Positions 1 through 64,000 of a DNA stretch of 64,000 nucleotides are shown one piece after another. A program made the translations under genes and the position numbers. The notes under the pieces were generated by a model. That model was given only the letters and a program-made list of their open reading frames with translations. It was not told where the DNA came from and ran no database searches. This DNA comes from a virus. The DNA lies in IMG/VR virus record IMGVR_UViG_3300017925_000001, positions 1 to 64,000 of that record; one strand, written 5' to 3'. Each line of letters opens with the position of its first letter. Positions within the stretch are counted from its first letter, which is position 1.

Positions 1-507
1 ACTGAGGTCCGCGCCTCTGAGGTTCGCGTCCCTGAGGTTCGCGCTCCTGAGGTTCGCGCTCCTGAGGTCCGCGCCTCTGAGGTCCGCGCCACTGAGGTCC
101 GCGCCTCTGAGGTTCGCGTCCCTGAGGTCCGCGCCACTGAGGTCCGCGCCACTGAGGTCCGCGCCTCTGAGGTTCGCGTCCCTGAGGTTCGCGCTCCTGA
201 GGTTCGCGCTCCTGAGGTCCGCGCCTCTGAGGTTCGCGTCCCTGAGGTTCGCGCTCCTGAGGTTCGCGCTCCTGAGGTTCGCGCCATAGAGGTTCGCGCC
301 ACTGAGGTCCGCGCCACTGAGGTGCGCGCTCCTGAGGTTCGCGCCATAGAGGTTCGCGCCACTGAGGTCCGCGCCACTGAGGTCCGCGCCTCTGAGGTTC
401 GCGTCCCTGAGGTTCGCGCTCCTGAGGTCCGCTTTGATTCCTCCGGTTTCCCCACGTACCCACTTAGCATGTACTTCTAGTATATGTTTCAACTCTTCGG
501 GTTTCAT
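1..507 (-). CDS. Pentapeptide-repeat protein (3' end outside window)
   Basis: ATG at 507 with SD AAGGAG. Reads MKPEELKHILEVHAKWVRGETGGIKADLRSANLRDANLRGADLSG... with 15-nt A(D/N)LxX repeats over 1-430. Confidence 0.93.
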   Translation of the reverse strand, partial: MKPEELKHILEVHAKWVRGETGGIKADLRSANLRDANLRGADLSGADLSGANLYGANLRSAHLSGADLSGANLYGANLRSANLRSANLRDANLRGADLRSANLRSANLRDANLRGADLSGADLSGADLRDANLRGADLSGADLRGADLRSANLRSANLRDANLRGADLS

Positions 508-538
508 TGAATCTCCTTTTCGACTGTGTAGGCGTCTT

Positions 539-772
539 TCATTGTTGTACCCCCAAGCATTCCTGGCGCGGATTGCGTACGCCGCGTGCATTTGTCTTGC
601 TCGAAACTGTGATAACATCAGGCGCACATTGGATCGCCTTGGTTGCCGCGTCGATCAGGTCGGCATCATCGAAGGCATTGTAGAACTTATTGCGCGTCAC
701 AAATGCGGAGCGCGCTTCGTTCACAACGTGGAAAGTATCAGCAGTCTTGTCGAATTGGATAGTCGTTGCCAT
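539..772 (-). CDS. Hypothetical protein
   Basis: ORF with GGAGG SD, co-oriented in the early cluster. Confidence 0.65.
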   Translation of the reverse strand: MATTIQFDKTADTFHVVNEARSAFVTRNKFYNAFDDADLIDAATKAIQCAPDVITVSSKTNARGVRNPRQECLGVQQ

Positions 773-848
773 TGCTATTTGCCTCCAATCATGAACTCGG
801 CATCGGGAAACATCTCGAACAGTTGGAAGGTGCTAATTGTACTTTTGC

Positions 849-1031
849 TCATAATTCTGGATTCCCTTGGTGATTAAACCCAACCGTAGAGGCACAGTTG
901 GAACATTTGGCAGTTATAGGCTGTAAGTTTTTACTGCTGTTCGTTTGTCCACATTTCGGGCAAGTCCAAAAGAGAATTTCATCGTCTGGCCAATACCCTT
1001 TACCCTCGGTTAAGTAAAATGGCTCACTCAT
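849..1031 (-). CDS. Small Zn-ribbon protein
   Basis: CPKC...CSNC. Start moved to MSEP, which overlaps the upstream gene's stop. Confidence 0.6.
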   Translation of the reverse strand: MSEPFYLTEGKGYWPDDEILFWTCPKCGQTNSSKNLQPITAKCSNCASTVGFNHQGNPEL

Positions 1032-1263
1032 GATAATTCTCGTAATACGAATCCCAGCGCATTTGGGTGAAGCTCTGTTTCTCCGCAGTACCCTCTCCCC
1101 GCAGGAGATGCCATTGTGTCTGGGGAAGATAGGAAACTGCACCGGTGCCTTTAACGAAGTATTTGACGGTGACCACGCCGCGATTGACTCGAATTACTGT
1201 AGCAAAGTATTCGCCGTCAGCCGCGCTATAGATAACCTTGTCGCCCTTGGTAAAATGTTCCAT
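1024..1263 (-). CDS. Hypothetical protein (SH3/KOW-like)
   Basis: SD AAGGAG; FTKGDKVIY...ATVIRV pattern; lies directly downstream of a promoter. Confidence 0.7.
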   Translation of the reverse strand: MEHFTKGDKVIYSAADGEYFATVIRVNRGVVTVKYFVKGTGAVSYLPQTQWHLLRGEGTAEKQSFTQMRWDSYYENYHE

Positions 1264-1292
1264 TGTGATTCTCCTTTTCGGTTACTGTACTC

Positions 1293-1321
1293 ATAGTAGA
1301 TAACTCGCTGCATTTTGTCAA
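1293..1321 (-). promoter_or_regulatory. Sigma70-type promoter
   Basis: TTGACA-17 nt-TACTAT on the minus strand. Confidence 0.8.
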
Positions 1322-1357
1322 GCACTTTAGTCGCTTTGTTTTGAATGGGCTAGCGAT

Positions 1358-1399
1358 TCATGTATATAATTCCCAAAGAAAAGCAAGTAGTGATAACAT
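1358..1399 (-). CDS. Putative 13-aa hydrophobic peptide MLSLLAFLWELYT
   Basis: Strong SD AAAGGAGG 6 nt upstream of ATG, at the end of a long structured leader. Confidence 0.3.
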   Translation of the reverse strand: MLSLLAFLWELYT

Positions 1400-1823
1400 A
1401 ATGTCCTCCTTTGGGAATTCTCATCCATGCACCCGAAGCCCGGACTTGCGGCACTCATTCATTGGAGTTTGTCGCGTGTTGCTCCTATTGGCTGGGATGC
1501 ATGGGGAAAACTCTGTGCAAGGCCTCCAGCCGTTCCCAGCCGAAGATTTACTGCGGGAGCCCGTGGTATCGGTGACGTAGGGTTTGATGGCTTGCTAGGC
1601 CAACCCGGTTATGACGCGTCTTTCGCTCTCGCTCGCCTCTGGTGATTCAGCTTGCTTTTCAGCTGCGGCTGCTACCTGGAAAACCCCTCACGAAAGCTCC
1701 AGTTTATCGCTGCCTACTCGACTAGCCTATCCTCCAGCTAACGCCTTACAACCAAGGATCGCACAGCGCGCCCGATCTTGCAAGATTTATTTGAACTATT
1801 TTTCGCAAGGGGCCAGCCAGATA

Positions 1824-2144
1824 TTAAAACGTACGTGAGGCAAGGCGTTGGAATTGTTGTGGATAGTAGCTTTTGGCTGTATCCACGGCGTCTAATCTAG
1901 CTTGTAAACTGAACCGTTCAGGGAATGAAAGCACAACTAGTGACCATGCGCAATCTTCCTCAAACCATCCAAGGGGTGCGTAGATATCCCCACGCATGTC
2001 TTTGTCCATCCGGCGAAGTAGTCCACTGGAAACGTGGAAACCGCCGTGTCCTGCTGTGCTGTACTGGATAATGCCACGCCCAAAACTACGTGCCGTTTGT
2101 GCGGTTCCCCAAGGTGTTGAGGTTTGCACATTGTACCGCGTCAT
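1824..2144 (-). CDS. Conserved hypothetical protein (TPWG...STAGHGG...EEDC family)
   Basis: Motifs TPWG, STAGHGGF and WFEEDC; SD GAGG before MTRY. Confidence 0.7.
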   Translation of the reverse strand: MTRYNVQTSTPWGTAQTARSFGRGIIQYSTAGHGGFHVSSGLLRRMDKDMRGDIYAPLGWFEEDCAWSLVVLSFPERFSLQARLDAVDTAKSYYPQQFQRLASRTF

Positions 2145-2602
2145 TGATACCTCTGGTTCAGGCAAGCTAGTGAGTTTGCGCATTAGACTGTTAGGCGCTC
2201 CCACTGCAACGTTTCCGTTTTCTAGTGTGTTCATGCTACTTTATATTGCAACCTGCTTGCCAAACTTATTATCAACAACTTGCACACAGACTCAATGACT
2301 TGAGCATGACACAGAAGAACATTTGTTACACTTTGTGGAGCAAGGATTACCACATTGTGTCATACGTTCCCTAGCGTACGTTGGCAACCCCGGCCTGCTA
2401 TGCACTAACCCATAGAGAAAGACAGAAGCACAGCCAAGGGACAACCGTAGCCGCATAGCTTTTGCCGATCACTTTTGCAAGGAAGTGCCAATCCACCGCA
2501 TCTGTTCATTCTGAGGACAAGCACCGCAAAGCAGGGCTTTTCCTTGGCTTGAGCAACTAATAAACTAGTTTCTTATCAACTAATTAACTAAGTGGCAACC
2601 TA

Positions 2603-2646
2603 TGGAAAATCATAGATTAGCCGCTGGAAAATCATAGATTAGCCGC
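2603..2646. repeat. Perfect 22-bp tandem direct repeat
   Basis: TGGAAAATCATAGATTAGCCGC x2. Confidence 0.95.
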
Positions 2647-3319
2647 GTGAGCACCGTTGTGCTTCCTCTCTGCTTTCCCCAAGGGCAACCAAAACCCTTG
2701 CAATGCAATCACTTGCACTACTTCACATCTTCTCCTCGCGCTTCCTGGCAAGGCTGGGGGTCCCCGCTCCGCTCCAAGTCATTCTCGCGCTTGCGCCGGT
2801 TGCCCTTCGCTCGCCCCGAGGTGGCCCCGAGGTCTAAGTTGTACATAACAAAAGCGGTTGCCCCTGGTATTCGCCCTGCATTCGCCAGGGTTTCCCCTTG
2901 GGCTGCGCCGTGGCTGTGCCTATCGGGAGTGCTTAAGGTCGAGGCGGGGTCCAGAGCGTACGTCAGACAACGTATGAGAAGCATGGTGGAGAATCCTACA
3001 CTCTACGCCAGTGTTGCAGTGGTTAGACTTAGCTGGTACACTGATACCACAATGATACTTGAGTCAGACTGAGGACAACCTAGGACAGCGAAGGGAAGGC
3101 GAAGGGCAACCTAGGCAAGGCATTGATTCCCAAGCTGCTACGTGGAAGGCCCCACACCCCTAAAAAATAATTCTTATGGCAAGGGCGGCACGGTTGTAGA
3201 GTAAAATGTACCAGGCGCGATGCATCTATGTAATTTCTACACCAATTATATACATACCCACCCACTCTTCTCCAGTGCTTGCCTCTAGAAAATTTTTCTA
3301 CACACGTGGACGGGACCCC

Positions 3320-3349
3320 TTGACAACGGTAGCAGATCTATGGTATAAT
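3320..3349 (+). promoter_or_regulatory. Sigma70-type promoter, near-leaderless transcript
   Basis: TTGACA-18 nt-TATAAT with TG extension; ATG 8 nt after the -10 box and no SD. Confidence 0.8.
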
Positions 3350-3357
3350 ATTTTATT

Positions 3358-4335
3358 ATGAAAACGCACTGTAAAAATGGTCACCCTAGAATACCTGAAA
3401 ACCTGGCAGCCAGCGGAGAGTGTAAAATTTGCAGGAAAGTCCGTGCCTCCAGCCATTCGCGCAAAGCTTACAACCAGGCTTATAATGCCCGACCAGAGCG
3501 AATAGCCAAGTCACAAGCTCGCAATGCGTCTCCTGAGGAAAAAGCCAAGGCTAAGGATAGGTATAAAGCGCAGCATCCACATGTACCCAAGACTCATTGC
3601 AAACGAGGACACCCCCGAATCCCAGAGAATCTTTCGAAGAACGGTGGGTGTAAAATTTGCACTAGTGAACGTGGGCATCAACGCTATGTTGCCCAACAAG
3701 CAATCCTAGGTCGCCCCGTGCTTACCCGGGAAGAATACAAAGAAGTGCAGAGAGCCAGAAGGAAGACCCAGTGCATCAATGGGCATCCATACACACCTGA
3801 TACCCGCAGGAAGAACCGCGGCTGCATCGTGTGCAATCGAGAGCAGGAACGAGCAAGGAGAGCCAAGAAAGCTATGCCAAAAGTGCCCAAGACCCATTGC
3901 CTTCAGGGGCATCCCAGAACGCCAGAGAATACCCTCAACAACGGTAGTTGCAGAGTATGCCGAAGGCTTGCCGAGAAACGCAGAGACCAAGCCCGGTCTG
4001 CCCTCAGCAAAGCTAGGAAAGCAGAGCTTGCCAAGGTATGGATCAATTCCAGCACGGGGAACCCTGTGTCTACTTCCAGAAAACTGGATCTGCGCGCCCA
4101 TGGATGGACTCAGCAAATGTATGAGACAACACTGTTTGAACAGGGTAACGTTTGTGCTTCCTGCAGACTGCCTTTCACCAAAGAGAATCCGCCCTGTGCT
4201 GATCATCGTCACTCTAAGCCGCCAGAGCCTCGCGGAGTATTACACGCCAAATGCAACTCCCTTATAGGCTTTGCCAAAGAAGATCCCGCGGTCTGCAGAG
4301 CTGCTGCTGAGTACTTGGAAGCCTGGACCGTGTAA
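3358..4335 (+). CDS. Endonuclease VII-type homing endonuclease with tandem Cys/His repeats
   Basis: C-terminal EQGNVCASC...DHRH...RGVLHAKCN; four THCxxGHPxxPxN...CxxC repeats. Confidence 0.85.
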   Translation: MKTHCKNGHPRIPENLAASGECKICRKVRASSHSRKAYNQAYNARPERIAKSQARNASPEEKAKAKDRYKAQHPHVPKTHCKRGHPRIPENLSKNGGCKICTSERGHQRYVAQQAILGRPVLTREEYKEVQRARRKTQCINGHPYTPDTRRKNRGCIVCNREQERARRAKKAMPKVPKTHCLQGHPRTPENTLNNGSCRVCRRLAEKRRDQARSALSKARKAELAKVWINSSTGNPVSTSRKLDLRAHGWTQQMYETTLFEQGNVCASCRLPFTKENPPCADHRHSKPPEPRGVLHAKCNSLIGFAKEDPAVCRAAAEYLEAWTV

Positions 4336-4448
4336 AATTTTCCGCTATGCGTGGGCGGGCCAAGGAACACCAAGGGGCACCCCTAGGCATGCGCCGGACT
4401 GCAGCGGTAATAATTACACACCCCACGAAGTGCAGAAACAACACCCCC

Positions 4449-4477
4449 TTGCGCCAAGGAGTTCTTTGTGGTATAAT
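4449..4477 (+). promoter_or_regulatory. Sigma70-type promoter
   Basis: TTGCGC-17 nt-TATAAT with TG extension. Confidence 0.6.
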
Positions 4478-4599
4478 GTTTCTGGGTACGACACCGGGAA
4501 GGACCGGCAGTGGCTTGTGACGCCATGTGAATGGGGAGCGTTACCCCGCGTACCCTCCATCAAACCCACCGAGGGGAACTCGGATGACAAGGAGCAACA

Positions 4600-4977
4600 A
4601 TGACAACGCTTTTACAAGTCTTGGCTGAAAATAAACACCTAGAAAGCAGTGATCCACTTGCATTTTCTCAACACTTCGGAAACTGCACACTCGACTCCAT
4701 CACCTTGACTGATACGGACCTTGCTTGCCTAGCAGCGCACGCACAGCAAGGAATTGAAGACCTAAAACATACTGAAGTAAGCTACACTAAAAACATGAAG
4801 CGTGCTCTCTCACTTATGCGAGAAGCGGCAGACTTGATGTTGCGTGAGCGTACTCTTCATAAAGCACGAGTAGCTGCATGGACTTCAAAAGATCCCAGTC
4901 CCGCTGATCTGACTCAGGACCCCAAGAAATCTAATGTACCTATCAGCAAGGAAGGACTCATCACTCAAAGGAGCTGA
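4600..4977 (+). CDS. Hypothetical protein
   Basis: SD AAGGAG; first gene of a 4-gene operon. Confidence 0.7.
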   Translation: MTTLLQVLAENKHLESSDPLAFSQHFGNCTLDSITLTDTDLACLAAHAQQGIEDLKHTEVSYTKNMKRALSLMREAADLMLRERTLHKARVAAWTSKDPSPADLTQDPKKSNVPISKEGLITQRS

Positions 4978-4978
4978 A

Positions 4979-5233
4979 ATGAAATTACCAGGAGACCCTG
5001 GCTACAATCCGAAATGCTACATTGGAGAAGCAGGCTGTGACTGCGTTCATGGCGTGCTCAAATTTCCTAAATCACTCACCTTCGTGCAGGAATTGGAAAC
5101 ACTGCTCAACAAGCACGGCTGGGACAGCACATTGGGTATTCCCGATTATATCCTGGCCAAATCTCTGGATCGAACACTGATGAACATGCTGGAAACCCAG
5201 AACGAAGTCAAAGCGCACGAGAGGGGAATATGA
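4979..5233 (+). CDS. Hypothetical phage protein
   Basis: SD AAGGAG; ELETLLNKH...GIPDYILA motif. Confidence 0.7.
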   Translation: MKLPGDPGYNPKCYIGEAGCDCVHGVLKFPKSLTFVQELETLLNKHGWDSTLGIPDYILAKSLDRTLMNMLETQNEVKAHERGI

Positions 5234-5424
5234 AGATTTTGATCCTGCACGACAATGTGAATGAGAATGAGCTGGTGGTCTTGGACGCCGAGGATTTCTC
5301 TATGGTGTTTCCCATGCTCGCTGGATCTGCTGTGAGGATGAAGAGCGGTGGGTCAGATGCGAAGCTCGTCCAAGAAACCCCGGCTGAAGTTCTGAGACTA
5401 CTCAAGGAGGCACTAGGACAATGA
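5230..5424 (+). CDS. Hypothetical protein (FlbD-like C-terminus VQETPAEV)
   Basis: ATGA overlap coupling with the upstream gene. Confidence 0.65.
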   Translation: MKILILHDNVNENELVVLDAEDFSMVFPMLAGSAVRMKSGGSDAKLVQETPAEVLRLLKEALGQ

Positions 5425-5681
5425 AATACCTGGAAGACAGCGCAACTGAAGCTGTAGACGAAGCTTACCGTGCCCGCGCAAAGTGGGGCCTCAAATTCGA
5501 TGCAGCCAACACATTGAACGATTGGATCACCTATACCGTTAGCTACATGAGCCGTGCATCTCGCATGGACAACACCCGGGAACAGGTGATTGAAGATCTC
5601 AGAAAGGCTGCAGGCTTGGCGCTGAATGCCTTGAACGCAGCTGAGAACGACAAGCTCGCCCCACGGCATTACGATCTGTAG
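5421..5681 (+). CDS. Hypothetical protein (all-alpha, possibly MazG-like)
   Basis: ATGA overlap, SD AAGGAGG. Confidence 0.65.
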   Translation: MKYLEDSATEAVDEAYRARAKWGLKFDAANTLNDWITYTVSYMSRASRMDNTREQVIEDLRKAAGLALNALNAAENDKLAPRHYDL

Positions 5682-5685
5682 AGAC

Positions 5686-5741
5686 AAAAAAAAAGCCCCA
5701 GAAGAGCCGACCTTGTTGGTCAGTTCCTCTGGGGCTTTTTT
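5686..5741. terminator. Bidirectional rho-independent terminator
   Basis: A-tract, GCCCCAGA...TCTGGGGC stem, T-tract, between convergent operons. Confidence 0.9.
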
Positions 5742-5809
5742 GCGTTTACTGCGGGTAGCGTAGTGAACATGGGGGAGCTTTGATCTGCTCCACGTAAGTG
5801 ACGTGCAAT

Positions 5810-6109
5810 TCATTCCCATCGGGGGGATGGCCTGAGCACTGTGGCGAATCCCAGCTGTTGAGCTGTGATCGCGGTGTCGATCAAGGTGCGAACCTCAATT
5901 ACGTTGAACTGCTGAGGCACGCCAGACAGAAGCTTGCTGTTCATCTCGACCGGGGTTTCAGACTTCTTGTAGTGAGCCGCAGGCTGAGTCTTACGATTTT
6001 CCAGGGCGTACAGATAGGCCCTGACATCCTCAGCGAGTTTGTTGTACTTCACCTGCAGTAGTTTATACTTCTGCTGCAGGGACAGCTTTTTCACTTTCGT
6101 TTTCTTCAT
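5810..6109 (-). CDS. Hypothetical protein
   Basis: SD AAGGAG plus GACTCA box. Confidence 0.7.
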   Translation of the reverse strand: MKKTKVKKLSLQQKYKLLQVKYNKLAEDVRAYLYALENRKTQPAAHYKKSETPVEMNSKLLSGVPQQFNVIEVRTLIDTAITAQQLGFATVLRPSPRWE

Positions 6110-6288
6110 TTCTGAGTCTCCTTGTTGTATTTCACGATGGTGTATTTCCAGCCGACGCTTTCATCTTCGAAGCGCTTGGCGGCTGCTTGCGCAATTGTTT
6201 TGTTGCAATGCACGCCAGCAAAGAAGGCTAATTCCCAATCTCTGGTTCCGACTTTGCGTTTGTACAGTAGCCAGATCTGTTTGACCAT
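6106..6288 (-). CDS. Hypothetical protein
   Basis: SD AAGGAG; overlap coupling. Confidence 0.65.
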   Translation of the reverse strand: MVKQIWLLYKRKVGTRDWELAFFAGVHCNKTIAQAAAKRFEDESVGWKYTIVKYNKETQK

Positions 6289-6379
6289 TATTTCTCCTTG
6301 TGTCGTTTGTGTCTATCTCGTTCCCCTTGGATAAGCACTGCGATGACAATGATCCCACACAGTGCCAGGATTGCATCAC

Positions 6380-6859
6380 TCATCCTAAGAATTCCCTCAC
6401 TTTCAGGGCTGCGTTCTCGTATGAGCTGGCTTTGCCCGAGAAGTAGTAAGAACTATTCTCACGATCTTTTGCAGTTACATTGCAACCTGAGTTGTACAGT
6501 TGGTTTACCTGTTCCTCTTCCTTCTCGGCGCGCTTGTGATTCTCTCTCTGACGCCGGGTGAAGTAGGCCACGAGACGATCAATATTCTCTGCGTAGCTCT
6601 TCACCAATTTCTCTCGCTCGGATTTGAGGTCTTCTAGATTTGCTAAGCACTTGTCCACGCGAGCGTTCAGCTCCGCAATTTCCTGCTTCTTACACTCAGC
6701 AGCCCTGGATGCTGGACTGCTGTACTCCACACGATACAGAAGGTTTTCCCAGGATTGTTCTCGTAGGGCAACCCTAGGGCTTCCCTGACAACCAACCATT
6801 GCCAGCAAGTGAGATTGTTTCCTGTATACTCCATCCCCTTGGGTTGTTGCAGGAGCCAT
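6380..6859 (-). CDS. Hypothetical coiled-coil protein (true start probably later, near 6658)
   Basis: Co-oriented ORF; its 5' part overlaps the upstream gene. Confidence 0.5.
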   Translation of the reverse strand: MAPATTQGDGVYRKQSHLLAMVGCQGSPRVALREQSWENLLYRVEYSSPASRAAECKKQEIAELNARVDKCLANLEDLKSEREKLVKSYAENIDRLVAYFTRRQRENHKRAEKEEEQVNQLYNSGCNVTAKDRENSSYYFSGKASSYENAALKVREFLG

Positions 6860-7071
6860 TGAAGGCGCTCTCGCATAAAGATGTTTTCTTCACGAAGTTG
6901 ATCTATCTGATGGTTGCGCCATGCAATTGCGTTGGCTGCGATCACAGCAGTAGTGTTCAGATCCTCATCTTCCCATGCTCGATCAAGGCTCTTCTGCAAT
7001 GTTCCTTTAGCTGCAGTGATTTTGTCCAGCATAAAAGCAATTACCTGTCTTACATCTTCTGCACTATACAT
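6667..7071 (-). CDS. Hypothetical protein
   Basis: SD AAGGAG; coupled to the upstream ORF. Confidence 0.6.
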   Translation of the reverse strand: MYSAEDVRQVIAFMLDKITAAKGTLQKSLDRAWEDEDLNTTAVIAANAIAWRNHQIDQLREENIFMRERLQWLLQQPKGMEYTGNNLTCWQWLVVREALGLPYENNPGKTFCIVWSTAVQHPGLLSVRSRKLRS

Positions 7072-7327
7072 TCTCTTTCTCCTTCTCCTTCGGTAGCCCC
7101 AGGCGTCCCATGATCTGCTGTGCTTCTAGAACTTCTTCCTCGCGCTTCTTGGCACATTTTTCGCAAGGCACATCGTTGATGACGACTGTCTTCCGAGTTG
7201 AGTCATTCTGCGGATCTGACTGACAGACGTACTGACAACACTCGGGACAGTAGAGAATCCATCCGTTGGGAAACATCTTGTTGCTACTCGCAAGTGATTC
7301 GCGGATTACACCCTTCGGTTTTTCCAT
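7064..7327 (-). CDS. Hypothetical Zn-finger protein
   Basis: CPEC...CEKC; SD AGGAGG before MEKP. Confidence 0.65.
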   Translation of the reverse strand: MEKPKGVIRESLASSNKMFPNGWILYCPECCQYVCQSDPQNDSTRKTVVINDVPCEKCAKKREEEVLEAQQIMGRLGLPKEKEKENV

Positions 7328-7469
7328 GGTCCTCCTGGTAGTTCTCAAGTTCCTGGCGTTGCTGTGTGGGTGTGAGGTCTTCATAGAAGTCCATACCTGT
7401 GCGCTCGGCATACGCTGCGGCAGTATCAAATACGAGTACCAAATCTTGCTCAAGAATGCTGTCTGACAT
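7284..7469 (-). CDS. Small acidic hypothetical protein
   Basis: Fills the gap between RNase H and the next gene. Confidence 0.5.
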   Translation of the reverse strand: MSDSILEQDLVLVFDTAAAYAERTGMDFYEDLTPTQQRQELENYQEDHGKTEGCNPRITCE

Positions 7470-7881
7470 TGATCCCCTGCTTTCTTAATTCGTCGTTGCA
7501 CAAAAAATCTACCAACTCGTTGCCTGTATTACCGGAATGACCACGTACCCAGTGCAACATGTGGCCACCTCGGATCATCAAGGCTTGTGCAAGGTCTCGG
7601 AAGGGTCGTAGCTCTTCATGCTTGACCTTCCATTCTCCAGACACAAGTCTGACAACCAGTTGGCTATCACAGTTTATGTCCAGCTTAGTGATGGAATTCT
7701 GTGCGGACCATTTGAGCAAGTCAAGCAGTCCTTGAAATTCCGCGTAATTGTTGGTATATAGCTCAGGACCTAGGTAACGAGAGGACGCTTGAAACACAGC
7801 ATCCCCATCGTAGATAGCATAGGCACATGAGGTTTGGCCTGGGTTTGAGACCTTGCAGGCCCCGTCGCAGTAAGCGTGCAT
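7450..7881 (-). CDS. rnhA: Ribonuclease HI
   Basis: YCDGAC...NPG, TNNYAEF, CDSQLVV, WVRGHSGNTGNELVD motifs. Confidence 0.93.
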   Translation of the reverse strand: MHAYCDGACKVSNPGQTSCAYAIYDGDAVFQASSRYLGPELYTNNYAEFQGLLDLLKWSAQNSITKLDINCDSQLVVRLVSGEWKVKHEELRPFRDLAQALMIRGGHMLHWVRGHSGNTGNELVDFLCNDELRKQGINVRQHS

Positions 7882-7882
7882 A

Positions 7883-8278
7883 TCAGTATTTCTTCCCATT
7901 AACACCGCAACGGGCTGCATGTGTATGATCCTCTCTTTTTCGGTTATACTCTAATTTTTCAATCAGAGCACCTCCAAGGTCAAGGCCGTATTCACCCGCA
8001 TAATCAAATACTCTGATTAGCAAATCTGCTAACTCTACCTCTACCATACGACGATGAGGAAGTTTATCATCCATCAAATTTTTACGATGACCTTCCATCG
8101 CCTCGCTGATTTCAGAGACCATAAGCATGAAACGCTCACCATGGTTATGGAATATGCGCTCTCCTGTAACTGGATCATGATACCACTTGTCTGCCTCATG
8201 ACGGCATAGGTCGCTTAACTCCTTGATAACCCTACTAGTATAGTCTTCTGGAACTACAAAATCACCATTAAGATCCAC
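7883..8278 (-). CDS. MazG-like NTP pyrophosphohydrolase
   Basis: SEISEAMEGHRK...EVELADLLIR; GTG start with GGAGG. Confidence 0.85.
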   Translation of the reverse strand: MDLNGDFVVPEDYTSRVIKELSDLCRHEADKWYHDPVTGERIFHNHGERFMLMVSEISEAMEGHRKNLMDDKLPHRRMVEVELADLLIRVFDYAGEYGLDLGGALIEKLEYNRKREDHTHAARCGVNGKKY

Positions 8279-9902
8279 ATGAACCTCCTTTTCCTGAAAT
8301 CTCGCAAATATCTGCCTGCTCCACAAATGTTTCTCCCACATGCTTTACTGCGGTTGTCCACTTTACGGGGTTCAATGGTTGCCCTGAACGGGCTGCCTCA
8401 GGATAAGTAGTTAAGCCACGTAAGCTTGGCAGATACTTAATAAAAGCTTTGCCAAATTTTTGAACAGTGTCTGTACTGTTCAGCTCCGTGCCCCATTGCG
8501 GCAAGTTTATAGTACTTGAGATACCATGATCAACATACTTTTGAACATGTGCTTGGAAGTTTAAACGTCTTTCAACGTCTTCGGCTAGCACATAGGCGTC
8601 TTCAACATCTTCCGGGTTTAATCCTCCTTCTTCTATGAGTCGCTTAGCGGTAGGATCAAGGACATACTGATAGTGCCACACACTGCCTTTAAGGTAACGT
8701 CTTTTGTACGCAGCACAGAATATAGGTTCAATTCCCGTGGAAGTTTCTCCAAGTATTCCTATGCTACCTGTGGGGGCAATAGCGCGTGTCTTTATTGGGT
8801 GTGATAAGTCCCATTGATTAGCATAGTGAGCGGAATGCTTTCCGCTTTCTGCATACACCTCCAAGTATTTATCCAGTTCAATATCTGGTCCATACCTTTT
8901 TCCGTTCAACAGAAGCCATTCGTGTATACCCATCAGGCCTAATCCCAACCTACGGTTCTTAGTTCTGATCATATCTACCTTAGCATATGGTACATCGCTG
9001 TACACGGTTCCTGCCAAGAGGAACGCAGTGGCACACTCTACTACGGCCTTCATATTTTCCAAGTTACTTATACGTGCCAGATTAACTGATCCCAAATTAC
9101 ATACATCAGAGTCGTCTTCACTGGTTAATTCGCAGCATGCGTTACGAAGTGTCTCCTTCTTATTCTTTCCTAGGTCTATGCTAAATCCAGGCTCACTTGT
9201 CTTGAGCATTCTCTCTACAGCGGCCCAATATACCATGTTAGCCTGAGAGTTCTTTGGATGTTTATCATCAGCGAATGCAGCAAAGAATTCATCGTCTAAT
9301 AAAACACTGATGTTAGTGCCGTCCATCGTAGCCGGAAAATTAAAATCCTTAGACTTTAATTCTCTGACTTCTGGAATCCAATCCTTCATGTGGATGAATT
9401 TTTGTATATCCCCATGAGACCAGGAGAGTCCTGCCCACAGCGCCGAGCGACGAGATCCGCCCTGCATTACTCCTCTCCCAATCTCATTACCCATCTGCAT
9501 AGCGGCCAACGGCCCCGTAGCATACCCTCCGGTTTTTCTGATTATCTTACCTTCAGCTCTAACCGCAGAGTAATCTGTGCCTATTCCTGCACCGGTCATA
9601 AGTCCCATAGTAAGTTTCTGCATTAGCTCTGACCAGCCCTCTCTACTATCTACAGCTTTCAACAAGAGACAATTGTTCACCATATGAAAGGGTCGCCCCG
9701 TGGCATACAGATACCGCCCTCCGGGGATAAATTTCCGGTCAATGACATACTGCGTTGTCTGATCGACTAGGCTCTTAGGGGCATTCACTGCTTTGAACAC
9801 TGTCTTAACCACTCGATGGGCAAGCTCTGCCCAAGTTTCGCCATCCTGGGCATACTTCTGACGTAGGACGGTCTCTGCAAACACTGACATCTTATCTTTC
9901 AC
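8268..9902 (-). CDS. nrdJ: Ribonucleotide reductase, class II (B12-dependent)
   Basis: PGGR, NC, RRSA, NACCE, CNLGS, IAPTG, STGIEP and a C-terminal Cys pair; no beta subunit nearby. Confidence 0.9.
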   Translation of the reverse strand: MKDKMSVFAETVLRQKYAQDGETWAELAHRVVKTVFKAVNAPKSLVDQTTQYVIDRKFIPGGRYLYATGRPFHMVNNCLLLKAVDSREGWSELMQKLTMGLMTGAGIGTDYSAVRAEGKIIRKTGGYATGPLAAMQMGNEIGRGVMQGGSRRSALWAGLSWSHGDIQKFIHMKDWIPEVRELKSKDFNFPATMDGTNISVLLDDEFFAAFADDKHPKNSQANMVYWAAVERMLKTSEPGFSIDLGKNKKETLRNACCELTSEDDSDVCNLGSVNLARISNLENMKAVVECATAFLLAGTVYSDVPYAKVDMIRTKNRRLGLGLMGIHEWLLLNGKRYGPDIELDKYLEVYAESGKHSAHYANQWDLSHPIKTRAIAPTGSIGILGETSTGIEPIFCAAYKRRYLKGSVWHYQYVLDPTAKRLIEEGGLNPEDVEDAYVLAEDVERRLNFQAHVQKYVDHGISSTINLPQWGTELNSTDTVQKFGKAFIKYLPSLRGLTTYPEAARSGQPLNPVKWTTAVKHVGETFVEQADICEISGKGGSCGS

Positions 9903-10037
9903 TTACTTTTTCCTCTTCTTTTTTCTCAAAGTTTTTACTACAATCCATTTTATGCCAACGGTAAATACCACTTGTTACACCATTACATTCTTGGCATCGT
10001 GTTGGGTTGTCCATAGGTCTGCCACCTTCCATGTCAT

Positions 10038-10193
10038 TCATTGTTCTTCTCTTCCTTCCTCGAAATCATGGAGGATATAAAACTCATGTTGAGCAGGACA
10101 TTCATAAGCCTGCATTAAATTCTGCATGAGGCCCCTAGGGAAAGCTTGTGCTGGACACCAGGGGCACGTTAAGTGAGTTGGTATTTTCTCCAT
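10038..10193 (-). CDS. Small Zn-binding hypothetical protein
   Basis: CPWC...CPAQH; SD AAGGAG. Confidence 0.55.
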   Translation of the reverse strand: MEKIPTHLTCPWCPAQAFPRGLMQNLMQAYECPAQHEFYILHDFEEGREEQ

Positions 10194-10203
10194 TAGATCT
10201 CCT

Positions 10204-12666
10204 TTACTTTTGCCACCTATCTGCAATGTGGTAGTCGGATTCCATCACCACGCTCTTCATCGTTTCTGCGGCAGCGCGACGAAAACAGTCCGCTACGCAT
10301 TCTGCTACTTCTTTAGCATGGCGCTTGGGAGCTTGCAAAACTAGCTCGTCATGCACCATGGAAAGAAGCTTCCCTTTGTACTGAGGTAGAAGGTGCCAAA
10401 GATAAGGTTTTCCATGAGCATCAAATCCTGCCCCCATACTTCTTTTTATTATAGATGCGTTGCTGCCCTGCACACAATGGTTCTTACCACGCCTACCAAT
10501 ACTCCCCCAAAGACCTCGCATCGCTTGTTTGATCTCATATTCATTAGGCTCTCGGTGAGTAAGCTTGTATTTCTCCTCTTCCGTTGGAGTACGCAAATAT
10601 GCAGCGGAGAAGTTGAAGAGGTTTGTTTTCTGAGTTTCTTCTTCTAATTCTAGCCGATCTGCATGTTCGTCCTTGTAATACTCTCTAGATGACTCCCAAG
10701 TAGGAGCAGGCAATAAGCGTCTGCGTCCATACAAGTCCCGGGCTTCATTCAAACGCTGCGCACGTTCTCCGCTTTCTCGAAGGTAATTCCAGATATCAGG
10801 GAACTTCTCCTCATGCAGCTTCATCAAACCCTTTGCTGCGTCTATAGTTATTCCCAAAGCGTCTGCAAGTGCGTTTGGTCCTGCGCCATAGCACAACCCA
10901 AAGTTCAAAGCCTTTGACTGATCTCTCAACTTCTTGTGCTCAGGGCAAGAACATTTCAATCTTTTCGCTTCTCCTTTCTCATCTTTTTCGTAGTACTTAC
11001 ATTCAGGCAGTGCTAGGGTTGGCCATCGTTCTGGATAGAGTATTTCGGTACAAACCGAATGGACATCCCAGTTAGAATTGAAAGCATTGATCCACGATGT
11101 AGCCTGGGCTAACTCTGCAATGATTCGGAGTTCAGCTCCACTCATGTCGATTGTGATCAGCTGATAACCTTCAGGCTCTTCTTCATTTGGTGGGTCACAG
11201 ACAAAGCAAGCACGCACTTCCTCTTCGTGCGGAAGGTTCTGCATATTAGGTTGACTGCTGCTGGATCGACCCGTCTCGGCTTCTAGTTGATTGAACCTAG
11301 CATGTATGCGACCGTCTAACGGGTGGACCCAACCTTCAGCAGCGCAAGGCTTCGTCACCCAAGTTTGTGTCCAAGATTTTCCGTAGGTAGTCGTATCTTT
11401 CTTTCCTTTGCGATATTTGCGCAAGACTTGAATAAAGGGATGGTCATTGAATTTAAGCAAGTCTTCATCTGCAGCACTTGCCAAAGTCTTCAAGCCTTTG
11501 ATCTGCCGCAACGCTGTAACCAACTGTTCGTTGGAAGCGTAGTTGATGTAGGCTTCGCCTTCGCACTTCTCAACTCTCTTCTTGTACTCGGTATATTTCT
11601 TGCTGAGTTCAGAATATTCGCGGCGTGCCTGAGCTTTCTTTTCTTTTCTAATTTTGGTCAAAGCATTCAATTCTGCGCGCAACACGGCCTTCTGGGCATT
11701 ATCCCGCGTAGCACGAATTGCTTCAGCCTTGGCCATCTCTTCAGGCGTAGATTCTTCGAACCCAATACGCCATATATTTTCGAGACGGGTCATCTCCTCG
11801 AAGTCTATCTGTTCGGACTTTCGGCCAACAACTTTGATGAATTCCTGGTCAAGAACTGCTAGCTCGCCTTTGCGACGATTTTCAACGTCTATGATACGCT
11901 TCATCCAACGCTCACTAGCGAGACGCATGCCGTTCAGTTGCATGTCTTCAAAGGAACCCAACGCATCATTTTCGATTTGCGCAGTGGCAAGCAGTTGTTC
12001 CTGCGTCATCTCATTGATCTGATGCTCGCGCATCGAGAGAGGCATGCGCGTATCGAACGCGGCATATGCAATCTGCTCAGGGCGCAACGGGGATTCCAGA
12101 TCGAACTTGTCCTGCTCCTGTTTGTCGATCCATAATCCGAAGCGTCGAGCAACAATCTGTTGCATCGAGAACTCAGCCATCTTTTTCAAACTGATGCGAC
12201 CAGCTTGAATGACGCGCTCTGCGAGATCTGTGGAGTAGAGATGCCAGATGCGCACACCGAAGCTCCAGAAGAGAACGCAGTATTCGAAGGAGAGGTTCTG
12301 TCCCACCTTCAAACACTGGTTAGAACACAATGCTGGAATGAGAATATCGAAGATGGGTTTGAAGCAGTCGAGCATTCGGAAGTTGCCCTGCTTGCAGAGC
12401 GTATCCGTGGAGCCAGCGAATGCGAGCAGATCAATGACGAACTGTTGATTCTTGTCTCCCACTTGAATCGTACGAACTTTTCGGCTGGAGAACTCGTTAC
12501 ACCAGTTGGTCTCTGTGTCCAAACCAAACATCCTACGCTCGGCAAGTTTCTTTGCAATGAAACTCGACAACTCAGGGAGTCCAGAAGTGGGCGTCACGAG
12601 CGTGATGTTCATTGGCGGCTGGAGTTCTGTCAGCACCAAAGGTTTCAGCAAAGTTCCATCAATCAT
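10204..12666 (-). CDS. polA: DNA polymerase family A with 3'-5' exonuclease
   Basis: ExoI LDTET, TGRSSSSQPNMQN, motif A DMSGAELR, motif B RDQSKALNFG, motif C VHDE. Confidence 0.96.
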   Translation of the reverse strand: MIDGTLLKPLVLTELQPPMNITLVTPTSGLPELSSFIAKKLAERRMFGLDTETNWCNEFSSRKVRTIQVGDKNQQFVIDLLAFAGSTDTLCKQGNFRMLDCFKPIFDILIPALCSNQCLKVGQNLSFEYCVLFWSFGVRIWHLYSTDLAERVIQAGRISLKKMAEFSMQQIVARRFGLWIDKQEQDKFDLESPLRPEQIAYAAFDTRMPLSMREHQINEMTQEQLLATAQIENDALGSFEDMQLNGMRLASERWMKRIIDVENRRKGELAVLDQEFIKVVGRKSEQIDFEEMTRLENIWRIGFEESTPEEMAKAEAIRATRDNAQKAVLRAELNALTKIRKEKKAQARREYSELSKKYTEYKKRVEKCEGEAYINYASNEQLVTALRQIKGLKTLASAADEDLLKFNDHPFIQVLRKYRKGKKDTTTYGKSWTQTWVTKPCAAEGWVHPLDGRIHARFNQLEAETGRSSSSQPNMQNLPHEEEVRACFVCDPPNEEEPEGYQLITIDMSGAELRIIAELAQATSWINAFNSNWDVHSVCTEILYPERWPTLALPECKYYEKDEKGEAKRLKCSCPEHKKLRDQSKALNFGLCYGAGPNALADALGITIDAAKGLMKLHEEKFPDIWNYLRESGERAQRLNEARDLYGRRRLLPAPTWESSREYYKDEHADRLELEEETQKTNLFNFSAAYLRTPTEEEKYKLTHREPNEYEIKQAMRGLWGSIGRRGKNHCVQGSNASIIKRSMGAGFDAHGKPYLWHLLPQYKGKLLSMVHDELVLQAPKRHAKEVAECVADCFRRAAAETMKSVVMESDYHIADRWQK

Positions 12667-12916
12667 GCAATCTCCCTATTTGTCCACTTGTACCTCCGAG
12701 GGACAAGTCCCTCCAGAAAGCTCGTTTGCCTACATTTTTCCTGCGCAACTTGCGCATCTCTTTTTCACAGCGGGCGATCTGCTCTTCTCCGAAAGCTCTT
12801 TTCTTGGCTGCATCGGGCTGGCCGGTCTTTACTTCCGCGACGGCGCGCCTCCAGATCGAAAGCTCCTGTCCAAGCTTCTGGCGGGCCTTGCTGACCCCAT
12901 CGGGTGTCCTTTTCAT
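12659..12916 (-). CDS. Hypothetical basic protein
   Basis: First ORF after the leftward promoter; overlaps the polA start. Confidence 0.6.
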   Translation of the reverse strand: MKRTPDGVSKARQKLGQELSIWRRAVAEVKTGQPDAAKKRAFGEEQIARCEKEMRKLRRKNVGKRAFWRDLSLGGTSGQIGRLHD

Positions 12917-12926
12917 GCCCTTATCC

Positions 12927-13145
12927 TAACTTGTTGATTTATATAGACGGTAGTCTAAGTTGTTGATAATAAAGAAACTGAGTTTTGAATTTATAAGTCC
13001 TTTGTTTTCTTTATCGTTTTCCCCAGTTGTTCGTAAGTTATTGATTCTTATATTTCTTCTGTATATCCCTAGTTTGCCCTTTGCCTACAGATCTAGTATA
13101 GTCTTTTTTTTTACTTATGTCAACATAATTCGTAAGTTGTTGAAA
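12927..13145 (+). repeat. Five TAAGTTGTTGA-like direct repeats in an AT-rich divergent region
   Basis: Copies at 12927, 12956, 12994, 13034 and 13133. Confidence 0.75.
13095..13123 (-). promoter_or_regulatory. Leftward sigma70 promoter for the replication operon
   Basis: TTGACA-17 nt-TATACT on the minus strand. Confidence 0.8.
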
Positions 13146-13179
13146 ATTGGATGCTAGGAAATTTTTACACACTTTTCCC

Positions 13180-13209
13180 TTGACAAGTGGTCTACCTCCA
13201 TGATATAAT
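13180..13209 (+). promoter_or_regulatory. Rightward sigma70 promoter
   Basis: TTGACA-18 nt-TATAAT with TG extension; shares the upstream AAATTTT..TACACAC...CCCTTGACAA context with the 3320 promoter. Confidence 0.85.
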
Positions 13210-13225
13210 TATATTAGATCGAAAT

Positions 13226-13275
13226 TAGTGGGTAGGTGCCTCATACACCTGCCCACACCCTTATGAGGAGGGTTT
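13226..13275 (+). promoter_or_regulatory. SD-sequestering pseudoknot leader, copy A (lacks hairpin 1)
   Basis: Stem GTGGGTAGGTG/CACCTGCCCAC; loop CCTCATA pairs with TATGAGG at the SD. Confidence 0.85.
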
Positions 13276-13602
13276 ATGGAAAAACTACACGAAGAACAGC
13301 GAGCAATGAAAAAGCGCTGGCAGCTCACCAAAACTGAAAGAGTTTGGAATGCACAGCATTCTATGAAGACATACTTCATTCAAGGTGCTTCTACTGGGTT
13401 GATAAAGATAGGCAAGACCGCAGGATCAGTTAAAAAGCGCTGTGACGACTTGCAGGTAGGCAGTCCTGATAACCTTCGCGTGCTGAAAAGTGTGAAGAGA
13501 GACATTGAGAGGGGTCTTCATAAGAGTTTTGCATACCTCAGGACACACGGAGAGTGGTTTCGTCCTGCACCAGAACTTCTGAGATTTATAAGCAAGTTGT
13601 AG
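13276..13602 (+). CDS. GIY-YIG nuclease (T5orf172/MUG113-like)
   Basis: YFIQ...IKIGKT...KR...LQVGSP...E..LH..F...GEWF. Confidence 0.88.
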   Translation: MEKLHEEQRAMKKRWQLTKTERVWNAQHSMKTYFIQGASTGLIKIGKTAGSVKKRCDDLQVGSPDNLRVLKSVKRDIERGLHKSFAYLRTHGEWFRPAPELLRFISKL

Positions 13603-13606
13603 TAGC

Positions 13607-13860
13607 AACCCACTGGAGTTGAGCCCCGCGTCTCTCCTTTCGCGCAATCTGTGCGCTCCTCCAGTGGGAAGAGAAATTGGGCCTAGTTTCCCAAGCGAAA
13701 CAGAGCGGACAACCAACCGCTCTAGCCCATAGAGTTTGTTTCGCTGATTCTGCCGCGACAAGCCAGATCAGGTAACAACGTGCAACTGCCCACGATACTA
13801 GGCAGCATTGGCCCGAGCGTGGTCAGCCCTAAGAAGCCCCACGCTCGCCCGCCGAAGTCC
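13607..13860 (+). ncRNA. Candidate structured non-coding RNA
   Basis: Helices CCCACTGGAG/CTCCAGTGGG, AGCGAAACA/TGTTTCGCT, AGAGCGG/CCGCTCT and CGAGCGTGG/CCACGCTCG. Confidence 0.5.
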
Positions 13861-13895
13861 CATGTCAAGCTGTTAGGTAATTTTTGGAGGCAGCG

Positions 13896-14066
13896 ATGGT
13901 TGTCATTCTCGTACTAGGTACGTTCATTGTATTTCTTGCGATTGATGCAGTTCGATCTCGCGTTCGTGTTCCGCGTGGCACGATGTTCACCACGCCAGGA
14001 TTTGAAATGCTGGGAGCATTAGCCCAGGATGGTGGGACGGAAGTAGAAGCAGATTATGAGATTTAA
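13896..14066 (+). CDS. Small single-pass membrane protein
   Basis: SD GGAGG; hydrophobic N-terminus, LAQDGG motif. Confidence 0.7.
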   Translation: MVVILVLGTFIVFLAIDAVRSRVRVPRGTMFTTPGFEMLGALAQDGGTEVEADYEI

Positions 14067-14141
14067 GCCATTGTAGCTTAAGCGGAAAAGCCCTCACTTG
14101 TAATGAGGAAGTTGGGTTTTCAACTAACCCCGATGGCTCCA
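14067..14141 (+). tRNA. tRNA-Thr(UGU)
   Basis: Acceptor GCCATTG/CGATGGC, anticodon arm CCTCA-CTTGTAA-TGAGG, T-loop TTCAACT, encoded CCA. Confidence 0.85.
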
Positions 14142-14226
14142 GTTTTTAAGCTCGCATCCTCGTGGATACTAGATACACATCTTGTTGATTACAAGGTTGA
14201 AGATAAAGCGAGCTAAGTTTTAGTGT

Positions 14227-14299
14227 AGCGGGGAAGTGAATAGGATCACGAGAGGGCTCATAACCCTTAAATCCGGTTCGAGTCCGGCGACCGCTACCA
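14227..14299 (+). tRNA. tRNA-Met(CAU), initiator-like, imperfect acceptor stem
   Basis: GAGGG-CTCATAA-CCCTT arm with three G-C pairs, TTCGAGT loop, CCA. Confidence 0.75.
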
Positions 14300-14300
14300 A

Positions 14301-14572
14301 AGTTTCGCCCGTAGGTCGCTCAGCGACCCGCGAGGAGACGCTAAGCGACTCCGTGGCGAAAGAAAGACTCACCCAAGTAAACGCAGGCCGGATTCGAGCC
14401 GGAAACTTGTGCTGGTTTGAGACTGTGCAATGCGATATGCACAAACGCCACCTGGGGCAAACCAGGATAGTAGGCCGGTCGCGTGCCTTGGTGAGTTGAT
14501 ATCGCACCAGAATGTGGCGACATAGGGGTCTTTAGGAAGCTTTCGTCCCTCGTACGAAATGAAAGCTCCAGC
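14301..14572 (+). ncRNA. Candidate structured RNA between tRNAs
   Basis: TTTCGCC/GGCGAAA three-way junction; long-range ACTCACC(C)AAG/CTTGGTGAGT helix. Confidence 0.45.
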
Positions 14573-14580
14573 TTTTATAT

Positions 14581-14655
14581 GGGCGATTGGCGTAATCGGG
14601 AACGCACGAGGTCTGCAACCTTGAGTCGTCAGATCGTAACTGGCATCGTCCACCA
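14581..14655 (+). tRNA. tRNA-Ala(UGC), non-canonical loops
   Basis: G3.U70 and A73 identity elements, anticodon loop TC-TGC-AA, T-loop ATCGTAA, CCA. Confidence 0.7.
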
Positions 14656-14678
14656 AGTTCATACATAACTAATACCAG

Positions 14679-14704
14679 AAGCTGCCTAACCGGCAGCTTT
14701 TTTT
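14679..14704 (+). terminator. Rho-independent terminator
   Basis: AAGCTGCC/GGCAGCTT stem plus T-tract. Confidence 0.85.
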
Positions 14705-14755
14705 GTGCTCGAAATACCCGAATGCGGCATAGTCGCTGTGGGCTTTGGAGCAAAT

Positions 14756-15130
14756 ATGCGCAGCGATAAGGTTCTTAAATCTTGGTACCGAAAAATTAAC
14801 CACAAATTTTTTGACAATCAACTCACAGATAACGTTTGCGTCCGTTGGGCAAACGAAGATGACGATGGGGACACACTAAGGTGGGAAGAAAAATTTTTCG
14901 GGTGGTGTGACAAGGCGGGGGATGGCTACCACGAGTACGTTATAGTTCTCAGTAAGAAGATGAATAAGCCTATATCCAGTAGACTCTTGACCCTTTCTCA
15001 CGAAATGTGCCATGTAGCATCTGAGCTTAAAGATCAGCATGGCCCAGCCTTCGAATATTGGAGGCAGTACATCGCAGATCGAGGCATTTTTAAGAAGCAC
15101 GCGCTGGTGAAGAACCTAACGATTTTTTAG
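14756..15130 (+). CDS. SprT-like zinc metalloprotease domain protein
   Basis: INHKFFDNQL; TLSHEMCH...HGPAF. Confidence 0.85.
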   Translation: MRSDKVLKSWYRKINHKFFDNQLTDNVCVRWANEDDDGDTLRWEEKFFGWCDKAGDGYHEYVIVLSKKMNKPISSRLLTLSHEMCHVASELKDQHGPAFEYWRQYIADRGIFKKHALVKNLTIF

Positions 15131-15160
15131 TTGTAAAATTAAAACGAGGAGACTCAGAGT

Positions 15161-15511
15161 ATGTCCGTTGAAGGTGTGGTTGAAGAAGTGAAGCAGGAGG
15201 TCGTAAAAGTGGCTGCCGAAGTTAAGGCAGAGGTTGAGAAGGTTGTTGAGGCAGTGAAGCCCGAGGTTAAGAAACTCGTTCAAGAACTGACTGCTGAGGA
15301 AAAACTAGCTTTGCGTGAGATTGAAAATGCTTACCTGAAGGCCCAGATGGAAATTCAACGCATTCAGCCTATTATTCAGAAGGCTCAGCAAGATTTCACG
15401 AAGACTGTTGAAGGCCTCGTTACCAAATATGCTGTGGACCCGGCAGAGTGGGCGTTCGATAATGTAAAGCTTATTTTTACAAAGAAACCCGCAGCGCCTG
15501 CACAGAAGTAA
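15161..15511 (+). CDS. Hypothetical coiled-coil protein
   Basis: SD GAGGAG plus GACTCA box. Confidence 0.75.
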   Translation: MSVEGVVEEVKQEVVKVAAEVKAEVEKVVEAVKPEVKKLVQELTAEEKLALREIENAYLKAQMEIQRIQPIIQKAQQDFTKTVEGLVTKYAVDPAEWAFDNVKLIFTKKPAAPAQK

Positions 15512-15521
15512 GGAGCCAGAG

Positions 15522-16118
15522 ATGGCAGAAGACTCAGAAAATAACTCGGGGCCTCTGGAAAAGAAACCAGAGGTCACCGAAGAATTAGTGTTGCACGCTA
15601 AATCACAAGACTTTGTAAAAGCAAATCGAAAGAAGAATGGACAATTTGCTAAAAAAGACCGGGCAATGCCTTCGTCTCTCGAAGTAACACGCCTCATGCG
15701 TACGTTGTTGAATCAGGCAGAAGCTGGGCCTGATGGACATATCATGAAGGGCGCACATTCGCGCTTTCGAAAGATGTTCGACAAGATCTTCGAAATCGCT
15801 ACTTGCGGATTTGAGCAACCTGCTAAGGACAAGCACGGGAATGTCATCATGATGCCCGATGGCAAACCTCTCACATACAAGGATGCGAAGATGGCTATGG
15901 CATCGGTCCAGGCCTTTAAGGAACTAATGTTGCGGGCCCATGGAGAGGCACCTAAGAATGATGCTGAGCTTGAAGCTCTGCAGCAGCATGGCGTGCGCAT
16001 AGTCGTGATTCAGCCTCCAGCAGAGATGATGAACCGTGATGTTATAGAGGATGCCCCGCGTCCAGCATTGAAGCCCGCCTTCATAGAGGGGGAGTTTGTA
16101 ACCGACGATAAAAAGTAA
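15522..16118 (+). CDS. Probable terminase small subunit
   Basis: Immediately upstream of TerL; NGQFAK N-terminal motif. Confidence 0.6.
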   Translation: MAEDSENNSGPLEKKPEVTEELVLHAKSQDFVKANRKKNGQFAKKDRAMPSSLEVTRLMRTLLNQAEAGPDGHIMKGAHSRFRKMFDKIFEIATCGFEQPAKDKHGNVIMMPDGKPLTYKDAKMAMASVQAFKELMLRAHGEAPKNDAELEALQQHGVRIVVIQPPAEMMNRDVIEDAPRPALKPAFIEGEFVTDDKK

Positions 16119-16127
16119 GGACTCAGC

Positions 16128-17792
16128 ATGCCAAGAATAAAACGAACTGAAGTAAAAGAACGACCAGCGTATCTTAGTCCTGACGGCACTATTGACCTTA
16201 GAAAGATATTTCAACTCCAGCCAAAACAGACGGAACTCTTGCAGATGCGTACGAGAGACGGAGTTCCTTATATCATGACGGTTGCTCCTCAATGTCTGAG
16301 TGTTGGAGGTTTCCGATCAGGTAAAACTGTAGGGTGGTTGATGTACTTCATCGAAAACTATTCTTTGGCGTATGAAAATTGTGACATACTTGTTCTTCGT
16401 AGAACATTTAAGGAATTAGAGGCAGGCTGTATAAAGGACTTCCTTACGTTTGTCCCAGCAGAGTTGTTTACTTATGATCAAACTAAGCACACTGCTACAA
16501 TGATAAATGGTTCACGCGTTGTGTTTGGTCATTGCAATAATAATAAAATGCGAGACATTGACCAATATCTGGGCACAAGCTATAGCGCGATCCTTGTTGA
16601 CGAGTGCGGTCAATTTTCTCCAGATGCTTGGGGCATGCTTTACTCAAGAAACATTGTAAGTGGTGCTTGTATACCTAATAAACACGGTCATCTTCCTATC
16701 CCAGTGATAGTTGGAGCAACCAACCCTCTTGGTCCTTATTACGAATATTATCGTACGGTGTTTGTGCAGAAGGAACCTTGGGAACGTCCTGAGGGCGCTA
16801 AGCGCGATGCTAATGGTGCATGGTGGGTGGAGTCTAATGGAGAGTTGCTGAACGTATACGACCCACGTTTGTATGCCTATCAGCGCTCAACCGCGATGGA
16901 TAACCCAGAATTCCTTAAGAGGGACCCGGGATTCCTAGCGCGTATGAACAGTTTGCCCAAGGCACAGCGTGACAAAAAACTGTTGGGCCTTGATGGAGCA
17001 GTCGAGGGGCAGTACTTCACCAACTTTGATCCTTATGAACATGTGATAGACCTTCGTGAAGATCCCGATGCTATCATTTTTGAACCGTGGCAGAAAGTGT
17101 GGGCGGGAAGTGACTGGGGGATTGGTCACGCTTGCGCTGCACACATGTTTACTAAGGCTTTGGTAAAAACTTCTAGCGGGGATTATCGACAAAAAGTAGT
17201 GTGCTTCAAAGAGCAAGTAACCACAGGGGGAAAAACACACAAAGAATGGGCGTTGTTGTTTAGTAAGATGTGTAAACTTCCAAACGGTGTAGAAGTTAAA
17301 CCTTCTTCTATTTTCTTTAGTCATGAGAAGTTTTCTAGACAAGTTAGCGCGCATACACCTGCAGACGAGTATTCAAAAGAACTTAAGACATATGGATTAC
17401 CCGCTGTAACTCGTGCTACGCAGGATCGCATAGGATCTGCGTCATTGATGTACAACATGTTATCTAATGGGGAATTGGTGATACTTGACACATGCAAGGA
17501 TATTATCAATGCGATTCCTTCGTTAATGCGTGATCCTGATAATATTGATGATGTACTTAAAGTAGATACACGCGGAGATGATGTTTACGATTCGTTTAGG
17601 TATGGACTGTTTGGACAGCTTGGCACAAGAAAAAGACCTGCAGAAATAGCTATTCAAGAACATGCAAAGGAGCTTGATCCCTTGGCGCGACATTTTTATT
17701 TGATGAAAATGGCTCACGACAAATCAAATTCTAACGAACCTTTTGTTCAGAAGAGTGTGCCTATTTGGCAAGGTAAATGTGGTTTAGCATAA
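16128..17792 (+). CDS. terL: Terminase large subunit
   Basis: Walker A GGFRSGKT, Walker B ILVDE, ATNP motif, nuclease DWG...DDVYDSFRY. Confidence 0.95.
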   Translation: MPRIKRTEVKERPAYLSPDGTIDLRKIFQLQPKQTELLQMRTRDGVPYIMTVAPQCLSVGGFRSGKTVGWLMYFIENYSLAYENCDILVLRRTFKELEAGCIKDFLTFVPAELFTYDQTKHTATMINGSRVVFGHCNNNKMRDIDQYLGTSYSAILVDECGQFSPDAWGMLYSRNIVSGACIPNKHGHLPIPVIVGATNPLGPYYEYYRTVFVQKEPWERPEGAKRDANGAWWVESNGELLNVYDPRLYAYQRSTAMDNPEFLKRDPGFLARMNSLPKAQRDKKLLGLDGAVEGQYFTNFDPYEHVIDLREDPDAIIFEPWQKVWAGSDWGIGHACAAHMFTKALVKTSSGDYRQKVVCFKEQVTTGGKTHKEWALLFSKMCKLPNGVEVKPSSIFFSHEKFSRQVSAHTPADEYSKELKTYGLPAVTRATQDRIGSASLMYNMLSNGELVILDTCKDIINAIPSLMRDPDNIDDVLKVDTRGDDVYDSFRYGLFGQLGTRKRPAEIAIQEHAKELDPLARHFYLMKMAHDKSNSNEPFVQKSVPIWQGKCGLA

Positions 17793-17793
17793 G

Positions 17794-17873
17794 ATCTCGA
17801 AGCTTAGCGGCTTCGGGCTAGCTCGGGAGGTGCCTCAATCACCTCCTTTGAGCGACCTATTGAGGAGGAAGAA
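17794..17873 (+). promoter_or_regulatory. SD-sequestering pseudoknot leader, copy B
   Basis: Hairpin 1 CTCGAAGC-TTAGCG-GCTTCGGG; stem GGAGGTG/CACCTCC; loop CCTCAAT pairs with ATTGAGG. Confidence 0.9.
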
Positions 17874-18575
17874 ATGTTTTATACATATCTGTGGTTACGA
17901 GAAGATGGTACCCCGTATTACGTTGGAAAAGGTTCTGGGCGTAGAGCATTTATAAACCATAGAAAACGTCGGGTGAGGATGCCCCTCGATAAAGAACGTA
18001 TTATCATTCAATATTTTGAGAATGAAACTGATGCCTTTGAAGCTGAGAAATTTCTTATATCATTTTTTGGAAGAGAAGATTTAGGTTTAGGATGTCTTCT
18101 TAATATGACAGACGGAGGAGATGGCCAATCTGGGTTGGTTCATAAAGAATCTTCCAAAGAAAAGATCAGACAGGCCCAAAAAGGTCAAAAGAGATCTGTA
18201 GAAAGAGTTAAAAAGACAGCAGACGCCTTGCGAGGAAGAAAAGGCAGGATGCTTTCCGAAGAAGAAAAGCAATACCTGTCTGATCTTTTTAAGGGTAAGC
18301 CTTGGTCTGAATCTAGAAGAAAAACTCAAGAAGAAAAACCTATCCGTATGGCTACTTGTCACCCCGATAGGAAGCACGCAGCTAACGGCCTGTGCAAAGA
18401 ATGCAACTACAGGGAATGGTCAATAAGAGTAGGCAGAAGACCTGGAACGGGAAAACTTAAAGGCTTTATTCCAACGTGTCACCCGGATAGGAAAGGACAT
18501 GCTAAAGGTTTATGCAAAGCCTGCTATGAAAGGGAAAGATTAGAAAAGAAAAGGAGAGCTCAGGATGCCCTATGA
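17874..18575 (+). CDS. Free-standing GIY-YIG homing endonuclease
   Basis: FYTYLWLREDGTPYYVGKG...R...E...LN.TDGG; NUMOD3-like repeat and two CHPDRK..GLC motifs. Confidence 0.9.
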   Translation: MFYTYLWLREDGTPYYVGKGSGRRAFINHRKRRVRMPLDKERIIIQYFENETDAFEAEKFLISFFGREDLGLGCLLNMTDGGDGQSGLVHKESSKEKIRQAQKGQKRSVERVKKTADALRGRKGRMLSEEEKQYLSDLFKGKPWSESRRKTQEEKPIRMATCHPDRKHAANGLCKECNYREWSIRVGRRPGTGKLKGFIPTCHPDRKGHAKGLCKACYERERLEKKRRAQDAL

Positions 18576-18999
18576 AGAAACATATGGCGCACGAATACGC
18601 CAGTTCATTCAAGAATTGTTTGGCAGTAGGCTTACGGCTCACTTAGAGGATGAAATCACCCGCCTTCGGAACGACCATGACAGAGCCCTGCAGGATCGTG
18701 ACACTCAAATTGCAGTGCTGAGGGAAGAGAAGCAGCTTCTGATGTCAAAGATCACGGCATATGAATTCGCAGTGCTCCCGAGAACGTCTAGGGCAGGTGC
18801 AGAGGTTATAGCGTATCAGAAACCTGCGCCCCCGAAGCCAAACTTCAGCTTCGCAGATCTCCCTCCTACAAAGAGCAAGTGGGAACAATTTCAGGAAAAT
18901 TATTACGCGGGAGAGGCCAAGGCCATAGAGGCTGAAAAAGCAGCCGCAGCTGCTGTTGCTGCACAGAAACAAGCTGAAGCCGCCGCAAAGGAGATTTAG
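18565..18999 (+). CDS. Hypothetical protein
   Basis: Start overlaps the endonuclease 3' end; coiled coil. Confidence 0.75.
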   Translation: MPYEETYGARIRQFIQELFGSRLTAHLEDEITRLRNDHDRALQDRDTQIAVLREEKQLLMSKITAYEFAVLPRTSRAGAEVIAYQKPAPPKPNFSFADLPPTKSKWEQFQENYYAGEAKAIEAEKAAAAAVAAQKQAEAAAKEI

Positions 19000-19233
19000 A
19001 TGGCAGAAAAAGAAGGGTGTTGTGGTGAACTGTGTGATCTGCATATGCATGTTGTTGAAGATGGGTATCACTTTTGTTGCATGTACGAATCTGAGGATAA
19101 CAATTCATTAGGTCGCAGAGCTGGGTGGGTTCCGCCTGCCCCATGTGAACGCAAAGAATACGTTGCAAAGACGAAAGCGGCAGCGATTAAGAAATTTGAA
19201 GAGATTTTGAACGAGAAGCATTGCAGTAAATAG
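19000..19233 (+). CDS. Cys-rich hypothetical protein
   Basis: SD AAGGAG; abuts the upstream stop. Confidence 0.7.
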   Translation: MAEKEGCCGELCDLHMHVVEDGYHFCCMYESEDNNSLGRRAGWVPPAPCERKEYVAKTKAAAIKKFEEILNEKHCSK

Positions 19234-19253
19234 CGGCTAAGGCCGAGGAGGAA

Positions 19254-19730
19254 ATGATGTTCCCTACAAAAGATGGAAAATCCTACGGTAGTCGCTTTGT
19301 GGCGAAACGTAAGGACGCTGAGCACGCGAAGATGGGCGCACCTGCAGCGGGTGCAGGAGAGAATTTGATGAAGAAAGCGTCCCCTGCTGCCCCTGCGGCT
19401 GGAGCACCTGCGGCTGGAGCACCTGCAGTTGGTGAACCTGCTGAGCAGAAGCCTGAAGGCATTGGCGCAGCACCGGAAGATCCAAAGCAGGTTGTCGCTG
19501 CGCATGGCAAAGCGACCACAGTTCACATTGCGCATGATCACAAGAACGGAAAGCATCATGTTGTCAGTACTCATGAGGATGGGACTGTGCATGAGTCTGA
19601 GCATCCTGATGCAAAAGCTGCTCACACTGCAGCAGCTGCCCTAGCCGGGTCTGGCGATCAGCCAATGGGTGAACCTGCGGCACCTGAGGCACCCGAAGCT
19701 GATGGTTTCAGCATGCCGAAGCTGGCATAA
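19254..19730 (+). CDS. His-rich hypothetical protein (paralog 1)
   Basis: HDHKNGKHHVVSTHEDGT motif. Confidence 0.8.
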   Translation: MMFPTKDGKSYGSRFVAKRKDAEHAKMGAPAAGAGENLMKKASPAAPAAGAPAAGAPAVGEPAEQKPEGIGAAPEDPKQVVAAHGKATTVHIAHDHKNGKHHVVSTHEDGTVHESEHPDAKAAHTAAAALAGSGDQPMGEPAAPEAPEADGFSMPKLA

Positions 19731-19742
19731 AGGAGATCAAAA

Positions 19743-20165
19743 ATGTATCAAAGTAAAACAGACCCATCCAGAAAGTTTGGCAGTGCATTTAGAGGTTCTC
19801 GCTTCGATGCGTACCACGCTGGTGAGCAGCCCGGTGGAAGCAATGAGAACGAAAAATCTGAACCACAAGAACGTGGCTCCAGTGATGCAGATGTAGCGAA
19901 GGCGAAGAGTCCTGCAACATCATTCCACTTTGTTCATGATCATGCTGGCAACAAGCATACCGTAACCTCTACGCATGAGGACGGTACTACAAATCAGACG
20001 GAGCATGGCAGTGCAAAGGAAGCATACGATTCCGCAGCGCAGTTGGCTTTGGAAGCGGGTGGGGAAGAGCAGGCTACTGATGTGAAGAAACGCACACATC
20101 CCGATCAGCAAGGCGCAGAGTCCGAAGAGCGTGGCTACGAGATGCCTGATCTGACCATGGCGTAG
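19743..20165 (+). CDS. His-rich hypothetical protein (paralog 2)
   Basis: HDHAGNKHTVTSTHEDGT motif. Confidence 0.8.
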   Translation: MYQSKTDPSRKFGSAFRGSRFDAYHAGEQPGGSNENEKSEPQERGSSDADVAKAKSPATSFHFVHDHAGNKHTVTSTHEDGTTNQTEHGSAKEAYDSAAQLALEAGGEEQATDVKKRTHPDQQGAESEERGYEMPDLTMA

Positions 20166-20174
20166 GAGAGAAGT

Positions 20175-20360
20175 ATGCCGTTCGTATCACAGAAACAAAG
20201 ACGCTGGGCTCATGCGAACCCAGAAGAGCTGGGTGGAGAAGCGGCTGTTTCGGAATGGGAGTCGCATACTCCCTCTGAGCTTCCGAAGTACAAGCACGGG
20301 ACAACCACTTCTCCCGAATTGAAAAAGCGTTTTACCTACGCTGCAAAAACCAAGAAATAA
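20175..20360 (+). CDS. Small phage protein (MPFxSxKQRRW family)
   Basis: SD AGGAG; common phage N-terminal motif. Confidence 0.75.
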   Translation: MPFVSQKQRRWAHANPEELGGEAAVSEWESHTPSELPKYKHGTTTSPELKKRFTYAAKTKK

Positions 20361-20368
20361 GGTGCAGT

Positions 20369-20473
20369 ATGTGGCCGTTGTGGATGCGAAAGTGTCCTCT
20401 ATGCGGACGTGTGTTGTACAAGAGTTCACTGTCTGAGACACTGAAGTGTGTCTGCGGGTGGCTTTGGAGTTGA
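20369..20473 (+). CDS. 34-aa Zn-ribbon peptide
   Basis: MWPLWMRKCPLCG...KCVCGWLWS; below the ORF-track cutoff. Confidence 0.45.
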   Translation: MWPLWMRKCPLCGRVLYKSSLSETLKCVCGWLWS

Positions 20474-20484
20474 CCATGATAGGT

Positions 20485-20613
20485 ATGGCACGAAGCAAGA
20501 AAAAGGAAGTCGAAACAGATTCTGGTGATGCCAAGAAGACCTTCAGAGAAGTACTTGGTCTTGGGGACGAAGATAAAATCAAGTCCGTGAAGTTGAAAGT
20601 GAAGATGAAGTAA
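20485..20613 (+). CDS. 42-aa basic peptide
   Basis: MARSKKKEVETDSG...KVKMK fills the gap before the portal gene. Confidence 0.5.
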   Translation: MARSKKKEVETDSGDAKKTFREVLGLGDEDKIKSVKLKVKMK

Positions 20614-20628
20614 TCTCAGAGGAGACAT

Positions 20629-23283
20629 ATGGCAGATCCAGGTCAAGATGTAAATACAATGACGACCAATGCGCCGTCTGCAGCACCCCTGCCATACGAG
20701 CAGCCTGAGAAGCCAGAGGACAGTCCATTAGGAGCTTACGCTCCTTTCGACTGGTCTTCAGAGCCTTTCGCAGATTTGAGCAATGATGCCAAAGGTGTTC
20801 TGATGCAACTGGACGTAATAGCCACCAAGACAGACGTGGCTGCGCGTAGGTTTGAAGTTGAGCAATGCTGGGAAGCACTGCACTTCGACCGTGGTTATCA
20901 GCACTTGCTTCGCGGGAGACAAGGTGGTTGGATACTTCCTGGTCAAGCCTCGGGGTTTGGTGCTACATCACAGCAAAACAACAACACGATTTACGACACG
21001 AACGTGTACGGGTCTAAAGGAGACATTATTGTTTCTGCCCTTGCGCGTGAGGTGCCGAAAGTGGAATTCTTCCCCGCTGATCCAGAGTACGGGCCGGATA
21101 ACACCGCAGCTGAAGAGGCTGAGCGATTCAAAGAGATCTGGTCACGCAATAACTGTCTGCACAAGCTGTTGACTGAAGTTGCCCGAGTGTTCTGGAATGA
21201 AGATCGTGTCTTATTGTGGACACGATATGAATTGAATGGCCAGCTGTATGGTTTCGATGAAGATCAAGAGACCGCGCCTGTCACCTCCGAGGATATTCTA
21301 AATCCTCCCGATGACACTCCCACAGGACAAGACGGTCTTGATGATGTTCTGGCCCAGGTAGAATCCCCTCTTGAAGAGCAGAGCGAAAATCCTGACGAAG
21401 ACCAACAGCTGACTATGCCCGCTGCCCCTATGAAGAGGGCGCGAGGCATGGAAGTCACTACCTATCACGGCAAGCTTGATCACAAGTGCCCTATCGCGGT
21501 CGATGAAGTGAAGGACATGCAGTTTGTCCAGCTCATGGAAGATCTCGACGTAGCCATTGTGAAGGCAAAGTTTCCGTGGATAGCGGACAAGATTAAACCG
21601 GGATCTGACGGCAATTCTGAAACTGAGTTGGACAGAATCGCTCGTGAAAATACTCGCCAAGCCGTACTCGGTGCGTATGTCACAGGTGATTCATTGCAGC
21701 GCCACACAGTTGTGAAACACACTTGGTTTCGTCCCTCTATGTTCATGGACGCGAGCGTCAATGACACAGTGCGCGCTGAACTCATGGAAGCTTTCCCAAA
21801 TGGATGCTTGCTTGTCAAAGCAGGCTCAAACTTCGCCTTTGCTCGTAATGAGAGCATGGACGATCATATCGCCATAGGGCATGCTCTTGGTGGTAAAGGT
21901 CAGAACCGTAGAGCGTTGGGAAGCTCATTGATTTCGATCCAGAAGCGTATCAATGATTGGGTTGATCTCCAAGACGATTTCTTCAAACGTACTGTACCTA
22001 AAAAGTGGATGAACAGCCAGGCTTTCGACATCGAAGCTCTAAAGACACAAACCAATGTGCCTGGAAGTACGGGAGCATTCCTGCCGCAACCCGGCCTCAC
22101 CACTGCAGATCAGTACATTATGGTTGAACCTACGCCGCAACCGCAAGCTTCACTCGCGGATTTCATCAAGTGGTTCCTCACAACCCTCTCAGAAGAGATC
22201 AGTGGCGCGTTACCATCTTTGTTTGGAGCGGCTACAGGAGAAAACACAGTCGGTAATGCGCAGATCCAGAGAGATCAAGCGCTGCAGCGCATCGGGTGTC
22301 CTTGGAATAACATCCAGCTCCTATTTGCGGAAGCTGCCCGACAAGCTGTGAAATGCGCAGGGGACTGCCGCGATGGTAAAGTTCTACGACAATCTTTCAA
22401 AGACCTTGGTACTGTTACCGTCAACACAGGTTATTTGACAGGCAACGTACTGTGCTACCCAGAAAGCGACCCTTCGTTCCCAGAGAGTTCAGCTCAACGC
22501 GAAGCGAAGTTGAAGGAGTTGGTGGATGTCAGTGCCAATATCCCGCAACTTGCAGCGTGGTTGTTCGCCCCAGGAAACCTGACCACTCTACAGGCAGGTA
22601 TTCGTATGAAAGGTTTCAAAGTAGAAGGTGCGGACTCTATTAACAAGCAGAAATCGGAATTCGAACTTCTGCTGCGTTCAGGTCCCACGCAGAATCCAAA
22701 GTTGCTGAAGATCCAGAGCATCTTGGACGAAGCTGCTACCGATATGCAAGGGAAGCAGGCACAAGGTCTCCCGCCAGATCCGAAGGAACTTGCAGCAGTT
22801 GCGCAGATGCAGCAATTGCAAAAGCAATTGCCTCCTTTGGTAAGTACTATTCCTGTGGCGCAGGATGAAAGCGAAAATCACTCCATAGAAGCAGCTGCTT
22901 GCCTGATTTGGCTGAACGGTTCAGAAGGACAGAAATTCAAATATGGCAACCCGCAACAGCGCGCTGCGTACGCGAACGTCCACCTTCATTGGTCGGAGCA
23001 TTATGCTATGGCGAAGCAGATAGCTTTGGCTAATGCACCGCCTCAGAAACCACCAAGTGAAAGCCTCAGTGTAGATGTATCAAAAATGCCTCCAAATGTG
23101 GCGATTCAAGCACTTGGCAAGATGAATATCAAGGCTACTCCACAGGATTTTGCGCAACATGATGCTAATACTTTGGACATGGCCGTGAAGAAAAAAGTTA
23201 TACCCGACGCACTCAAAGGTGAGAAACCTCAACCTGTAGCATCTCCACAAGGTGAGGGTCAACCTCGTCAATTGCGTCGTTAG
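20629..23283 (+). CDS. Portal protein (P22-like, large)
   Basis: 884 aa between terminase and scaffold/capsid; Q/P-rich C-terminal tail. Confidence 0.8.
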   Translation: MADPGQDVNTMTTNAPSAAPLPYEQPEKPEDSPLGAYAPFDWSSEPFADLSNDAKGVLMQLDVIATKTDVAARRFEVEQCWEALHFDRGYQHLLRGRQGGWILPGQASGFGATSQQNNNTIYDTNVYGSKGDIIVSALAREVPKVEFFPADPEYGPDNTAAEEAERFKEIWSRNNCLHKLLTEVARVFWNEDRVLLWTRYELNGQLYGFDEDQETAPVTSEDILNPPDDTPTGQDGLDDVLAQVESPLEEQSENPDEDQQLTMPAAPMKRARGMEVTTYHGKLDHKCPIAVDEVKDMQFVQLMEDLDVAIVKAKFPWIADKIKPGSDGNSETELDRIARENTRQAVLGAYVTGDSLQRHTVVKHTWFRPSMFMDASVNDTVRAELMEAFPNGCLLVKAGSNFAFARNESMDDHIAIGHALGGKGQNRRALGSSLISIQKRINDWVDLQDDFFKRTVPKKWMNSQAFDIEALKTQTNVPGSTGAFLPQPGLTTADQYIMVEPTPQPQASLADFIKWFLTTLSEEISGALPSLFGAATGENTVGNAQIQRDQALQRIGCPWNNIQLLFAEAARQAVKCAGDCRDGKVLRQSFKDLGTVTVNTGYLTGNVLCYPESDPSFPESSAQREAKLKELVDVSANIPQLAAWLFAPGNLTTLQAGIRMKGFKVEGADSINKQKSEFELLLRSGPTQNPKLLKIQSILDEAATDMQGKQAQGLPPDPKELAAVAQMQQLQKQLPPLVSTIPVAQDESENHSIEAAACLIWLNGSEGQKFKYGNPQQRAAYANVHLHWSEHYAMAKQIALANAPPQKPPSESLSVDVSKMPPNVAIQALGKMNIKATPQDFAQHDANTLDMAVKKKVIPDALKGEKPQPVASPQGEGQPRQLRR

Positions 23284-23287
23284 AATT

Positions 23288-23365
23288 ATCTCAGGACTTA
23301 TAAACCTGAGCTAGAGTAGGGAGGTGCGCGAACATCTCCCTTCTCGCCTTTTCGCGGAGGAATCA
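23288..23365 (+). promoter_or_regulatory. SD-sequestering pseudoknot leader, copy C
   Basis: Hairpin 1 CTCAGG/CCTGAG; stem GGGAGGTG/CATCTCCC; loop CGCGAA pairs with TTCGCG. Confidence 0.9.
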
Positions 23366-23974
23366 ATGATTGTTTATTTGATAACAAACGAAGTGAATGG
23401 AAAACAGTATATAGGTCAGACCGTTCGCAGTTTGCAAGTACGTTGGAAAAAGCACTTGTCTGCTGTGGTTTTGGGCAGTGAGTATTATTTTCACAAAGCC
23501 ATAAGAAAATATGGTGAAGAAAACTTTTCTTTGTTAGTACTCCACATTTGTGAAACCAAAGAAGAGATGGACTTTACCGAAGTGTTCTACATTTCTTTGT
23601 TGGGCACAAAAGCTCCTAAAGGATACAACTCTACCGAGGGTGGAGAAGGAACTGTAGGGCATAAACATACTGAAGAGTCCATTCAGAAAATGAGAAGTTC
23701 TCATAGTGGTCATAGAACCACTGAAGAACACAAAGAAAAGTTACGAAAAGCTTCCGAAGGAGTTCCGAAGTCAAAGGAGCATTGTCGCAGCATTTCTGAA
23801 GGAAGAAAAGGTATAAAATTTTCTTCTGAGCACCGAAAGAATATAAGTTTAGGACACATCAGAAATATTTGCCATCGTGGTCACAGTAGGATTCCTGCTA
23901 ATCTCAACAGAGATGGATCATGTAAACAATGCAAAAGGATTACAGAGCTTAAGAGATTGGGGAGGAGCCTTTGA
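23366..23974 (+). CDS. Free-standing GIY-YIG homing endonuclease (Seg/I-TevI-like, NUMOD3)
   Basis: IVYLITNEVNGKQYIGQT...R...GYNSTEGG; HTEE repeats; start set to the ATG after GGAGG. Confidence 0.92.
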   Translation: MIVYLITNEVNGKQYIGQTVRSLQVRWKKHLSAVVLGSEYYFHKAIRKYGEENFSLLVLHICETKEEMDFTEVFYISLLGTKAPKGYNSTEGGEGTVGHKHTEESIQKMRSSHSGHRTTEEHKEKLRKASEGVPKSKEHCRSISEGRKGIKFSSEHRKNISLGHIRNICHRGHSRIPANLNRDGSCKQCKRITELKRLGRSL

Positions 23975-24597
23975 TGGCAGACAAGAAGCTAATTGCTGTG
24001 ATACAAAGGCACGGAAGCACCACTCTCAATGAGGACAACTGCTTTCGTGGCAGAAGTGATCCACCTCTTGATGAAAAAGGTGTTGCCCAAGCTGAGGATA
24101 TGGCTGACAGTCTGAAGAACGAGGGCATCGAGATCAAACGTGTTGTTTCATCTCCCATGCTCAGGGCTTGTCAAACAGCAGACATTATCGCTGACCTTTT
24201 TGGTTTGAAAGTAGAACAAGATCGAGCAATAATCTCCTGGGATCTGGGATTTCTCAGTGGGAAAGACAAGGATGAATACGGTCCTGTGCTCGACCTTTTT
24301 GTGAACAATCCTAAACTGGCGATACCTGCCGGGGAATCTTTGGACTCCTTGGAGCAGCGCCTGTACGATTATTTCGAAAAGGAATTTCGGAAAGACAAGC
24401 TGACTTTGTACTGTACGCACAACAGCAACATCGTTACCCTGGAAACATTGATCGCGGGTGAAAAGGTTGGTAGACCAGAAGCTTCGGAGACATCAGTACA
24501 GCCCGGTGGCGCTCTGGGAATCTATGTAGACTCTGATGGTAAGTACAGCACAGAGGTCTTGTTTGGTAAGGAAAAGCAAGCAGATTTTGGAAGTTAG
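23971..24597 (+). CDS. Histidine phosphatase (phosphoglycerate mutase family)
   Basis: RHG motif, SSPMLRACQTA, GES, THN. Confidence 0.9.
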   Translation: MMADKKLIAVIQRHGSTTLNEDNCFRGRSDPPLDEKGVAQAEDMADSLKNEGIEIKRVVSSPMLRACQTADIIADLFGLKVEQDRAIISWDLGFLSGKDKDEYGPVLDLFVNNPKLAIPAGESLDSLEQRLYDYFEKEFRKDKLTLYCTHNSNIVTLETLIAGEKVGRPEASETSVQPGGALGIYVDSDGKYSTEVLFGKEKQADFGS

Positions 24598-24621
24598 ACT
24601 CAGGACTCAAGGAGACTCAAG

Positions 24622-26115
24622 ATGGCTGATTCAGTGTTGGATTACGCGAGCTTAGAAACAGTAGGCTCAGAAGCAGCGGCAGTTGAAACACCTGTTGCTG
24701 AAACTCCGGTTGTTGAAACCCCTGCTGGTGAAACGCCTGTAGTGGAGACACCGGCTGAAGGCGAAGTACCGAAAGGTGAAGTCGGTCCTGATGGTAAACC
24801 TGTTGCAAAGGTATCCACAGAAGCTGATGATGAAAAGGAATTTGGAGAGAAGACTCCGCAGGAAGTGCGCAAGGCTTTGAAAGCCTTCCGCGATGCGAAC
24901 GCAGGCAATGCTGGGATGACCAAGCAGCTCCATGGCGCTTACGAGCGCTGGGAAGCCGCTAAGACTATCTTCCCGGGTGGCGTCAATGAGATGAAGCAGA
25001 TCAAGGAATTTGCTGATCTCGTGGGTGGAGTTGAAGGCTACGAAAGGTTGACAGGCACAGTAGCTGCAGCTGAAGCATCGGATGCGAAGTTGTATGATCC
25101 GGCACAGAATGCGTCTCTCATTGAGGACGTGGTAGAGGATCTGAAGCAGCAAGGAAAGCTTGGCAATCTCAAGACTCTCTCCGCAGCGATTCTTGACGCC
25201 ACGAAGACTAATGCCGAGGCCGATTACAAAGCTCTCATCGAGCCCCATACGTTGGCAACCTTGGAAGCTGCAAATATGCCGGGAGTACTTGCGGCATTCT
25301 CCAGAATATTCACTGATCCGAATCTGAATTCGGCTGATGCTGCAGTGAAAGCGACTGCCGTGGAAAAAGCCCTGAAAATCGCCAAGGACATTTCTGACGA
25401 TATGGGTGGATGGTACAAGCAGTTGACCGAGAAGAATAAAGCAGCCAAGACAGCTGAAGTTTCTCCTGAGCGTCAGAAGCTTGAAGCCGACCGCAAGGCA
25501 TTCCTGAAGCAGCAAGAAGACTTCAAGACGAATCAGAGCACCGAGTTCAAGAATGGCGTGGCCAAGGTTTGCGAATCCCACAATAACAAGTTGCTGGGCG
25601 CAGAGTTGGGACCGTTCTTGAAGATGGCCTTCTTCAAAGGTTATGGCAAAGAGAATCTGATGCCCCTCGGCAATACTCTGAAATCGAATTTGTACGCAGC
25701 TTTGAAGGCTGATAATGCGTATCAGATTCAGATGAAAGCTATGTGGGGAGCAAAAACCCCGGATCGCGCCAAGATCGAAGAGTACCATCAGGCGCGTGTG
25801 GCTTCCATCGCTAAACAGATCGTACAAGACACGGTGCAGAAGATGTACCCGGGCTATGCCAAGGGTGGCGCTGCAGCGGGTCGTGTGGCGGCTGCTACGG
25901 ATAAGAAAGCAGCGGCTGCGAAGATTGAAACCAAATCGGCAGCTACAGGACAGCCGATCTTTGTGTCACAGAAGCCGGGACGCGATTCTATTGATTGGGA
26001 TCACGTTGATGCAAAAGGCCGCGCTGATGCCGAGATGTTGATGATCTTGGGCAGAGCATACCTGAAGCCGACCGTCAAAGGTCAACCTGGGAAGTTCGTT
26101 ACGTGGCGCAAGTAG
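24622..26115 (+). CDS. Probable capsid scaffolding protein
   Basis: Acidic ETP-repeat N-terminus, helical, upstream of the capsid gene. Confidence 0.6.
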   Translation: MADSVLDYASLETVGSEAAAVETPVAETPVVETPAGETPVVETPAEGEVPKGEVGPDGKPVAKVSTEADDEKEFGEKTPQEVRKALKAFRDANAGNAGMTKQLHGAYERWEAAKTIFPGGVNEMKQIKEFADLVGGVEGYERLTGTVAAAEASDAKLYDPAQNASLIEDVVEDLKQQGKLGNLKTLSAAILDATKTNAEADYKALIEPHTLATLEAANMPGVLAAFSRIFTDPNLNSADAAVKATAVEKALKIAKDISDDMGGWYKQLTEKNKAAKTAEVSPERQKLEADRKAFLKQQEDFKTNQSTEFKNGVAKVCESHNNKLLGAELGPFLKMAFFKGYGKENLMPLGNTLKSNLYAALKADNAYQIQMKAMWGAKTPDRAKIEEYHQARVASIAKQIVQDTVQKMYPGYAKGGAAAGRVAAATDKKAAAAKIETKSAATGQPIFVSQKPGRDSIDWDHVDAKGRADAEMLMILGRAYLKPTVKGQPGKFVTWRK

Positions 26116-26216
26116 ATTTAAAGTCTTAACCCAGACCCATAAACCGTCTGGAAAGGGGTCTGTAGCTGCCTGGGAGAAATTCCGAAAGCTACAAGAATTA
26201 TCCTAGGAGAAATAAC

Positions 26217-26486
26217 ATGGCACAAGGCGTTACGAGGACGGGAAAGCCCGTTCAGGTTGGCGACACTGTTAGCATTACTGGTGTTGTCACGGCGGTTACA
26301 GGTAGTGGGGGCGCAGCTAATCTCACAGTGCTTTGCCAAGGTGCGCTGGATGGCCCTTTCAATGAAACCACCACTGTGCAGGGTGGCGCGTATTCGTACA
26401 GCATTGGGGTTCCCCTTGCTGGTGGGACGAACGCACCGGCTACTGGTGTTTATGCAGCCGATGTGACTGCATCTCAATCGCTGTAA
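26217..26486 (+). CDS. Small beta-rich virion protein (possible decoration)
   Basis: SD AGGAG; resembles 47127..47363. Confidence 0.7.
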   Translation: MAQGVTRTGKPVQVGDTVSITGVVTAVTGSGGAANLTVLCQGALDGPFNETTTVQGGAYSYSIGVPLAGGTNAPATGVYAADVTASQSL

Positions 26487-26501
26487 TTTAAGGAGAAAAC
26501 A

Positions 26502-26621
26502 ATGCATCTTTTTCTGTATGCAGGGTTAGGTTGGCTGGTGGGTTGTTTTACCCCGGCTGTTGGCCGAAAAGTTAAGAGCTGGTTTAGCTCTGAAGCGAAG
26601 ACGGCAGTTACCAAATTGTAA
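26502..26621 (+). CDS. 39-aa membrane peptide
   Basis: SD AAGGAG; MHLFLYAGLGWLVGCFTPAVGRKVKSWF... Confidence 0.6.
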   Translation: MHLFLYAGLGWLVGCFTPAVGRKVKSWFSSEAKTAVTKL

Positions 26622-26852
26622 AAATCAAGGAGCCCATGTGGCTCCGTAATACTCTATGGTGGTTTGAGAAACTACGGGACATTACGGAGCTACATTTTAG
26701 TCTCACACTACCAACCCTAGAAAACTCCGCGAACGAGTTATAAACTAGAGACAGGGGCGGCGTGGAAATAAACAGTAAGAACTCAGGCCCGCAATGCGTG
26801 GGCTACGTCTACTCAGGGCGTAACGCGTAATTCAATTAAGGAAGTAATAGCA

Positions 26853-29260
26853 ATGCCTCTTTTAGAAGCCGCTGTTGAAGCGGTTGAGTTAGACGCCTTC
26901 GCTAAGGAAATACCCGATCTTGTCTTTCATGGCACGACCGCGTATAGCCTTTTTAAGGCTGAAGCTACCTCTATTCCCGTTAGCAATCAGTCGAATGCTG
27001 GCGGAACGGTTCGTGCATCCTTTAGGGTGCCTTTCCGAGTGCAGTCTGGTGCGGCAATTTCACAGGGAACTGGTAACGCGGATAGTATGGGTCGCGGAAC
27101 TGGATCTCAGTGGGCTTCGTTCGCTCTAGCTCCTGTGTATTTGTTTAACGTTTGCGAAATCTCGTGGTTAGCTCAGGCTTCCACGGACAGCAAACAGAAG
27201 GGTCTTTTTGCCGTAGAGTCAACGCTTTAGCGGCTGCTTTAGACTTTAAAGAAAACAACACTTGACTATATCGGTGGAACCCTGCTATCCTGAAAATAGG
27301 AGGCAGACAATACCGAGGGAAGATAGGAATGACAAAACAGTCGAAGTTTTCGTATTTAGCAGGTTTCATGGATGGTGAGGGCAGCTTCTCCATCGTCAAA
27401 ACCTTCTCTGTTCAAAGAAAACGGGACGGAAGTAAGCAGAAATACGTAACCTACAAATGTATGGTTTCCGTAACCAACACCAACAAAGAGGTGATGGATT
27501 GGATAGCCAAAACTTTTGGTGGTAAGGTTCTCACAGGCAGCAACGAGAATCGGAACCCAAAGTACAAAACTAGGTATTCATGGTTCAGGACGAGCCATGA
27601 GGACATTGAAAAGTTCACGTTAGGAATTCTGCCTTACCTCATTGTGAAAAGGAAACAGGCTTTGGTTGCTTTAGAGTTTTGTAAGACATACTTTACAGGG
27701 CGAATTGGTAGCCAAGAACTGAGTTCCGAAGTGACTGCAAAGAGAGATGAACTGAGACGCGAGATGATGCGCCTCAATGGCATCTTTTTACCAGACGCTT
27801 TACCTAAACCCGTAGAGACTACACGTCAGGCACCTCAAAGTTTAGATATAGACCATTGCCCCAAATGCAAGGAATTTTTGCACGATGAAATGGGTCATAT
27901 GTGTCCCTAAATATAAGGTGATGATATAGTCCGACCTTCTACAGAGATGTAGAGAGGGTGGCAGAAATGTCCATCCCTGAACGTCATCACTTGCAATTAA
28001 GTAATGACGTTTTGTAACAATAAGTAAAGCCCAGGAAATGAAGAATTCTCTGGATGCCGCAATGCAAGGTATTGAGGGCTTGATCAACTCTGACGGTTCT
28101 GGCATGATCGACCAGATCCCGGTGGGAGCCAACGTCTCCAGCGGTTCAGGAGTCGGTGCGCAGACCTCTTTCATCACCCCGATGAACGTGGCTGTCGCGT
28201 TCTCCGACCAACAGGTTGTTCAGTTCTACACCACAGCCGGTGTCAACCGTGGTGGAACCGCAACGATTTCCTATGTTGACGGCCCCACGAACACCCTGTG
28301 GTTCAGCACCGCTCTGCCCGCTGGTGTCGCAGCCACGGACTACGTTGTGGTCGCTGGTGCAACATACGGTACGGGCGCATCCATCCTGGGTATCAAAGCT
28401 TGGGATGTGAACTCAAACAGCGGAACCATCGCTGGTTTGAACCGCGCATCGTATCCGGGTCGCTTGTCCACTCCGACCATCAACTTGGCCGGTGCGGCAA
28501 TCACCCCTGGCATCGCGCAGCGCGCTGAAGTCCTCTTGGGACGTGCGCTCGGCCCTGATGCGGATTCCATCAAAAGTGGAATCTGGTACGGTCCCCCTGA
28601 GCAGGCTTTCGCTCAGTCGAACCTGATGTACAACGTTCAGATTGCGAACGCGCAAGAAATCCACGGGGACAAGACCCTGGATATGGCGAAGAAATCCTTC
28701 GCTGACACGTTTGGTGGACGCAAGTACCACAAATCGTGGACCGCAATCAACAACCGCATGGACCTGTTGGTTCTTGACAACTGGTACATCGGGGAGCTGT
28801 CTCCGCTGGAGCTGTACGACTTCGGTGGTGGCAACGTTGTGGCACCTGTGCCCGACATCAGCTCTACGAACGGGACCGCGAGTTACCTTACCTCGCACAT
28901 GTTCGCTTACAATACGTGCTTCAATTTGGCGAATGCTGCACCGCGTGCAGGATTGTACATCCAGAACGCCGCTGTTAGCTCTATCTAGTTGATTCTAAAG
29001 CAATTAACTGATAGAAAAGCAGCTTTGCTCAGCAATGAGCATTGAGAATCTAGAGAATTCAGGGAAACACTCATAAGAGTCAATCCTGAGCCGAGCCCCG
29101 CAAGGGGAAGGTGCAACGACTATCCCGCAAGGGAGTAGGGCGCAAGTGCGCTCGAAGCACTAGACACCCGTCAGGGTGATGATATAGTCTGAGCTTGCAG
29201 GCGACTGCAAGAGACCAAACGGAAACGGTTTGATCGCAACATAACTGACCGCAAGTGTAA
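26853..29260 (+). CDS. Major capsid protein, spliced: join(26853..27214,28025..28975,29248..29260), 441 aa
   Basis: Intron removal restores the frame (KGLFAV-KAQEMKNS; NAAV-PQV*); position after scaffold; strong codon bias. Confidence 0.85.
27215..28024 (+). mobile_element. Group I intron 1 (capsid) with LAGLIDADG ORF
   Basis: P1 GCCGT/GCGGC with U.G; P10 GCTTTA/TAAAGC; P7 GACTA...GATATAGTC; terminal G. Confidence 0.93.
27329..27910 (+). CDS. Intron-encoded single-motif LAGLIDADG homing endonuclease
   Basis: YLAGFMDGEGSF; ILPYLIVKRKQA. Confidence 0.93.
   Translation: MTKQSKFSYLAGFMDGEGSFSIVKTFSVQRKRDGSKQKYVTYKCMVSVTNTNKEVMDWIAKTFGGKVLTGSNENRNPKYKTRYSWFRTSHEDIEKFTLGILPYLIVKRKQALVALEFCKTYFTGRIGSQELSSEVTAKRDELRREMMRLNGIFLPDALPKPVETTRQAPQSLDIDHCPKCKEFLHDEMGHMCP
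28976..29247 (+). mobile_element. Group I intron 2 (ORF-less) at the capsid 3' end
   Basis: P1 GCTGT/GCAGC; P2 GCAA loop; core GAATTCAGGGAAAC, AATCCTGAGCC, GACTAT, GATATAGTC; ends AACATAACTG. Confidence 0.88.
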
Positions 29261-29335
29261 TAAATTTAGGGCTTTCTGCAGGAAGTCCTTGGGTTGGAGT
29301 CCTGCTGCAGCGGGATTCCTTCTCAGAATTAGTTT

Positions 29336-29411
29336 GTATTCCAGCGACGGTTGGGATACCGCGTGGGAGCAGCCTAGAACTGCTCCTGCGCAATCTTTCT
29401 AGGAGATAATT
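29336..29411 (+). promoter_or_regulatory. SD-sequestering pseudoknot leader, copy D
   Basis: Hairpin 1 GTATTCCAGC/GTTGGGATAC; stem GGAGCAG/CTGCTCC; loop CCTAGAA pairs with TTCTAGG. Confidence 0.88.
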
Positions 29412-30068
29412 ATGACAGAAAAGATTTGCACTAGATGTTGTGTTTCAAAACTTTTGAATGAAGAGAACTTCAAGAAGAGAAAAGGTTATGCTGACGGCTT
29501 CCACACATGGTGTACCGAGTGTTTGAAGACTTACAATGCATGGTGGGAAAAGAAGAATAGAGATGCAGACCCAGAGTACTACCGTGCTCGGGAATTTGCA
29601 CGAGAGATGAAGAAATACGGAACTACTGTGGAGTGGTACCGAGACCGGCTCATAGAACAGCTTGGTTTATGCGCAATCTGCGGACATCTTAGTCATCATC
29701 ATGGCACGATTCAGAGACTTCAGGTCGATCATGCTCATTCTTGTTGTGATTTGCACACCAAAAGCTGTGGCAAGTGCCTTCGCGGTCTACTTTGTGCCGA
29801 TTGTAACATTAGGCTAGCTCCGCTTGAGCTTCTGTTGACCGAGTTCCCTTCCGAAAGAGTTGATCAAGCCGAGGTTTTCCTTCGCAATTCCGTTGTAAAA
29901 GACTCATGGACCTATCGAGCGTTGAAATATCTCAAGAGGTACGTGCAAGATCATAATAAACCTTGGAACCTGACGCAGGATGCCTTAGCAACTCTAGAAT
30001 TAGCAAAAATTAAACCAAGAGAAGGCGTGATAATCACAGGCGTGACTCAGGAGACTCAGAATGTATGA
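29412..30068 (+). CDS. Endonuclease VII-type homing endonuclease
   Basis: KYG...QLGLCAICG...LQVDHAH...RGLLCADCN; N-terminal Zn finger. Confidence 0.9.
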   Translation: MTEKICTRCCVSKLLNEENFKKRKGYADGFHTWCTECLKTYNAWWEKKNRDADPEYYRAREFAREMKKYGTTVEWYRDRLIEQLGLCAICGHLSHHHGTIQRLQVDHAHSCCDLHTKSCGKCLRGLLCADCNIRLAPLELLLTEFPSERVDQAEVFLRNSVVKDSWTYRALKYLKRYVQDHNKPWNLTQDALATLELAKIKPREGVIITGVTQETQNV

Positions 30069-30396
30069 AAAATATATCAACGCTTGCGGTAGTTGTATCA
30101 CGCAGCACATTCTTAACGTCACAGTAGCTAACTCAGGGCTTCATTGGCGCATGAGATTCGCACAAATCGCAGCTTTGGAGATGATTGCCCTGCGAAATGT
30201 GACAGTATCTGAGGCAGAAATACCAGAAGACGTTGCAAAAGAGCTTTGTAAGAAGCCAGTTAGCTACACTTTGCTCGGTTTGCCGGTGAGAATTGACGAC
30301 AGCCTTCCTCCATCACGCATTTCTCTCTATTTGGGAGAAAAAGAAGTGAATAGAATAGAAGCTTTATCAATACCTTTTGGATTTCCTCTAGAATGA
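30061..30396 (+). CDS. Hypothetical protein
   Basis: SD plus GACTCA boxes; overlaps the endonuclease end. Confidence 0.7.
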   Translation: MYEKYINACGSCITQHILNVTVANSGLHWRMRFAQIAALEMIALRNVTVSEAEIPEDVAKELCKKPVSYTLLGLPVRIDDSLPPSRISLYLGEKEVNRIEALSIPFGFPLE

Positions 30397-30522
30397 CAGG
30401 TTTGCCCCTAGCACTTCCAAGGTTGCCTAGGGCATAATGCATCATGGCCCCTTCTCAGGACGGCTTGGAACCTTCCAGAGAGACCATGATGCTAAGATTT
30501 GACTCAGAAAGGAAGACTCAGT

Positions 30523-31233
30523 ATGCCCGTAGGCGATAAATTAGCGCGTGGAGACAAATCCGCAGCGTTTGGTGGTGCAGGAAGCGCAGTAACGGATTTT
30601 GAACAAGACTTTGCGTTCCTGAATAAGGCTGAAATAGAAGAAAAGTACGGTTTGAGTGAAAAGGAATACGATACGTACGACAAACTTAGGATTGACGGGC
30701 AAAAACTGCCTGATCTGCCCCTTGCAAGCGCTCAGGAGGTTGGTCCTAGCTTCACAGTGACCGATAGGCGCATGTTCAATGCTCTTCCTGAGGCAAAGCA
30801 GGTGGAAACCAAGGTTTCCAAGTACCCTGCCAAGGAATACAGCACTGGAGTGACAATTTTAGACCGTCTTTTGGTAAAACGTATCGAAGACGACCCGGAT
30901 ATTGAGGTTTTGGAGGACGGGTCTGCCCGAAACAGGGTTACAGGTATGTTTATTCCGGCTAGTTACCGGCAGCACAACAATAAAGGCATAGTTTTGCGTG
31001 TTGGGAATTATTTAGGCATCGGTGGGGCGTGTTTTCCTCTTTCGGACTTTGTTAAACCTGGGGATAAGGTGACTTTTGGTTCATATAACACCGAAAAGTT
31101 TAATATGGAGTTCAAACAGGCTAAAACACTGTGTGATTCCCTAGAAATTGACCACAACGAGACCGATGAGCCCTTTCAGATAGTTCGCATACAGGATGTA
31201 CGCCTTGTGGAAGCGTTGGTGACCCATGAGTAG
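30523..31233 (+). CDS. GroES/Cpn10-like co-chaperonin with N-terminal extension
   Basis: ILDRLLVKR...GMFIP...GIVLRVG...VKPGDKVTF...IVRIQDV. Confidence 0.8.
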   Translation: MPVGDKLARGDKSAAFGGAGSAVTDFEQDFAFLNKAEIEEKYGLSEKEYDTYDKLRIDGQKLPDLPLASAQEVGPSFTVTDRRMFNALPEAKQVETKVSKYPAKEYSTGVTILDRLLVKRIEDDPDIEVLEDGSARNRVTGMFIPASYRQHNNKGIVLRVGNYLGIGGACFPLSDFVKPGDKVTFGSYNTEKFNMEFKQAKTLCDSLEIDHNETDEPFQIVRIQDVRLVEALVTHE

Positions 31234-31510
31234 CATTTTGCACGGTTCAGACCTCGTTGAGAAGCCTTATGACAAATTCTGGGATGAAAAACCTTCACGA
31301 AGAGAAATGCAAGCAGCTTTTCAGAAGCTTGGTAACAATGATGCTGAGCTGATGAGCATGGTAGACACCAATTGCCTAGTGGTCAACTACCTGTGTGAAA
31401 AGCTCAACGTGACCCGGGAAGATCTTGAGGTTTACGTTGCTAAGCAGAAGGAAAAGTTGGCCGCATTGAAAGTGCCTACGGAGGCTCCCAGTGAGCAGCC
31501 CCAGGGATAG
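31226..31510 (+). CDS. Hypothetical protein
   Basis: Coupled ORF. Confidence 0.7.
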   Translation: MSSILHGSDLVEKPYDKFWDEKPSRREMQAAFQKLGNNDAELMSMVDTNCLVVNYLCEKLNVTREDLEVYVAKQKEKLAALKVPTEAPSEQPQG

Positions 31511-32225
31511 CTATGAATGCTACGAATGCCCTCAGGAATTCCAAGATCGACTCACCGAGGTGGGTGGCAGGAACAAGTACGAACAGCCAAATTTTTTGGT
31601 GGTCTGGGGTCAGGGTGGACAAGAAGAATGTCTATATCGTGCAGGAGGGTCCTGGCATGTACCGGGAGAACCTACTTTCACAGGTTATAGAGATCTTTTG
31701 ATAGGTGGCGGGGTGCCCGCGTGGTGCTTGCTTCAGTGGACAGATGCACTCGACTATGGGACACCAGAATCATACTACGTGGCCAACCATGACGATGAAA
31801 CTGGTCTGCAGGATCTAGCCGAATACCCGTACTCAGGACGCTATAAATTGCTGTATAACATGTCTTGGCGCGATATGAAGAATGGGAAGATGCGTATTGA
31901 AGCAATGCCCTTGAACTCTTTTGTGCTCAGCATTGTGATTCCCATAATTCTGGAAGCCAGAGACATTTCCATGCAACGAACTATGGAAGCCATGAAGGGA
32001 ATCAAGGAGCAGGAAGACAAAGCTGACATTGCTATGATTGAAGACGCGATGCGTGATGCCTCGGTTGCCTTCAAAGGCCCTGTGTCATACGCAAGGCAAG
32101 GTTGCAGAACTCATTTTCTCGACAAAAAAGTCGAGGCAATGACTCGGAATTGGAATCGGATGATTACCAATGCAAAACAATTAGGAAGGGGACTCAGCAG
32201 TCATGCGGCTGACCCAACAATTTAG
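31491..32225 (+). CDS. Hypothetical virion-module protein
   Basis: SD GGAGG, 244-aa ORF. Confidence 0.75.
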   Translation: MSSPRDSYECYECPQEFQDRLTEVGGRNKYEQPNFLVVWGQGGQEECLYRAGGSWHVPGEPTFTGYRDLLIGGGVPAWCLLQWTDALDYGTPESYYVANHDDETGLQDLAEYPYSGRYKLLYNMSWRDMKNGKMRIEAMPLNSFVLSIVIPIILEARDISMQRTMEAMKGIKEQEDKADIAMIEDAMRDASVAFKGPVSYARQGCRTHFLDKKVEAMTRNWNRMITNAKQLGRGLSSHAADPTI

Positions 32226-32243
32226 ACTCAAGGAGACTCAAGA

Positions 32244-33134
32244 ATGATTAACTCAGTTATTACGAGTACAAGAAATGAGCAGTCGTCTCAAGCGATGGCT
32301 GCTGCGAACAATGGTTCTTTCAACTTCAATGCGAATGAATATCTCATGAGCAGGGAACCTCAGTTCATGGTTTATATTCACAGCATTTCGGAGCGTACGT
32401 ACGAAGTGTTTCGTCCTCCGTACTTTAAGAAGCTAATTTTAGTAGGTAAGAAGCCGGGTGAAAAGTATATTCGCTGTGCATCTCTACCTCATCCTATGAA
32501 TGTTCCAGATTGTAACGTTGACTCAAGTGAGATTGGTATTAAGCAGGTGGATGCCCGCAGAGTTGCTATGGACATTCTCAACCCTGACAACCTAGGCCTG
32601 GATCAAGACGCTGTAATTCTTAACCCTACTAGTATTGGGAATAACCTAGGTGAAAAAGGTGTGTTCTGGTCCCTCAACGAAATCCCGACGCACGAGGAGC
32701 TTCAGAAGGCGCAGAAGCGCATGGAAGAGTACTATCGTCGTCTGGTAGACAAAGCCAATACCACCCAGGCTGCAGAACCCGGGAAGCTCCCTGATATTCT
32801 GACGCCAGAGCATCTTGCTGCCGCTGCCTATCTAGAAGAAAACTTCGGTATGCAGTTCGTGTGGCATACGCGTATGGCGCGCCTTGAAGACTGCGCTATT
32901 TGCGGAGAGAAGGCTAAGGCAGGCGTGGCATTTCATCGTACGGACGATGGTGGCGTTTGCGTCCGCGATTGGGCAAGGGCTGTCAAGGCCGGTGCCCGTA
33001 CGCGTGCTCAGGCATTCGAAGCTACCGAGGACCCGCAATGGGCACCCAAAGCACCTGTGCATGAACCAGTTGAAACCCCTAAAGGTGGGCACGTAGCTTC
33101 TACAAAACCTATCCCCACAGAGGATAAGAAGTAG
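32244..33134 (+). CDS. Hypothetical protein with C-terminal CxxC
   Basis: SD plus GACTCA boxes; 296-aa ORF. Confidence 0.8.
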   Translation: MINSVITSTRNEQSSQAMAAANNGSFNFNANEYLMSREPQFMVYIHSISERTYEVFRPPYFKKLILVGKKPGEKYIRCASLPHPMNVPDCNVDSSEIGIKQVDARRVAMDILNPDNLGLDQDAVILNPTSIGNNLGEKGVFWSLNEIPTHEELQKAQKRMEEYYRRLVDKANTTQAAEPGKLPDILTPEHLAAAAYLEENFGMQFVWHTRMARLEDCAICGEKAKAGVAFHRTDDGGVCVRDWARAVKAGARTRAQAFEATEDPQWAPKAPVHEPVETPKGGHVASTKPIPTEDKK

Positions 33135-33313
33135 CATAAGTCGCAGGTTCTACTCAGAAGAGCCTGCGCAAATTTTTAAGACCTTATCGACCAAAGGAGC
33201 TTCGTGAATGCGGAGTTCTGAGTCCTCCTAAAGCGTGGGCTTCCGAGGTCGATATGCTTTCTGAAAGCCACCTCTAGGCGGGAAGACTCCCTAGGGGTGG
33301 CTATTCGTGTTTT

Positions 33314-33394
33314 CCCCTAGACTAATTACCTAGGGGCAGCCGTGGGCTCCTTGCTTACCCAAGGGGCCTGCGCAATCTCGGTAAGGAGGAAGTC
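33314..33394 (+). promoter_or_regulatory. SD-sequestering pseudoknot leader, copy E
   Basis: Hairpin 1 CCCCTAG/CTAGGGG; stem GGCTCCTTG/CAAGGGGCC; loop CTTACC pairs with GGTAAG. Confidence 0.88.
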
Positions 33395-34009
33395 ATGGGA
33401 AGAGCAGGAAAATACACAGGTCTCATTGGAAAGAGGTTTGGTCTTCTAGAAGTCAGAGTCTTGTCACGTATTGTGCATACAACTCGGTTTGGGAAGCCAA
33501 TAGGATTTACACGATACTACCTTTGTAAATGTGATTGTGGTGGCTCGATAATTGTTAGAGAAACACATCTAACCGAGAAAAGAAAAGCCAACATACAAAA
33601 AAGTTGTGGATGCTTGGTGAAGGAGCTGCACAAGAGTGCTTCGTGGCACACAAAGTCTCGCAAAGAAGGCACAGCTTTTCGTAGATGCTTGGATCAATAC
33701 AAGGCGAATGCAAGGAATCGTGGATTATCTTGGGAGTTGACCGATGATCAGTTCAGAGAGATCACTACATCTCCGTGTCATTATACCGGAGAGGCTCCAT
33801 CCACGGTGAAAAAGTCTAGGTGCGAAGAGTATGTGCATAATGGCATAGATCGCATAGACAATAATAAAGGTTACATAACAGAAAACTGTGTTCCTTGTTG
33901 TGCAATTATCAACCAGATGAAGGCGGATCTCTCATTGAAGAGATTCTTGGAGCTATGCAAAAAAGTTTCAGAGAGGACACAATGTGAGCAGCCCAACAAT
34001 CAACAGTAA
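33395..34009 (+). CDS. HNH-type homing endonuclease
   Basis: GKRFGLL...CKCDCG...KSCGC; GIDRIDNNKGYITENCVPCC..N.MK. Confidence 0.9.
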   Translation: MGRAGKYTGLIGKRFGLLEVRVLSRIVHTTRFGKPIGFTRYYLCKCDCGGSIIVRETHLTEKRKANIQKSCGCLVKELHKSASWHTKSRKEGTAFRRCLDQYKANARNRGLSWELTDDQFREITTSPCHYTGEAPSTVKKSRCEEYVHNGIDRIDNNKGYITENCVPCCAIINQMKADLSLKRFLELCKKVSERTQCEQPNNQQ

Positions 34010-34841
34010 TTTATCCAGTAATGGTGACACAAGTCTCCTCAATATTTGTAATTTGGTTAGGGCTTTAATTAACGACAGCCAGGCCGGTGCCCAGGGTATT
34101 CCGGGCGAAGGACAAGTATTCACAGACAACCCTGCTATCTCCCCTTTCGTTCAGCCTTTTTTGAATTCCGCGATACGAAGTTTATATCGTGAACTAAGAA
34201 ACGTTGGGGACCCTGCGCTTGTGTTTGACAACTACATCATCCCGAATATCACACCCATCAACAGTCCGCTGACCGGCCCAGGCAACCCTGATCCGGCACT
34301 GCAAGTCTATATTGGGCAGAGTGGGTACTTTGATGGCACACAGATTTGGCCAGTGATAGCACTGCCCAACAATTTGATGTATCTTGAGCGTGTGTGGGAG
34401 CGCCAGAGCAACACGAACAACACTTTTGTTCCGATGAGTCAGTCGCAGTTTGGTCTTCCCTCTCGGCCTCAACAGCCTTCTTTCATAGAGTGGGAGTGGA
34501 GAAACTATAACCTGAATATGGTGGGCAGCACACAGACCAACGATCTTCGTCTGCGCTTTTGGGGATCTCTACCAACGTTTTATAGCGCTACACTGGACTT
34601 CTCGTCCACGTACGTTCCCATCATAGACTGCACGGACGCATTGGCGTACAAGATTGCAACAATGTATTGTCGTATGCTGGAATCACCCGGTCTGCCTGAT
34701 CTTGTTGCTGAGGCAAAAGAGCAGATGTTCCAACTGAAGAATGCCGTGGTGCGCAGATCTCAGTCCATTGAATATCAACGTATTCCTTACGGAACAAGTG
34801 CCCGCGACACTAACAATAGATTTTTCGCAAACTGGCAGTAA
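33984..34841 (+). CDS. Probable head-to-tail adaptor / tail tubular protein A
   Basis: Position, size and helical termini (ICNLVRALIND; ALAYKIA). Confidence 0.55.
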   Translation: MSSPTINSNLSSNGDTSLLNICNLVRALINDSQAGAQGIPGEGQVFTDNPAISPFVQPFLNSAIRSLYRELRNVGDPALVFDNYIIPNITPINSPLTGPGNPDPALQVYIGQSGYFDGTQIWPVIALPNNLMYLERVWERQSNTNNTFVPMSQSQFGLPSRPQQPSFIEWEWRNYNLNMVGSTQTNDLRLRFWGSLPTFYSATLDFSSTYVPIIDCTDALAYKIATMYCRMLESPGLPDLVAEAKEQMFQLKNAVVRRSQSIEYQRIPYGTSARDTNNRFFANWQ

Positions 34842-34850
34842 GGAGATCAC

Positions 34851-35150
34851 ATGGCTACACTTTTTCGTGCAGATGGTTGGGTGAAGTCGGTTCTGGGACA
34901 AGCAATCGCCGGTGCTCAGATTTTCATATGTGCTCAACCCGCGGATACCGCTTATGTGCCTCCTGTCCCCCTTGCTCAGATCTACTCTGACCCTGCAGGA
35001 TCTTCCCCTATCACCCAGCCTATCATCAGCGATGGCTTCGGGCACTATAATTGGTATGCAGCCGCAGGAGCGTACACAGTTGTAATTGTCACAGGGGGCA
35101 ACGTTCAGGTCGTATATCAAGATCAGGTGCCCATGGGAGCAACCATATAA
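34851..35150 (+). CDS. Virion protein, tailspike head-binding-like domain
   Basis: AIAGAQIFI...LAQIYSD...ITQPIISDGFG. Confidence 0.65.
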   Translation: MATLFRADGWVKSVLGQAIAGAQIFICAQPADTAYVPPVPLAQIYSDPAGSSPITQPIISDGFGHYNWYAAAGAYTVVIVTGGNVQVVYQDQVPMGATI

Positions 35151-36394
35151 TGAACAATTTTTATCGCTCAGATGGCTGGGTAAAGACTACGCTCGGACCC
35201 GCAGTATCGGGGGCACAAGTCTATGTGTTATCGCAGCCAGCTAATGTTACTCCTCCTGTTACACCTCCGAGATCAACTCCGGTTCCATTCACCCCAAACC
35301 CTCAGGTGCAAATATACTCAGACGCAGGGTTTACCCCAATCACACAACCTGTCATAACAGATGGCTACGGGCACTACGATTTTTACGTACTCCCAGGATT
35401 GTACACAGTGGCCATTTATTATGGAGGGAAGCTGCAGCAATATTACGTTGACCAGTCGATAGGTAATGTGGGCAGCACGCAGGCAACCCCTGTAGTGCTT
35501 TCGACCAATGGAACGCCCAATTTTAATCAGAGCCTTCTGAACCTTGTGCAGGGCCCGTTGATTACGGTTGTTACAGACAACCTTGGGAATTCCGTGATTA
35601 GCGGAGTATTGCCTCCGACTATGACCAACTTGGTTGGGGGCTTGGTTCCAACACCTCCCAATAGTGCCACGGAATATCTAGATGGAACAGGACATTTCAG
35701 CATACCTCCAAGCGGTTCCTCTGTTCTTCTAGAAACTAACGGTATCCACAACGGAAGCCAGTCTCTACTTAACTTGGTGAATGGTGCAGGGGTATCCATC
35801 ACTCAGGACGGAGCAGGAAACGTTACGGTAGCAGCACCTCCCGTGGTTGCCCCTAGGAATATTTGGACAGGCAACGATTTTTCCTCGACATTGACCTATG
35901 CAGCAAACACTGGGCCCGGTGGAACCAATGGGGAAGTGTTTACTTACCCATTCTATCTCTCGATGGCCACAGTTATTGGACACATATCCCAGCAACAGTA
36001 CGGCGGTCCATATGGGGGTGGAGCCCCGACTTACCCAGCAGGGTGCTACACATGCGCGATCTACACTCTTGATGGTACAACCAAACTGGTTGACGCAGGC
36101 CCCGCAGCTTTCAGTGCTCTCTCTAGTGGATTTCAGACTAAAGCTATCACCCCTGTCACGCTTCCAGCAGGAGCATACAGATTCGCGTTTTCTTTCGCAG
36201 ATGCTACTACGCAAGTGGTTTATGGGGTGAGTATATCTGATTCACCTTCTATTTGGAACGTAAACTCAACAGGCGTTCCTTTGGTTGCCTCTTGTAGCGC
36301 TATTATGGGGCCTGGGGGTGCTATGCCCGCAGCACTCGGAGCATTTACCGCAAACACGAACACAGGCTGGCCCAGCTTCTTGCTGGAGCCCTAA
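35150..36394 (+). CDS. Tail fibre/spike protein
   Basis: Same N-terminal domain as the upstream gene; repeated TNG..N..QSLLNLV.G. Confidence 0.7.
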   Translation: MNNFYRSDGWVKTTLGPAVSGAQVYVLSQPANVTPPVTPPRSTPVPFTPNPQVQIYSDAGFTPITQPVITDGYGHYDFYVLPGLYTVAIYYGGKLQQYYVDQSIGNVGSTQATPVVLSTNGTPNFNQSLLNLVQGPLITVVTDNLGNSVISGVLPPTMTNLVGGLVPTPPNSATEYLDGTGHFSIPPSGSSVLLETNGIHNGSQSLLNLVNGAGVSITQDGAGNVTVAAPPVVAPRNIWTGNDFSSTLTYAANTGPGGTNGEVFTYPFYLSMATVIGHISQQQYGGPYGGGAPTYPAGCYTCAIYTLDGTTKLVDAGPAAFSALSSGFQTKAITPVTLPAGAYRFAFSFADATTQVVYGVSISDSPSIWNVNSTGVPLVASCSAIMGPGGAMPAALGAFTANTNTGWPSFLLEP

Positions 36395-36416
36395 ACTCTT
36401 CTAAGGAGCTAGTACA

Positions 36417-39400
36417 GTGAATTTTCTCAAACGACTCAAAAAGCTTTTATTGCCCTTTGTCCTGCTTACGGCAACCCTAGGGTTTTCCCAAGCAGTGCAG
36501 GGAAATGGTGTGCAGCCAGGAGAAGCACAGAATAGCGAAGTGTCTCTTGATACGCTAAACATTCATTTGGATATTCCTTTGGTGAACAAGAAGGGCATTG
36601 GGTTGCCAACAGCACTTTCCTTGAGCTACAACAGTAATCTGTGGCTCGGAGGCACTTTAACTCACCCAGGAGCTTTTAGGCCAAGTTCTGCTGTGACTCC
36701 CGGTTGGAATACTCCTGTTATTATTGGAGGTTCTTTGCAGTATGAAGTCTTTGACTGCGGAGTTCCGGTGCCACCTCCTGGGCAAGGCAATTATAAGGGA
36801 TACAAGTACACAACCTACACAGACGTGTCTGGTGCGGTGCATCCTTTTACAGAACCCGGAGGGGTACTTTCTCCTGCCGAAGGACTGTGCGCATTGTCTT
36901 CAACAGTAGTGTCAGTAGACGGCAGCGGATTCACGTATAATTTAACCACTCCAGGTCTCAATACGAGCACCGTAGTTGACCCTTCGGGAACAGTACTACA
37001 CCCGATAGGTATCACAACAGACTTAAGTAGCAGCATTGTGGATGTGAATGGAAACGCTGTGTCGTACAGTAGCTCTACTGGGGTGCTTACAGACACTTTT
37101 GGAGTAGCCGAAGTCACAGTTACAGGAACTCCTGCTTCTGGAACGGTTACATATACGTATCCTATATCAACAGGAACAGCAAGCGTTAATGTGCTGTATA
37201 CAGGGTACCGATTAGGAACTTATTTTCAATGTGGAGCGAACGCTCCCGATTGGAGCAGTGACCAGACTTTCTACTTGCCTACTAAGGTGAATCTGCCTGA
37301 TGGGTCTAACTACGCCATGACATATGAGAGTCAAGTGTCAGGTACGGTAACAGGACGACTGGCTTCTATAGTATATCCTAATGGGGCAGCAGTTTCTTAC
37401 GCATATTCAGGACCGAACAATGGAGTAAACTGCGGTGATGGATCAACTGCTGGTTTGACAAAAATTGTCTCGGGGGATGCGACATACTCGTTTACAAGAA
37501 ACACATCTACTTGGCTCACTACTACTGAGATTGATGCTGTAGGGATTGCTAACAACACTGCTGTATATACCTTTGTACAACAGCCAGTTGTTATTACCTT
37601 CGGTTCTTTTTTCATGACAAAGGAAGTAGAGAATCAAGGCTCTAGCACGCCTTTGGTTACCAAGACATATTGCTATCAAGGAACAAGTTGTCCGCAAGCT
37701 TCTGTGGCCCCTAGTTTTCCCATCACTCAAACTGATGTGTATACTACGTTAGCCGGGATGTCCACATCTTCTAGGGTATCCAAAACATTCGACGCATATC
37801 AGAATGTGACCAAAACTGCCTTGTATGACTTCGGGGCTTCTACTCCTACCCGTCAAACGGTGTCTGGACCTTTTGGGTATACCTGGAATGGCAATACTTC
37901 TTCCCCTACTTGCACCACTGCAATAGGCAGTGGGGTCAACGACGTTCCATGCCAAGTACAACTTGAGAATGGAGCTGGAAGCCAGCTTAGAAATGCTTAT
38001 TTCAAATATGACACATCTTCGAACCCTGGCAGTTTGTTAGAATCTGCAGTTCTTACAGGCGGATCTTCTTATTTGATCAGCGCTTATACCTACAACACGA
38101 ATGGTGTACCGTCTACAGTAACAGACGCAGCTGGAAACATTACTAATTTTGCATACAGTTCTAGTGTTTGTAAAAGTGGCAGACCAACATCAATAACAGT
38201 ATGGCCCGTGGCAGGAACTACATCCCTTGTCACTTCATTTCTTTATGATTCTGGGTGCAAAGGGGCTGTAACAACAAAGATTACGGACCCAAATTCAAAA
38301 CCTGTCACCTTGGGATACTCTGACCCATTTTGGAGGCTAACTACCTACACAGACGAGCTGGGGAATACAACAAACAATGCATATCCAATGCAGTCTCCGT
38401 ACACAAGCATAGAAACTACTCTAAATTTTTCTTCCTCAACTGTGGATGTGTATCAGCAATCGTACCCAAATTTAGGGAAAGCTTTAGCACAACAGTTGGA
38501 GTCTCCGACATCTTCTAATTGGGACACTGTTTTATCTGCTTACACATGGAATAGCACTGGTATTTTCAACTCTTCTTCGTTGCCTGTTGTAGGTACGAAA
38601 ACTACTGTTCCTACAAACGTTGTTAATACAACTGTAACCCATGATGCCTTAGGTCGTACATTGGTTACAACGGACGGTGGAGGAGGTACAGTTACCACTG
38701 CGTATACTGGACAGGATGTTTTAAACACCCTGGGTCCGGCACCGGCAGGGGAAGTAGTGAAGCAGGTACAGAAGGAGTATGATGGTCTTGGGCAATTGCT
38801 TTCTACTTGCGAAATATCCAATTCTTCTCAGCCTTTGGCTAGTGCCAAAAACTGTGGACAAGTAAATGGCGGGTATACTGGGTATTTAACCAAATATACA
38901 TACAATGCCGAAGGTACCTTGGCATCAGTGGCTAAGTCATCTAGCGCTGCTACGCAGACACATTCATATACGTATGATAAACTTGGCAGAGTTTTAACTG
39001 AGACACTTCCAGAGAGTGGTACTGTTACCAACACTTATGACGGTACTTGTACAGTCCCTACCAGCGGGTGTGGTCAACTTGTTAGCTCCATAGACGCCAA
39101 CGGCAACACCTCTAGTTATGTCTATGATGGGTTAAATAGGGTAACATCCATTACATACAGCGGACCAAACGCAGACGGCTATAATCAATATTTTGTGTAC
39201 GACAAAGCTGTGGTTGATGGCACAGCAATGGTCAATGCAAAAGGAAGGCTGGCCGAAGCGTACACAGCAACTACAGCTACAGCCAGTAAATATGTGGACG
39301 AAGGTTTTGGGTACACAGCTCGTGGGGAAAGCTCAGACGTGTACGAACTCACACCAAATTTGGGTGGGTACAAGCATACTAAGACTTCCTATTATGCCAA

Positions 39401-41285
39401 CGGTGTGCTTAATTCTATCAGCGGCATACCTGGGGGACCTTGGACTTACAGTGTTGACGGCAAAGGCCGCTTATCTGATTCTACTAACGGTTCCTCTACA
39501 ATACTGACAGCAGGAATAACATACAACGCTGCAGACCAACCTCTAGTTGTTACCTATGGTTCTGGGGATTATGATACTTACACCTATGATCCTCTAACCA
39601 CTCGCATGACTGGGTATGCTTTTACTATAGGGTCTACTCCAGCAACTGATTCTGGAACTTTGATATGGAATGCTAATGGAACCCTTAGGTCGTTAAGTAT
39701 AGCAGATGGGGTGAACAGTGGGGGTTCTCAAACGTGCGCCTATGGAGGAGCTACAGCGCCCGGATATGATTCTATAGGCAGACTTTTATCTGTATCATGT
39801 GGTTATGGTGCTCCTGGCTCTAAGACTCTGACCTATTTGTGGGGTCAAAGTTTCAGTTATGACGTTTTTAACAATCTCACCAAGACGGTACCTGCTGCCC
39901 CTTCTGGGTCGTATGTGTATACGCCCACGACTTGGAACCCGGGGTACAGCTCTAGCACCAATAGGCCGAACGGTACTACATCTGATGCCAATGGTAATTT
40001 GTTGACAGACACCTTTCACACCTACACTTGGAACCAGAATAACAAGATAACAGGCGTGACAGACGCTGGTATATCCGTCAAATATGATGCTTTTGGAAAT
40101 GCAGTAGAGTACTATAATGGTACAACGTATACACAGCCCATTTTAAGTCCTATGGGAAACCTTGGTTTGTGGAGCAAAACTGCTCTGAGCAAGTATAGAG
40201 TTCCACTCCCAGGAGGATCAGAACTAGTTTCTGGCACTGATATATGGCATAGGGACTGGTTGGGGTCGGTGCGTCTTGCATCTAGTCTTACCGGAAGAAA
40301 TTCCGTTAAGGATACAGCGTTTGCTCCTTATGGAGAAACTTACGCCACCTTTGGAAGCGCTACAGATGATATAAACTTCACAGGGGATAATCAGGATTTG
40401 GTGGCAGGAATATTTGATACACCTAACAGAGAGTTGAATCCTGATCAAGGTCGTTGGCTTTCACCAGACCCTTCCAGTTCTGGTTGGAATGCGTACGCGT
40501 ATAGTGATAATCCTTTAGGAGAAGTTGATCCAACTGGTCTGAGTATTCTTGATTGGCTCTTTGGTTCAAAAAACTGTTCCTCATCGACAGGTAAAAGCTG
40601 TAGGTGGAATAACGCCTGGAATGGGGATAATCTCCAATATGCAGGTGCGGGAATATGGCTTGCTCCCGGTAGTGGTACTGTGGGAATTAACTGCGGAGTT
40701 ATCACCGGGTGTGGTCATGGCCTTCATCAAATTACTATAAAGTGGTCAGAGACAAATGGGGGTGCTGGAGACAGTTGGGATAGAAGCTTTATTTCTGAAT
40801 CTGTGGGTGAATTTGAGTGGGATTTGGTTCGTGAAGGGATTTTTTTAGGTGCCGCTAGAGGCACTCCCAGCGGTGATGGAGGTTTAGTAAATGGATCAGT
40901 AGCAATGGCAAGGAACTGGCTTAAACAGCCCACAAAATATGGCACTGTTGCAACCGACATAAACGGTAATCATTGGATTCAATTGGCTATAGAAGATATA
41001 GAAAAAGGAAACCAGTGGGCTCTTGAAAGTCAGATGGTAGTAGACGCTTGGGTTAATGGTAACAAAAACCCAGGTTATTACATTGTGAAACTCACATCTG
41101 AAAACTACATGAATAGGTTGGATGCCTTAGATGCAGAGTATAACCTAAACAAATTTGGGAGAGGTATGCTTGAGGCGGCTCACGCTTTTCCAACTACCCC
41201 AAGACTGAGTATGTATGGAAATATGCCAAAAGATCTAAGGCCAAATATGGAAGACATGTTCAAATACAAGAGAGAGGGGGATTAA
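36417..41285 (+). CDS. RHS/YD-repeat protein with Sec signal peptide and ~247-aa C-terminal domain
   Basis: YD(G/K)LGR repeats; core FTG...GRWLSPDP...NAYAY.DNPL..VDPTGL; N-terminus MNFLKRLKKLLLPFVLLTATLGFSQA. Confidence 0.92.
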   Translation: MNFLKRLKKLLLPFVLLTATLGFSQAVQGNGVQPGEAQNSEVSLDTLNIHLDIPLVNKKGIGLPTALSLSYNSNLWLGGTLTHPGAFRPSSAVTPGWNTPVIIGGSLQYEVFDCGVPVPPPGQGNYKGYKYTTYTDVSGAVHPFTEPGGVLSPAEGLCALSSTVVSVDGSGFTYNLTTPGLNTSTVVDPSGTVLHPIGITTDLSSSIVDVNGNAVSYSSSTGVLTDTFGVAEVTVTGTPASGTVTYTYPISTGTASVNVLYTGYRLGTYFQCGANAPDWSSDQTFYLPTKVNLPDGSNYAMTYESQVSGTVTGRLASIVYPNGAAVSYAYSGPNNGVNCGDGSTAGLTKIVSGDATYSFTRNTSTWLTTTEIDAVGIANNTAVYTFVQQPVVITFGSFFMTKEVENQGSSTPLVTKTYCYQGTSCPQASVAPSFPITQTDVYTTLAGMSTSSRVSKTFDAYQNVTKTALYDFGASTPTRQTVSGPFGYTWNGNTSSPTCTTAIGSGVNDVPCQVQLENGAGSQLRNAYFKYDTSSNPGSLLESAVLTGGSSYLISAYTYNTNGVPSTVTDAAGNITNFAYSSSVCKSGRPTSITVWPVAGTTSLVTSFLYDSGCKGAVTTKITDPNSKPVTLGYSDPFWRLTTYTDELGNTTNNAYPMQSPYTSIETTLNFSSSTVDVYQQSYPNLGKALAQQLESPTSSNWDTVLSAYTWNSTGIFNSSSLPVVGTKTTVPTNVVNTTVTHDALGRTLVTTDGGGGTVTTAYTGQDVLNTLGPAPAGEVVKQVQKEYDGLGQLLSTCEISNSSQPLASAKNCGQVNGGYTGYLTKYTYNAEGTLASVAKSSSAATQTHSYTYDKLGRVLTETLPESGTVTNTYDGTCTVPTSGCGQLVSSIDANGNTSSYVYDGLNRVTSITYSGPNADGYNQYFVYDKAVVDGTAMVNAKGRLAEAYTATTATASKYVDEGFGYTARGESSDVYELTPNLGGYKHTKTSYYANGVLNSISGIPGGPWTYSVDGKGRLSDSTNGSSTILTAGITYNAADQPLVVTYGSGDYDTYTYDPLTTRMTGYAFTIGSTPATDSGTLIWNANGTLRSLSIADGVNSGGSQTCAYGGATAPGYDSIGRLLSVSCGYGAPGSKTLTYLWGQSFSYDVFNNLTKTVPAAPSGSYVYTPTTWNPGYSSSTNRPNGTTSDANGNLLTDTFHTYTWNQNNKITGVTDAGISVKYDAFGNAVEYYNGTTYTQPILSPMGNLGLWSKTALSKYRVPLPGGSELVSGTDIWHRDWLGSVRLASSLTGRNSVKDTAFAPYGETYATFGSATDDINFTGDNQDLVAGIFDTPNRELNPDQGRWLSPDPSSSGWNAYAYSDNPLGEVDPTGLSILDWLFGSKNCSSSTGKSCRWNNAWNGDNLQYAGAGIWLAPGSGTVGINCGVITGCGHGLHQITIKWSETNGGAGDSWDRSFISESVGEFEWDLVREGIFLGAARGTPSGDGGLVNGSVAMARNWLKQPTKYGTVATDINGNHWIQLAIEDIEKGNQWALESQMVVDAWVNGNKNPGYYIVKLTSENYMNRLDALDAEYNLNKFGRGMLEAAHAFPTTPRLSMYGNMPKDLRPNMEDMFKYKREGD

Positions 41286-41293
41286 TAACAAAT

Positions 41294-41530
41294 ATGTCCT
41301 TTACACAGAAGTTCGACAGTTTTTGCAGCGGTTTCAAGGACTACCATGTTCCTTCCTACCTCTTCATGTTCTCGACTGGAGCCATTCTACAATGGCTCCA
41401 TCATCTTGATCCTACTTTCGTGACCTTTACCGCAGCTATTCTGGCAGCTATTACAGGGCACCAGTTTAGTCCTGCCGCAAAAGATCAAAACGATAACAAT
41501 CCTACACCACCTACTCAACCTACCGCATAG
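41294..41530 (+). CDS. Small 2-TM membrane protein (holin-like or immunity)
   Basis: Two hydrophobic segments. Confidence 0.65.
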   Translation: MSFTQKFDSFCSGFKDYHVPSYLFMFSTGAILQWLHHLDPTFVTFTAAILAAITGHQFSPAAKDQNDNNPTPPTQPTA

Positions 41531-41539
41531 AGGACGACG

Positions 41540-42118
41540 ATGCCAATTACATATTTGTATCCTGAGAACCCTGTCAGTCCAAACTGTGGGTTTGCCTTGT
41601 GGGCCATGGCAGTCAACATGGCCAACAATTTTCTAAAAATTGACACCATCCTTGGCGGTGATGCAATCGCGCAGTCGTTTAATGGGCGTACGGGAGACGT
41701 TTTCCCAGATACCAACGACTACAGCTTCAACCAAATATCTGGTACGTTGGGTTTGGGACAGATACCTGCAGATGGTACTGATCAGACTTTTCTTCGAGGC
41801 GATGGCAGCTGGTCTGTTCCCTTGCGTATGACAACTACGCAAGCCGGGGATTATCAGCCTCTCAACACGGATGAAACTATTTTCTGCAACGGTTCTGGAC
41901 CCCAAACCATAACTCTTTTGACTGACGATACAATTTATGTAGGCAAAAGGTATTATGTAAAACTCATCGGAACCGGCTCGGCTACAGTCTTGACTTCCAG
42001 CACAGAGATGAGCGGTTCCATACCACTGACTACAGCTCCTGGTGCGTCTACTGTGGGCGGGCATCTCAATATACAGTGGGATGGCTACAATTGGTGGCTG
42101 TTGAGCTACACTGCCTAG
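41540..42118 (+). CDS. Fibre-like virion protein
   Basis: NPVSPN..LW..NF..ID N-terminus; SFNGRTG; FLRGDGSW. Confidence 0.7.
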   Translation: MPITYLYPENPVSPNCGFALWAMAVNMANNFLKIDTILGGDAIAQSFNGRTGDVFPDTNDYSFNQISGTLGLGQIPADGTDQTFLRGDGSWSVPLRMTTTQAGDYQPLNTDETIFCNGSGPQTITLLTDDTIYVGKRYYVKLIGTGSATVLTSSTEMSGSIPLTTAPGASTVGGHLNIQWDGYNWWLLSYTA

Positions 42119-42127
42119 GAGTATGCT

Positions 42128-42388
42128 ATGCGAGAACGCTTGTTTGCCTTTATACGCAGTACATTTTCTGAGCCAGATGGAACAGGCTCAGCGAGCAGAG
42201 TTTTAGCGGGATGCACCGTGGCGTCATGTTTGATCTGGGTTTCCTTCATAGTTTTTACGAAACACATCATCCCAGATCTCGGCGGGGCATCCCTGTTCGT
42301 TACGAGCGGTTTTTCAGGGTACGGCGTAAATAGGCTTTCCCGGGCATTTGGAGAAGATCATGACAAGGATCATCAGCAGACTAGCTAG
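42128..42388 (+). CDS. Holin-like 2-TM protein
   Basis: FSEPDGTGSASRV plus two TM segments. Confidence 0.6.
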   Translation: MRERLFAFIRSTFSEPDGTGSASRVLAGCTVASCLIWVSFIVFTKHIIPDLGGASLFVTSGFSGYGVNRLSRAFGEDHDKDHQQTS

Positions 42389-43079
42389 GAAGGCCCCCAG
42401 CTTGCCCCCTGTATCCACCTTGCCTACCATCGTGGTCCCTAGCCGCTACCCAGACATCTTTGAGGCTTGCCGCAGTTCCCTAGCTCAGTTTGCCCCTAGC
42501 GCCCCCAAGATTCTGGTGCGTGACGGAGATGCCATAGGGCAACCAGAGGGCTGGAAGGTCATCCAGGGGCCTCCAGGGGACTTCTGCTATTCGCATAATG
42601 TGAACCTTGGAATCCAAGCATGCTCTGGAGACGTTCTGCTGTGTAATGATGATGTAAAATTTACACAGTCAGGTACTTTGGAGTCTTTGGCGGGCATTTT
42701 TGCCCTTCGGCCTGACGTTGGAATCCTGTCTCCTAGTGTGGATGGCGTGGCGAACGGGGTTTCTGCTAGGGAAGCCATTCAGGAAACCAAGGGGTACCTG
42801 AGCTTTGTCTGTGTATTGATCCGAAGGGCCGTGATCGACAAAGTAGGGCTGTTGGATGAACGCTACACAGCCTACGGATCTGAAGACGTTGACATGTGCC
42901 GTAGAGCACAGATGGCAGGCTTTACGCTTGCCACTACTTCCTTAGTTACAGTAGAGCACAAGCACGCAAGTTCTTCATACAAACGAGAAGAAGGCTTGGA
43001 GCAGAAGCGGGCAGAGTCGGCACGAATCTACCTTGAAAAGTGGGGAAAAGGAACACCGGGGCATTATGCCGACGAATAG
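42360..43079 (+). CDS. Glycosyltransferase family 2
   Basis: NLG...LLCNDD...GLLDERY..YGSEDVD. Confidence 0.88.
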   Translation: MTRIISRLARKAPSLPPVSTLPTIVVPSRYPDIFEACRSSLAQFAPSAPKILVRDGDAIGQPEGWKVIQGPPGDFCYSHNVNLGIQACSGDVLLCNDDVKFTQSGTLESLAGIFALRPDVGILSPSVDGVANGVSAREAIQETKGYLSFVCVLIRRAVIDKVGLLDERYTAYGSEDVDMCRRAQMAGFTLATTSLVTVEHKHASSSYKREEGLEQKRAESARIYLEKWGKGTPGHYADE

Positions 43080-44034
43080 AAGATTTTTGCGGAGACCTGC
43101 AGGGTTAAAACCTCAAGTTCCCGTGGCGACATTTCCAGATTGGTGGGCAACGCAGCAACACGCCCTGCATGAAGGTTTTGCATATTGCATTACGAACTGC
43201 TCAAATCCAAAGCATGTGCAAGAGTTAATTGAAGACCTTGTGCGTAAAACCACTGCCCCCTACGAAATTGTGCTTTGGGTTGAGTCTTTGGCTGCTGATT
43301 TTGAACGATTCTTGGCACACCAGATTTGGGCAGGAGTCCCAATCTTTGTAGCCGAGCGCAGCCTCCCGAAAAGCACTATTATTCGAGAACTCTTCCCGTT
43401 TTGCCAACGCAGCTGGGTTATGCAGATTGATTGCGACACTCCCAAAATGGTGGAAGGTTACAACCCCAAGGTTTCTATAATTATTCCCACGTACAAGAGG
43501 CAGCATGTGCTTCTGCGTACGATCAAATCTATTTTGGAACAGTCGTACTCAAATTGGGAACTGATCATAGTGAACAATGAGGTAGGGGGAGTACTTCCTG
43601 GGCTGCCCAATGACTCCCGAATATTTGTCTACAACCACCATGGGGAAGCCAACGCATGCTATGCCAGAAATATGGGCGTAGGGCATGCCACGGGTGACCT
43701 AGTAAACTTCTTTGATGACGATGACGAGATGCTGCCGGGATACCTAGAGAAGATGGCAGCACCTTTCTCAGACCCCAAGGTTATGGTAGTGCGTTGTGGC
43801 ATGCTTTGTACCTTCGGGGCCTGTGACTTTAGTTATTCCACGCAGGAAGCGTGGTTGCGTAGGGCGTACGCCACACCGACGTGGCAAAAAGGATCTCTTG
43901 TTCACGATCAGGTTTATTATCGGAGCATGATTGAAAGAAATGGTTGGAAGAAAGAGAATATCCTTCAGCTTGGTGAAGTCCTTGTGAAGGCATATACGGA
44001 ACCCAGCGGAGGTATCAGGGCTGGTGGGTATTAG
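43066..44034 (+). CDS. Glycosyltransferase family 2
   Basis: PKVSIIIPTYKR...WELIIV...ARNMG...FFDDDD. Confidence 0.9.
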   Translation: MPTNRRFLRRPAGLKPQVPVATFPDWWATQQHALHEGFAYCITNCSNPKHVQELIEDLVRKTTAPYEIVLWVESLAADFERFLAHQIWAGVPIFVAERSLPKSTIIRELFPFCQRSWVMQIDCDTPKMVEGYNPKVSIIIPTYKRQHVLLRTIKSILEQSYSNWELIIVNNEVGGVLPGLPNDSRIFVYNHHGEANACYARNMGVGHATGDLVNFFDDDDEMLPGYLEKMAAPFSDPKVMVVRCGMLCTFGACDFSYSTQEAWLRRAYATPTWQKGSLVHDQVYYRSMIERNGWKKENILQLGEVLVKAYTEPSGGIRAGGY

Positions 44035-44043
44035 GAGGACTCA

Positions 44044-44901
44044 GTGAAAATCTACGTGCTCGGTGGCTCAGGGATGCTTGGAAGAGCGTTTATACAGCAT
44101 TTTGGTGAGCGTCATGACTTGGGTTTGCCTGGGGTGACTAATCCCCGTGTGGATGTTACTAACTTTGAAGAAGTGGCCAGAGATATCCGAAGGTTTGATC
44201 CTTGCTCCATTGTAAATTTCGCAGCTATCTGCGATATGGAAAAATGTGAAAAGGACCCCTCTTTGGCTTTGAAAGTTCATGCCCTAGGTTCGGCTAACGT
44301 AGCGCTTATAGCAAATCGGGCGAACGCAGAGTACATGTATATCAGCAGCGCTTGCGCATTTGATGGTAAAAAACAGTGGTATTCAGATACAGATGCAACC
44401 TCTCCCATATCAGTGTACGGCAAGACGAAGATGTTTGGAGAAGAGATCGCAAGGTCCATCCCAAAGCATTACGTGGTGCGTACCGAATGGTGTTTCGGAG
44501 GAGGACCAAAGCACGACACAAAATTTATTGGAAAGCTCTATCGTCAAATAGCCTCGGGGCAATCAGAGATCAGCGCAGTGCAAGACAAATATGGCTCCCT
44601 TTCTTATTTGCCCGACTTCTGCAAAGGAGTGGAGAAGCTTCTGGAGAGTAGGCAGTACGGTACCTACCACATCACCTGTGAAGGCTCAGCATCACGGTAC
44701 GAGGTAGCCAAAGAGTTTGTACGTTTGCTGGGTGTGGGTGTTCAAGTGAAAGCTGTGGATTCCTCCGCATTTGCTGGGGATTACTTTGCTCCCAGACCTG
44801 TTAGTGAGAGATTGGTGAACAGCTTGGTACCGGGGTTCTCAGCTAGAACGTGGCAGGAATGCCTCGCTGAGTACAGTAAGGAATTTTTGCATGGATGCTA
44901 A
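44044..44901 (+). CDS. rmlD: dTDP-4-dehydrorhamnose reductase-like SDR
   Basis: GGSGMLG, YISS..FDG, YGKTK..GE, APRP. Confidence 0.9.
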   Translation: MKIYVLGGSGMLGRAFIQHFGERHDLGLPGVTNPRVDVTNFEEVARDIRRFDPCSIVNFAAICDMEKCEKDPSLALKVHALGSANVALIANRANAEYMYISSACAFDGKKQWYSDTDATSPISVYGKTKMFGEEIARSIPKHYVVRTEWCFGGGPKHDTKFIGKLYRQIASGQSEISAVQDKYGSLSYLPDFCKGVEKLLESRQYGTYHITCEGSASRYEVAKEFVRLLGVGVQVKAVDSSAFAGDYFAPRPVSERLVNSLVPGFSARTWQECLAEYSKEFLHGC

Positions 44902-45790
44902 GGACGACCTAATTCTCGGGGTTTTCGCTAACTATTCGTTCTCGTGGTTGGAAGCCTACATGGTATCCATTACCCGCAGCAAGTTCAGAGGACGAAAAGT
45001 TCTCATTGTGTGGAACATCGAATCAGAGGTTAGAAAAAAGCTAATCGAGTATGGTTTTGAACTTGTAGAAGTTCCACCACAAACAAAAAACGAAGTGGTG
45101 TTTGCTGCTGATTTCTTTCGTGTTCGGGACAGACTAGCCTATGAGTTTTTGAAGGAACACTACCAAGAATTTCGGTTCGTTTTTTGGATGGACATACGCG
45201 ACCTTGTGTTTCAGTCAGACCCTTCCGTGTGGATGGAGAAGAACCTGGGATCGAGCAGGATTGTTGTGGCTTCTGAGTGCATACGTATTAAGGACGAGCA
45301 ATGTAACGACGGGTGGGTAAAAGCAATTTTTGATCCTGCTACGTACCTTCGCATTAGAGAGCATGAAGTTCTCAATGCAGGAACTTTTGCAGGTTATGCA
45401 GAAAACATGCGGGATGTGTTCTTTCGGCTTTGCGAGATTGCTGACCACACTACAGAGGTGGCTGAACAGGCCGCTTTGAACTTTGTACTGCGGGAACCTG
45501 AGTTTGAAAGCGTCACGAAGATCCCTAGGATGTCCGAAGGCTTCGCTGCGGTTGGTTATGGTTTCGGCAATGAGTTGGAGCATGTGTGGACGGATCAAGT
45601 CCCGGTACTGAATAAAGAAACGGGCATGCTTTACCCTCAAGGTAAGATCGAACCATTCGCCATTGTACATCAGTATGATAGACATCCACAGTGGAAGCCT
45701 GTTATATCCTCACACTACACTGTGGGCAAGGTTCCTCCACCCCCAAGACCACTAAGGAATCCAAGGTTTTCAAGGAGATTACCAAGATGA
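44891..45790 (+). CDS. Putative GT-A fold glycosyltransferase
   Basis: DIRDLVFQSDP, LNAG, EQAALN, IVHQYDR. Confidence 0.75.
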   Translation: MDAKDDLILGVFANYSFSWLEAYMVSITRSKFRGRKVLIVWNIESEVRKKLIEYGFELVEVPPQTKNEVVFAADFFRVRDRLAYEFLKEHYQEFRFVFWMDIRDLVFQSDPSVWMEKNLGSSRIVVASECIRIKDEQCNDGWVKAIFDPATYLRIREHEVLNAGTFAGYAENMRDVFFRLCEIADHTTEVAEQAALNFVLREPEFESVTKIPRMSEGFAAVGYGFGNELEHVWTDQVPVLNKETGMLYPQGKIEPFAIVHQYDRHPQWKPVISSHYTVGKVPPPPRPLRNPRFSRRLPR

Positions 45791-46488
45791 ACAAAACTCT
45801 TCTGGCCTTGATTACCTGTCACACACGACAGGCATACGCACAAGCACAGCGCGAGACGTGGATACCGAAGATCCCTGCAGGGTTGGACTACAAGTTTTTC
45901 CTGGGGCCTTCTGAGCGTACTCCTGGGCCAGATGAAGTGTTTCTGGAGTGTGATGATTCGTATTCAGGCCTACCCTCCAAAATAAGGGCGGCATGTCGTT
46001 GGGTATATGACCAAGGCTACGAGTTTTTGGCTAAAATTGACGACGATGTTCTTTTGAAAGCAAGCTCATTCTTAGGTTCTGGTTTTCAAAACTACGACTT
46101 CTCAGGGCATACCAATAATGATAACACAGCTGTGAAGGTTCCGTGGGGTTTTTTATACTTGCTCAGTCGGAAGTCCATGGAGATTATGGCGAACGCTCAG
46201 CTTCCACAAGGGTTCAATGATGAAGCTTGGTGCGCGAATACATTGGCTGCACATGGTATACTTCTACACCATGAGCCACGTTATGTGTTGCATCGTGGTA
46301 GACGTTCTGATTTTATACCAACTTTCAAGCGTCCCCTAAGGGCACCTACGAGGCCACACCTTATGGACGAGGAAACCCCTAGGAATGCCATAGCAACGTG
46401 CATCTTCCTTCACTGGCATGGTTACCACAATACACCAGATTCAGTGAACATCAGAGAAATGTACAAAGTGTTCAAGGAAACCCAATGA
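45787..46488 (+). CDS. GT31 (galactosyltransferase/fringe-like) glycosyltransferase
   Basis: RETW, DSYSGLPSK, KIDDD, YLLSR. Confidence 0.8.
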   Translation: MNKTLLALITCHTRQAYAQAQRETWIPKIPAGLDYKFFLGPSERTPGPDEVFLECDDSYSGLPSKIRAACRWVYDQGYEFLAKIDDDVLLKASSFLGSGFQNYDFSGHTNNDNTAVKVPWGFLYLLSRKSMEIMANAQLPQGFNDEAWCANTLAAHGILLHHEPRYVLHRGRRSDFIPTFKRPLRAPTRPHLMDEETPRNAIATCIFLHWHGYHNTPDSVNIREMYKVFKETQ

Positions 46489-46640
46489 CACGCGTAGAAA
46501 TACTCAGGGCAGCTGCGAAGAAATTTGAAGACTCTCGGGCCGTTCCAAAGGTTTACCCTAAAGTAGACACAGTAGGGATCAGGAAGTTCTGGGAAGGCCG
46601 AAGTAAGCTTGTTTTGGAATGGCGTAAGAAAAACAAATAG
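46485..46640 (+). CDS. Small basic hypothetical protein
   Basis: ATGA coupling. Confidence 0.55.
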   Translation: MTRVEILRAAAKKFEDSRAVPKVYPKVDTVGIRKFWEGRSKLVLEWRKKNK

Positions 46641-46741
46641 GTTCTTTCTGCTACTGCAGAAGAAGATGTAAACTTAAACTGTTAAAGCATCCGATAGTTA
46701 GGACAAGAAACCTAACGAGGCGGGGAGAAAAGAGAACAAAT

Positions 46742-47116
46742 ATGTCAAGTGTAGTGAGTCAAGCGATTCTAGATCCTGCCACAACTTTGTTATTCCCAGA
46801 TATTACAGGCGGCTCGATAGGCGCTTACTTCAATGTAACGTTTACCGCAGGAACTTATACTTCCGGTGGCGTACCTGTAGGCCTTATGGCTTGGGCAGAC
46901 CAGCAAACAATAGATTTTCATTGTTTCTTAATCTGTGCCTTTTACAATGAAAGTTATGATGGAGCATCTCCTGTCTATACGTTCCGTTATATTCCCACAA
47001 CTGACACCGTGGTTATTTATTCTAGCGGAGTTGAACTTGCCAGCGGGGCTGCAGTTGCCATTACGGATTCCGTGATTGCTCACGCAGTCTTCAACCGCAC
47101 TACGACTCTTGGATAA
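46742..47116 (+). CDS. Virion protein (possible decoration)
   Basis: YTSGG...ELASG pattern, beta-rich. Confidence 0.65.
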   Translation: MSSVVSQAILDPATTLLFPDITGGSIGAYFNVTFTAGTYTSGGVPVGLMAWADQQTIDFHCFLICAFYNESYDGASPVYTFRYIPTTDTVVIYSSGVELASGAAVAITDSVIAHAVFNRTTTLG

Positions 47117-47126
47117 GGAGAAAATC

Positions 47127-47363
47127 ATGGCAGCAACAATGGGTAAAGATATATTCGCCAAGGACTTCTCAGTAGGTACTGTAGTTTACCTGCGATGCAA
47201 AGTCCTTTCTTTCACTGGCGCGGGCCCTGTGTGGGCAGGTGCCGGGGATACTGTCACTGTGCAGGTAGAGAGTAACGGAAATACTGGGGAAATCACTCCT
47301 GGTCCAATAGTTACTGTGTCTCCTGTGCAATGTAGAGCTACAGGCGCAACATACCAAAGTTAG
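47127..47363 (+). CDS. Small beta-rich protein
   Basis: SD AAGGAG; resembles 26217..26486. Confidence 0.65.
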   Translation: MAATMGKDIFAKDFSVGTVVYLRCKVLSFTGAGPVWAGAGDTVTVQVESNGNTGEITPGPIVTVSPVQCRATGATYQS

Positions 47364-47445
47364 GACCAGTAACACGAAGATGCAGCGGAGATCAGTCCGC
47401 AAGCCCCGTGGGAATCGGGGCACCTCTTAGGCTCTGTCTAGAAAT

Positions 47446-48543
47446 GTGGAGCACTTATTTATTGTAAGGAACGGGCAAAGAAAGACTCCCTCAATGAAAA
47501 AGATTCACCTTGCTTTAGTATTTAAAGACTTTGCGTATTGGATACGTTCTAGTTGTGTTGGATTGCACGTTGCTGGTTTTACTACTGCAGAAGTTCTGCG
47601 GGAGAAGGGTGTGGATGTATCAGTATTTCCTGTGCGACACAATGTTGACTTAGTTCATGCTATAGACAAGTATAATGAAACACATGATGAGCCATTGACC
47701 CATGTGGTTATCTCTGCTCCATGGCTAAGCGCACATGATCTTAAAACCATCATAAAGAATTGGCCATGTACAAAATTTATTATTCTTTCTCATTCTAATG
47801 TAGGGTTTCTTCAAGCCGATCCAAATGGTGTTGAGTTATTGCGCGCTTACCTTGCTCTTGCGACAAGACACACGAATCTTCAGGTGGGAGGCAATTCACA
47901 TCGTTTTGTAGAATGGTTAGGATATGCTTATGCTTCAGAAGTTATATGGTTGCCTAATTTATATCCGTTTGAGACATGTGAAACCAAAAAATGGAAAGAT
48001 GGAGTAATAAAGATTGGTGCCTTCGGTGCAGTTCGGCCTGAAAAGAATTTTATGACAGCAGCAGCAGCAGCAGTTGCAATTCATAAAAATCTTGGTGTTC
48101 CAGTTGAACTTCACATGTTGTCGGGAGGCGAAGGGGACCAAGGTCGTGTCGCACCAGCAATTGAGCAGATGTGCTTTGGTATTGAAGGTATATCCTTGAT
48201 TAGGCACGAATGGGAACCGTGGGATAAATTCATAGAGACCGTTGGTGAAATGGATTTGCTATTACAGCTTTCTTATACTGAGTCATTTAACATGGTGACG
48301 GCGGACGGTATTTCACGTGGAGTTCCTTCTGTAGTGTCCTCCGCTATAACGTGGGCACCAGAATGTTGGAAAGTAGATGCAGACGATGTAATGCAGGCTG
48401 CGGAGGTGGGCATCACTTTACTAACTGATGAAATGGTGCGACGAAAGGGTTTTGATGCATTGAGGGACCATAACGAAATGGCTATTAAAGAATGGCTTAA
48501 ATGGCTTGGAATTGCTAAGAAACCTTGGTACAAGTTTTGGTAA
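47446..48543 (+). CDS. GT-B fold (GT4-like) glycosyltransferase
   Basis: GAVRPEKN...DLLLQLSYTESFNMVTAD...GVPSV. Confidence 0.85.
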   Translation: MEHLFIVRNGQRKTPSMKKIHLALVFKDFAYWIRSSCVGLHVAGFTTAEVLREKGVDVSVFPVRHNVDLVHAIDKYNETHDEPLTHVVISAPWLSAHDLKTIIKNWPCTKFIILSHSNVGFLQADPNGVELLRAYLALATRHTNLQVGGNSHRFVEWLGYAYASEVIWLPNLYPFETCETKKWKDGVIKIGAFGAVRPEKNFMTAAAAAVAIHKNLGVPVELHMLSGGEGDQGRVAPAIEQMCFGIEGISLIRHEWEPWDKFIETVGEMDLLLQLSYTESFNMVTADGISRGVPSVVSSAITWAPECWKVDADDVMQAAEVGITLLTDEMVRRKGFDALRDHNEMAIKEWLKWLGIAKKPWYKFW

Positions 48544-48558
48544 ACAAGGAGGACTCAG

Positions 48559-49356
48559 ATGAACAGAATTGAACTCGAAGAGGAACAGGCAAGGCTGCAC
48601 GAAGCCTCGCGTTTGAAAATGGCCTTGCTCAAAGAAGCCGAAGAGAAAGCCCAAGCTAAAGCTCAGGAAGAGCAAAGGGAAGCCAAGGAACGCGCTGAGA
48701 AACGTAGGATAGACGCTCGGGAAGCCCAGGAAGCCCAACGTAGAGACGCTTTGCAGAAGCAGATGGAAGCCGAAGCCGAGATGAATCGTAAACAGAAAGA
48801 ACTGGACGAAAAGCTCAGGCTGGTCAAAGAACAGGAAGCTCAACGTATCGAGCAAATGTCTTTGACCGAGAAAGCTGAGCAAGAGCGCAGGAATACCGAG
48901 GCAAGACAGAAGGCAGCGGATCTAGCCGCCCAAGCCGAGGCAGATCGAGCCAAGGCTATAGCTGCAGCCCAGGAAATCAAACGACGTGCCCTGCAAGAAG
49001 AGCGAGACAAAGTAGAGGCCATCCTTGAAAGAGAGAGACAGGCTCGACTAAAGCAATTTGTTGTAGAGCAGCAACTGAATACTGCAGCGGAAGCAGAGCG
49101 TCTTGAACAGGAAAAGTCTCGACAGGCTGAGGCTGCTCGTGTTCAAGCTGAGTTTCTAGAGGAACAGCATAGAAAACTTCTGCGAGACAGTTTGAGCACC
49201 CTTGAGATGAAGCTTAGTACGTCTGAGGTTAGTGCAGAGTATCCCCAGGGGCAAGCCGAGGGCGACAAAGCAGCAGTAGGCACTGAAGGTAGTACGCAAG
49301 ACGAAAACATGTCTGGGCATATGCGCCGGATATTGAGACAGTTTAACAGAGTATAA
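48559..49356 (+). CDS. E/Q/R/A-rich coiled-coil protein
   Basis: SD GGAGG plus GACTCA; single-alpha-helix-like composition. Confidence 0.8.
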   Translation: MNRIELEEEQARLHEASRLKMALLKEAEEKAQAKAQEEQREAKERAEKRRIDAREAQEAQRRDALQKQMEAEAEMNRKQKELDEKLRLVKEQEAQRIEQMSLTEKAEQERRNTEARQKAADLAAQAEADRAKAIAAAQEIKRRALQEERDKVEAILERERQARLKQFVVEQQLNTAAEAERLEQEKSRQAEAARVQAEFLEEQHRKLLRDSLSTLEMKLSTSEVSAEYPQGQAEGDKAAVGTEGSTQDENMSGHMRRILRQFNRV

Positions 49357-49365
49357 GGAGTTACT

Positions 49366-50967
49366 ATGGCATATCTGCTTCCACCTTACTATATTGATGA
49401 GAACCCCATAACTCCGAACCTATTTTTGGGTTTGTGGGGCATGGATGTAGCGATAGCCAAGAATTTTGTAAAAATTGATTCAGCCTTTGGTGCCCTGAGC
49501 TTAACTTTTGATGTGAACGGCGTACCTGTTCCTCCTCCAGCCGAATTTGTGAACAGTGGCACCGTTACATTCTCGGTTGTGGGAAGCGTTGTCACTGCTA
49601 CTGCAATTGCTGCTGTGGGTTCAGCTGCATGGGCTACGCTCACAGGGGATCTCACTGAGTTGCAAGTTGTGCCGTGGGATGGCCCCACGATTGGTACGTC
49701 TGACACAGGTATTTCTCGCATTGCTGGGGGCACCCTTGCTATAGGAAACGGAACTACAGGTGATTTCTCTGGTAGCCTTAAGTTGACGGGTATTGATATT
49801 GTTGGGGCACTGACTGATGGTACAAGCTCTGTAGGTACTTCTGGAGAGGTTTTAAGCAGTACTGTTACTGGGGTAAAATGGGTTCTCCTCAATCAGGCCC
49901 CCCCGGGCGCACAAGGTACAACAGGCGCACAAGGTACAACGGGCACAACCGGCACGCAAGGAACAACTGGCTCTACGGGTGCTCAAGGTACAACAGGTTC
50001 TCAAGGAACCACAGGTACGACAGGTATTCAAGGCACAACTGGAGCAACTGGTGCTCAGGGAACGACCGGAACTACAGGCATTCAAGGTACAAGCGGGACG
50101 AATGGTTCGCAGGGTACGACCGGCGCTACTGGGGTACAAGGCACCACAGGAACAACAGGGCCTCAAGGGACAACCGGGGCTACGGGAGCACAAGGCACAA
50201 CTGGTACACAAGGTGCTACCGGCACACAAGGAACGATTGGGGCTCAAGGCACTACGGGTGATACAGGAGCCCAAGGGACTACCGGCACTACCGGCTCGCA
50301 GGGGACTACGGGCACGACGGGTTCTCAGGGCACAACGGGAACCACCGGCTCGCAGGGGACAACCGGCACTCAAGGTACTACAGGTACGACGGGAACCCAA
50401 GGAACGACCGGCACTACCGGAACTCAAGGCACAACTGGTACAACAGGCTCTCAAGGCACTACAGGCACACAAGGCACTACTGGTACGACGGGTTCTCAGG
50501 GTACTACAGGAACCACAGGTTCTCAAGGAACGACCGGCACTCAGGGAACAACAGGTTCAGGTTCCCAAGGTACTACCGGGGCACAAGGCACTACGGGTGC
50601 TCAGGGGACAACCGGAAAGGTAATCTCGTTCCAGTTTGGTACACCAGGCGGGGCTGCGATTAGCACAGGTATTCTCGGGTATATTACAGTACCTTTTGGC
50701 TGCACGATTGTTGGGTGGAGTATTGAAGTCGATGCAGGGACGGCAACAGTCAAGACTTTGAAAGTGGCAAGCGGAACAGCGATTCCCACTATAGGTTCAA
50801 ACTCTATCAGCACAAGTGGTGTGGCTATTTCTACTGGAACGGTGGTCCAAAGTGCAGTTACCTCTGACTTTACGACAACCACAGTTACCGCCAACGACAT
50901 TATCGGGGCGGACTTGTTTACGGTTAGCGGGGTAGGATACATCAACTTCCAGTTGCAGGTTCAGTAG
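49366..50967 (+). CDS. Collagen-like fibre protein
   Basis: Uninterrupted Gly-X-Y repeat (GxQGTT) at about 49906-50616; shared N-terminal anchor motif. Confidence 0.9.
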
Positions 50968-50974
50968 GAGGAGT

Positions 50975-51658
50975 ATGGGATTTACACATTCTCAGAGCAA
51001 GTTGGTAAATGGAACAGTTACGGTGGCTACCCCACTGGCGGTTACCTTGACCAGTAATCCCTCACTTGGGGATGTTGTATGGGTGTCAATTTTCAACGTT
51101 ACAGGAGCCTCAATAGGAGACTTAACTGTACTAGATTCCAATAGTAATAGCTATACTAAAACAGCTAACTCTCCTTATACTTTAGGAGATAATTCTATTT
51201 CCTTGTATTATTTAATAGCTCCTTCTAATGCGACTAATAGCCTTTCAGTTCACGCATCCCTTGTCACCGCTATTATCTACGTTGCAGTAGATGATTTTGC
51301 AGTAAGTGGAGGAAATGCTACTTATGATAAAGAAGCTAAAGGTACTGGTACTGGTACTACAATAAATACCCCAAGTATAACCCCTACTTACCCTAATTCT
51401 TTATTGTACTCTACCGCTGCGATATCCGTGGCAGGCATAACTGCTCCAAATGCTGGAGCTACTCTAGGTAGTTGGACTGGTGGAGCCGGTCAATCGCCTT
51501 CTAGTACGAAGTACAACGATGTAGAGTATATACTTAGTGCTACCGGAGCAACAGCCGTAAACTATTCATGTAGTTCTGGTAATTGGATAGCTTTGGTAGA
51601 TGCGTTTTATATCCCTAGTGCCGCAGTCACAAACAAGCCACACGTTCAAATGTTTTAA
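50975..51658 (+). CDS. Beta-rich virion/fibre-associated protein
   Basis: SD AGGAGG; S/T-rich beta pattern. Confidence 0.7.
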   Translation: MGFTHSQSKLVNGTVTVATPLAVTLTSNPSLGDVVWVSIFNVTGASIGDLTVLDSNSNSYTKTANSPYTLGDNSISLYYLIAPSNATNSLSVHASLVTAIIYVAVDDFAVSGGNATYDKEAKGTGTGTTINTPSITPTYPNSLLYSTAAISVAGITAPNAGATLGSWTGGAGQSPSSTKYNDVEYILSATGATAVNYSCSSGNWIALVDAFYIPSAAVTNKPHVQMF

Positions 51659-51660
51659 CA

Positions 51661-51737
51661 ATCCCAAAGCTTAGCGGCTTTGGTGTAGAGTCGGGAGGTG
51701 CCATTCCACCTCCCCGCTCGACCTGAATGGAGGAACT
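51661..51737 (+). promoter_or_regulatory. SD-sequestering pseudoknot leader, copy F
   Basis: Hairpin 1 CCAAAGC-TTAGCG-GCTTTGG; stem GGGAGGTG/CACCTCCC; loop CCATTC pairs with GAATGG. Confidence 0.9.
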
Positions 51738-52733
51738 ATGATTAACAGAAATTTTGTGCGTTTAGTTTTGGCTGAAGGTGGAACAATCAAACCGTTGATG
51801 ATTTCTTCTGTTGACTCTGGTGGGCTTGGGCTCTGTAACCCGTCAGTGTTTGTTGATCACGGTGAAATTTGGTTGATACTCAGAAATGTCAGTTACACGA
51901 TATACCACTGCGAAAATGAGAAGAGATTCAATAGTCGGTATGGTCCGCTGAGTTATCTCAATCCAGAGCATGACCAGCATTTGCGGACTACGAATTTTCT
52001 TTGTAAGTTGACACCAAGTCTCGAAATAGAACGATACTGGAAAATCGACACTAGCCATCTCGACAAAGAACCGCTCTGGGAGTTTACGGGTTTGGAAGAC
52101 GCTCGTCTCGTACGTTGGGATGGGCATCTGTACGGTATCGGAGTTCGGCGTGATACAACAACCAACGGTCAGGGACGGATGGAGTTTTCGGAACTCGAAT
52201 TGGTCAACGACACTGTAAAGGAAATCGGGCGATATAGAATTGAACATCCTACGGCTCCTGAATGGTATTGTGAAAAGAATTGGATGCCAGTGTTGGACAT
52301 GCCTTACCATTTCATCCAGTGGACAAATCCTGCGGTATTGGTTAAAGCTAACCTTACGACTTTGAAGTCCTATCGGGCGATTGAGGTCAATGAGTCTGGC
52401 AAGATTGAAGGCATGCCATTTCTCCGTGGGGGTTCCCAAGTAATCCCTTGGCATAACTATTACATCTGTATTGTCCACGACTGTGACCTGACCAAGAATC
52501 TCATAGGACAAAAAGATGCTACTTACATGCATCGGTTTGTGGTCTATGACCGGAATTGGAATATAGTTAGGATTGGCGACCAGTTCTCTTTCATGGATGG
52601 GGAAATCGAATTCTGTTGTGGACTCGCAGAATATGAGAAGGACTTCTTGATGACGTTCGGTTTTCAAGATAATAGTGCTTGGATTTTGAAAATTCCATCA
52701 TCTATAATTCCCAAATTGATCGGAGTAGCATGA
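51738..52733 (+). CDS. Five-bladed beta-propeller glycosidase/phosphorylase-like (GH130-like) protein
   Basis: NPSV, GLEDARL, EKNW.P, RGGS, IEFCCGL, FGFQD. Confidence 0.8.
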   Translation: MINRNFVRLVLAEGGTIKPLMISSVDSGGLGLCNPSVFVDHGEIWLILRNVSYTIYHCENEKRFNSRYGPLSYLNPEHDQHLRTTNFLCKLTPSLEIERYWKIDTSHLDKEPLWEFTGLEDARLVRWDGHLYGIGVRRDTTTNGQGRMEFSELELVNDTVKEIGRYRIEHPTAPEWYCEKNWMPVLDMPYHFIQWTNPAVLVKANLTTLKSYRAIEVNESGKIEGMPFLRGGSQVIPWHNYYICIVHDCDLTKNLIGQKDATYMHRFVVYDRNWNIVRIGDQFSFMDGEIEFCCGLAEYEKDFLMTFGFQDNSAWILKIPSSIIPKLIGVA

Positions 52734-53467
52734 CCTTCTATACTTACACGTATCTTCGTGCAGACGGAACTCCGTATTATATCGGTAAAGGGAAAGACTA
52801 TCGTGCGTTCAAGAATGGGGGTCGCCCATGCAAGAAACCGATTTACCATTCTCGTATTCTAATCCAATATTGGAAGTCTGAAGAAAAAGCGTTTGAAATG
52901 GAAGTCTGGTGGATCAATTTTTGGGGACGTAAGGATAACGGAACAGGTATTCTTAGAAATTTATCTGATGGAGGCGCAGGCAAGGCGGGATTTATACCTG
53001 ACCCTGAACAGGGGCGCAAACACAGCAAATTTCTGAAAGACAAATTTGCATCAGGAGAGATGGGACCTCCCGGCGCTCAGTCTATAGAGGCGAGAAAAAA
53101 ATTAAGTACATCGCTGAGGGCGGGACATGCCTCTGGGGAAATAGTTACTTACAACAAAGGAATCCATGCTACTGATGAGCAAAAGGCAAAATGGTGGACG
53201 CCAGAACGGAGAGCCGCTCAAGCCGAACGGTGTCGTAAAATGGCAATGGAAGTTATTTTTACTCCTGAGCGTAGAGCTGCTTTAGCCGCTGCCGCTGCTA
53301 AAAGATTTAAGGGAATTCCTCAATCCGAAGAACAGAAAACCCGAGCTAGAGAAGGTTGGAAAAAAGCTTGGACTCCAGAACGTAAAGCCGCTCGATCTGA
53401 GAGGGCAAAAGCGCAGGGATTTGGAACTATTATTCATCCATCAGTTCGGAGGAAAGATGTTTCCTGA
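52730..53467 (+). CDS. Free-standing GIY-YIG homing endonuclease
   Basis: FYTYTYLRADGTPYYIGKG...LRNLSDGG; (W/F)TPERR/K repeats; ATGA coupling. Confidence 0.9.
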   Translation: MTFYTYTYLRADGTPYYIGKGKDYRAFKNGGRPCKKPIYHSRILIQYWKSEEKAFEMEVWWINFWGRKDNGTGILRNLSDGGAGKAGFIPDPEQGRKHSKFLKDKFASGEMGPPGAQSIEARKKLSTSLRAGHASGEIVTYNKGIHATDEQKAKWWTPERRAAQAERCRKMAMEVIFTPERRAALAAAAAKRFKGIPQSEEQKTRAREGWKKAWTPERKAARSERAKAQGFGTIIHPSVRRKDVS

Positions 53468-54014
53468 ATTACTGAGATATATATCTGATCCCAAGAATGC
53501 AGAATATAATTTCCAACTCGGACTTTGGTATGAGAATTGGGGTCACACTGCGGGAGCAGCGGGTTTCTATGTTCGGGCGGCAGAATACTCCTCAGATGCT
53601 TTGCTATCCTATGAAGCTTTGCTGCGAATCGCCAATATCTTTACACGGCAAGGTGGTCGTGTCTACATGGTCAAGGGTGTTTTGTTGCGGGCCATATCCT
53701 TGATACCAGAGAGACCCGAGGCATATTTTCTTCTTAGTCAAGTGTATGAGAAAAACAAGGATTGGCAAGAAGCATACAGCTTTGCTGTAATGGGGCAACG
53801 ACTCAGCGAAGACCAGCCTAAGCTTAGGACAAACGTGGAATACCCGGGGAAGTACGCTCTGGTTTATGAGCAGGCTGTCTCCGCATGGTGGATTGGTTTG
53901 TTCAAGGAATCCATCACTCTTTTTAAGCAGCTTCAGAAAAACAAGACAATGCTGCCGATCCATAGCGTATCCGTACAGGATAATTTGCAACGTTTAGAAG
54001 GATTAGTAAGGTAG
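53457..54014 (+). CDS. TPR-repeat protein
   Basis: P.NAEYNFQLG, PERPEAYFLLS; SD GGAGG. Confidence 0.8.
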   Translation: MFPELLRYISDPKNAEYNFQLGLWYENWGHTAGAAGFYVRAAEYSSDALLSYEALLRIANIFTRQGGRVYMVKGVLLRAISLIPERPEAYFLLSQVYEKNKDWQEAYSFAVMGQRLSEDQPKLRTNVEYPGKYALVYEQAVSAWWIGLFKESITLFKQLQKNKTMLPIHSVSVQDNLQRLEGLVR

Positions 54015-54035
54015 AAACAGGAATAGGAGTTCAAT

Positions 54036-54875
54036 ATGTCAGTAACACTTTACCCAGGTGGTGACAACCCTGTCACTCCGAATCTTGGTTTGGCCTTGTG
54101 GGACATGAGCATGACCATGGCTGAGAACTTTGAACTTCTGGACTCGGCTGTGGCAGCAGGAAGCCTCAAGGTGAATGAGGCTTTGGTCACAGCCCCAAAC
54201 TTTGTCAACAGCCCTACCGTCACGTTTTCTGCGGTTGGGTCAAATATTTCCTTAAACGCAGCTGATGATTTTTTATCTCTTGCTGGTAATACACCTACTA
54301 CCCCAGTAACGGGCTCCATTTACTGTAATGCTTCATTCACTTTACCAGTTGTTGGAGATTTTACTGGAGGATGGACTACTGAGGATGTCACAGGAAATAT
54401 TATCGCATCTGGTAACAGCTCTTTAGTAGGAGGGCCAGCAATATTTTTCACTGTACCGGGCTTTGCATACTATTTCAGTGCAGACTTGGCCGGTGTATCA
54501 TTCAACTCTCTAGCGGGTGCCACAATAGAAATTCTTAAAGGTTCTGGTGTTGATGTAGCCCACGTAGGAAACTCTACCGGTAATGCCGGAATGGAAACAG
54601 ACACATTTAGCCCTGATAGTAACAGCTTTTATGGTGATCCAGTAGTTATTGGACAAAGTAACGATACTATATCTTCTAACTCAATCGTTATCTCTAGCGC
54701 AACCGGAACAATAGTCAATGGTCCGTTTATTGAGGCTACAACTAAAACTCCGGCATCATCTTCTGCCGCAGGGGTCACGGGCCAGATCGCTTGGGATCAA
54801 AGCTACATCTACGTTTGTTTGAACGGCTCAACTCCGAAATGGGGTCGGGCAGCACTCACTTCGACAGGTTGGTAA
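54036..54875 (+). CDS. Fibre-like virion protein
   Basis: Shared N-terminal anchor motif; C-terminal PASSSAAG..GQIAWD..YIYVC...W.RAAL. Confidence 0.75.
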   Translation: MSVTLYPGGDNPVTPNLGLALWDMSMTMAENFELLDSAVAAGSLKVNEALVTAPNFVNSPTVTFSAVGSNISLNAADDFLSLAGNTPTTPVTGSIYCNASFTLPVVGDFTGGWTTEDVTGNIIASGNSSLVGGPAIFFTVPGFAYYFSADLAGVSFNSLAGATIEILKGSGVDVAHVGNSTGNAGMETDTFSPDSNSFYGDPVVIGQSNDTISSNSIVISSATGTIVNGPFIEATTKTPASSSAAGVTGQIAWDQSYIYVCLNGSTPKWGRAALTSTGW

Positions 54876-54909
54876 AGAAAGAAAGAAAGAGAAAACATAG
54901 GAGAATTAA

Positions 54910-55443
54910 ATGAAGAACGTATTGAAAGCGGTTTTATTCGCTGCTATGTCTATCTCTTTATTTGGGACATGCCTTGCACAAGAAGGCAGATTGCAAGTAA
55001 AGACTCAGACGCACACTTTAGCACTAAAAGAAAAAATCAAGGTTGATCCACCTACCAAGTATGTTTTGTCTGGCACCTATTTGGTATCCGGCAACGGCAA
55101 TGTAACGTACATAGAACCTTTGTCTGTTACGTATCTTGACGACCCCTTAACAGTAACGTGCGCGAGCACATGTTCAATCCTAGGCAGCTTAACAGTGCAG
55201 ACCAGTGGAAGTATTTCCAGTAATAACCTGGCTGTATGTATGCTTGTGGATGGAGAACCTGTTCCAAACGGTTGTCAATGGTCTACTGATACTCCAGGTG
55301 ATGGTACTTTTGTTGAAAGTTCTGTTTCTTCTTGGGTAGTAGATTTGCCTGCTGGGGAACACACAGTACAGACGGCCATAGCTTCTGAGTATGGCTGTGA
55401 TTATGAATACTGGGGCTTTCAATATTCTGTGTACAAGCCGTAG
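54910..55443 (+). CDS. Secreted hypothetical protein
   Basis: Sec signal MKNVLKAVLFAAMSISLFGTCLA. Confidence 0.75.
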   Translation: MKNVLKAVLFAAMSISLFGTCLAQEGRLQVKTQTHTLALKEKIKVDPPTKYVLSGTYLVSGNGNVTYIEPLSVTYLDDPLTVTCASTCSILGSLTVQTSGSISSNNLAVCMLVDGEPVPNGCQWSTDTPGDGTFVESSVSSWVVDLPAGEHTVQTAIASEYGCDYEYWGFQYSVYKP

Positions 55444-55450
55444 GGAAAGC

Positions 55451-55525
55451 ATCTCAGGTCCTCGAAACCTGGGCTAGAGCTGGAAGGAGCCTAACTCTCC
55501 TTCCTTGCTCGATCTGATTTAAGAG
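55451..55525 (+). promoter_or_regulatory. Pseudoknot leader, degenerate copy G
   Basis: ATCTCAGG/CCTGGG-CTAGAG; stem GGAAGGAG/CTCCTTCC; loop CCTAACT pairs only imperfectly with TTAAG; no SD or ATG at the usual position. Confidence 0.7.
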
Positions 55526-55561
55526 CTGAATATCTAGAAAAGTGGAAGGAAGGGTAGCGAT

Positions 55562-58500
55562 ATCGGACATAACCTTAAACAACTGGGTAAGTAAGTTGCC
55601 CCCTCAGTCAGTAATGATTGAGCGCAGAACCAAGAGAATTCGGTGAAACGCCCTCTGGGCCAATACCGAGCCGAGCCGCTAATGCGGAAGGTGTAACGAC
55701 TATCCCGCAAGGGAGTAGGGAACAGTGTTCCCGAAGTACTTGGGGTCCTGAAAAGGATCATGATATAGTCTGGTCTTACTGGCAACAGTAAGAGTTCGAA
55801 TGGAAACGATTCGAGCGTAACATATAAACGACAGCTTCTTTGGATTGTTTTGGCGGTCTTATTACCATGGCTCAAGCCCGTGATTTGCCCGAAGGTGCGA
55901 GTCCGAGATGTTTCGACGTTGACTTTACAGTCGGTAGCGTAGCCACTCGTCCCGGCTTAGTATCCGTGTATACCTACGCAAATACTTGGGCCATCACCTC
56001 GTACTCCCTTGGTAGTGGTGGTCTTGCAACATTTAACTACACCGGTATCCCCGAGATCACCGAGAACGAAGGATTGATCCTCAGCGGATTCCAAGGACCT
56101 CTCAGTGTTTTGAACGGAACCACGATATATGCCGAAGCTGTAACCATGAACACTTTCATGGCACAAGTAGTTGGACCCTTGGGCACCTTTGTCAACCTAA
56201 GCGCCAGCGCAGTTTCCCTAGTGGGCTCCTTTGTAGGGCCTAACCAAGGGGTTGCCTCTAGCACTTCTTGGAGTAGTCCGCAGAACGTGTTCAGTCCCAC
56301 GGGGTACGCCTCGGCAAGCGGAGGACAGACATACAGCCCTGCGATTGTCCCTGGATCAACGTCTAGCACTTCATCTACAGCTTGGACTAACCCAAGCTAT
56401 GCTTTGTCCACAAGCCCAAGTACGTACGCTACTGTGAGTTCTCTTGGTGCAGGAGTGTCCGCACCCCTCTATGCGAGTGCTTTGGGCTTGTCTGTACCTC
56501 CCAATGCAACAATCACAGGGGTGAAGGTCGCATTCTCTGCTAGAGCTACAGAGGCCAGCGGTAATCCATACGTCATTGCTCAGCTTGTGCTGGGAGGGTC
56601 GCAAAGTTACTTGGGAAGCGCAGTAAATATTCCTATCGCAGCGAATGGCGCGAGTTTGGCTCCATACAATTATGGTTCCTCAACGTTTCAATGGGGTACC
56701 ACTCTGACGCCCGCGATTGTCAATGATCCTACTTTCGGGTTTGACCTAAGCGCTTTCACGGGAACTCTGTCGAACAACTTTCATTATTATTTGAACAGCC
56801 TCGTGGTCGCGGTTTACTACACCACATCGGCTACAACAGAGATTCTGACGGCCAACAGTTTCGGATTCTCGATCTCGTTGTCTTCTGGAGTCTCAGGGTT
56901 CAACACCACTTTCAAAGCGTATTCCAGCGCATCTACTTCGGCAGTGTTTCAACTACTTGAGAACGGAGTTCCTCAGGGCACTCCTAAGACTCTTCCTCTC
57001 ACCACTACGCCCACGGTGTATAATCTGGGCGGGCCTGAGGACCCTTGGGGCTATGTCTGGTCAGCAGCCAACGTCAACTCTCCGCAGTTTGGAATTCAGA
57101 TCACAGCCGAAGGAGTCGGCACTACGTACGTAGGGGACTTGGATGTCACCACATTTGTCACCCCGGCGCTATCGAATTTCAACTGGATTGGGAGCTATGA
57201 GCAGACGAATGCTGCGCTTACCACTCTGGCTCTTGATGCTGATGGCAACATGTGGGCTGAGAACGTTCTCAATAACCCTGGGGTACTATCGCTCTCATTG
57301 AGCGGTTTGCTTCCAGATTCGTACGCGGTTGGAGCTACGATGAATGATTCCGAGTTCATCATGTTCTCGGATCTGAATATCGGCACCGACCGTCCTCGTC
57401 AGCTCTACAACGATGGAAACTGGTATCCGGTGACCCAAGTGGGCCCTGGTAGTGCTCCGACATTCTTGGCTTCCACAGGTGGGATTACTAATACCCTGCA
57501 CATCAGCGCTTACACAGCAGTCGCAGGCACACCCACTATTCCGTCATCAACGACCTTCACAATATCACCTGTGGCAGCTGTAGCTCCGGTTGTTGGATCA
57601 CTTTATGTACTGAGCGGATTCACTGGGCCGGACGCAGTATTGAATGGTCAGGTGGTCACGGTTTTGACAGGTGCAACCACTGCTAGCTTTTCAGCAGATG
57701 TATCGGTTACTGCTCCAGGCAACACCGCTGTCGTAGCTCTTGCTACGCTCACCTTCGCATATCCCATAGAGAGCATCAAACAATTGGGGTACATTACGAG
57801 CGGTCTGAGCGGTGGGGTGCTTTGGTTCCTTCTGAGTACAGGACCTAACCAGTCTGCTCAGGGCAGTGTAGTGACAGTGTACTACGCATATGCATCGCCT
57901 TCACTAGCGCCAAATTTGAACCTTCAGAATGCTTGGAATGCGTCTGTGGCTGGAACTGGTCCTCCAGTTTACGTGCAGATCAATAATGCAGCCAATGTCA
58001 ATGGTTACAATTTTGATGGGATCTGGCAAGTCACAGGCATAGGGTACAACCATTTCTTGGGGTATACCTCACAGGGGTATTACTTCACTTTCCAGTACAC
58101 TGAGTCTGGTTTTGCCAACGGCACCAACAATGCCACGGCTTATCTGACACAAGCCACGTTGACCTTAGCTTCCCCTGGTGTCGTTGGGATCACGAATAAT
58201 ACACCCATCACTATTACAGGGGTCACAGGAAGTTCTCCAGATCAGGTAGGGTACAACAATACGTGGGTTATCACCAACGCTGTCAATACAGGTCAGTATA
58301 ACATCACTGAATCCCAGTATAATGGCGCTGGGGTTGCGACCTTCACATACAACTTCGCCTCTTTAACTAATAGTCAAGTTCCTGTTGTAGGTAATACCAT
58401 TCAGATCATAGGCGTCACCAACAATGCCGCCATGAACGGTATCTTTGCAATTTCGGCTGTGAATGCTGGCGCTTCTACATTCAGCGTGCTAGTGACTATC

Positions 58501-60858
58501 CCAGGCCTTGCAGCGCAGCCCTCAGCTATTGCTGAGAATAGTGCGCAGGCAACTATGGCTGGTACGCAGTTCATATTTGATCCTGGGGCTTTGCTGGCGG
58601 GCAGCGCATCTGGAAATGCTATATTTGGAACAGCGACCGATGGAGACGTATCATTCATTGGTGTTACGCTGGTTCCGATAGGGGCAGGTACGCGCCAAGG
58701 TGTCGTGTTCTTCATTACGAAGACTGGCTCTTGGACGCCTGCGTCTCCTCCTGTAACATTCACTATTGCAGCTGATGCAAACCAGCTCAATGTGTCGAAT
58801 ATCCCAATTGGACCTCCTGATGTCGTTGGCCGAGGCATAGCAATTACCGAGGCCGGTGCCAATGGCGTCCCAGGGGCAAACTTCTACGTGATCGAGACCG
58901 CCGTAACCACAACTGTAAACACAGTGGTGACTACGAACACGTCTACGATCATCAAGGATAACACAAGCACCACAGCTTCCTTTAGCTTTTCGGATGCTGT
59001 CCTTCTGAACTCTACAGAAGTTGACGTGCCCAGCCTAGACATTTTCAACACGATTGAAATAGGCAGCTGCGCATGGTGCGTTCCTTATTCGAGCAGAATG
59101 TTCTATGGCCTGCAGCTGAACAAGGTGCAGAACTTTAACAACCTGACGTTCGACGGGGGATATGTAGTTCCGAATCAACCTGCAGGTTGGGGCTTGAATC
59201 TCGCCACAAGCGTTCCTACAGAATTGGAGCTGATAATCAGCCCGGTTACTGGAGACGCAATCTACATCCTTAACTCAACGGGGAGCATTCAGCCACAGTT
59301 TGGCATGCTCTATCAGACGGCCTATCAGGACCCCTACAACGTTGCGATCATACAGAACAACACAGCGTATTCGGTACGCGTGGCCTGTTCCTGTCCTTCG
59401 GGCGTTGCTATAGGGAATCTCGTGATTGACCTCACGCAGTTCAATAACGGCAACTTCACGCAAGGGGCAAACGGCCTCGGCGTGTACGGCTCGTTCGTGC
59501 TACCTTTGTCTGAGATGTCACCTTCAGTACGAGTCTACACAGGGCCACTGCTTGCTGCGTCTGTGTTCACTGGGAATGTCGATCCATACCTGACGTTCCG
59601 CGTTTGGGCTCAAAACATGGGCCTAGGGGCAGACTTGCTCATCGACCGTATCGAAGTCTATCCTACGCTTTTCCCTTACCTTAAAACTGAGGTCTATGGG
59701 TCATACATAGGGCGACCAGAGATGGTGGACGCATCGGGGGACGGGGGCATTATCGACACGTCTACTGAGAATCCGCAGCCTGTCATGGGAGCGTTTGTGC
59801 TTCGTGATAGTCTATACTTGCTCAAGACGAATAGCATGTACGTGACTAAGGATAATCCAACTTCAGAGCCATCAGGCTGGTCCATAAACGAAATAGATAA
59901 TAGGGCTGGTGCATGTGGTATCAACGCATACGACACGGGTGAGGAATGGGCGATCATGGCATGCCGCAATGGCATCTATGGTTTCGATGGGGGCAAGCCT
60001 GAACTGCTCAACTTGGAAATACTTCAGGTTTGGAATTGCATCAATTGGAACGCGGGAAACTCCATATGTCTGAGGAATGATACGGAAAACCGTAGGATTC
60101 TCTGTACAGTTCCGCTGCCCACTGGGACAAGCCCTGATGGCGTTGCAACCGCAACGACTACATGGCTCCCCTACGCACCGTATAACCCTGCTCCGACTAC
60201 TCCCAATGTCATACTCGTATGTAACTATGAAGCCATAGGGTCGTTTGAAGAGTTACTAAAAGACCAAGGTGTCCATGCTACGATGTTTGGCCAGTTGGCG
60301 AACCCAGATATGCGCCGTAAGTGGACAATCTGGAACATACCAACTCCTTATTTAGGACAGGTCACTAGAGCCAACTTACTTGAGATAACATTGATGGTTT
60401 GTAACGGAATTGACTCTTCAAAGATTTATCAATTTGAAGATGAAGCCACCAGTGATGATGGGGCTCCGATACACTCACTTTATTGCGGCTACGGTTTTGT
60501 CAACGCGGCCAAAGCAGTGACCATGCCCATTTTTGGGCTCCATCAGAAGCGATACACATTATTACAGTTTAATGCTAATGGTGCTGGGCAGATGAATGTC
60601 ACGTTGTTCCCTAATGATTTGGGGGCAAGATACCCATTGACTGTCCCACTAGGATTGCCTTATGGCATCGCTCTGGTTGACCCCGCAAACGATGATTACT
60701 TTAGGCCAATCAACATCAAGGCACAACGGTGCTTCACGCAATGGGAAACCAATGCTGTTGGGGCGTGGTTTGAACTTTGTCATGTTTTGCTTTCAGGAAA
60801 ACAAGATCCATGGTCCTCACTCAATCCAACGGGTGGAGGTTCGAACGGGATAGTTTAA
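55562..60858 (+). CDS. Tail tubular B / stabilisation (P22 gp10-like) protein with a large beta-rich insertion; join(55562..55588,55831..60858)
   Basis: Exon 1 (M)GHNLKQLG joins TASLDCFGGL in frame; FGGL...P.GAS...RPG N-terminus; precedes the ejection genes. Confidence 0.7.
55589..55830 (+). mobile_element. Group I intron 3 (ORF-less)
   Basis: P1 GGGT/GCCC; core GAATTCGGTGAAAC, AATACCGAGCC, GACTAT, GATATAGTC; terminal G; close relative of intron 2. Confidence 0.9.
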
Positions 60859-60859
60859 T

Positions 60860-60939
60860 ATCTCAAGGCTTAGCGGCCTTGGGCTAGAGTTGGGAAGTGC
60901 TATGAACACTTCCCTTCTCGCCTTTTCATAGGAGGAATT
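60860..60939 (+). promoter_or_regulatory. SD-sequestering pseudoknot leader, copy H
   Basis: Hairpin 1 CTCAAGGC-TTAGCG-GCCTTGGG; stem GGGAAGTG/CACTTCCC; loop CTATGAA pairs with TTCATAG. Confidence 0.9.
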
Positions 60940-61608
60940 ATGCCAACAGGAATTTATGAAAGAAAACCAACAATACCTAGAATGTCTAACTGTCACCCTG
61001 ATAGAAAACATTTTGGAAAAGGAATGTGCAACCAGTGTTATCATAAGGCTTACCACGTACAGCATAAGCACTCGTTTGTAGATGAGTTTGGTATTTCAAT
61101 ACCAGAGGGCTTCTATACCTACCTCTGGTTCAGGGCAGATAGCACCCCATATTATGTGGGAAAAGGCAACGGAAAAAGAGCCTACGTAAATCATGGACAT
61201 TCGTTTCACAGACCTGTGAGTAGGGCAAGGATTTTTGTGCAATATTGGGAGTCTGAGGAAAAGGCGCTTGAGATTGAGGCTTGGTACATTGCTTTTTATG
61301 GGCGCATAGACAAAGGCACAGGTTGTCTCAGAAACCTAACAGATGGAGGAGAAAATCCTCCAGGCAATAAAGGTGTAAAGTTTTCAGAAGAGCACAAACG
61401 AAAAATAAGTGAAGCACAGAAAGGCCCTAAGGGACATTGGTTTGGAACAAAGAGGCCTTTTGTTTCTAGAGGTAAAGGTCGAGTACAAAACCCTGAATGG
61501 ATTGCTAAAAGGGTAGCCAGTACAAAAGCAACTCGTGAGTGTAAGAAGAAAGGAGACCCTACGGTATGCAAGGCAGAACTAGCGCGCTCGATGGCGGGCA
61601 AGAGCTAA
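60940..61608 (+). CDS. Free-standing GIY-YIG homing endonuclease
   Basis: FYTYLWFRADSTPYYVGKG; N-terminal CHPDRKH motif; FSEEHKRKIS NUMOD3. Confidence 0.9.
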   Translation: MPTGIYERKPTIPRMSNCHPDRKHFGKGMCNQCYHKAYHVQHKHSFVDEFGISIPEGFYTYLWFRADSTPYYVGKGNGKRAYVNHGHSFHRPVSRARIFVQYWESEEKALEIEAWYIAFYGRIDKGTGCLRNLTDGGENPPGNKGVKFSEEHKRKISEAQKGPKGHWFGTKRPFVSRGKGRVQNPEWIAKRVASTKATRECKKKGDPTVCKAELARSMAGKS

Positions 61609-62192
61609 CCATAATTCAGCGCCAAGACTTCAACAATGGCAACCTCCTCAATCGCATCATCCAAGCTATGAACGGGCTTGCCCATAACTTGGGAGCAGCC
61701 GCTGTGGGCAAGTTGGACCCGCCTCCTCCCGTACAATCTATTCAAGTGCAAGGCGTGCAGTCGGGCAGCACACTCATTTGTCCGAGCGAGCTGCTCCATT
61801 GGACAATAAATCACACTCAGGAGATTCAGAAGCATGTCCGCTACTTTAGCGAGATTGCGACAGAGCCAAACTTTTTGGCTCCGCATGTCATTGACCACGG
61901 CACTAGCCGTACTGGTTTTTTACACCTGCCAACATATTTGAACGACGGCGTTACGAAGCAGACGTATTACCTACGCAGCTACGCTCAGTACCCTGGCTCT
62001 GACCCACAGAAACCTACAGTACTTGGGGGATTAGCCAGCCCCTTGAAGATTCAGATGACGGGCAGCTCAGCCACAACACTTCTCAGCTCTCCTGGGTCAG
62101 GCACAGCAGCCGCAAATGGCACCCAAGGGGGCAAGGGGTTGGGCGTTGTACTCACACGCCCTGCGCCAACGACGAAGAGGTCGATAACCTAA
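61566..62192 (+). CDS. Hypothetical tail-module protein
   Basis: Start overlaps the endonuclease end; SD AAGGAG. Confidence 0.7.
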   Translation: MQGRTSALDGGQELTIIQRQDFNNGNLLNRIIQAMNGLAHNLGAAAVGKLDPPPPVQSIQVQGVQSGSTLICPSELLHWTINHTQEIQKHVRYFSEIATEPNFLAPHVIDHGTSRTGFLHLPTYLNDGVTKQTYYLRSYAQYPGSDPQKPTVLGGLASPLKIQMTGSSATTLLSSPGSGTAAANGTQGGKGLGVVLTRPAPTTKRSIT

Positions 62193-62620
62193 TGTCAGAA
62201 GAAATTTTGGTCAGGTCATACGCCCCTTCGGACTTGGCGGCGATAAAGCGAATACATGAGCAGAACAAGCTAGACTTTCAGTTTCCCAACTTGGACTCAA
62301 CGCTGTTTCCCGCGCACAAGGTTCTGCTCATGAACGGGGAAGTCAAGGCCTCCTATGCATTGCGTCTGGTAACCGAGGCCAACCTCTGGCTGTCCCGAGA
62401 TGAGTGGACAGACGCCGAGGGCAAATGGGCAGCAATCAGGTTGCTCGACAAAGAGACCACCGAGGCAGCAGCAGATGTCGGTCTGGACGCAGTGCAGTGT
62501 TTCCTGCCTCCAGGCTACGAGAGATTCGGAAAACGAATTTGTGGTAAAGATGGCTTAGGTTTTTCTCCAGACCGCCCCGGGTGGTTGGGATACAGCAAGT
62601 TCATAGGAGTGAAGAAATGA
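62192..62620 (+). CDS. GNAT-fold-like protein (T7 gp13-type position)
   Basis: VRSYAPSDLAAIKRI N-terminus; LGF near the C-terminus. Confidence 0.55.
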   Translation: MSEEILVRSYAPSDLAAIKRIHEQNKLDFQFPNLDSTLFPAHKVLLMNGEVKASYALRLVTEANLWLSRDEWTDAEGKWAAIRLLDKETTEAAADVGLDAVQCFLPPGYERFGKRICGKDGLGFSPDRPGWLGYSKFIGVKK

Positions 62621-63291
62621 AAGTTTATACACGTTTAGAATATCAAATGTTGCCCAATGGTGGGCTGGAGTTGATCTCCGAAGATTCGTACTCCTATGAA
62701 GGCCCTGTAGCACAGTGTTTGAGACAAGCAGCTGCACAGGCAGGACAAGCAGCTAACACTGCGGCGGCAACGGGTGCCCAGCTGGGCGGTGAGGCCCAAG
62801 GTGAGCTAGGCGTTCTGAATCCATTCGCCACTCGTGAAATGCAGGCTGAGCATGCTTTTGATCCGAGTCAGCTCAATGAATTGCTCACAGCAGCCGGAGC
62901 AGGGGCTGGGGGAGTGACAGGGGCAGCACAGGCTGCTATGCAGCGCCAAGCGGCTTCTACAGGCAATGCGGCGGGTGCGACCAAAGGCTTGCAGGAGTTG
63001 GCGCGTGACCGTATGAAAGCGCAAGCTGGGGCATCCGAAGGTATCGCAGGTGAAGACGTACTGGGTGCGCAGAAATTGCGTCAAGAAGGCGCTGGATTAG
63101 AGTCAGGTCTTTATGGAGAAAACTTAAAAGGCATGCTTTCCGCGATGGGGCAGGTTGCTCCAGATGTACAAGCTGAGACTGCAGCATCTAAAACTGGATG
63201 GCTGCAGAATGCTGAAGGTGCCTTAGGTAGTTTAGCAAGTACTGCTGCACCTTATCTAAAAATGTATGGACCCGGTGGAACGAACACCTAG
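62617..63291 (+). CDS. Probable internal virion / DNA ejection protein
   Basis: A/G/Q-rich helical protein; YEGPVAQC leader motif. Confidence 0.65.
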   Translation: MKVYTRLEYQMLPNGGLELISEDSYSYEGPVAQCLRQAAAQAGQAANTAAATGAQLGGEAQGELGVLNPFATREMQAEHAFDPSQLNELLTAAGAGAGGVTGAAQAAMQRQAASTGNAAGATKGLQELARDRMKAQAGASEGIAGEDVLGAQKLRQEGAGLESGLYGENLKGMLSAMGQVAPDVQAETAASKTGWLQNAEGALGSLASTAAPYLKMYGPGGTNT

Positions 63292-63300
63292 GAGCATAAA

Positions 63301-64000
63301 ATGCCAGATGAAACGATGATGGGACGCGTAGCTGAGCGAGCACGTCAGCTTTATTCTCAAGGCAAAGCCCTGGTTGCCCCTATGACAAGCGAGCAGCAAG
63401 GTTTGAAAGAGAAGCAGCATCAGATTGATGAAGCTACGCAGACACCTGCCGAAACTCCTAAGATGAACTACACGCCTGCCCCGTCTGACTATGTACACCC
63501 AGGTATGAAGTATGGGGACAAGCCGGGGGAGCAGCGCTTGCCTGTATATGATGATGGTGGAGATGTGCCAGAGGATCAAGTTGCAAAGCTAGGGCAGGGG
63601 GAACGTGTACTCAATCCACAGGAAGCTGCAGCGTATCGTCAGGCTGAGCAGGAATATAATGTGGCCCCTGGGGAAATGAAACAAGAAGGTATGATGGTAG
63701 ATGTAGGTGGAGCTAAAGCTATTCCTAATCCTAAGGGGATAAAGCCCATGATGGATACAGAGCCGCCTGAACAACATGTTGCTCCTTTGCAGGGCGCTAC
63801 TATGCACATGGAGAATGCTCCTATAGGCAAATCTGTGATGAACACTGAAAAAGCACCTTTACAAGGGGCAGACACAGTAACCCCGCGTCAAGAGACTCCG
63901 ATGCAGGAGATTTCTACCATGGGCACGCCCAGGATGCGCATAGAAACTCCCATGTCCTCGGGCACTACGGATCATCCAGAAGCTCCTCAGCAAGGTGAGG
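63301..64000 (+). CDS. Probable internal virion / ejection protein (runs off the window)
   Basis: SD AGGAG; open to the window end; YDDGGDV...AKL..GERVL motif. Confidence 0.7.
   Translation, partial: MPDETMMGRVAERARQLYSQGKALVAPMTSEQQGLKEKQHQIDEATQTPAETPKMNYTPAPSDYVHPGMKYGDKPGEQRLPVYDDGGDVPEDQVAKLGQGERVLNPQEAAAYRQAEQEYNVAPGEMKQEGMMVDVGGAKAIPNPKGIKPMMDTEPPEQHVAPLQGATMHMENAPIGKSVMNTEKAPLQGADTVTPRQETPMQEISTMGTPRMRIETPMSSGTTDHPEAPQQGE

Follow-up and report, generated by a model that had tools for sequence, protein, structure and literature searches.

A covarying leader RNA that heads homing-endonuclease cassettes in uncultured peat and wetland phages

Local RNA structures that sequester the ribosome-binding site (RBS) repress the intron-borne or free-standing phage nuclease genes I-TevI, I-TevII, I-TevIII and segB, as well as mobE of Aeh1; their shown or proposed role is to limit the translation of nucleases encoded on long polycistronic transcripts (PMC2988022, PMC3014915). 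These T-even hairpins are simple, gene-specific and mutually non-homologous, and in each a late promoter lies within the structure and frees the paired Shine-Dalgarno (SD) bases. In the T4 gene 32 leader, rpsO/S15, preQ1 and SAM-II RNAs, bases of a hairpin loop pair with a downstream strand that includes or adjoins the SD, giving an H-type topology near the start site, while ColE1 RNA I/RNA II and HIV TAR-TAR* provide fully paired 6-7-nt kissing loops between molecules.

Here, we describe a leader of ~80 nt that occurs in ten copies in the complete 109.7-kb genome of an uncultured peat phage, two of them outside the 64-kb stretch of DNA analysed here (the window; positions 1 to 64,000 of IMG/VR record IMGVR_UViG_3300017925_000001). 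Like the T-even hairpins, it is a local structure before phage nuclease genes that pairs the SD; unlike them, it is a single homologous family that combines two hairpins with a loop-tail pseudoknot and a linker-SD helix and precedes nucleases of three families. It probably represents a new family of cis-acting 5' leader RNAs heading mobile homing-endonuclease cassettes, most likely blocking 30S subunits at the nuclease start. The unrelated RBS hairpins of T-even endonuclease genes are the sole published precedent that we found.

Leader copies, architecture and distribution

All eight sites at which a preliminary description of this DNA had placed a recurring layout are present in the window (Table 1), as are the seven exact loop/complement pairs that it quoted (CCTCATA/TATGAGG, CCTCAAT/ATTGAGG, CGCGAA/TTCGCG, CCTAGAA/TTCTAGG, CTTACC/GGTAAG, CCATTC/GAATGG and CTATGAA/TTCATAG). 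An unbiased genome-wide scan recovered these seven copies and two beyond the window. From 5' to 3', the leader comprises AUCUC with hairpin 1, a GCUAG junction, hairpin 2, a linker, a strand complementary to the loop of hairpin 2, the SD and the AUG, and in nearly all copies its 5' end lies 1-12 nt past the stop codon of the upstream gene. In hairpin 2, a 2x2 internal loop separates a 3-bp outer helix from an inner helix of 8 bp, which often mimics an SD/anti-SD pair (GGGAGGUG/CACCUCCC) and is capped by a loop of 6-7 nt; the core of this loop (positions 62-64) has ~0-0.3 bits of information. The linker to the partner strand, GACCU, is fixed at 5 nt, and loop and partner stand 16-20 nt apart on the same RNA. 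The partner strand ends 6-10 nt before the AUG and in all cases overlaps the SD by 0-4 nt; the spacer 3' of the SD is A-rich and, like the AUG itself, unpaired. The GCUAG junction is conserved, with its A invariant, and bases A1, A40 and U123 are unpaired yet invariant, which suggests a tertiary fold or a bound factor.

Table 1. Leader copies, neighbouring genes and a promoter. Positions are those of the window unless marked as genome positions; R1, covariance model
Feature	Position	Strand	Details
Predicted consensus sigma70 promoter, just upstream of the 13226 leader	13180-13209		
Leader without hairpin 1	13226..13278	+	loop 13239-13245, partner 13262-13268, SD, ATG 13276; R1 24 bits, E 3e-5, outside training set
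108-aa ORF, MUG113 (GIY-YIG-like T5orf172) domain	13276..13602	+	
Full leader directly after TerL stop codon	17794..17876	+	loop 17833-17839, partner 17859-17865, ATG 17874; R1 80.6 bits
233-aa GIY-YIG-type homing endonuclease	17874..18575	+	NUMOD3, PHROG 314
Full leader after 884-aa (portal-sized) gene	23288..23368	+	loop 23327-23332, partner 23351-23356, ATG 23366; R1 74.7 bits
202-aa GIY-YIG homing endonuclease	23366..23974	+	
Divergent leader, 73 nt 3' of the capsid gene's short second (last) exon	29336..29414	+	loop 29373-29379, partner 29397-29403, ATG 29412; R1 23.9 bits, outside training set
218-aa Endonuclease VII-type nuclease	29412..30068	+	
Divergent leader, layout kept	33314..33397	+	loop 33354-33359, partner 33380-33385, ATG 33395; not found by R1
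204-aa EndoVII/HNH-like nuclease	33395..34009	+	PHROG 1035 at 1e-17; no Pfam match
Full leader	51661..51740	+	loop 51701-51706, partner 51725-51730, ATG 51738; R1 77.4 bits
331-aa ORF, no family assigned (51738-52733), and GIY-YIG-type ORF (52730-53467)	51738..53467	+	
Solo leader, upstream of intron-split ~1680-aa tail gene	55451..55533	+	hairpins 1 and 2 intact; R1 66.3 bits
Full leader directly after 1672-aa gene	60860..60942	+	loop 60900-60906, partner 60925-60931, ATG 60940; R1 88 bits
222-aa GIY-YIG-type homing endonuclease	60940..61608	+	NUMOD3, PHROG 15526/314
Leader beyond the window	genome 69682-69765		loop/partner CTCATTC/GAATGAG; unbiased genome-wide scan
Leader beyond the window	genome 77199-77278		loop/partner CTCCAT/ATGGAG; unbiased genome-wide scan

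Several simpler readings of these motifs were rejected. The conserved junction TAGAGT was rejected as a -10 box because its GAG covaries as a helix arm (e.g. GCG/CGC), and no conserved sigma70-like or other promoter motif was found inside the leader (the phage's own late promoter may differ), nor was a T4-style internal promoter freeing the SD seen there. The transcript from the promoter predicted before copy 13226 would contain the whole fold. Hairpin 2 is not a terminator, since no U tract follows it; an intrinsic-terminator check of 13000-32900 flagged copy 29336, weakly, and none of the other copies in that range. The anti-SD-like 3' arm of hairpin 2 was dismissed as the main lock on the true SD because unrelated stem sequences occur with an unchanged SD. 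Copies 29336 and 55451 do not reside in group I introns, as splice sites place both outside.

That the element belongs to no described RNA family, as had been supposed, held against Rfam 15: the whole window at the gathering threshold returned two group I introns and tRNAs only, and no leader was matched in permissive scans of 13100-33500 (E <= 5) or of 55300-56000 (E <= 1). The int-alpA model (RF02996; 71 positions, cut-off 35.8 bits) had no match at E <= 10 in the complete genome, and the main text of Weinberg 2017 mentions neither int-alpA nor homing endonucleases (PMC5737381). Megablast of 8 kb against phage records found no match, and its TerL is at most 26% identical to those of isolated phages, indicating that it has no cultured relative. 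The sequencing runs with matches were all peat or wetland DNA metagenomes, bar a single metatranscriptome with two contigs, both in the terminase gene only. The leader occurs in a clade of phages from peat and wetland with genomes of ~100-110 kb; three near-complete genomes have 2, 7-8 and 10 copies. A first pattern scan of IMG/VR yielded 103 stretches, with leaders according to the covariance model in ~25 of 100 screened and the remainder resembling chance matches. The same kind of scan across 185k prokaryote genomes gave >120 chance matches and a true leader in one of 100 screened, on a 1.26-kb contig binned to a Terracidiphilus MAG, which is too weak to serve as host evidence.

Covariation of the paired regions

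Covariance model R1 encodes the nested stems only, leaving out the loop-tail pseudoknot, and model-based alignment was used instead of a MAFFT alignment of the ten copies, which was not structure-aware. The model recovered nine of the ten genome copies, including two outside its training set, and 88 matches (63 distinct) in related IMG/VR contigs from peat and wetland phages. A perfect Watson-Crick complement of the whole 6-7-nt hairpin-2 loop was present in the tail entering the SD in 53 of 58 usable copies, whereas loops set against the tails of other copies reached at least 6 nt of complementarity in 50 of 3268 comparisons (1.5%). The chance of a 6-7-nt loop complement in a 25-nt tail is p ~0.001-0.005 per copy, and p ~6e-16 for seven of eight copies. 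Paired cells amounted to 91.8%, compared with 69.9% in shuffles (reached by 0 of 500) and 38-52% with slid partners. Pairs changing on both sides numbered 23 of 26 overall and six of seven in the pseudoknot helix, which was 82% paired despite register slips and in which one pair appeared as UA 11, AU 9, CG 9 and GC 8 times. The claimed covariation between loop and SD flank, first made from copies within one genome, is thus massive in 58 distinct copies aligned by a model blind to the pseudoknot. Hairpins 1 and 2 both covary as well.

These data bear on whether the element acts as RNA at all. A DNA-level role, as a recombination or homing landmark, a cruciform inverted repeat or a functionless dispersed repeat, would fit a leader that forms the 5' edge of a mobile cassette and pseudoknot pairs that are nearly all Watson-Crick. 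However, the many G-U pairs of hairpins 1 and 2 are compatible with + strand RNA only, as the opposite strand would have C-A mismatches in their place; every copy runs in the direction of the genes; the sequence drifts freely while pairing is kept; and interleaved, knotted complementarity has no DNA rationale. We regard this reading, already disfavoured, as extremely improbable.

The preliminary description held that the pseudoknot masks the RBS, which is accurate for 0-4 SD bases only, and missed a second helix that pairs the remainder. These remaining SD bases pair with the conserved pyrimidine linker (..CCU) in a short helix of 3-5 bp. Three of its pairs are formed in 52, 51 and 49 of 55 copies, and the helix covaries (Fisher p = 5e-7 and 2e-7) through the matched variants CCU/AGG, UCU/AGA, CCUU/GAGG, GUCC/GGAC and GUCUU/AGGAC. 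The two divergent leaders follow the same rule, with AAUCU pairing with AGAU in copy 29336 and CUC with GAG in copy 33314. Since the loop pairs the first SD bases and the linker those that remain, every SD base has a covarying partner.

The H-type pseudoknot that had been proposed was borne out with regard to its covarying loop and 3' strand, but a simple coaxial knot alongside the covarying outer helix looks doubtful. With L1 = L2 = 0 nt, every loop base is paired and no unpaired loop nucleotide remains, and L3 is 5 nt with the 3-bp outer helix closed or ~10 nt if it is opened; in the closed form, five linker bases would have to span ~13 stacked layers, which looks sterically doubtful. With no free loop base and a 5-nt linker, the three helices (outer, pseudoknot and linker-SD) may be alternative states. 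Kissing loops resemble the leader in that all their loop bases are paired, and in the leader, formation of the linker-SD helix would place the partner strand itself in the loop of a small hairpin; kissing loops are, however, intermolecular, whereas the leader is intramolecular and its linker lacks the length needed for a straight kissing complex.

If three covarying helices are perhaps unable to coexist, a switch becomes possible: the fold would be the off (or on) state of an operator, triggered by a factor of phage or host or by passing ribosomes or polymerase, such that the nuclease is made at a set time only. The invariant unpaired bases and the fixed 5-nt linker are what a recognised surface would show, and T-even nuclease genes are under temporal control (PMC2988022). 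Conversely, there is no candidate factor and no conserved internal promoter motif, and a hypervariable loop cannot be a ligand pocket. We consider such regulation unlikely as a separate explanation, as it overlaps with a plain block to initiation, being the same structure with regulation added. A broader version, conceivable though somewhat improbable, is a programmable, copy-specific RNA lock in which the three mutually exclusive helices are the switch and loop diversity prevents cross-pairing among up to ten locks in one genome, a general and as yet unnamed way for phages to domesticate homing endonucleases.

Nuclease cassettes and solo leaders

A homing-endonuclease ORF lies directly 3' of eight of the ten genome copies, and Pfam domains among 51 downstream ORFs were Endonuclease_7 (13), GIY-YIG (11), NUMOD3 (12) and HNH (9), with overlaps between these counts possible. 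Earlier nuclease assignments in the window were approximately right: the ORF behind leader 13226 is MUG113/GIY-YIG-like, those behind 17794, 23288 and 60860 are of GIY-YIG type and that behind 29336 is EndoVII, with PHROGs placing that behind 33314 as EndoVII/HNH. One leader subtype was found with different nuclease families. Leader and nuclease form a discrete cassette set exactly between a stop codon and the SD of the next gene. Relatives differ in whether a given site contains it, and those without it keep the stop-SD-ATG junction. Junctions are tight: the 3' end of the endonuclease gene behind leader 17794 overlaps the SD and ATG of the following gene, and behind leader 51661 the stop of the unassigned ORF overlaps (ATGA) the ATG of the GIY-YIG-type ORF. 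The suggestion of a portable module shared across nuclease families therefore stands insofar as the leader is common to three families and moves as a cassette; it is not strictly tied to nucleases, given solo copies, one copy before a structural gene and one before an ORF with no assigned family.

Solo leader 55451 lacks a loop complement, an SD and an ATG. Two solo copies have a decayed pseudoknot, and structural genes behind solo leaders have their own separate, unstructured SD. In some others (L016:8360, L128:6263) the pseudoknot is intact with no ORF behind it, which suggests that the element may have, in part, some other role. One such role would be insulation, stability or processing of the mRNA, with cleavage in the GCUAG junction, hairpin 1 capping the 3' end of the upstream essential mRNA and the knotted hairpin 2 guarding the 5' end of the nuclease mRNA, neighbouring late genes thereby being left undisturbed and SD pairing secondary. 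The start of the element so close to the upstream stop, the conservation of the junction and the retention of hairpins 1 and 2 at 55451 after loss of nuclease and pseudoknot are consistent with this, and RNase E processing is documented beside T4 seg genes (PMC2988022). Yet it leaves unexplained why the loop partner abuts the SD and why linker and SD covary, and copy 13226, which has no hairpin 1, still has the knot; we think it quite unlikely to be the main function.

The solo leaders also weigh on the possibility that the fold raises nuclease translation, either by preventing long-range pairing with upstream coding RNA or as a standby platform. Structures that improve initiation are present at T4 genes 25 and 38 (PMC3014915), and the A-rich, unpaired spacer would suit such a role. 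An enhancer is nonetheless hard to reconcile with SD bases that are themselves covarying paired partners, and the essential genes behind solo leaders have a second, open SD instead of the leader's, making this explanation highly unlikely.

Probable action at the ribosome-binding site and implications

A block to initiation at the nuclease start thus remains our preferred reading. As in the T-even hairpins, the SD lies within paired stems, here through loop and linker pairings that both covary, and as the hairpin-2 loop matches the bases entering the RBS, the leader most likely holds down nuclease translation; we infer both the effect on translation and its sign, repression included. The loop would pair with the strand ending in the first SD bases to form the pseudoknot, the linker would pair with the remaining SD bases, and the paired SD would keep 30S subunits off the nuclease start site. 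For nuclease genes apparently inserted behind the terminase, portal and tail genes of late operons with high expression, the nuclease would then be translated weakly, or only once the fold opens. T4 gene 32, S15, preQ1 and SAM-II RNAs have conserved protein- or ligand-binding bases in their loops or junctions, whereas the loop core of this leader is fully randomised between copies and lacks the conserved ligand-contacting bases of SD-sequestering riboswitches.

The textbook covariation of the leader makes it suitable for submission to Rfam and for mutational tests straight away. As a compact, natural knot with a fully paired loop at an RBS, it could find new use as a tunable lock on translation, and its sequence signature can help to locate nuclease cassettes, and the boundaries of their insertion, in the genomes of uncultured phages. 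Beyond a few T4 cases, little is understood of how essential and highly expressed phage operons tolerate free-standing homing endonucleases; if the proposed role is true, nucleases of three folds would here, for the first time, be served by one homologous, portable family of RNAs.

Leader copies and covariation

All eight sites of the preliminary description read as it had them: an ~80-nt leader of hairpin 1, GCUAG junction, hairpin 2, 5-nt linker, loop-complement strand, Shine-Dalgarno sequence (SD) and AUG. The chance probability of an exact loop complement in seven of the eight copies is ~6e-16; the remaining copy, 55451 (copies are named by start coordinate), retains both hairpins without loop complement, SD or ATG. 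A site-blind genome scan (stem of at least 5 bp, loop of 5–8 nt, loop reverse complement of at least 6 nt within 30 nt) recovered the seven knotted copies and two further ones outside the window, at genome 69682-69765 and 77199-77278, the latter with the same layout and a wholly different hairpin-2 sequence (GGCCCUAGCGUG/CGCGUUGGGGCC). A covariance model (R1), trained on seven copies with annotation limited to nested stems, recovered 13226 and 29336, both outside the training set, at E ~3e-5; it missed 33314 and found no additional copy in the complete genome. R1 matched related contigs 88 times, 63 of these matches being distinct (alignment A3), and leaders number ten per genome here versus 2, 7–8 and 6 in near-complete relatives. 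The leader is thus a family, not a local repeat.

As R1 lacks the pseudoknot between the hairpin-2 loop and the tail running into the SD, A3 could not be biased toward this knot. Paired cells make up 91.8% of A3, versus 69.9% in shuffles (0 of 500 reached the observed value) and 38–52% with slid partners, and 23 of 26 pairs changed on both sides. The knot helix is 82% paired despite register slips caused by 6-nt loops, and one of its pairs occurs as UA 11, AU 9, CG 9 and GC 8 times. With each copy anchored on its own loop, the entire 6–7-nt loop is perfectly complementary to the tail in 53 of 58 copies, bearing out the proposed covariation of loop and SD flank; loops set against tails of other copies reached 6 nt or more of complementarity in 50 of 3268 comparisons. 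G-U pairs, abundant in hairpins 1 and 2, are compatible with plus-strand RNA only. Hairpin 1 loops (A3 columns 11-29) fall into about six types, four with a palindromic tetramer (GAUC, UCGA, UAUA, AAUU); the commonest, UUAGCG, has none.

The preliminary description had not recognised this RNA as a described family, and no family in Rfam 15 matched any leader copy, either across the window at gathering thresholds or in permissive scans covering 13100-33500 (E <= 5) and 55300-56000 (E <= 1). RF02996 (int-alpA) gave no match at E <= 10 in the complete genome. An intrinsic terminator was rejected, no conserved -10-like box within the leader survives covariation, and a riboswitch-like pocket was rejected because the loop core is randomised.

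Pairing of the ribosome-binding site

The pseudoknot leader had been proposed to mask the ribosome-binding site. The loop does pair into the SD, but the knot takes just the first 0–4 SD bases and the linker pairs with the remainder, so that knot and linker helix together give every SD base a covarying partner. This linker-SD helix is new relative to the preliminary description. The linker has the consensus GACCU, with an invariant final U, and forms three pairs with SD bases 3' of the loop partner strand, in 52, 51 and 49 of 55 copies. Linker and SD vary in matched sets (CCU/AGG, UCU/AGA, CCUU/GAGG, GUCC/GGAC, GUCUU/AGGAC; Fisher p 5e-7 and 2e-7), and UCU/AGA occurs with three nuclease types, so not by one single inherited event. 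The loop partner strand ends 6–10 nt 5' of the AUG in all copies.

Full SD pairing and this spacing before the AUG are the strongest argument for a ribosome-access role, and lowered nuclease translation is the best-supported candidate mechanism and a reasonably probable one. Besides it, a regulated switch appears unlikely, and a role as mRNA insulator or in stability somewhat less likely still.

The knot uses up every base of the hairpin-2 loop. With the 3-bp outer helix, which covaries, and the 2x2 internal loop kept, just five linker bases would be there to bridge ~13 stacked layers; formation of the linker-SD helix as well would give a kissing complex with stem bases far apart. Given this strain, either the three helices may alternate with one another or the RNA may bend sharply. 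The unpaired bases A1, A40 and U123 are invariant, which may reflect tertiary contacts or binding of a factor.

Nuclease cassettes and solo leaders

Nucleases lie directly downstream of eight of the ten genome copies. Six copies in the window had been placed before nucleases, four of them GIY-YIG; both counts stand with MUG113 included, and the assignments of the other two hold approximately, the nuclease at 29412 being EndoVII and that at 33395 EndoVII/HNH.

Coordinates of genes and introns associated with the leaders
Feature	Position	Scope	Details
Large terminase gene (TerL)	16128-17792	window	
GIY-YIG type nucleases behind leaders	17874, 23366, 60940; MUG113 at 13276	window	
EndoVII or EndoVII/HNH nucleases behind leaders	29412, 33395	window	
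HNH nucleases behind leaders	genome 69763, 77276	beyond window	
Group I intron, capsid-like gene	28976-29247	window	Rfam 74 bits; four codons before stop
Group I intron splitting ~1680-aa tail gene	55589-55830	window	242 nt, nine codons in; first exon 27 nt

Across 51 downstream ORFs, Pfam assigned Endonuclease_7 to 13, GIY-YIG to 11, NUMOD3 to 12 and HNH to 9; leader-linked nucleases cluster into at least four groups, and one leader subtype (loop CUCCAA, linker GUCCU) accompanies three of them, in agreement with the proposal that unrelated nuclease families share the leader. The unclassified 331-aa ORF behind copy 51661 has no Pfam or PHROG match, and its TGA shares bases with the ATG of the following ORF, of GIY-YIG type, at 52730; the pair (51738-53467) is translationally coupled (ATGA), and the 331-aa ORF may be cargo of the cassette. 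The nuclease-like ORF at 3358-4335 (325 aa), which contains repeated zinc-finger motifs and is related to the leader-linked nucleases, lacks a leader; it has its own consensus promoter (TTGACA..TATAAT), with the ATG 11 nt later and no SD (a near-leaderless start). At 17853-17933, numerous further peat-metagenome contigs align to the GIY-YIG ORF over its first 60 nt (depth 356 versus ~5); their loose ends on the upstream side resemble other leaders whose loop partners differ.

The suggestion of a portable module is substantiated by relatives, in which leader and nuclease are present or absent as a discrete insert at stop-SD junctions. In most copies a long ORF lies upstream, and the leader starts 1–12 nt after its stop codon. 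Terminase and portal junctions of insert-free relatives comprise stop, ~10–65-nt SD-bearing spacer and ATG; in the window, leader and nuclease sit exactly between the stop and the next gene's SD, the nuclease ORF overrunning that gene's SD and ATG. From one relative to another, a single site carries nucleases of different families, and in one remnant (contig position L121:2586) the next gene is fused to a truncated leader.

Solo leaders, likewise remnants, occur at L128:6263, L016:8360 and window 55451. The last two are orthologous, both upstream of a ~1680-aa tail gene with its own second, unstructured SD. Where the ortholog has ATG (L016:8454), the window has ATC (region 55562-55830), so either the gene starts at a rare AUC or its start is damaged. 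Exon 2 of the capsid-like gene (29248-29263) is followed 73 nt further by a leader-EndoVII cassette, reminiscent of free-standing nucleases homing together with an intron. Two group I introns reach Rfam level in the window; a match at 27704-27954, below threshold (34.7 bits versus a cut-off of 50), could be a third.

The phage and its precedents

The virus record is complete (109,724 bp, direct terminal repeats, 48.8% GC), the window being its first 64 kb, which encodes three tRNAs. TerL shares no more than 26% identity with that of any isolated phage and 36–100% with those on ~34 IMG/VR contigs; all sequencing runs holding the phage's DNA are peat or wetland metagenomes. Near-perfect sigma70 promoters lie back to back at 13095-13209 (plus strand 12/12 with TG, minus strand 11/12), at the boundary between leftward and rightward gene blocks, and canonical promoters and SDs evidently function in the host. 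Among 100 prokaryote-genome stretches containing a core leader pattern, the sole true leader (74 bits) was on L176 (1.26 kb), a contig assigned by binning to a Terracidiphilus MAG, a weak hint of peat Acidobacteriota as hosts.

In the literature, the closest parallels are the hairpins that sequester the RBS of I-TevI, I-TevII, I-TevIII, segB and mobE (PMC2988022, PMC3014915), whose function is identical to that proposed here. However, those hairpins are mutually unrelated, gene-specific and coupled to an internal late promoter, whereas the leader is a single homologous knotted element serving three nuclease families. For copy 13226, a perfect sigma70 promoter would yield transcripts containing the whole fold, so release by an internal promoter as in T4 would not apply there. 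Full-text literature searches returned no description of such a leader family. Sequence comparison establishes computationally, with high confidence, both the structure of the RNA and its association with mobile nuclease cassettes. The leader is a new RNA family; the control proposed for it is a variant of an already known kind.

Follow-up and report, generated by a model that had tools for sequence, protein, structure and literature searches.

The 64,000-nt stretch of phage DNA analysed here (positions 1 to 64,000 of the IMG/VR record IMGVR_UViG_3300017925_000001; hereafter the window) carries a family of free-standing homing-endonuclease cassettes, which sit between genes as T4 seg and mob genes do and are not introns. 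The cassettes have defined borders, are present in some relatives and absent from others at three junctions (terL, portal and the 1672-aa gene), and share a structured leader RNA that mostly precedes nuclease genes. We read them as nuclease cassettes that bring along a cis-acting leader holding down translation of the nuclease, and we assign this joint reading a probability of roughly 0.65.

Leader copies and the ORFs behind them

The phage genome, which is ~110 kb in size and comes from a peat bog, has 10 copies of the leader, of which A to H lie in the window and two others, preceding HNH ORFs, at genome positions 69682 and 77199. A covariance model built from these copies matched the window with E values of 1e-13 to 1e-19, thus the copies are not chance matches, and the same model detected ~70 additional copies on related contigs. 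Neither the leader nor the portal protein had a match in cultured phages, whose terminases show only ~25% identity to that of this phage; judging by these sequence comparisons, the phage belongs to an uncultured clade of peat phages that has no relative in culture. Among species genomes, one single 1.3-kb contig in a Terracidiphilus MAG bin had the leader with a GIY-YIG ORF, which is too weak for naming a host.

Two hairpins, H1 and the long P2, make up the leader (~80 nt) together with a pseudoknot of 6–7 bp, in which the P2 loop is paired over its whole length to the 5′ border of the SD. Every copy runs in the same direction as the ORF that follows it, and all features given below are on the + strand. 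Leader B (17794..17873, 71.7 bits), with H1 at 17796-17817, P2 at 17821-17853 and the pseudoknot 3′ strand at 17859-17865, is followed by nuclease B (17874..18575), which has a GIY-YIG-type N-terminus (MFYTYLWLREDGTPYYVGKG) and NUMOD3 and stops 11 nt into the next gene (ATG 18565). Leader C (23288..23365, 73.1 bits; H1 23290-23310, P2 23314-23345, 3′ strand 23351-23356) precedes a GIY-YIG nuclease (23366..23974; Pfam PF01541, E 1.7e-11), the stop codon of which overlaps the start of a histidine-phosphatase gene (23971, with an ATG also at 23974). In leader H (60860..60939, 76.8 bits), H1 is at 60862-60883, P2 at 60887-60919 and the 3′ strand at 60925-60931; nuclease H (60940..61608) has a CHPDRKH..C..C zinc module at its N-terminus, followed by GIY-YIG and NUMOD3, and stops 43 nt into the next gene (ATG 61566).

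Leaders D and E are of a diverged type. Leader D (29337..29411, 31 bits), with P2 at 29361-29391 and a CCTAGAA loop facing TTCTAGG at 29397-29403, precedes an Endonuclease VII family gene (29412..30068; PF02945, E 1.1e-10) that stops 8 nt into the next gene (ATG 30061). Leader E (33344..33394), with P2 at 33344-33368 and a CTTACC loop facing GGTAAG at 33380-33385, precedes an endonuclease VII/HNH gene (33395..34009; PHROGs E 1e-17) overlapping the next start (33984); a terminator-like hairpin (33142-33168) is ~175 nt upstream of the leader. Leader A (13228..13275, 35.9 bits) has P2 and the pseudoknot (CCTCATA loop, TATGAGG at 13262-13268, then the SD), no H1 and no upstream ORF. It begins ~20 nt 3′ of a perfect sigma-70-type promoter (13180..13209; TTGACA-18-TATAAT, 12/12, TG extended -10), and the 108-aa ORF behind it (13276..13602) has a MUG113/T5orf172-type (GIY-YIG-like) domain. 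Promoter and terminator consensus scans showed no enrichment over shuffles.

The first-pass annotation had described the unit as a leader plus an endonuclease, from which two copies depart. Leader F (51661..51737, 76 bits; H1 51663-51683, P2 51688-51719, 3′ strand 51725-51730) is immediately followed by a 331-aa ORF (51738..52733) with no recognisable nuclease; it belongs to a family of hypothetical viral proteins and is faintly linked to GH130. The GIY-YIG nuclease F2 (52730..53467) comes after it, with its ATG overlapping the 331-aa ORF stop (ATGA) and no leader of its own, and stops 11 nt into the next gene (ATG 53457). Leader G (55451..55525, 58.4 bits) belongs to a decayed cassette, in which H1 and P2 are intact while the pseudoknot partner, the SD and the ORF are gone. 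Except for the first ORF behind leader F, the ORFs of the phage's own cassettes are members of homing-endonuclease families (Pfam, PHROGs). Across 51 leader-borne ORFs, Pfam detected Endonuclease_7 in 16, NUMOD3 in 11, GIY-YIG in 8, HNH in 7 and MUG113 in 1; by these domain assignments, one leader type precedes GIY-YIG, HNH and EndoVII-type genes alike. Pfam counts were used here in place of a BLAST clustering of the downstream ORFs into nuclease families, which was dropped as shared zinc modules merged most of them.

Cassette borders, empty sites and neighbouring introns

At the left edges, ATC(T/C)C starts 1 nt (B, 17794), 4 nt (C, 23288), 2 nt (F, 51661), 7 nt (G, 55451) and 1 nt (H, 60860) past the stop codons of the ORFs at 16128..17792 (terL), 20629..23283, 50975..51658, 54910..55443 and 55840..60858, respectively, as the first-pass annotation had reported. 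The right edges were also as described there, every nuclease ORF extending 3–43 nt beyond the next start codon. The ATCTC edge had in addition been taken for a conserved boundary. It is no separate word, since its CTC makes the first three pairs of H1 and relatives have ATCGC, ACCTC or ATACA instead; what stands is that the borders match the left edge of the leader.

The claim that the unit is an insert following one gene's stop codon and preceding the next gene was borne out by empty sites at three junctions on related phage contigs, at which the empty-site borders align with the leader left edge. Between terL and the 144-aa gene, a relative with a 93% identical TerL (L033) and ~15 others have the two genes 3–54 nt apart with neither leader nor nuclease; the empty L033 allele reads ...TAG-GAGAACTTAGAATG, while the allele of this phage reads ...TAA-G-(leader + ORF)-GGAGAGCTCAGGATG. 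At the same junction, L043, L048 and L059 have the leader with a different GIY-YIG gene and L060 has it with another ORF, L047 and L049 are deletion remnants, one pair of relatives has half a leader joined to the nuclease 3′ end, and L037 retains a 12-nt leader footprint joined to the native SD. The junction of the 1672-aa gene with its next gene is empty in L006, and that of the portal gene in L018, L005 and L025. In cassette F, no relatives of the upstream gene were found and hence no empty site could be demonstrated.

In the empty-site comparison, the insert is positioned after the upstream stop codon and before the downstream gene's own SD. An SD-like purine run is present within the final nuclease codons, and the nuclease had been thought to supply the SD of the next gene. 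This fails at the terL junction, where the SD is native because empty alleles have the same GGAGA(A/G)CTCAG(A/G)ATG; the nuclease ORF reads through the native SD and start. No + strand terminator-like sites were found inside cassettes B and C.

It had been argued that leaders standing without a nuclease in relatives would speak against a mobile unit. Such leaders do occur (G of this phage, L014:3708, L008:2984 and L047), but they are visibly decayed cassettes, two of them without pseudoknot complementarity. A remnant of the G cassette is found at the equivalent site in L014, in which the synteny upstream of the G site differs. Peat or wetland DNA contigs from four runs, compared over 44001-64000, gave the joints 60937->61614 and 51727/8->55531/43, which might be nuclease-less or leader-to-leader deletion variants; being single contigs with short sides and 85% likeness within a multi-copy repeat, they were not used as evidence. 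Among public runs, no RNA data set was listed as carrying this phage.

Rfam detected only two group I cores over the window (28995-29211 and 55579-55792), both ORF-less, and none in cassettes B, C, F and H. The first intron (28976..29247; RF00028, 74.4 bits) interrupts the putative capsid gene 4 codons from its end, and the spliced C-terminus ...NAAV-PQV* agrees with ...NAAV-PTV* of the intron-less L019. The second (55589..55830; 54.2 bits) is 9 codons into the 1672-aa gene, with exon 1 ending at 55588 and a spliced N-terminus IGHNLKQLGTASLD that agrees with the intron-less L014. Cassette D is ~90 nt 3′ of the capsid intron, and the decayed G is ~60 nt 5′ of the other. Nuclease D was considered as an intron-encoded endonuclease and rejected: the intron is 28976-29247, and since leader D is 3′ of the spliced capsid stop (29260), cassette D is free-standing. 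Nor are the cassettes in general intron-encoded endonucleases, the empty alleles being two independent genes. The proposal of an intron-free invasion of the operon is thus right in that the units are free-standing, though it is no new principle, as this is the known lifestyle of homing endonucleases (PMC2988022).

Structure and possible action of the leader RNA

Of 58 distinct leaders, 56 show perfect loop–SD complementarity of 6–7 bp, and 38 different loops are represented, while only 6% of mismatched loop/tail combinations, used as a control, reached 6 bp. The two non-complementary leaders are the two without an ORF. The 3′ strand of the pseudoknot takes in the first 2–3 SD bases and ends 6–10 nt before the ATG in 55 of the 56 complementary leaders, with a loop–SD helix energy of -5.4 to -7.7 kcal/mol. 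Paired cells amounted to 94.6%, against 73% in shuffles and 40–56% with slid partners; changes on both sides were seen at 18 of 19 pairs, and the fold is supported by dozens of independent compensatory changes. At one position U-G is more frequent than any other pair, which makes the structure specific to the sense strand. Several unpaired nucleotides, namely UAG between H1 and P2, GC/C atop P2 and the CGACCU linker, are highly conserved, several of them to >90%; such conservation exceeds what simple masking of the SD needs and may reflect tertiary folding or the binding of a factor. With Rfam 15 over the window, the leader had no hit at the gathering threshold and only chance-level matches of ≤16 bits at E up to 10, and we found no description of it in the literature. 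The novelty appears to lie in the leader RNA and not in the cassette lifestyle.

The preferred reading is that of a translational brake, and the leader does contain a conserved helix that includes SD nucleotides. In the proposed mechanism, the unit, in the order H1 hairpin, P2 hairpin, pseudoknot/SD and nuclease ORF, lies after the stop of one conserved late gene and ahead of the SD native to the next, with the nuclease ORF passing through that SD and start to stop a few codons into the downstream gene. As no terminator would be introduced, the neighbours would remain on one transcript, each with its own ribosome-binding site. Pairing of the P2 loop (6–7 nt) with the sequence entering the SD would bury the first 2–3 SD nucleotides, so that a compact pseudoknot 7–10 nt upstream of the AUG would hold down initiation of a potentially toxic nuclease, and H1 would insulate this pseudoknot from the coding sequence before it and from ribosomes, whether terminating or scanning. 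We infer the direction of the effect and the role of H1: the leader most likely limits nuclease translation, and H1 is most likely an insulator. The SD is only partly paired and the loop–SD helix is modest, and the opposite effect is conceivable, with the pseudoknot presenting the SD and raising initiation. A counterpoint to the nuclease brake is also leader F, which precedes a non-nuclease ORF. Unlikely in our estimate is that the leader, as a portable expression adaptor, is what the mobile unit conserves at its core. It would then be a pseudoknot that responds to a factor or ligand and times the nuclease to the infection stage, possibly via an SD/anti-SD mimic in P2 (GGGAGGUG/CACCUCCC), and its copies would provide the homology by which unrelated nuclease ORFs and H1 modules are swapped across sites and genomes.

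The conserved unpaired nucleotides, which hold while the helices vary, bear also on a leader that acts as a sensor, in the manner of a riboswitch or an operator, where a small molecule or a protein of phage or host would open or close the SD by infection state. This is rather unlikely, even though an H-type pseudoknot ending in the SD resembles several small riboswitch classes and unrelated nucleases stand behind the same leader, for which reason the nuclease cannot be its own repressor: no Rfam riboswitch matched, there is no known candidate ligand or binding protein, and the conserved linker could merely stabilise the pseudoknot. Quite improbable in our judgement is a coupling switch, suggested earlier as a tuning of nuclease translation, in which ribosomes terminating upstream would melt H1 and refold the leader, so that nuclease translation would track upstream translation. 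The spacing is compatible with it, as H1 starts 1–14 nt (mostly 3–8) after the upstream stop codon, within reach of the terminating ribosome, and is found only where an ORF ends just upstream, being absent from copy A. However, such closeness is expected of any insert since intergenic gaps are tiny in these genomes; without the H1 5′ arm, P2 was predicted to fold as before (minimum-energy fold, 0.91 vs 0.94 of its pairs), a search for an H1-dependent alternative fold gave none, the H1 arms covary freely with no conserved alternative partner, and H1 types and P2-pseudoknot types occur independently in shuffled combinations.

A compact and conserved fold that contains a pseudoknot and invariant unpaired nucleotides and stands at the edge of an ORF would also suit RNA processing, by a self-cleaving ribozyme or at an RNase site, with the nuclease message split off from the upstream late-gene message. 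We regard this as very unlikely, as no hammerhead, twister, pistol, hatchet, HDV-like or other Rfam ribozyme matched at E up to 10 and the tight SD/AUG register of the pseudoknot points to translation. Least probable is a recombination or target site acting at the DNA level, or an intron-like unit spliced from the RNA. The leaders are indeed dispersed direct repeats with modules that appear recombined, and two group I introns adjoin cassette sites, but read from the opposite strand the frequent U-G pairs become C-A mismatches, the copies are all sense-oriented, B, C, F and H have no ribozyme core, the upstream genes end with stop codons, and the empty alleles show two separate genes.

Relation to known endonuclease systems

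Free-standing homing endonucleases are common in phages, yet the way they are kept harmless in essential operons is known only from a few T4-type cases with gene-specific hairpins. As with the cassettes described here, the T4-like seg (GIY-YIG) and mob (HNH) genes lie in gaps between conserved genes, are present or absent among relatives, are oriented with the operon and are transcribed by read-through (PMC2988022); in contrast, the 110-kb genome of this phage carries about ten such cassettes, most of which lie in the late structural operon, and one leader RNA is common to all. RNA structures sequestering the RBS 5′ of the endonuclease ORF control I-TevI, I-TevII, I-TevIII, segB and mobE (Aeh1), where they are proposed to restrict translation (PMC2988022). 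Those hairpins are gene-specific, simple and relieved by late promoters starting inside them, whereas here one modular pseudoknot family (H1, P2 and the loop–SD helix) is used across GIY-YIG, HNH and EndoVII genes. Leader A is not relieved by a truncating promoter, since this promoter-proximal copy includes the leader fully. The occurrence of one RNA fold on at least three unrelated nuclease families and at many sites suggests a general and transferable fix for the expression of selfish nucleases, and for RNA biology the leader is a clean new motif, a small pseudoknot in a fixed SD register.

The preQ1, SAM-II and fluoride riboswitch classes have SD-sequestering H-type pseudoknots and likewise are small, with a 3′ strand entering the SD; the leader differs in its extra 5′ hairpin, the lack of an Rfam match and of a known ligand, and its selfish-nuclease context. 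Bonocora et al. 2011 are said to have described a mobile cassette made up of T4 mobA and the gene 60 bypass element (50 nt), a similar case of an endonuclease that reportedly travels with a structured RNA making its insertion tolerable. No bypass is needed in the present cassettes, as the flanking genes are separate ORFs in empty alleles. The free-standing endonuclease F-CphI and the ORF-less cyanophage psbA intron next to it have reportedly been presented by Bonocora and Shub 2009 as a case of ‘collaborative homing’, which cassettes D and G recall in adjoining ORF-less group I introns, whereas most cassettes here (B, C, F and H) have no intron nearby. The occupied, empty and decayed sites of the clade form a natural series on the arrival of cassettes, their decay and their association with ORF-less introns.

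The leader RNA and the ORFs behind it

The leader, a folded RNA element of about 80 nt, is a real repeat. With a covariance model trained on 24 copies, window copies B, C, F, G and H scored 58–77 bits, and weaker but significant matches lay at 13200–13288 (A) and 29330–29423 (D). The model also identified two further copies outside the window (genome positions 69682 and 77199) and about 70 leaders in 60 related contigs, all of them in sense orientation to a following ORF. Copy E (33344–33394), judged by eye, has the same architecture. As the first-pass annotation had stated, five leaders start shortly after a stop codon (1 nt in B, 4 in C, 2 in F, 7 in G and 1 in H).

The leader begins with H1, a 5′ hairpin of 6–8 bp whose first pairs are formed by the CTC of 'ATCTC', and a conserved UAG precedes the long hairpin P2. 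The outer part of P2 is usually GAG/CTC, but CTC/GAG in copy B, while the inner part frequently reads GGGAGGUG/CACCUCCC. After a conserved CGACCU linker, 6–7 nt complementary to the whole P2 loop lead straight into the Shine-Dalgarno sequence (SD), and the AUG lies 7–10 nt beyond this 3′ strand of the pseudoknot.

The covariation support for the leader is exceptional. Among 57 distinct sequences, 94.6% of the helix cells were paired, compared with 73% for shuffled columns and 40–56% for slid partners, and changes on both sides were detected in 18 of 19 pairs. One H1 position is most often a U-G pair, which assigns the structure to the sense strand, i.e. to RNA. A perfect helix of 6–7 bp between the loop and the SD edge (−5.4 to −7.7 kcal/mol) was identified in 56 of 58 distinct leaders with 38 different loop sequences, whereas only 6% of mismatched loop/tail combinations reached 6 bp. 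The two exceptions, window copy G and the leader at position 2984 of the related phage contig L008, are also the two leaders that lack a downstream ORF. No Rfam family matches the leader and no description was found in the literature searched; it appears to be undescribed so far.

Pfam annotation of 51 downstream ORFs revealed Endonuclease_7 (16), NUMOD3 (11), GIY-YIG (8), HNH (7), MUG113 (1) and HNH_3 (1); one leader RNA is common to unrelated nuclease families. The ORF behind copy A is MUG113/T5orf172-like, those behind B and H are GIY-YIG-type with NUMOD3 (the zinc module being shifted to the N-terminus in H), and those behind C, D and E are GIY-YIG, Endonuclease VII and EndoVII/HNH, respectively; both copies beyond the window precede HNH ORFs. 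Copy F is the exception: the 331-aa ORF following it belongs to a family of viral hypothetical proteins, and the stop codon of this ORF is overlapped (ATGA) by a GIY-YIG gene.

Proposed control of nuclease translation

Translational control is the best reading of the leader, given the fixed register of pseudoknot, SD and AUG, the loss of the pseudoknot together with the ORF, and precedents in T4. Repression of nuclease translation would be the favoured direction, since the nucleases are potentially toxic, the SD is partly buried and a compact fold lies against the site where the 30S subunit binds. Room is left for a bound factor or ligand acting on the leader, as several unpaired positions are more than 90% conserved and about half of the leaders have an SD/anti-SD-like P2 stem.

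It had also been proposed that a terminating ribosome unfolds H1 and thereby tunes nuclease translation, which found no support here. The predicted P2 fold was unchanged after removal of the H1 5′ arm, and the various H1 types occur in free combination with both P2-pseudoknot and nuclease types; a single P2-pseudoknot module, identical throughout, has three H1 types upstream and three N-terminal protein types downstream. Thus, H1 is tentatively read not as a switch but as an insulator. Copy A has no H1 and follows a 12/12 sigma-70-type promoter at a distance of about 20 nt, so H1 would be needed only where the leader comes after the end of an ORF.

Cassettes at gene junctions and beside introns

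Empty and occupied junctions among relatives support the earlier proposal that the cassette (leader and nuclease ORF) is inserted between a stop codon and the next gene. Between terL and the 144-aa gene, the empty allele of related contig L033 (TerL 93% identical) reads ...TAG-GAGAACTTAGAATG, and about 15 further relatives have empty gaps of 3–54 nt, whereas the window's occupied allele is ...TAA-G-[leader B + nuclease B]-GGAGAGCTCAGGATG. Thus, the stop codon and the native SD flank the insert, and nuclease B takes its last codons and stop from host sequence. All six nuclease ORFs do extend 3–43 nt past the next gene's start codon with the SD inside their last codons, but the claim that the nuclease supplies this SD is wrong at the terL junction, the sole testable one, where the SD is native.

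Other relatives carry at this junction a different leader variant with an I-TevI-like GIY-YIG ORF (L043, L048 and L059), a third leader/ORF combination (L060), the 5′ half of a leader fused to a nuclease 3′ end (L047 and L049) or a 12-nt piece of leader joined to the SD (L037). Separately, terL itself is interrupted after about residue 140 in L055–L057 (1720–1967) and L060 (4408–5015), by insertions (about 250 and 600 nt) that may be introns or inteins.

The junction behind the 1672-aa gene is empty in L006, whereas L014 and L028 have another nuclease there, and in L018, L005 and L025 the 497-aa gene comes directly after the portal gene. These cassettes and junctions show the features by which free-standing homing endonucleases of T4-type phages are defined (PMC2988022); the lifestyle is already known. 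The gene after nuclease C (23974–24597) encodes a histidine phosphatase (PF00300, E 2e-26), found only in relatives with a portal-junction nuclease and missing from those whose portal gene adjoins the 497-aa gene; it may move together with the cassette or represent an accessory gene independent of it.

Copies D and G lie beside group I introns. The capsid-gene intron (28976–29247) leaves a spliced C-terminus (...NAAV-PQV*) matching intron-less L019 (...NAAV-PTV*), and with these borders nuclease D is free-standing, just downstream of an ORF-less intron. Capsid introns occupy at least five positions within the last ~40 codons (L008, L011, L012, L018, L020, L029 and the window), after ...LTSH, ...HMFA, ...NTCF, ...RAGL or ...NAAV, with none in L019. 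The 3′ end of the capsid gene is an intron hot spot adjoining a nuclease cassette site. Copy G is a decayed cassette; L014 has at this site a leader and a 30-aa ORF remnant. Next comes the 1672-aa gene, which has an ORF-less intron (55589–55830) nine codons from its start and whose spliced N-terminus agrees with that of L014. Both arrangements are similar to one reportedly described for cyanophage psbA, in which an endonuclease neighbours an intron.

In exon 1 of the 1672-aa gene (region 55535–55588), no ATG, GTG or TTG occurs from the in-frame stop (55535–55537) up to the 5′ splice site. ATC (55562) is the first codon in common with intron-less L014, and the next 14 codons differ mostly synonymously, indicating coding sequence; a non-canonical start at AUC is suggested. 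The intron core (55686–55720) showed 4–15 times the depth of its flanks in peat/wetland metagenome contigs, many diverging on both sides, so closely related cores are abundant in these communities.

Source genome and transcription signals

The phage record is 109,724 bp long with direct terminal repeats (IMG/VR), and its bases 1–64000 form the window; several peat metagenome runs contain near-identical DNA. Its terminase is about 25% identical to those of Arthrobacter and Acinetobacter phages; no close relative was found among cultured phages, where the portal protein and the leader had no match. About 22–35 tandem copies of a 15-nt unit (2–526) lie at the left genome end near the terminal repeat, and a long collagen-like repeat (Gly-X-Y, 9-nt period; 49904–50553) lies within ORF 49366..50967.

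Divergent near-consensus sigma-70 promoters at 13095–13209 (11/12 on the − strand, 12/12 on the + strand) separate a leftward DNA-polymerase-like gene (10204..12666) from rightward genes, probably marking an early/late or left/right transcription divide. Many late genes start with GGAG-ACTCA-(1–4 nt)-ATG (16121, 24615, 30054, 32236, 48553 and others), ACTCA stands immediately 5′ of ATG 14 times in the genome, and empty junctions of relatives show the same type of motif, possibly an extended signal for ribosome binding or for late expression. Finally, L069 (1–420), a 1.3-kb contig with a typical leader and a GIY-YIG gene, was binned to an uncultured Terracidiphilus (Acidobacteriota) MAG, a weak hint at Acidobacteriota/Terracidiphilus as the host group.

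Follow-up and report, generated by a model that had tools for sequence, protein, structure and literature searches.

The group I introns of bacteriophages T4 (td, nrdB and nrdD/sunY), Twort and SPO1 (RF00028) have a common core with the intron described here, consisting of the U·G wobble in P1, the helices P3-P9, the P7.1/P7.2 hairpins and omega-G, and the resemblance extends to insertion into a strongly conserved part of an essential gene and to the early in-frame stop codon, a feature described as usual for group I introns of bacteria and phages (PMC3073962). Unlike the T4, Twort and SPO1 introns, which reside in genes of DNA metabolism, the present intron lies in a capsid gene, 10 nt before the stop codon, and its P1 contains a 43-nt insertion that appears to be derived from the end of the host gene itself.

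Self-splicing introns in the major capsid gene, several per genome, have likewise been described in uncultured crAss-like phages of the Delta and Zeta groups (PMC7886860). The present phage belongs to a different lineage, comes from peat and has a genome of about 110 kb, whereas the introns of the crAss-like phages were found via their endonuclease domains; the passages of that paper matched by a term search say nothing of a position at the gene end or of an ending present twice. The psbA intron of cyanophage S-PM2 (PMC6083498) is also without an ORF and also adjoins the gene of a free-standing Endo VII-motif nuclease, F-CphI, but in the present family the nuclease gene is found beside intron-less alleles as well.

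A further parallel is offered by the fungal mitochondrial mORFs (Allomyces atp6; Glomus atp6, atp9, cox2 and nad3; PMC3630166), where the element likewise brings a copy of the gene end and one of the two copies decays. In the fungal cases it is the imported end that continues the reading frame, by an in-phase fusion, and the native end has been displaced downstream, where it is not translated, whereas here the native end would remain in phase and the imported end would be reached only via RNA splicing. The C-terminal duplication itself is present at our locus, with three codons and a stop on each side of the ribozyme, and the upstream copy runs into the native UTR hairpin. However, there is neither an endonuclease of the element's own nor an in-phase fusion, the geometry is reversed, and the duplication comprises three codons and a hairpin only.

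Capsid gene and its C-terminus

The intron was analysed in a stretch of 64,000 nucleotides (positions 1 to 64,000 of IMG/VR record IMGVR_UViG_3300017925_000001; hereafter the window) from a 109.7-kb peat phage, and its host is the major capsid gene, whose product has the HK97 fold. The gene and its neighbourhood are organized as follows (a slash within a sequence marks a splice junction).

26853..27214, + strand: exon 1 of the major capsid gene (translation; the KGLFAV/KAQE junction agrees with uninterrupted homologues; fold by AlphaFold and Foldseek)
27215..28024, + strand: intron 1 of the capsid gene, with a LAGLIDADG endonuclease ORF at 27329-27910 (PF00961 at 2.8e-7; RF00028 34.7 bits, below threshold)
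28025..28975, + strand: exon 2 of the capsid gene, ending ...AAC GCC GCU GU (translation; alignment to homologues)
28976..29247, + strand: ORF-less group I intron with P7.1/P7.2 (IA-like), 272 nt (Rfam 74.4 bits; 11 alleles)
29248..29263, + strand: 3' exon, A CCG CAA GUG UAA UAA, read as (V)PQV-stop-stop (PQV is also the ending of P0045 and P0051, homologues without interruption)
29412..30068, + strand: free-standing Endonuclease VII-type nuclease gene (PF02945 at 1.1e-10; PHROG 1035 and 2633)

The coding exons (26853-27214, 28025-28975 and 29248-29257) amount to 1323 nt or 441 codons ending in NAAVPQV, and in the 3' exon (29248-29260 with the capsid stop UAA) a second UAA follows directly at 29261-63. 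Over its full length, the spliced product is collinear with uninterrupted homologues and 90% identical to them. In unspliced RNA, NAAVSSI is followed by UAG at 28986-88, and this product also has 441 amino acids. The two endings of the original prediction, NAAV-PQV-TAA-TAA and NAAV-SSI-TAG, are thereby confirmed, the former by frame and by homologue alignment, as are their equal length and the aliphatic last residue of each (V and I). It had also been expected that standard annotation would miss the intron, and gene callers do close the capsid gene at the intron's stop, so that a wrong C-terminus is reported; in the protein collection, such intron-derived tails are found on six of the 57 close homologues.

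The identification of the gene product as a capsid protein received no support from sequence searches of Pfam, PHROGs or the PDB, and was instead borne out by structure. The AlphaFold model of the homologue P0051, which is 83% identical to the spliced protein of the window, has a pLDDT of 86.5, and all but one of the Foldseek matches listed for it are phage, GTA or PICI capsid proteins (probability 1.00), the one other being a mycobacterial encapsulin, likewise of the HK97 fold. A megablast search of the phage collection returned no close phage record, only intron-core matches of 50-110 nt, for example in Pseudomonas KIL phages.

Comparison with the 57 close homologues whose sequence extends to the C-terminus, a check the original prediction had called for, supports the spliced ending V-P-[T/Q]-[V/I] as that of the family (50/57). 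P-[TQS]-[VI] follows NAAV in 51 of them and forms the very end in 50 (40 PTV, 7 PTI, 2 PQV and 1 PSV), while one further homologue runs on behind PTV. At intron 1 of the same gene, the joint 27214->28025 occurs in contigs of two RNA runs and is absent from two DNA runs; intron-less relatives could be the source.

Fold and splice sites of the capsid-end intron

The region 28976-29247 is a genuine group I intron without an ORF, as the original prediction had proposed. The match to RF00028 (28995-29211) scores 74.4 bits with an E value of 5e-17, where the gathering score is 50 bits, and comparison of 11 same-site alleles provides extensive covariation: across 71 pairs, 99.2% of the cells are paired, as against 30-44% when the partners are slid, compensatory change is seen in 31 of the pairs, and the observed values were reached in none of 500 shuffles. 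The conserved core P3-P9 is present, including the P3/P7 pseudoknot and J8/7, and all five pairs of P7 are invariant across the alleles. The intron is assigned as IA-like because P7.1 and P7.2 hairpins lie between P7 and P3'. Metagenome contigs were searched by a pattern scan for DNA behind proteins with GSI, GNF and VSI tails. A scan of IMG/VR with the 3'-junction pattern returned the contig L034, three unrelated matches and nothing more. The elements are listed below, among them the helices of the ribozyme core (29025..29235 as a whole, + strand).

28971..29023, + strand: P1, in which exon GCUGU and U28976 pair with A29018 and the guide sequence GCAGC, 29019-29023, around a loop of 43 nt (11 alleles)
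28976..28988, + strand: read-through tail U AGC UCU AUC UAG, (V)SSI-stop, aligning with U CCU ACU AUC UAA/UGA of the intron-less loci L010, L039 and L024
28980..29015, + strand: inner hairpin of the P1 loop, 28980-28994/29002-29015, with loop motif GAUUCUAAAGC (RNAfold; a homologue of the hairpin found at the gene end/3' UTR in intron-less relatives)
29025-31/29036-41, + strand: P2
29049-53/29160-64, + strand: P3
29059-64/29084-89, + strand: P4
29069-72/29077-80, + strand: P5
29090-92/29110-12 and 29096-99/29104-07, + strand: P6
29118-22/29185-89, + strand: P7
29123-26/29131-34, + strand: P7.1
29138-43/29148-53, + strand: P7.2 (three compensatory pairs)
29165-69/29174-78, + strand: P8
29194-200/29205-11, + strand: P9
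29213-22/29226-35, + strand: P9.1
29247, + strand: omega-G, the last intron base (G before ACC invariant, 11/11 alleles)

The intron interrupts the fourth-last capsid codon (GU/A). The wobble at the 5' splice site, U28975·G29019, is a U·G in 11/11 alleles, and the P1 pair at alignment columns 9/57, C-G in six alleles and U-A in five, covaries perfectly with the third position of the Ala codon in the exon, where the change is synonymous. Both observations uphold the proposed 5' splice site after 28975, defined by GCTGT/GCAGC. An alternative P1, UAAAGC/GCUUUG, which would put the splice site behind the stop, was rejected: it does not pair with the exon, shares bases with the guide sequence and misfits the covariation. 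At the other end the intron closes with ...AACAUAACUG, the final base being G29247, and P-[T/Q]-[V/I]-stop follows in frame in 11/11 same-site introns from other contigs; with this restored frame and the invariant G, the 3' splice site is confirmed too. The claim that this end mirrors those of the other two introns holds only loosely, given that intron 1 ends in AACAAUAAG at 28024 and intron 3, whose splice sites are putative, carries AACAUAUAAACG near 55819-55830. Inspection by eye revealed no P10 pairing to the 3' exon.

Following the chemistry of group I introns, GCAGC (29019-23) would pair with GCUGU (28971-75) and present U28975·G29019, and guanosine-initiated splicing ending at G29247 would join GU to A CCG CAA GUG UAA, restoring V-P-Q-V. 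The ligated junction is predicted to read GCUGU/ACCGCAAGUG. In the metatranscriptome run X18, contig 5 (219 nt) is identical to 28775-28975 except for one mismatch and continues with 18 letters unlike the intron; in the bin 29238-29331 the depth of X18 is 0.65, or 3.38 x 18/94, the value expected if those 18 letters lie on the 3' exon, and DNA contigs from the same habitat continue uninterrupted across 28975. The contig hints at splicing at 28975, although a near-identical intron-less relative could yield the same contig. Among the joints listed when contigs and reads were mapped to the window, there is none across the intron 28976-29247, and the parts not covered by RNA carry no weight.

The P1 loop and the read-through tail

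Intron positions 1 to about 40 align without gaps with the last three codons, the stop and the 3'-UTR hairpin of the three intron-less loci named above (21/22 in the core of the alignment), and the hairpin architecture is alike in the P1 loop of the intron and in the intron-less gene ends. With this segment as query, blastn-short found matches only just behind the capsid stop, at nine loci, the best being 22 nt at 95% (E 2e-4). The hairpin that ends the intron-less gene is probably a terminator, to judge by its sequence, and the copy in the intron is without a U-run. The 3' exon of the window joins downstream sequence beyond the place of the hairpin in L024 and L005, and the hairpin motif is also missing behind the 3' exon in the other same-site alleles. 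On the strength of some 40 nt, the SSI tail appears to be a degenerate copy of the end of the resident gene, lying in the P1 loop, and it would have the length of the authentic tail because it is its paralogue. The relic is clear only in alleles with a long or medium P1 (the window, L086, L087 and L093), whereas in those with a short P1 only 9 of 13 positions match, and in the SN lineage nothing is recognizable. ATTCTAAAG was also considered as a promoter or leader repeat and dismissed, since 19 one-mismatch matches in the genome against 17 expected do not indicate a repeated element.

A different account of the tail had been given in the original prediction, which took the intron to be either 'self-neutralising' or a source of two capsid isoforms. 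The first 13 intron bases would then be selected so that unspliced mRNA gives an assembly-competent protein of 441 residues ending in ...AAVSSI, or virions would contain a mixture of tails. Apart from the equal length of the products, this agrees with the pattern of the tails across alleles and homologues (SSI, GSI, GNI, GNL, SNL, SN, GNF and VSI), in which the second residue remains polar (S/N) and the third aliphatic (I/L/F), in parallel with T/Q/S and V/I of the authentic tail, and with the first tail codon, which is seen as GGA, GGC, GGG and GGT, all of them Gly; furthermore, only three residues differ, so that a failure to splice may cost little. However, the Pro that opens the authentic tail in 51/51 close homologues, and lies near the C-terminus in 56/75 distant relatives, is absent from every read-through tail, and four alleles stop after two residues, SN. 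Since the conserved tail bases (UCUAUCUAG) belong to RNA stems, and the third base of the first tail codon, which varies, has no pairing partner in the long forms, RNA constraints together with neutrality explain the tail pattern. Introns at other sites of the capsid gene in relatives have tails of 2-10 residues that mimic nothing, and an early stop is usual in such introns. Finally, the copy includes not only the codons but also the non-coding UTR hairpin, and selection at the protein level cannot account for the latter. A designed fail-safe or designed isoforms are thus unsupported, and we regard them as unlikely; an unspliced product that is tolerated or useful may nevertheless exist.

It might also be argued that the tail is neither relic nor product of selection, and that an ordinary early stop happens to lie three codons inside the intron. 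The general rule of early in-frame stops (PMC3073962) and the tails at the other intron sites are in keeping with such a coincidence, as are the short P1 alleles, whose stop is composed of the P1 stem and the G of the guide sequence, but the gapless alignment to both the gene end and the UTR and the confinement of database matches to the position behind the capsid stop make it very improbable. Least credible of all is that the capsid natively ends in SSI, the ribozyme lying in the 3' UTR or splicing having been lost. The ORF is indeed closed at 28988 without splicing, and gene callers stop there (P0006, P0015 and P0046). Against this, P1 covaries with the coding exon around an invariant U·G, the family ending stands in frame after omega-G in every allele, the core has been preserved through 31 compensatory pairs, and the match of the RNA contig ends at 28975. 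We therefore consider it likely that a group I intron is spliced at 28975/29248 and that its P1 loop holds the decayed end of the resident gene.

Origin and significance of the duplicated gene end

If the P1 loop does hold the old gene end, the ribozyme, from the guide sequence onward, likely came in by recombination, bringing with it a fresh mini 3' exon of a donor allele. Ribozyme and mini 3' exon would have been inserted downstream of the resident gene end, and P1 would then have enclosed that end; the arrival would have been a one-off illegitimate recombination. In other alleles the P1 loop is shorter (31 and 12 nt), apparently through subsequent deletions. As in other phage introns, the early stop in unspliced RNA would keep ribosomes off the ribozyme core. 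A more general version, which we put forward only tentatively, is that the mobile unit is the ribozyme plus its own mini 3' exon, landing behind a stop codon and terminator hairpin with P1 looping out the old end, and that the spare ending lowers the cost of failed splicing.

The gene next to the intron raises a further question, that of mobility, which does not compete with the readings of the tail. In collaborative homing, the nuclease encoded at 29412-30068 would cut intron-less capsid gene ends while the intron protects its own genome. The intron has no ORF, and its neighbour encodes a nuclease with the EndoVII motif (PHROG endonuclease VII match at 6.5e-19) and thus of the same catalytic family as F-CphI (PMC6083498). 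On the other hand, 41 loci that lack this intron have a homologue of the nuclease gene behind the capsid gene, as do 8 other loci that carry it; the presence of the nuclease therefore does not track the intron, and such homing appears doubtful.

The locus indicates that P1 of a group I intron tolerates a 43-nt insertion made of the terminal hairpin of its host gene, and it suggests a concrete origin for the duplicated ending of a gene-end intron, which would be the old gene end, displaced, and would not have evolved as a mimic. Should the unspliced product prove usable, the intron would be nearly cost-free, which bears on the persistence of introns without an ORF. If the tentative scenario of a unit of ribozyme and mini 3' exon is true, it would be a route by which introns colonise gene ends without precise insertion. 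The capsid gene family as a whole is an exceptionally intron-rich model for the study of intron gain and loss.

The capsid-end intron and its spliced product

The window covers the first 64 kb of an IMG/VR phage contig, which is 109.7 kb long and carries terminal repeats, and near-identical copies of its sequence in public runs come from peat metagenomes. The interrupted gene has no match in Pfam, PHROG or PDB sequence searches. A homologue, P0051, which shares 83% identity with the spliced protein of the window, was modelled with AlphaFold from a 64-sequence alignment (pLDDT 86.5), and all matches listed by Foldseek, each with probability 1.00, are HK97-fold capsid proteins of phage, GTA or PICI, including those of SU10, A-1(L), Mic1, T5 and HK97, except for one mycobacterial encapsulin, the fold of which is likewise HK97. 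Through the modelled fold of its homologue, these matches identify the interrupted gene as the major capsid gene.

16128: terminase large subunit gene, upstream of the capsid gene
27215-28024: intron 1 of the capsid gene; sub-threshold group I match around a LAGLIDADG ORF (27329-27910)
28976-29247: capsid-end group I intron, containing no ORF; Rfam group I model match at 28995-29211, 74.4 bits

The exon/intron borders of the capsid-end intron read …AAC GCC GCU GU/U AGC UCU AUC UAG … AACAUAACUG/A CCG CAA GUG UAA UAA. Joining 26853-27214, 28025-28975 and 29248-29260 gives 441 codons ending in NAAVPQV, and this protein aligns collinearly with uninterrupted homologues, which are 441-445 aa long (90% identity to the homologue P0003), the first junction, KGLFAV/KAQE, being identical in both. 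Close homologues that extend to the C-terminus number 57. Of these, 51 have P-[TQS]-[VI] behind NAAV (40 PTV, 7 PTI, 2 PQV, 1 PSV and 1 run-on), and the remaining six, ending in GSI, GNI, GNF or VSI, are gene calls that extend into same-site introns.

Introns at exactly the same position were found in one IMG/VR contig (L034) and ten metagenome contigs; ten of these introns are complete and, together with that of the window, form a set of eleven (241-273 nt). The intron is real and its splice sites lie where the original prediction placed them: in all eleven, the terminal G is followed by in-frame A CCN ACN/CAA GUN/AUC and a stop, restoring P-[T/Q]-[V/I]-stop, and the splice-site U.G pair of P1 is always present. 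The junction thus lies neither behind the UAG nor at another 3' G. The P1 pair next to U.G varies in step with the synonymous third base of the exon Ala codon: six alleles have C-G and five have U-A. RNAalifold on the alignment of the eleven introns recovered a textbook group I core and the P1 helix, and P7 was added by hand before the covariation test, in which 99.2% of 779 cells were paired (30-44% when partners were slid by 1-3 columns) and compensatory changes occurred in 31 of 71 pairs, values reached by none of 500 shuffles. Because P7.1 and P7.2 are both present, the intron is IA-like.

At the RNA level, where assembled contigs were compared, a 219-nt contig of the metatranscriptome run X18 matches 28775-28975 with one mismatch, and its last 18 letters are unlike the intron; DNA contigs of peat runs span 28975 without mismatch. 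The mean X18 depth in the bin 29238-29331 is 0.65 (3.38 x 18/94), the depth expected if the 18 letters fall on 29248-29265. This hints that the contig is probably spliced.

Introns and nucleases around the capsid gene

This phage family has an intron hot spot in its capsid gene. A tblastn search with an uninterrupted homologue revealed insertions of 180-980 bp at about 16 different residue positions (after about residues 21, 34, 38, 100, 122, 126, 147, 326, 348, 373, 380, 389, 412, 415, 420 and 438), with six or seven in one locus (L094) and four in several others; examples are L094:2931-6340, L024:1481-5059 and L065:3170-5436. Capsid genes of crAss-like phages are already known to contain group I introns (PMC7886860). 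Contigs of two metatranscriptomes, and of neither of two DNA runs, join 27214 to 28025, but they are 90-95% alike and may derive from intron-less relatives. The core of the capsid-end intron (29050-29143) has a depth of 220-635 in two peat DNA runs versus 9-15 for the flanks; therefore, this intron family occurs in that peat community at high copy number or in many genomes.

17874-18575: ORF matching NUMOD3 weakly and below threshold, and 23324-23974: GIY-YIG gene; free-standing homing-type nuclease genes amid structural genes
29412-30068: Endonuclease VII-type nuclease gene, the next gene after the capsid gene
55579-55830: further group I intron; Rfam match at 55579-55792, 54.2 bits

The core of this further intron, which sits between an ORF at 54910-55443 and a 1672-aa ORF starting near 55840, is close to that of the capsid-end intron. 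The nuclease at 29412-30068 belongs to the same catalytic family as F-CphI, a free-standing nuclease encoded in cyanophage S-PM2 next to a psbA intron that has no ORF (PMC6083498). The nuclease-intron association that defines the F-CphI type of homing does not hold here, however, because homologous nuclease genes are found behind the capsid gene both in 41 loci that lack the capsid-end intron and in 8 loci, besides the window, that have it. A gene of this type behind the capsid gene is almost universal (the window and 49 related loci, 31-66% identity between loci), and copies also lie inside capsid introns of L050, L052, L059 and L088.

Origin of the read-through tail

The gene end of intron-less relatives reads …GUU CCU ACU AUC UAA/UGA UUGAUUCUAAAGCACUUAGAUGG…, and the window intron starts U AGC UCU AUC UAG UUGAUUCUAAAGCAAUUAACUGAUAG…; their alignment, which begins in the exon and covers about 40 intron bases, has no internal gaps (core 21/22). 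A clue to the origin of the tail is that the copy runs on into non-coding resident sequence. When the 43-nt P1 loop was compared by blastn-short with 0.5 Mb of related loci, plus-strand matches were confined to the position immediately after the capsid stop, at nine loci (best 22 nt, 95%, E 2e-4). The motif is no genome-wide repeat.

In nearly all intron-less relatives, the stop and the two or three codons before it are part of a hairpin whose 3' strand lies just downstream and whose stems co-change with synonymous codon choice. Since a U-run often follows, the hairpin is probably an intrinsic terminator overlapping the stop. Examples are L010:1185-1236, L020:4944-4995, L017:4938-4989, L009, L013, L036 and L059, and there are two loop types, one with the conserved motif AUUCUAAAGSAC. 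In the window this hairpin is intact as a P1 extension (28980-28994 paired with 29002-29015), with AAAA in place of the U-run. No such hairpin is found downstream of the window's 3' exon, which abuts sequence that comes after the hairpin in L024 and L005. The P1 loop is equally long in one other allele (L086, 43 nt) and shortened to 31 nt in L087 and L093, which retain the start UCUAUCUAGUUGAUUCUAG; in L034, L089 and L092 it measures 12 nt, P1 forms an almost perfect hairpin, and the G of the stop codon doubles as the G of the guide sequence. Recombination would have placed the ribozyme, beginning at its guide sequence, and a donor-type mini 3' exon downstream of the resident gene end; the old gene end would then have been looped out by P1, and later deletions may have shortened the loop.

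The original prediction considered optional splicing or two capsid isoforms, and it might be argued that the second ending is used or selected, given that the spliced and unspliced products differ in three residues only and that positions 2 and 3 of the read-through tail remain polar and aliphatic. We consider this unlikely. The authentic tail opens with Pro in 51/51 close homologues, and of 75 relatives, the most distant at about 22% identity, 56 have Pro near the C-terminus, whereas it occurs in none of the read-through tails, four of which stop after two residues, SN; these observations speak against a designed isoform. Those bases of the read-through tail that are conserved belong to stems, and in long P1 forms the third base of its first codon, which varies, is unpaired. 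Introns at other sites of the capsid gene in relatives have short tails without mimicry, and an early in-frame stop is usual: most phage and bacterial group I introns have one immediately past the 5' junction, which keeps ribosomes off the ribozyme (PMC3073962, a review). Two isoforms would thus seem less likely than a decayed copy of the resident gene end, held in the P1 loop.

We infer that the SSI tail is a paralogue of the authentic tail, and therefore the equal length of the two products is explained without invoking selection. Duplicated gene ends are known beside mobile endonuclease ORFs in fungal mitochondria (PMC3630166), but there the geometry is opposite and no splicing is involved. 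The new feature of the capsid-end intron is the apparently host-derived P1 insertion at the gene end.
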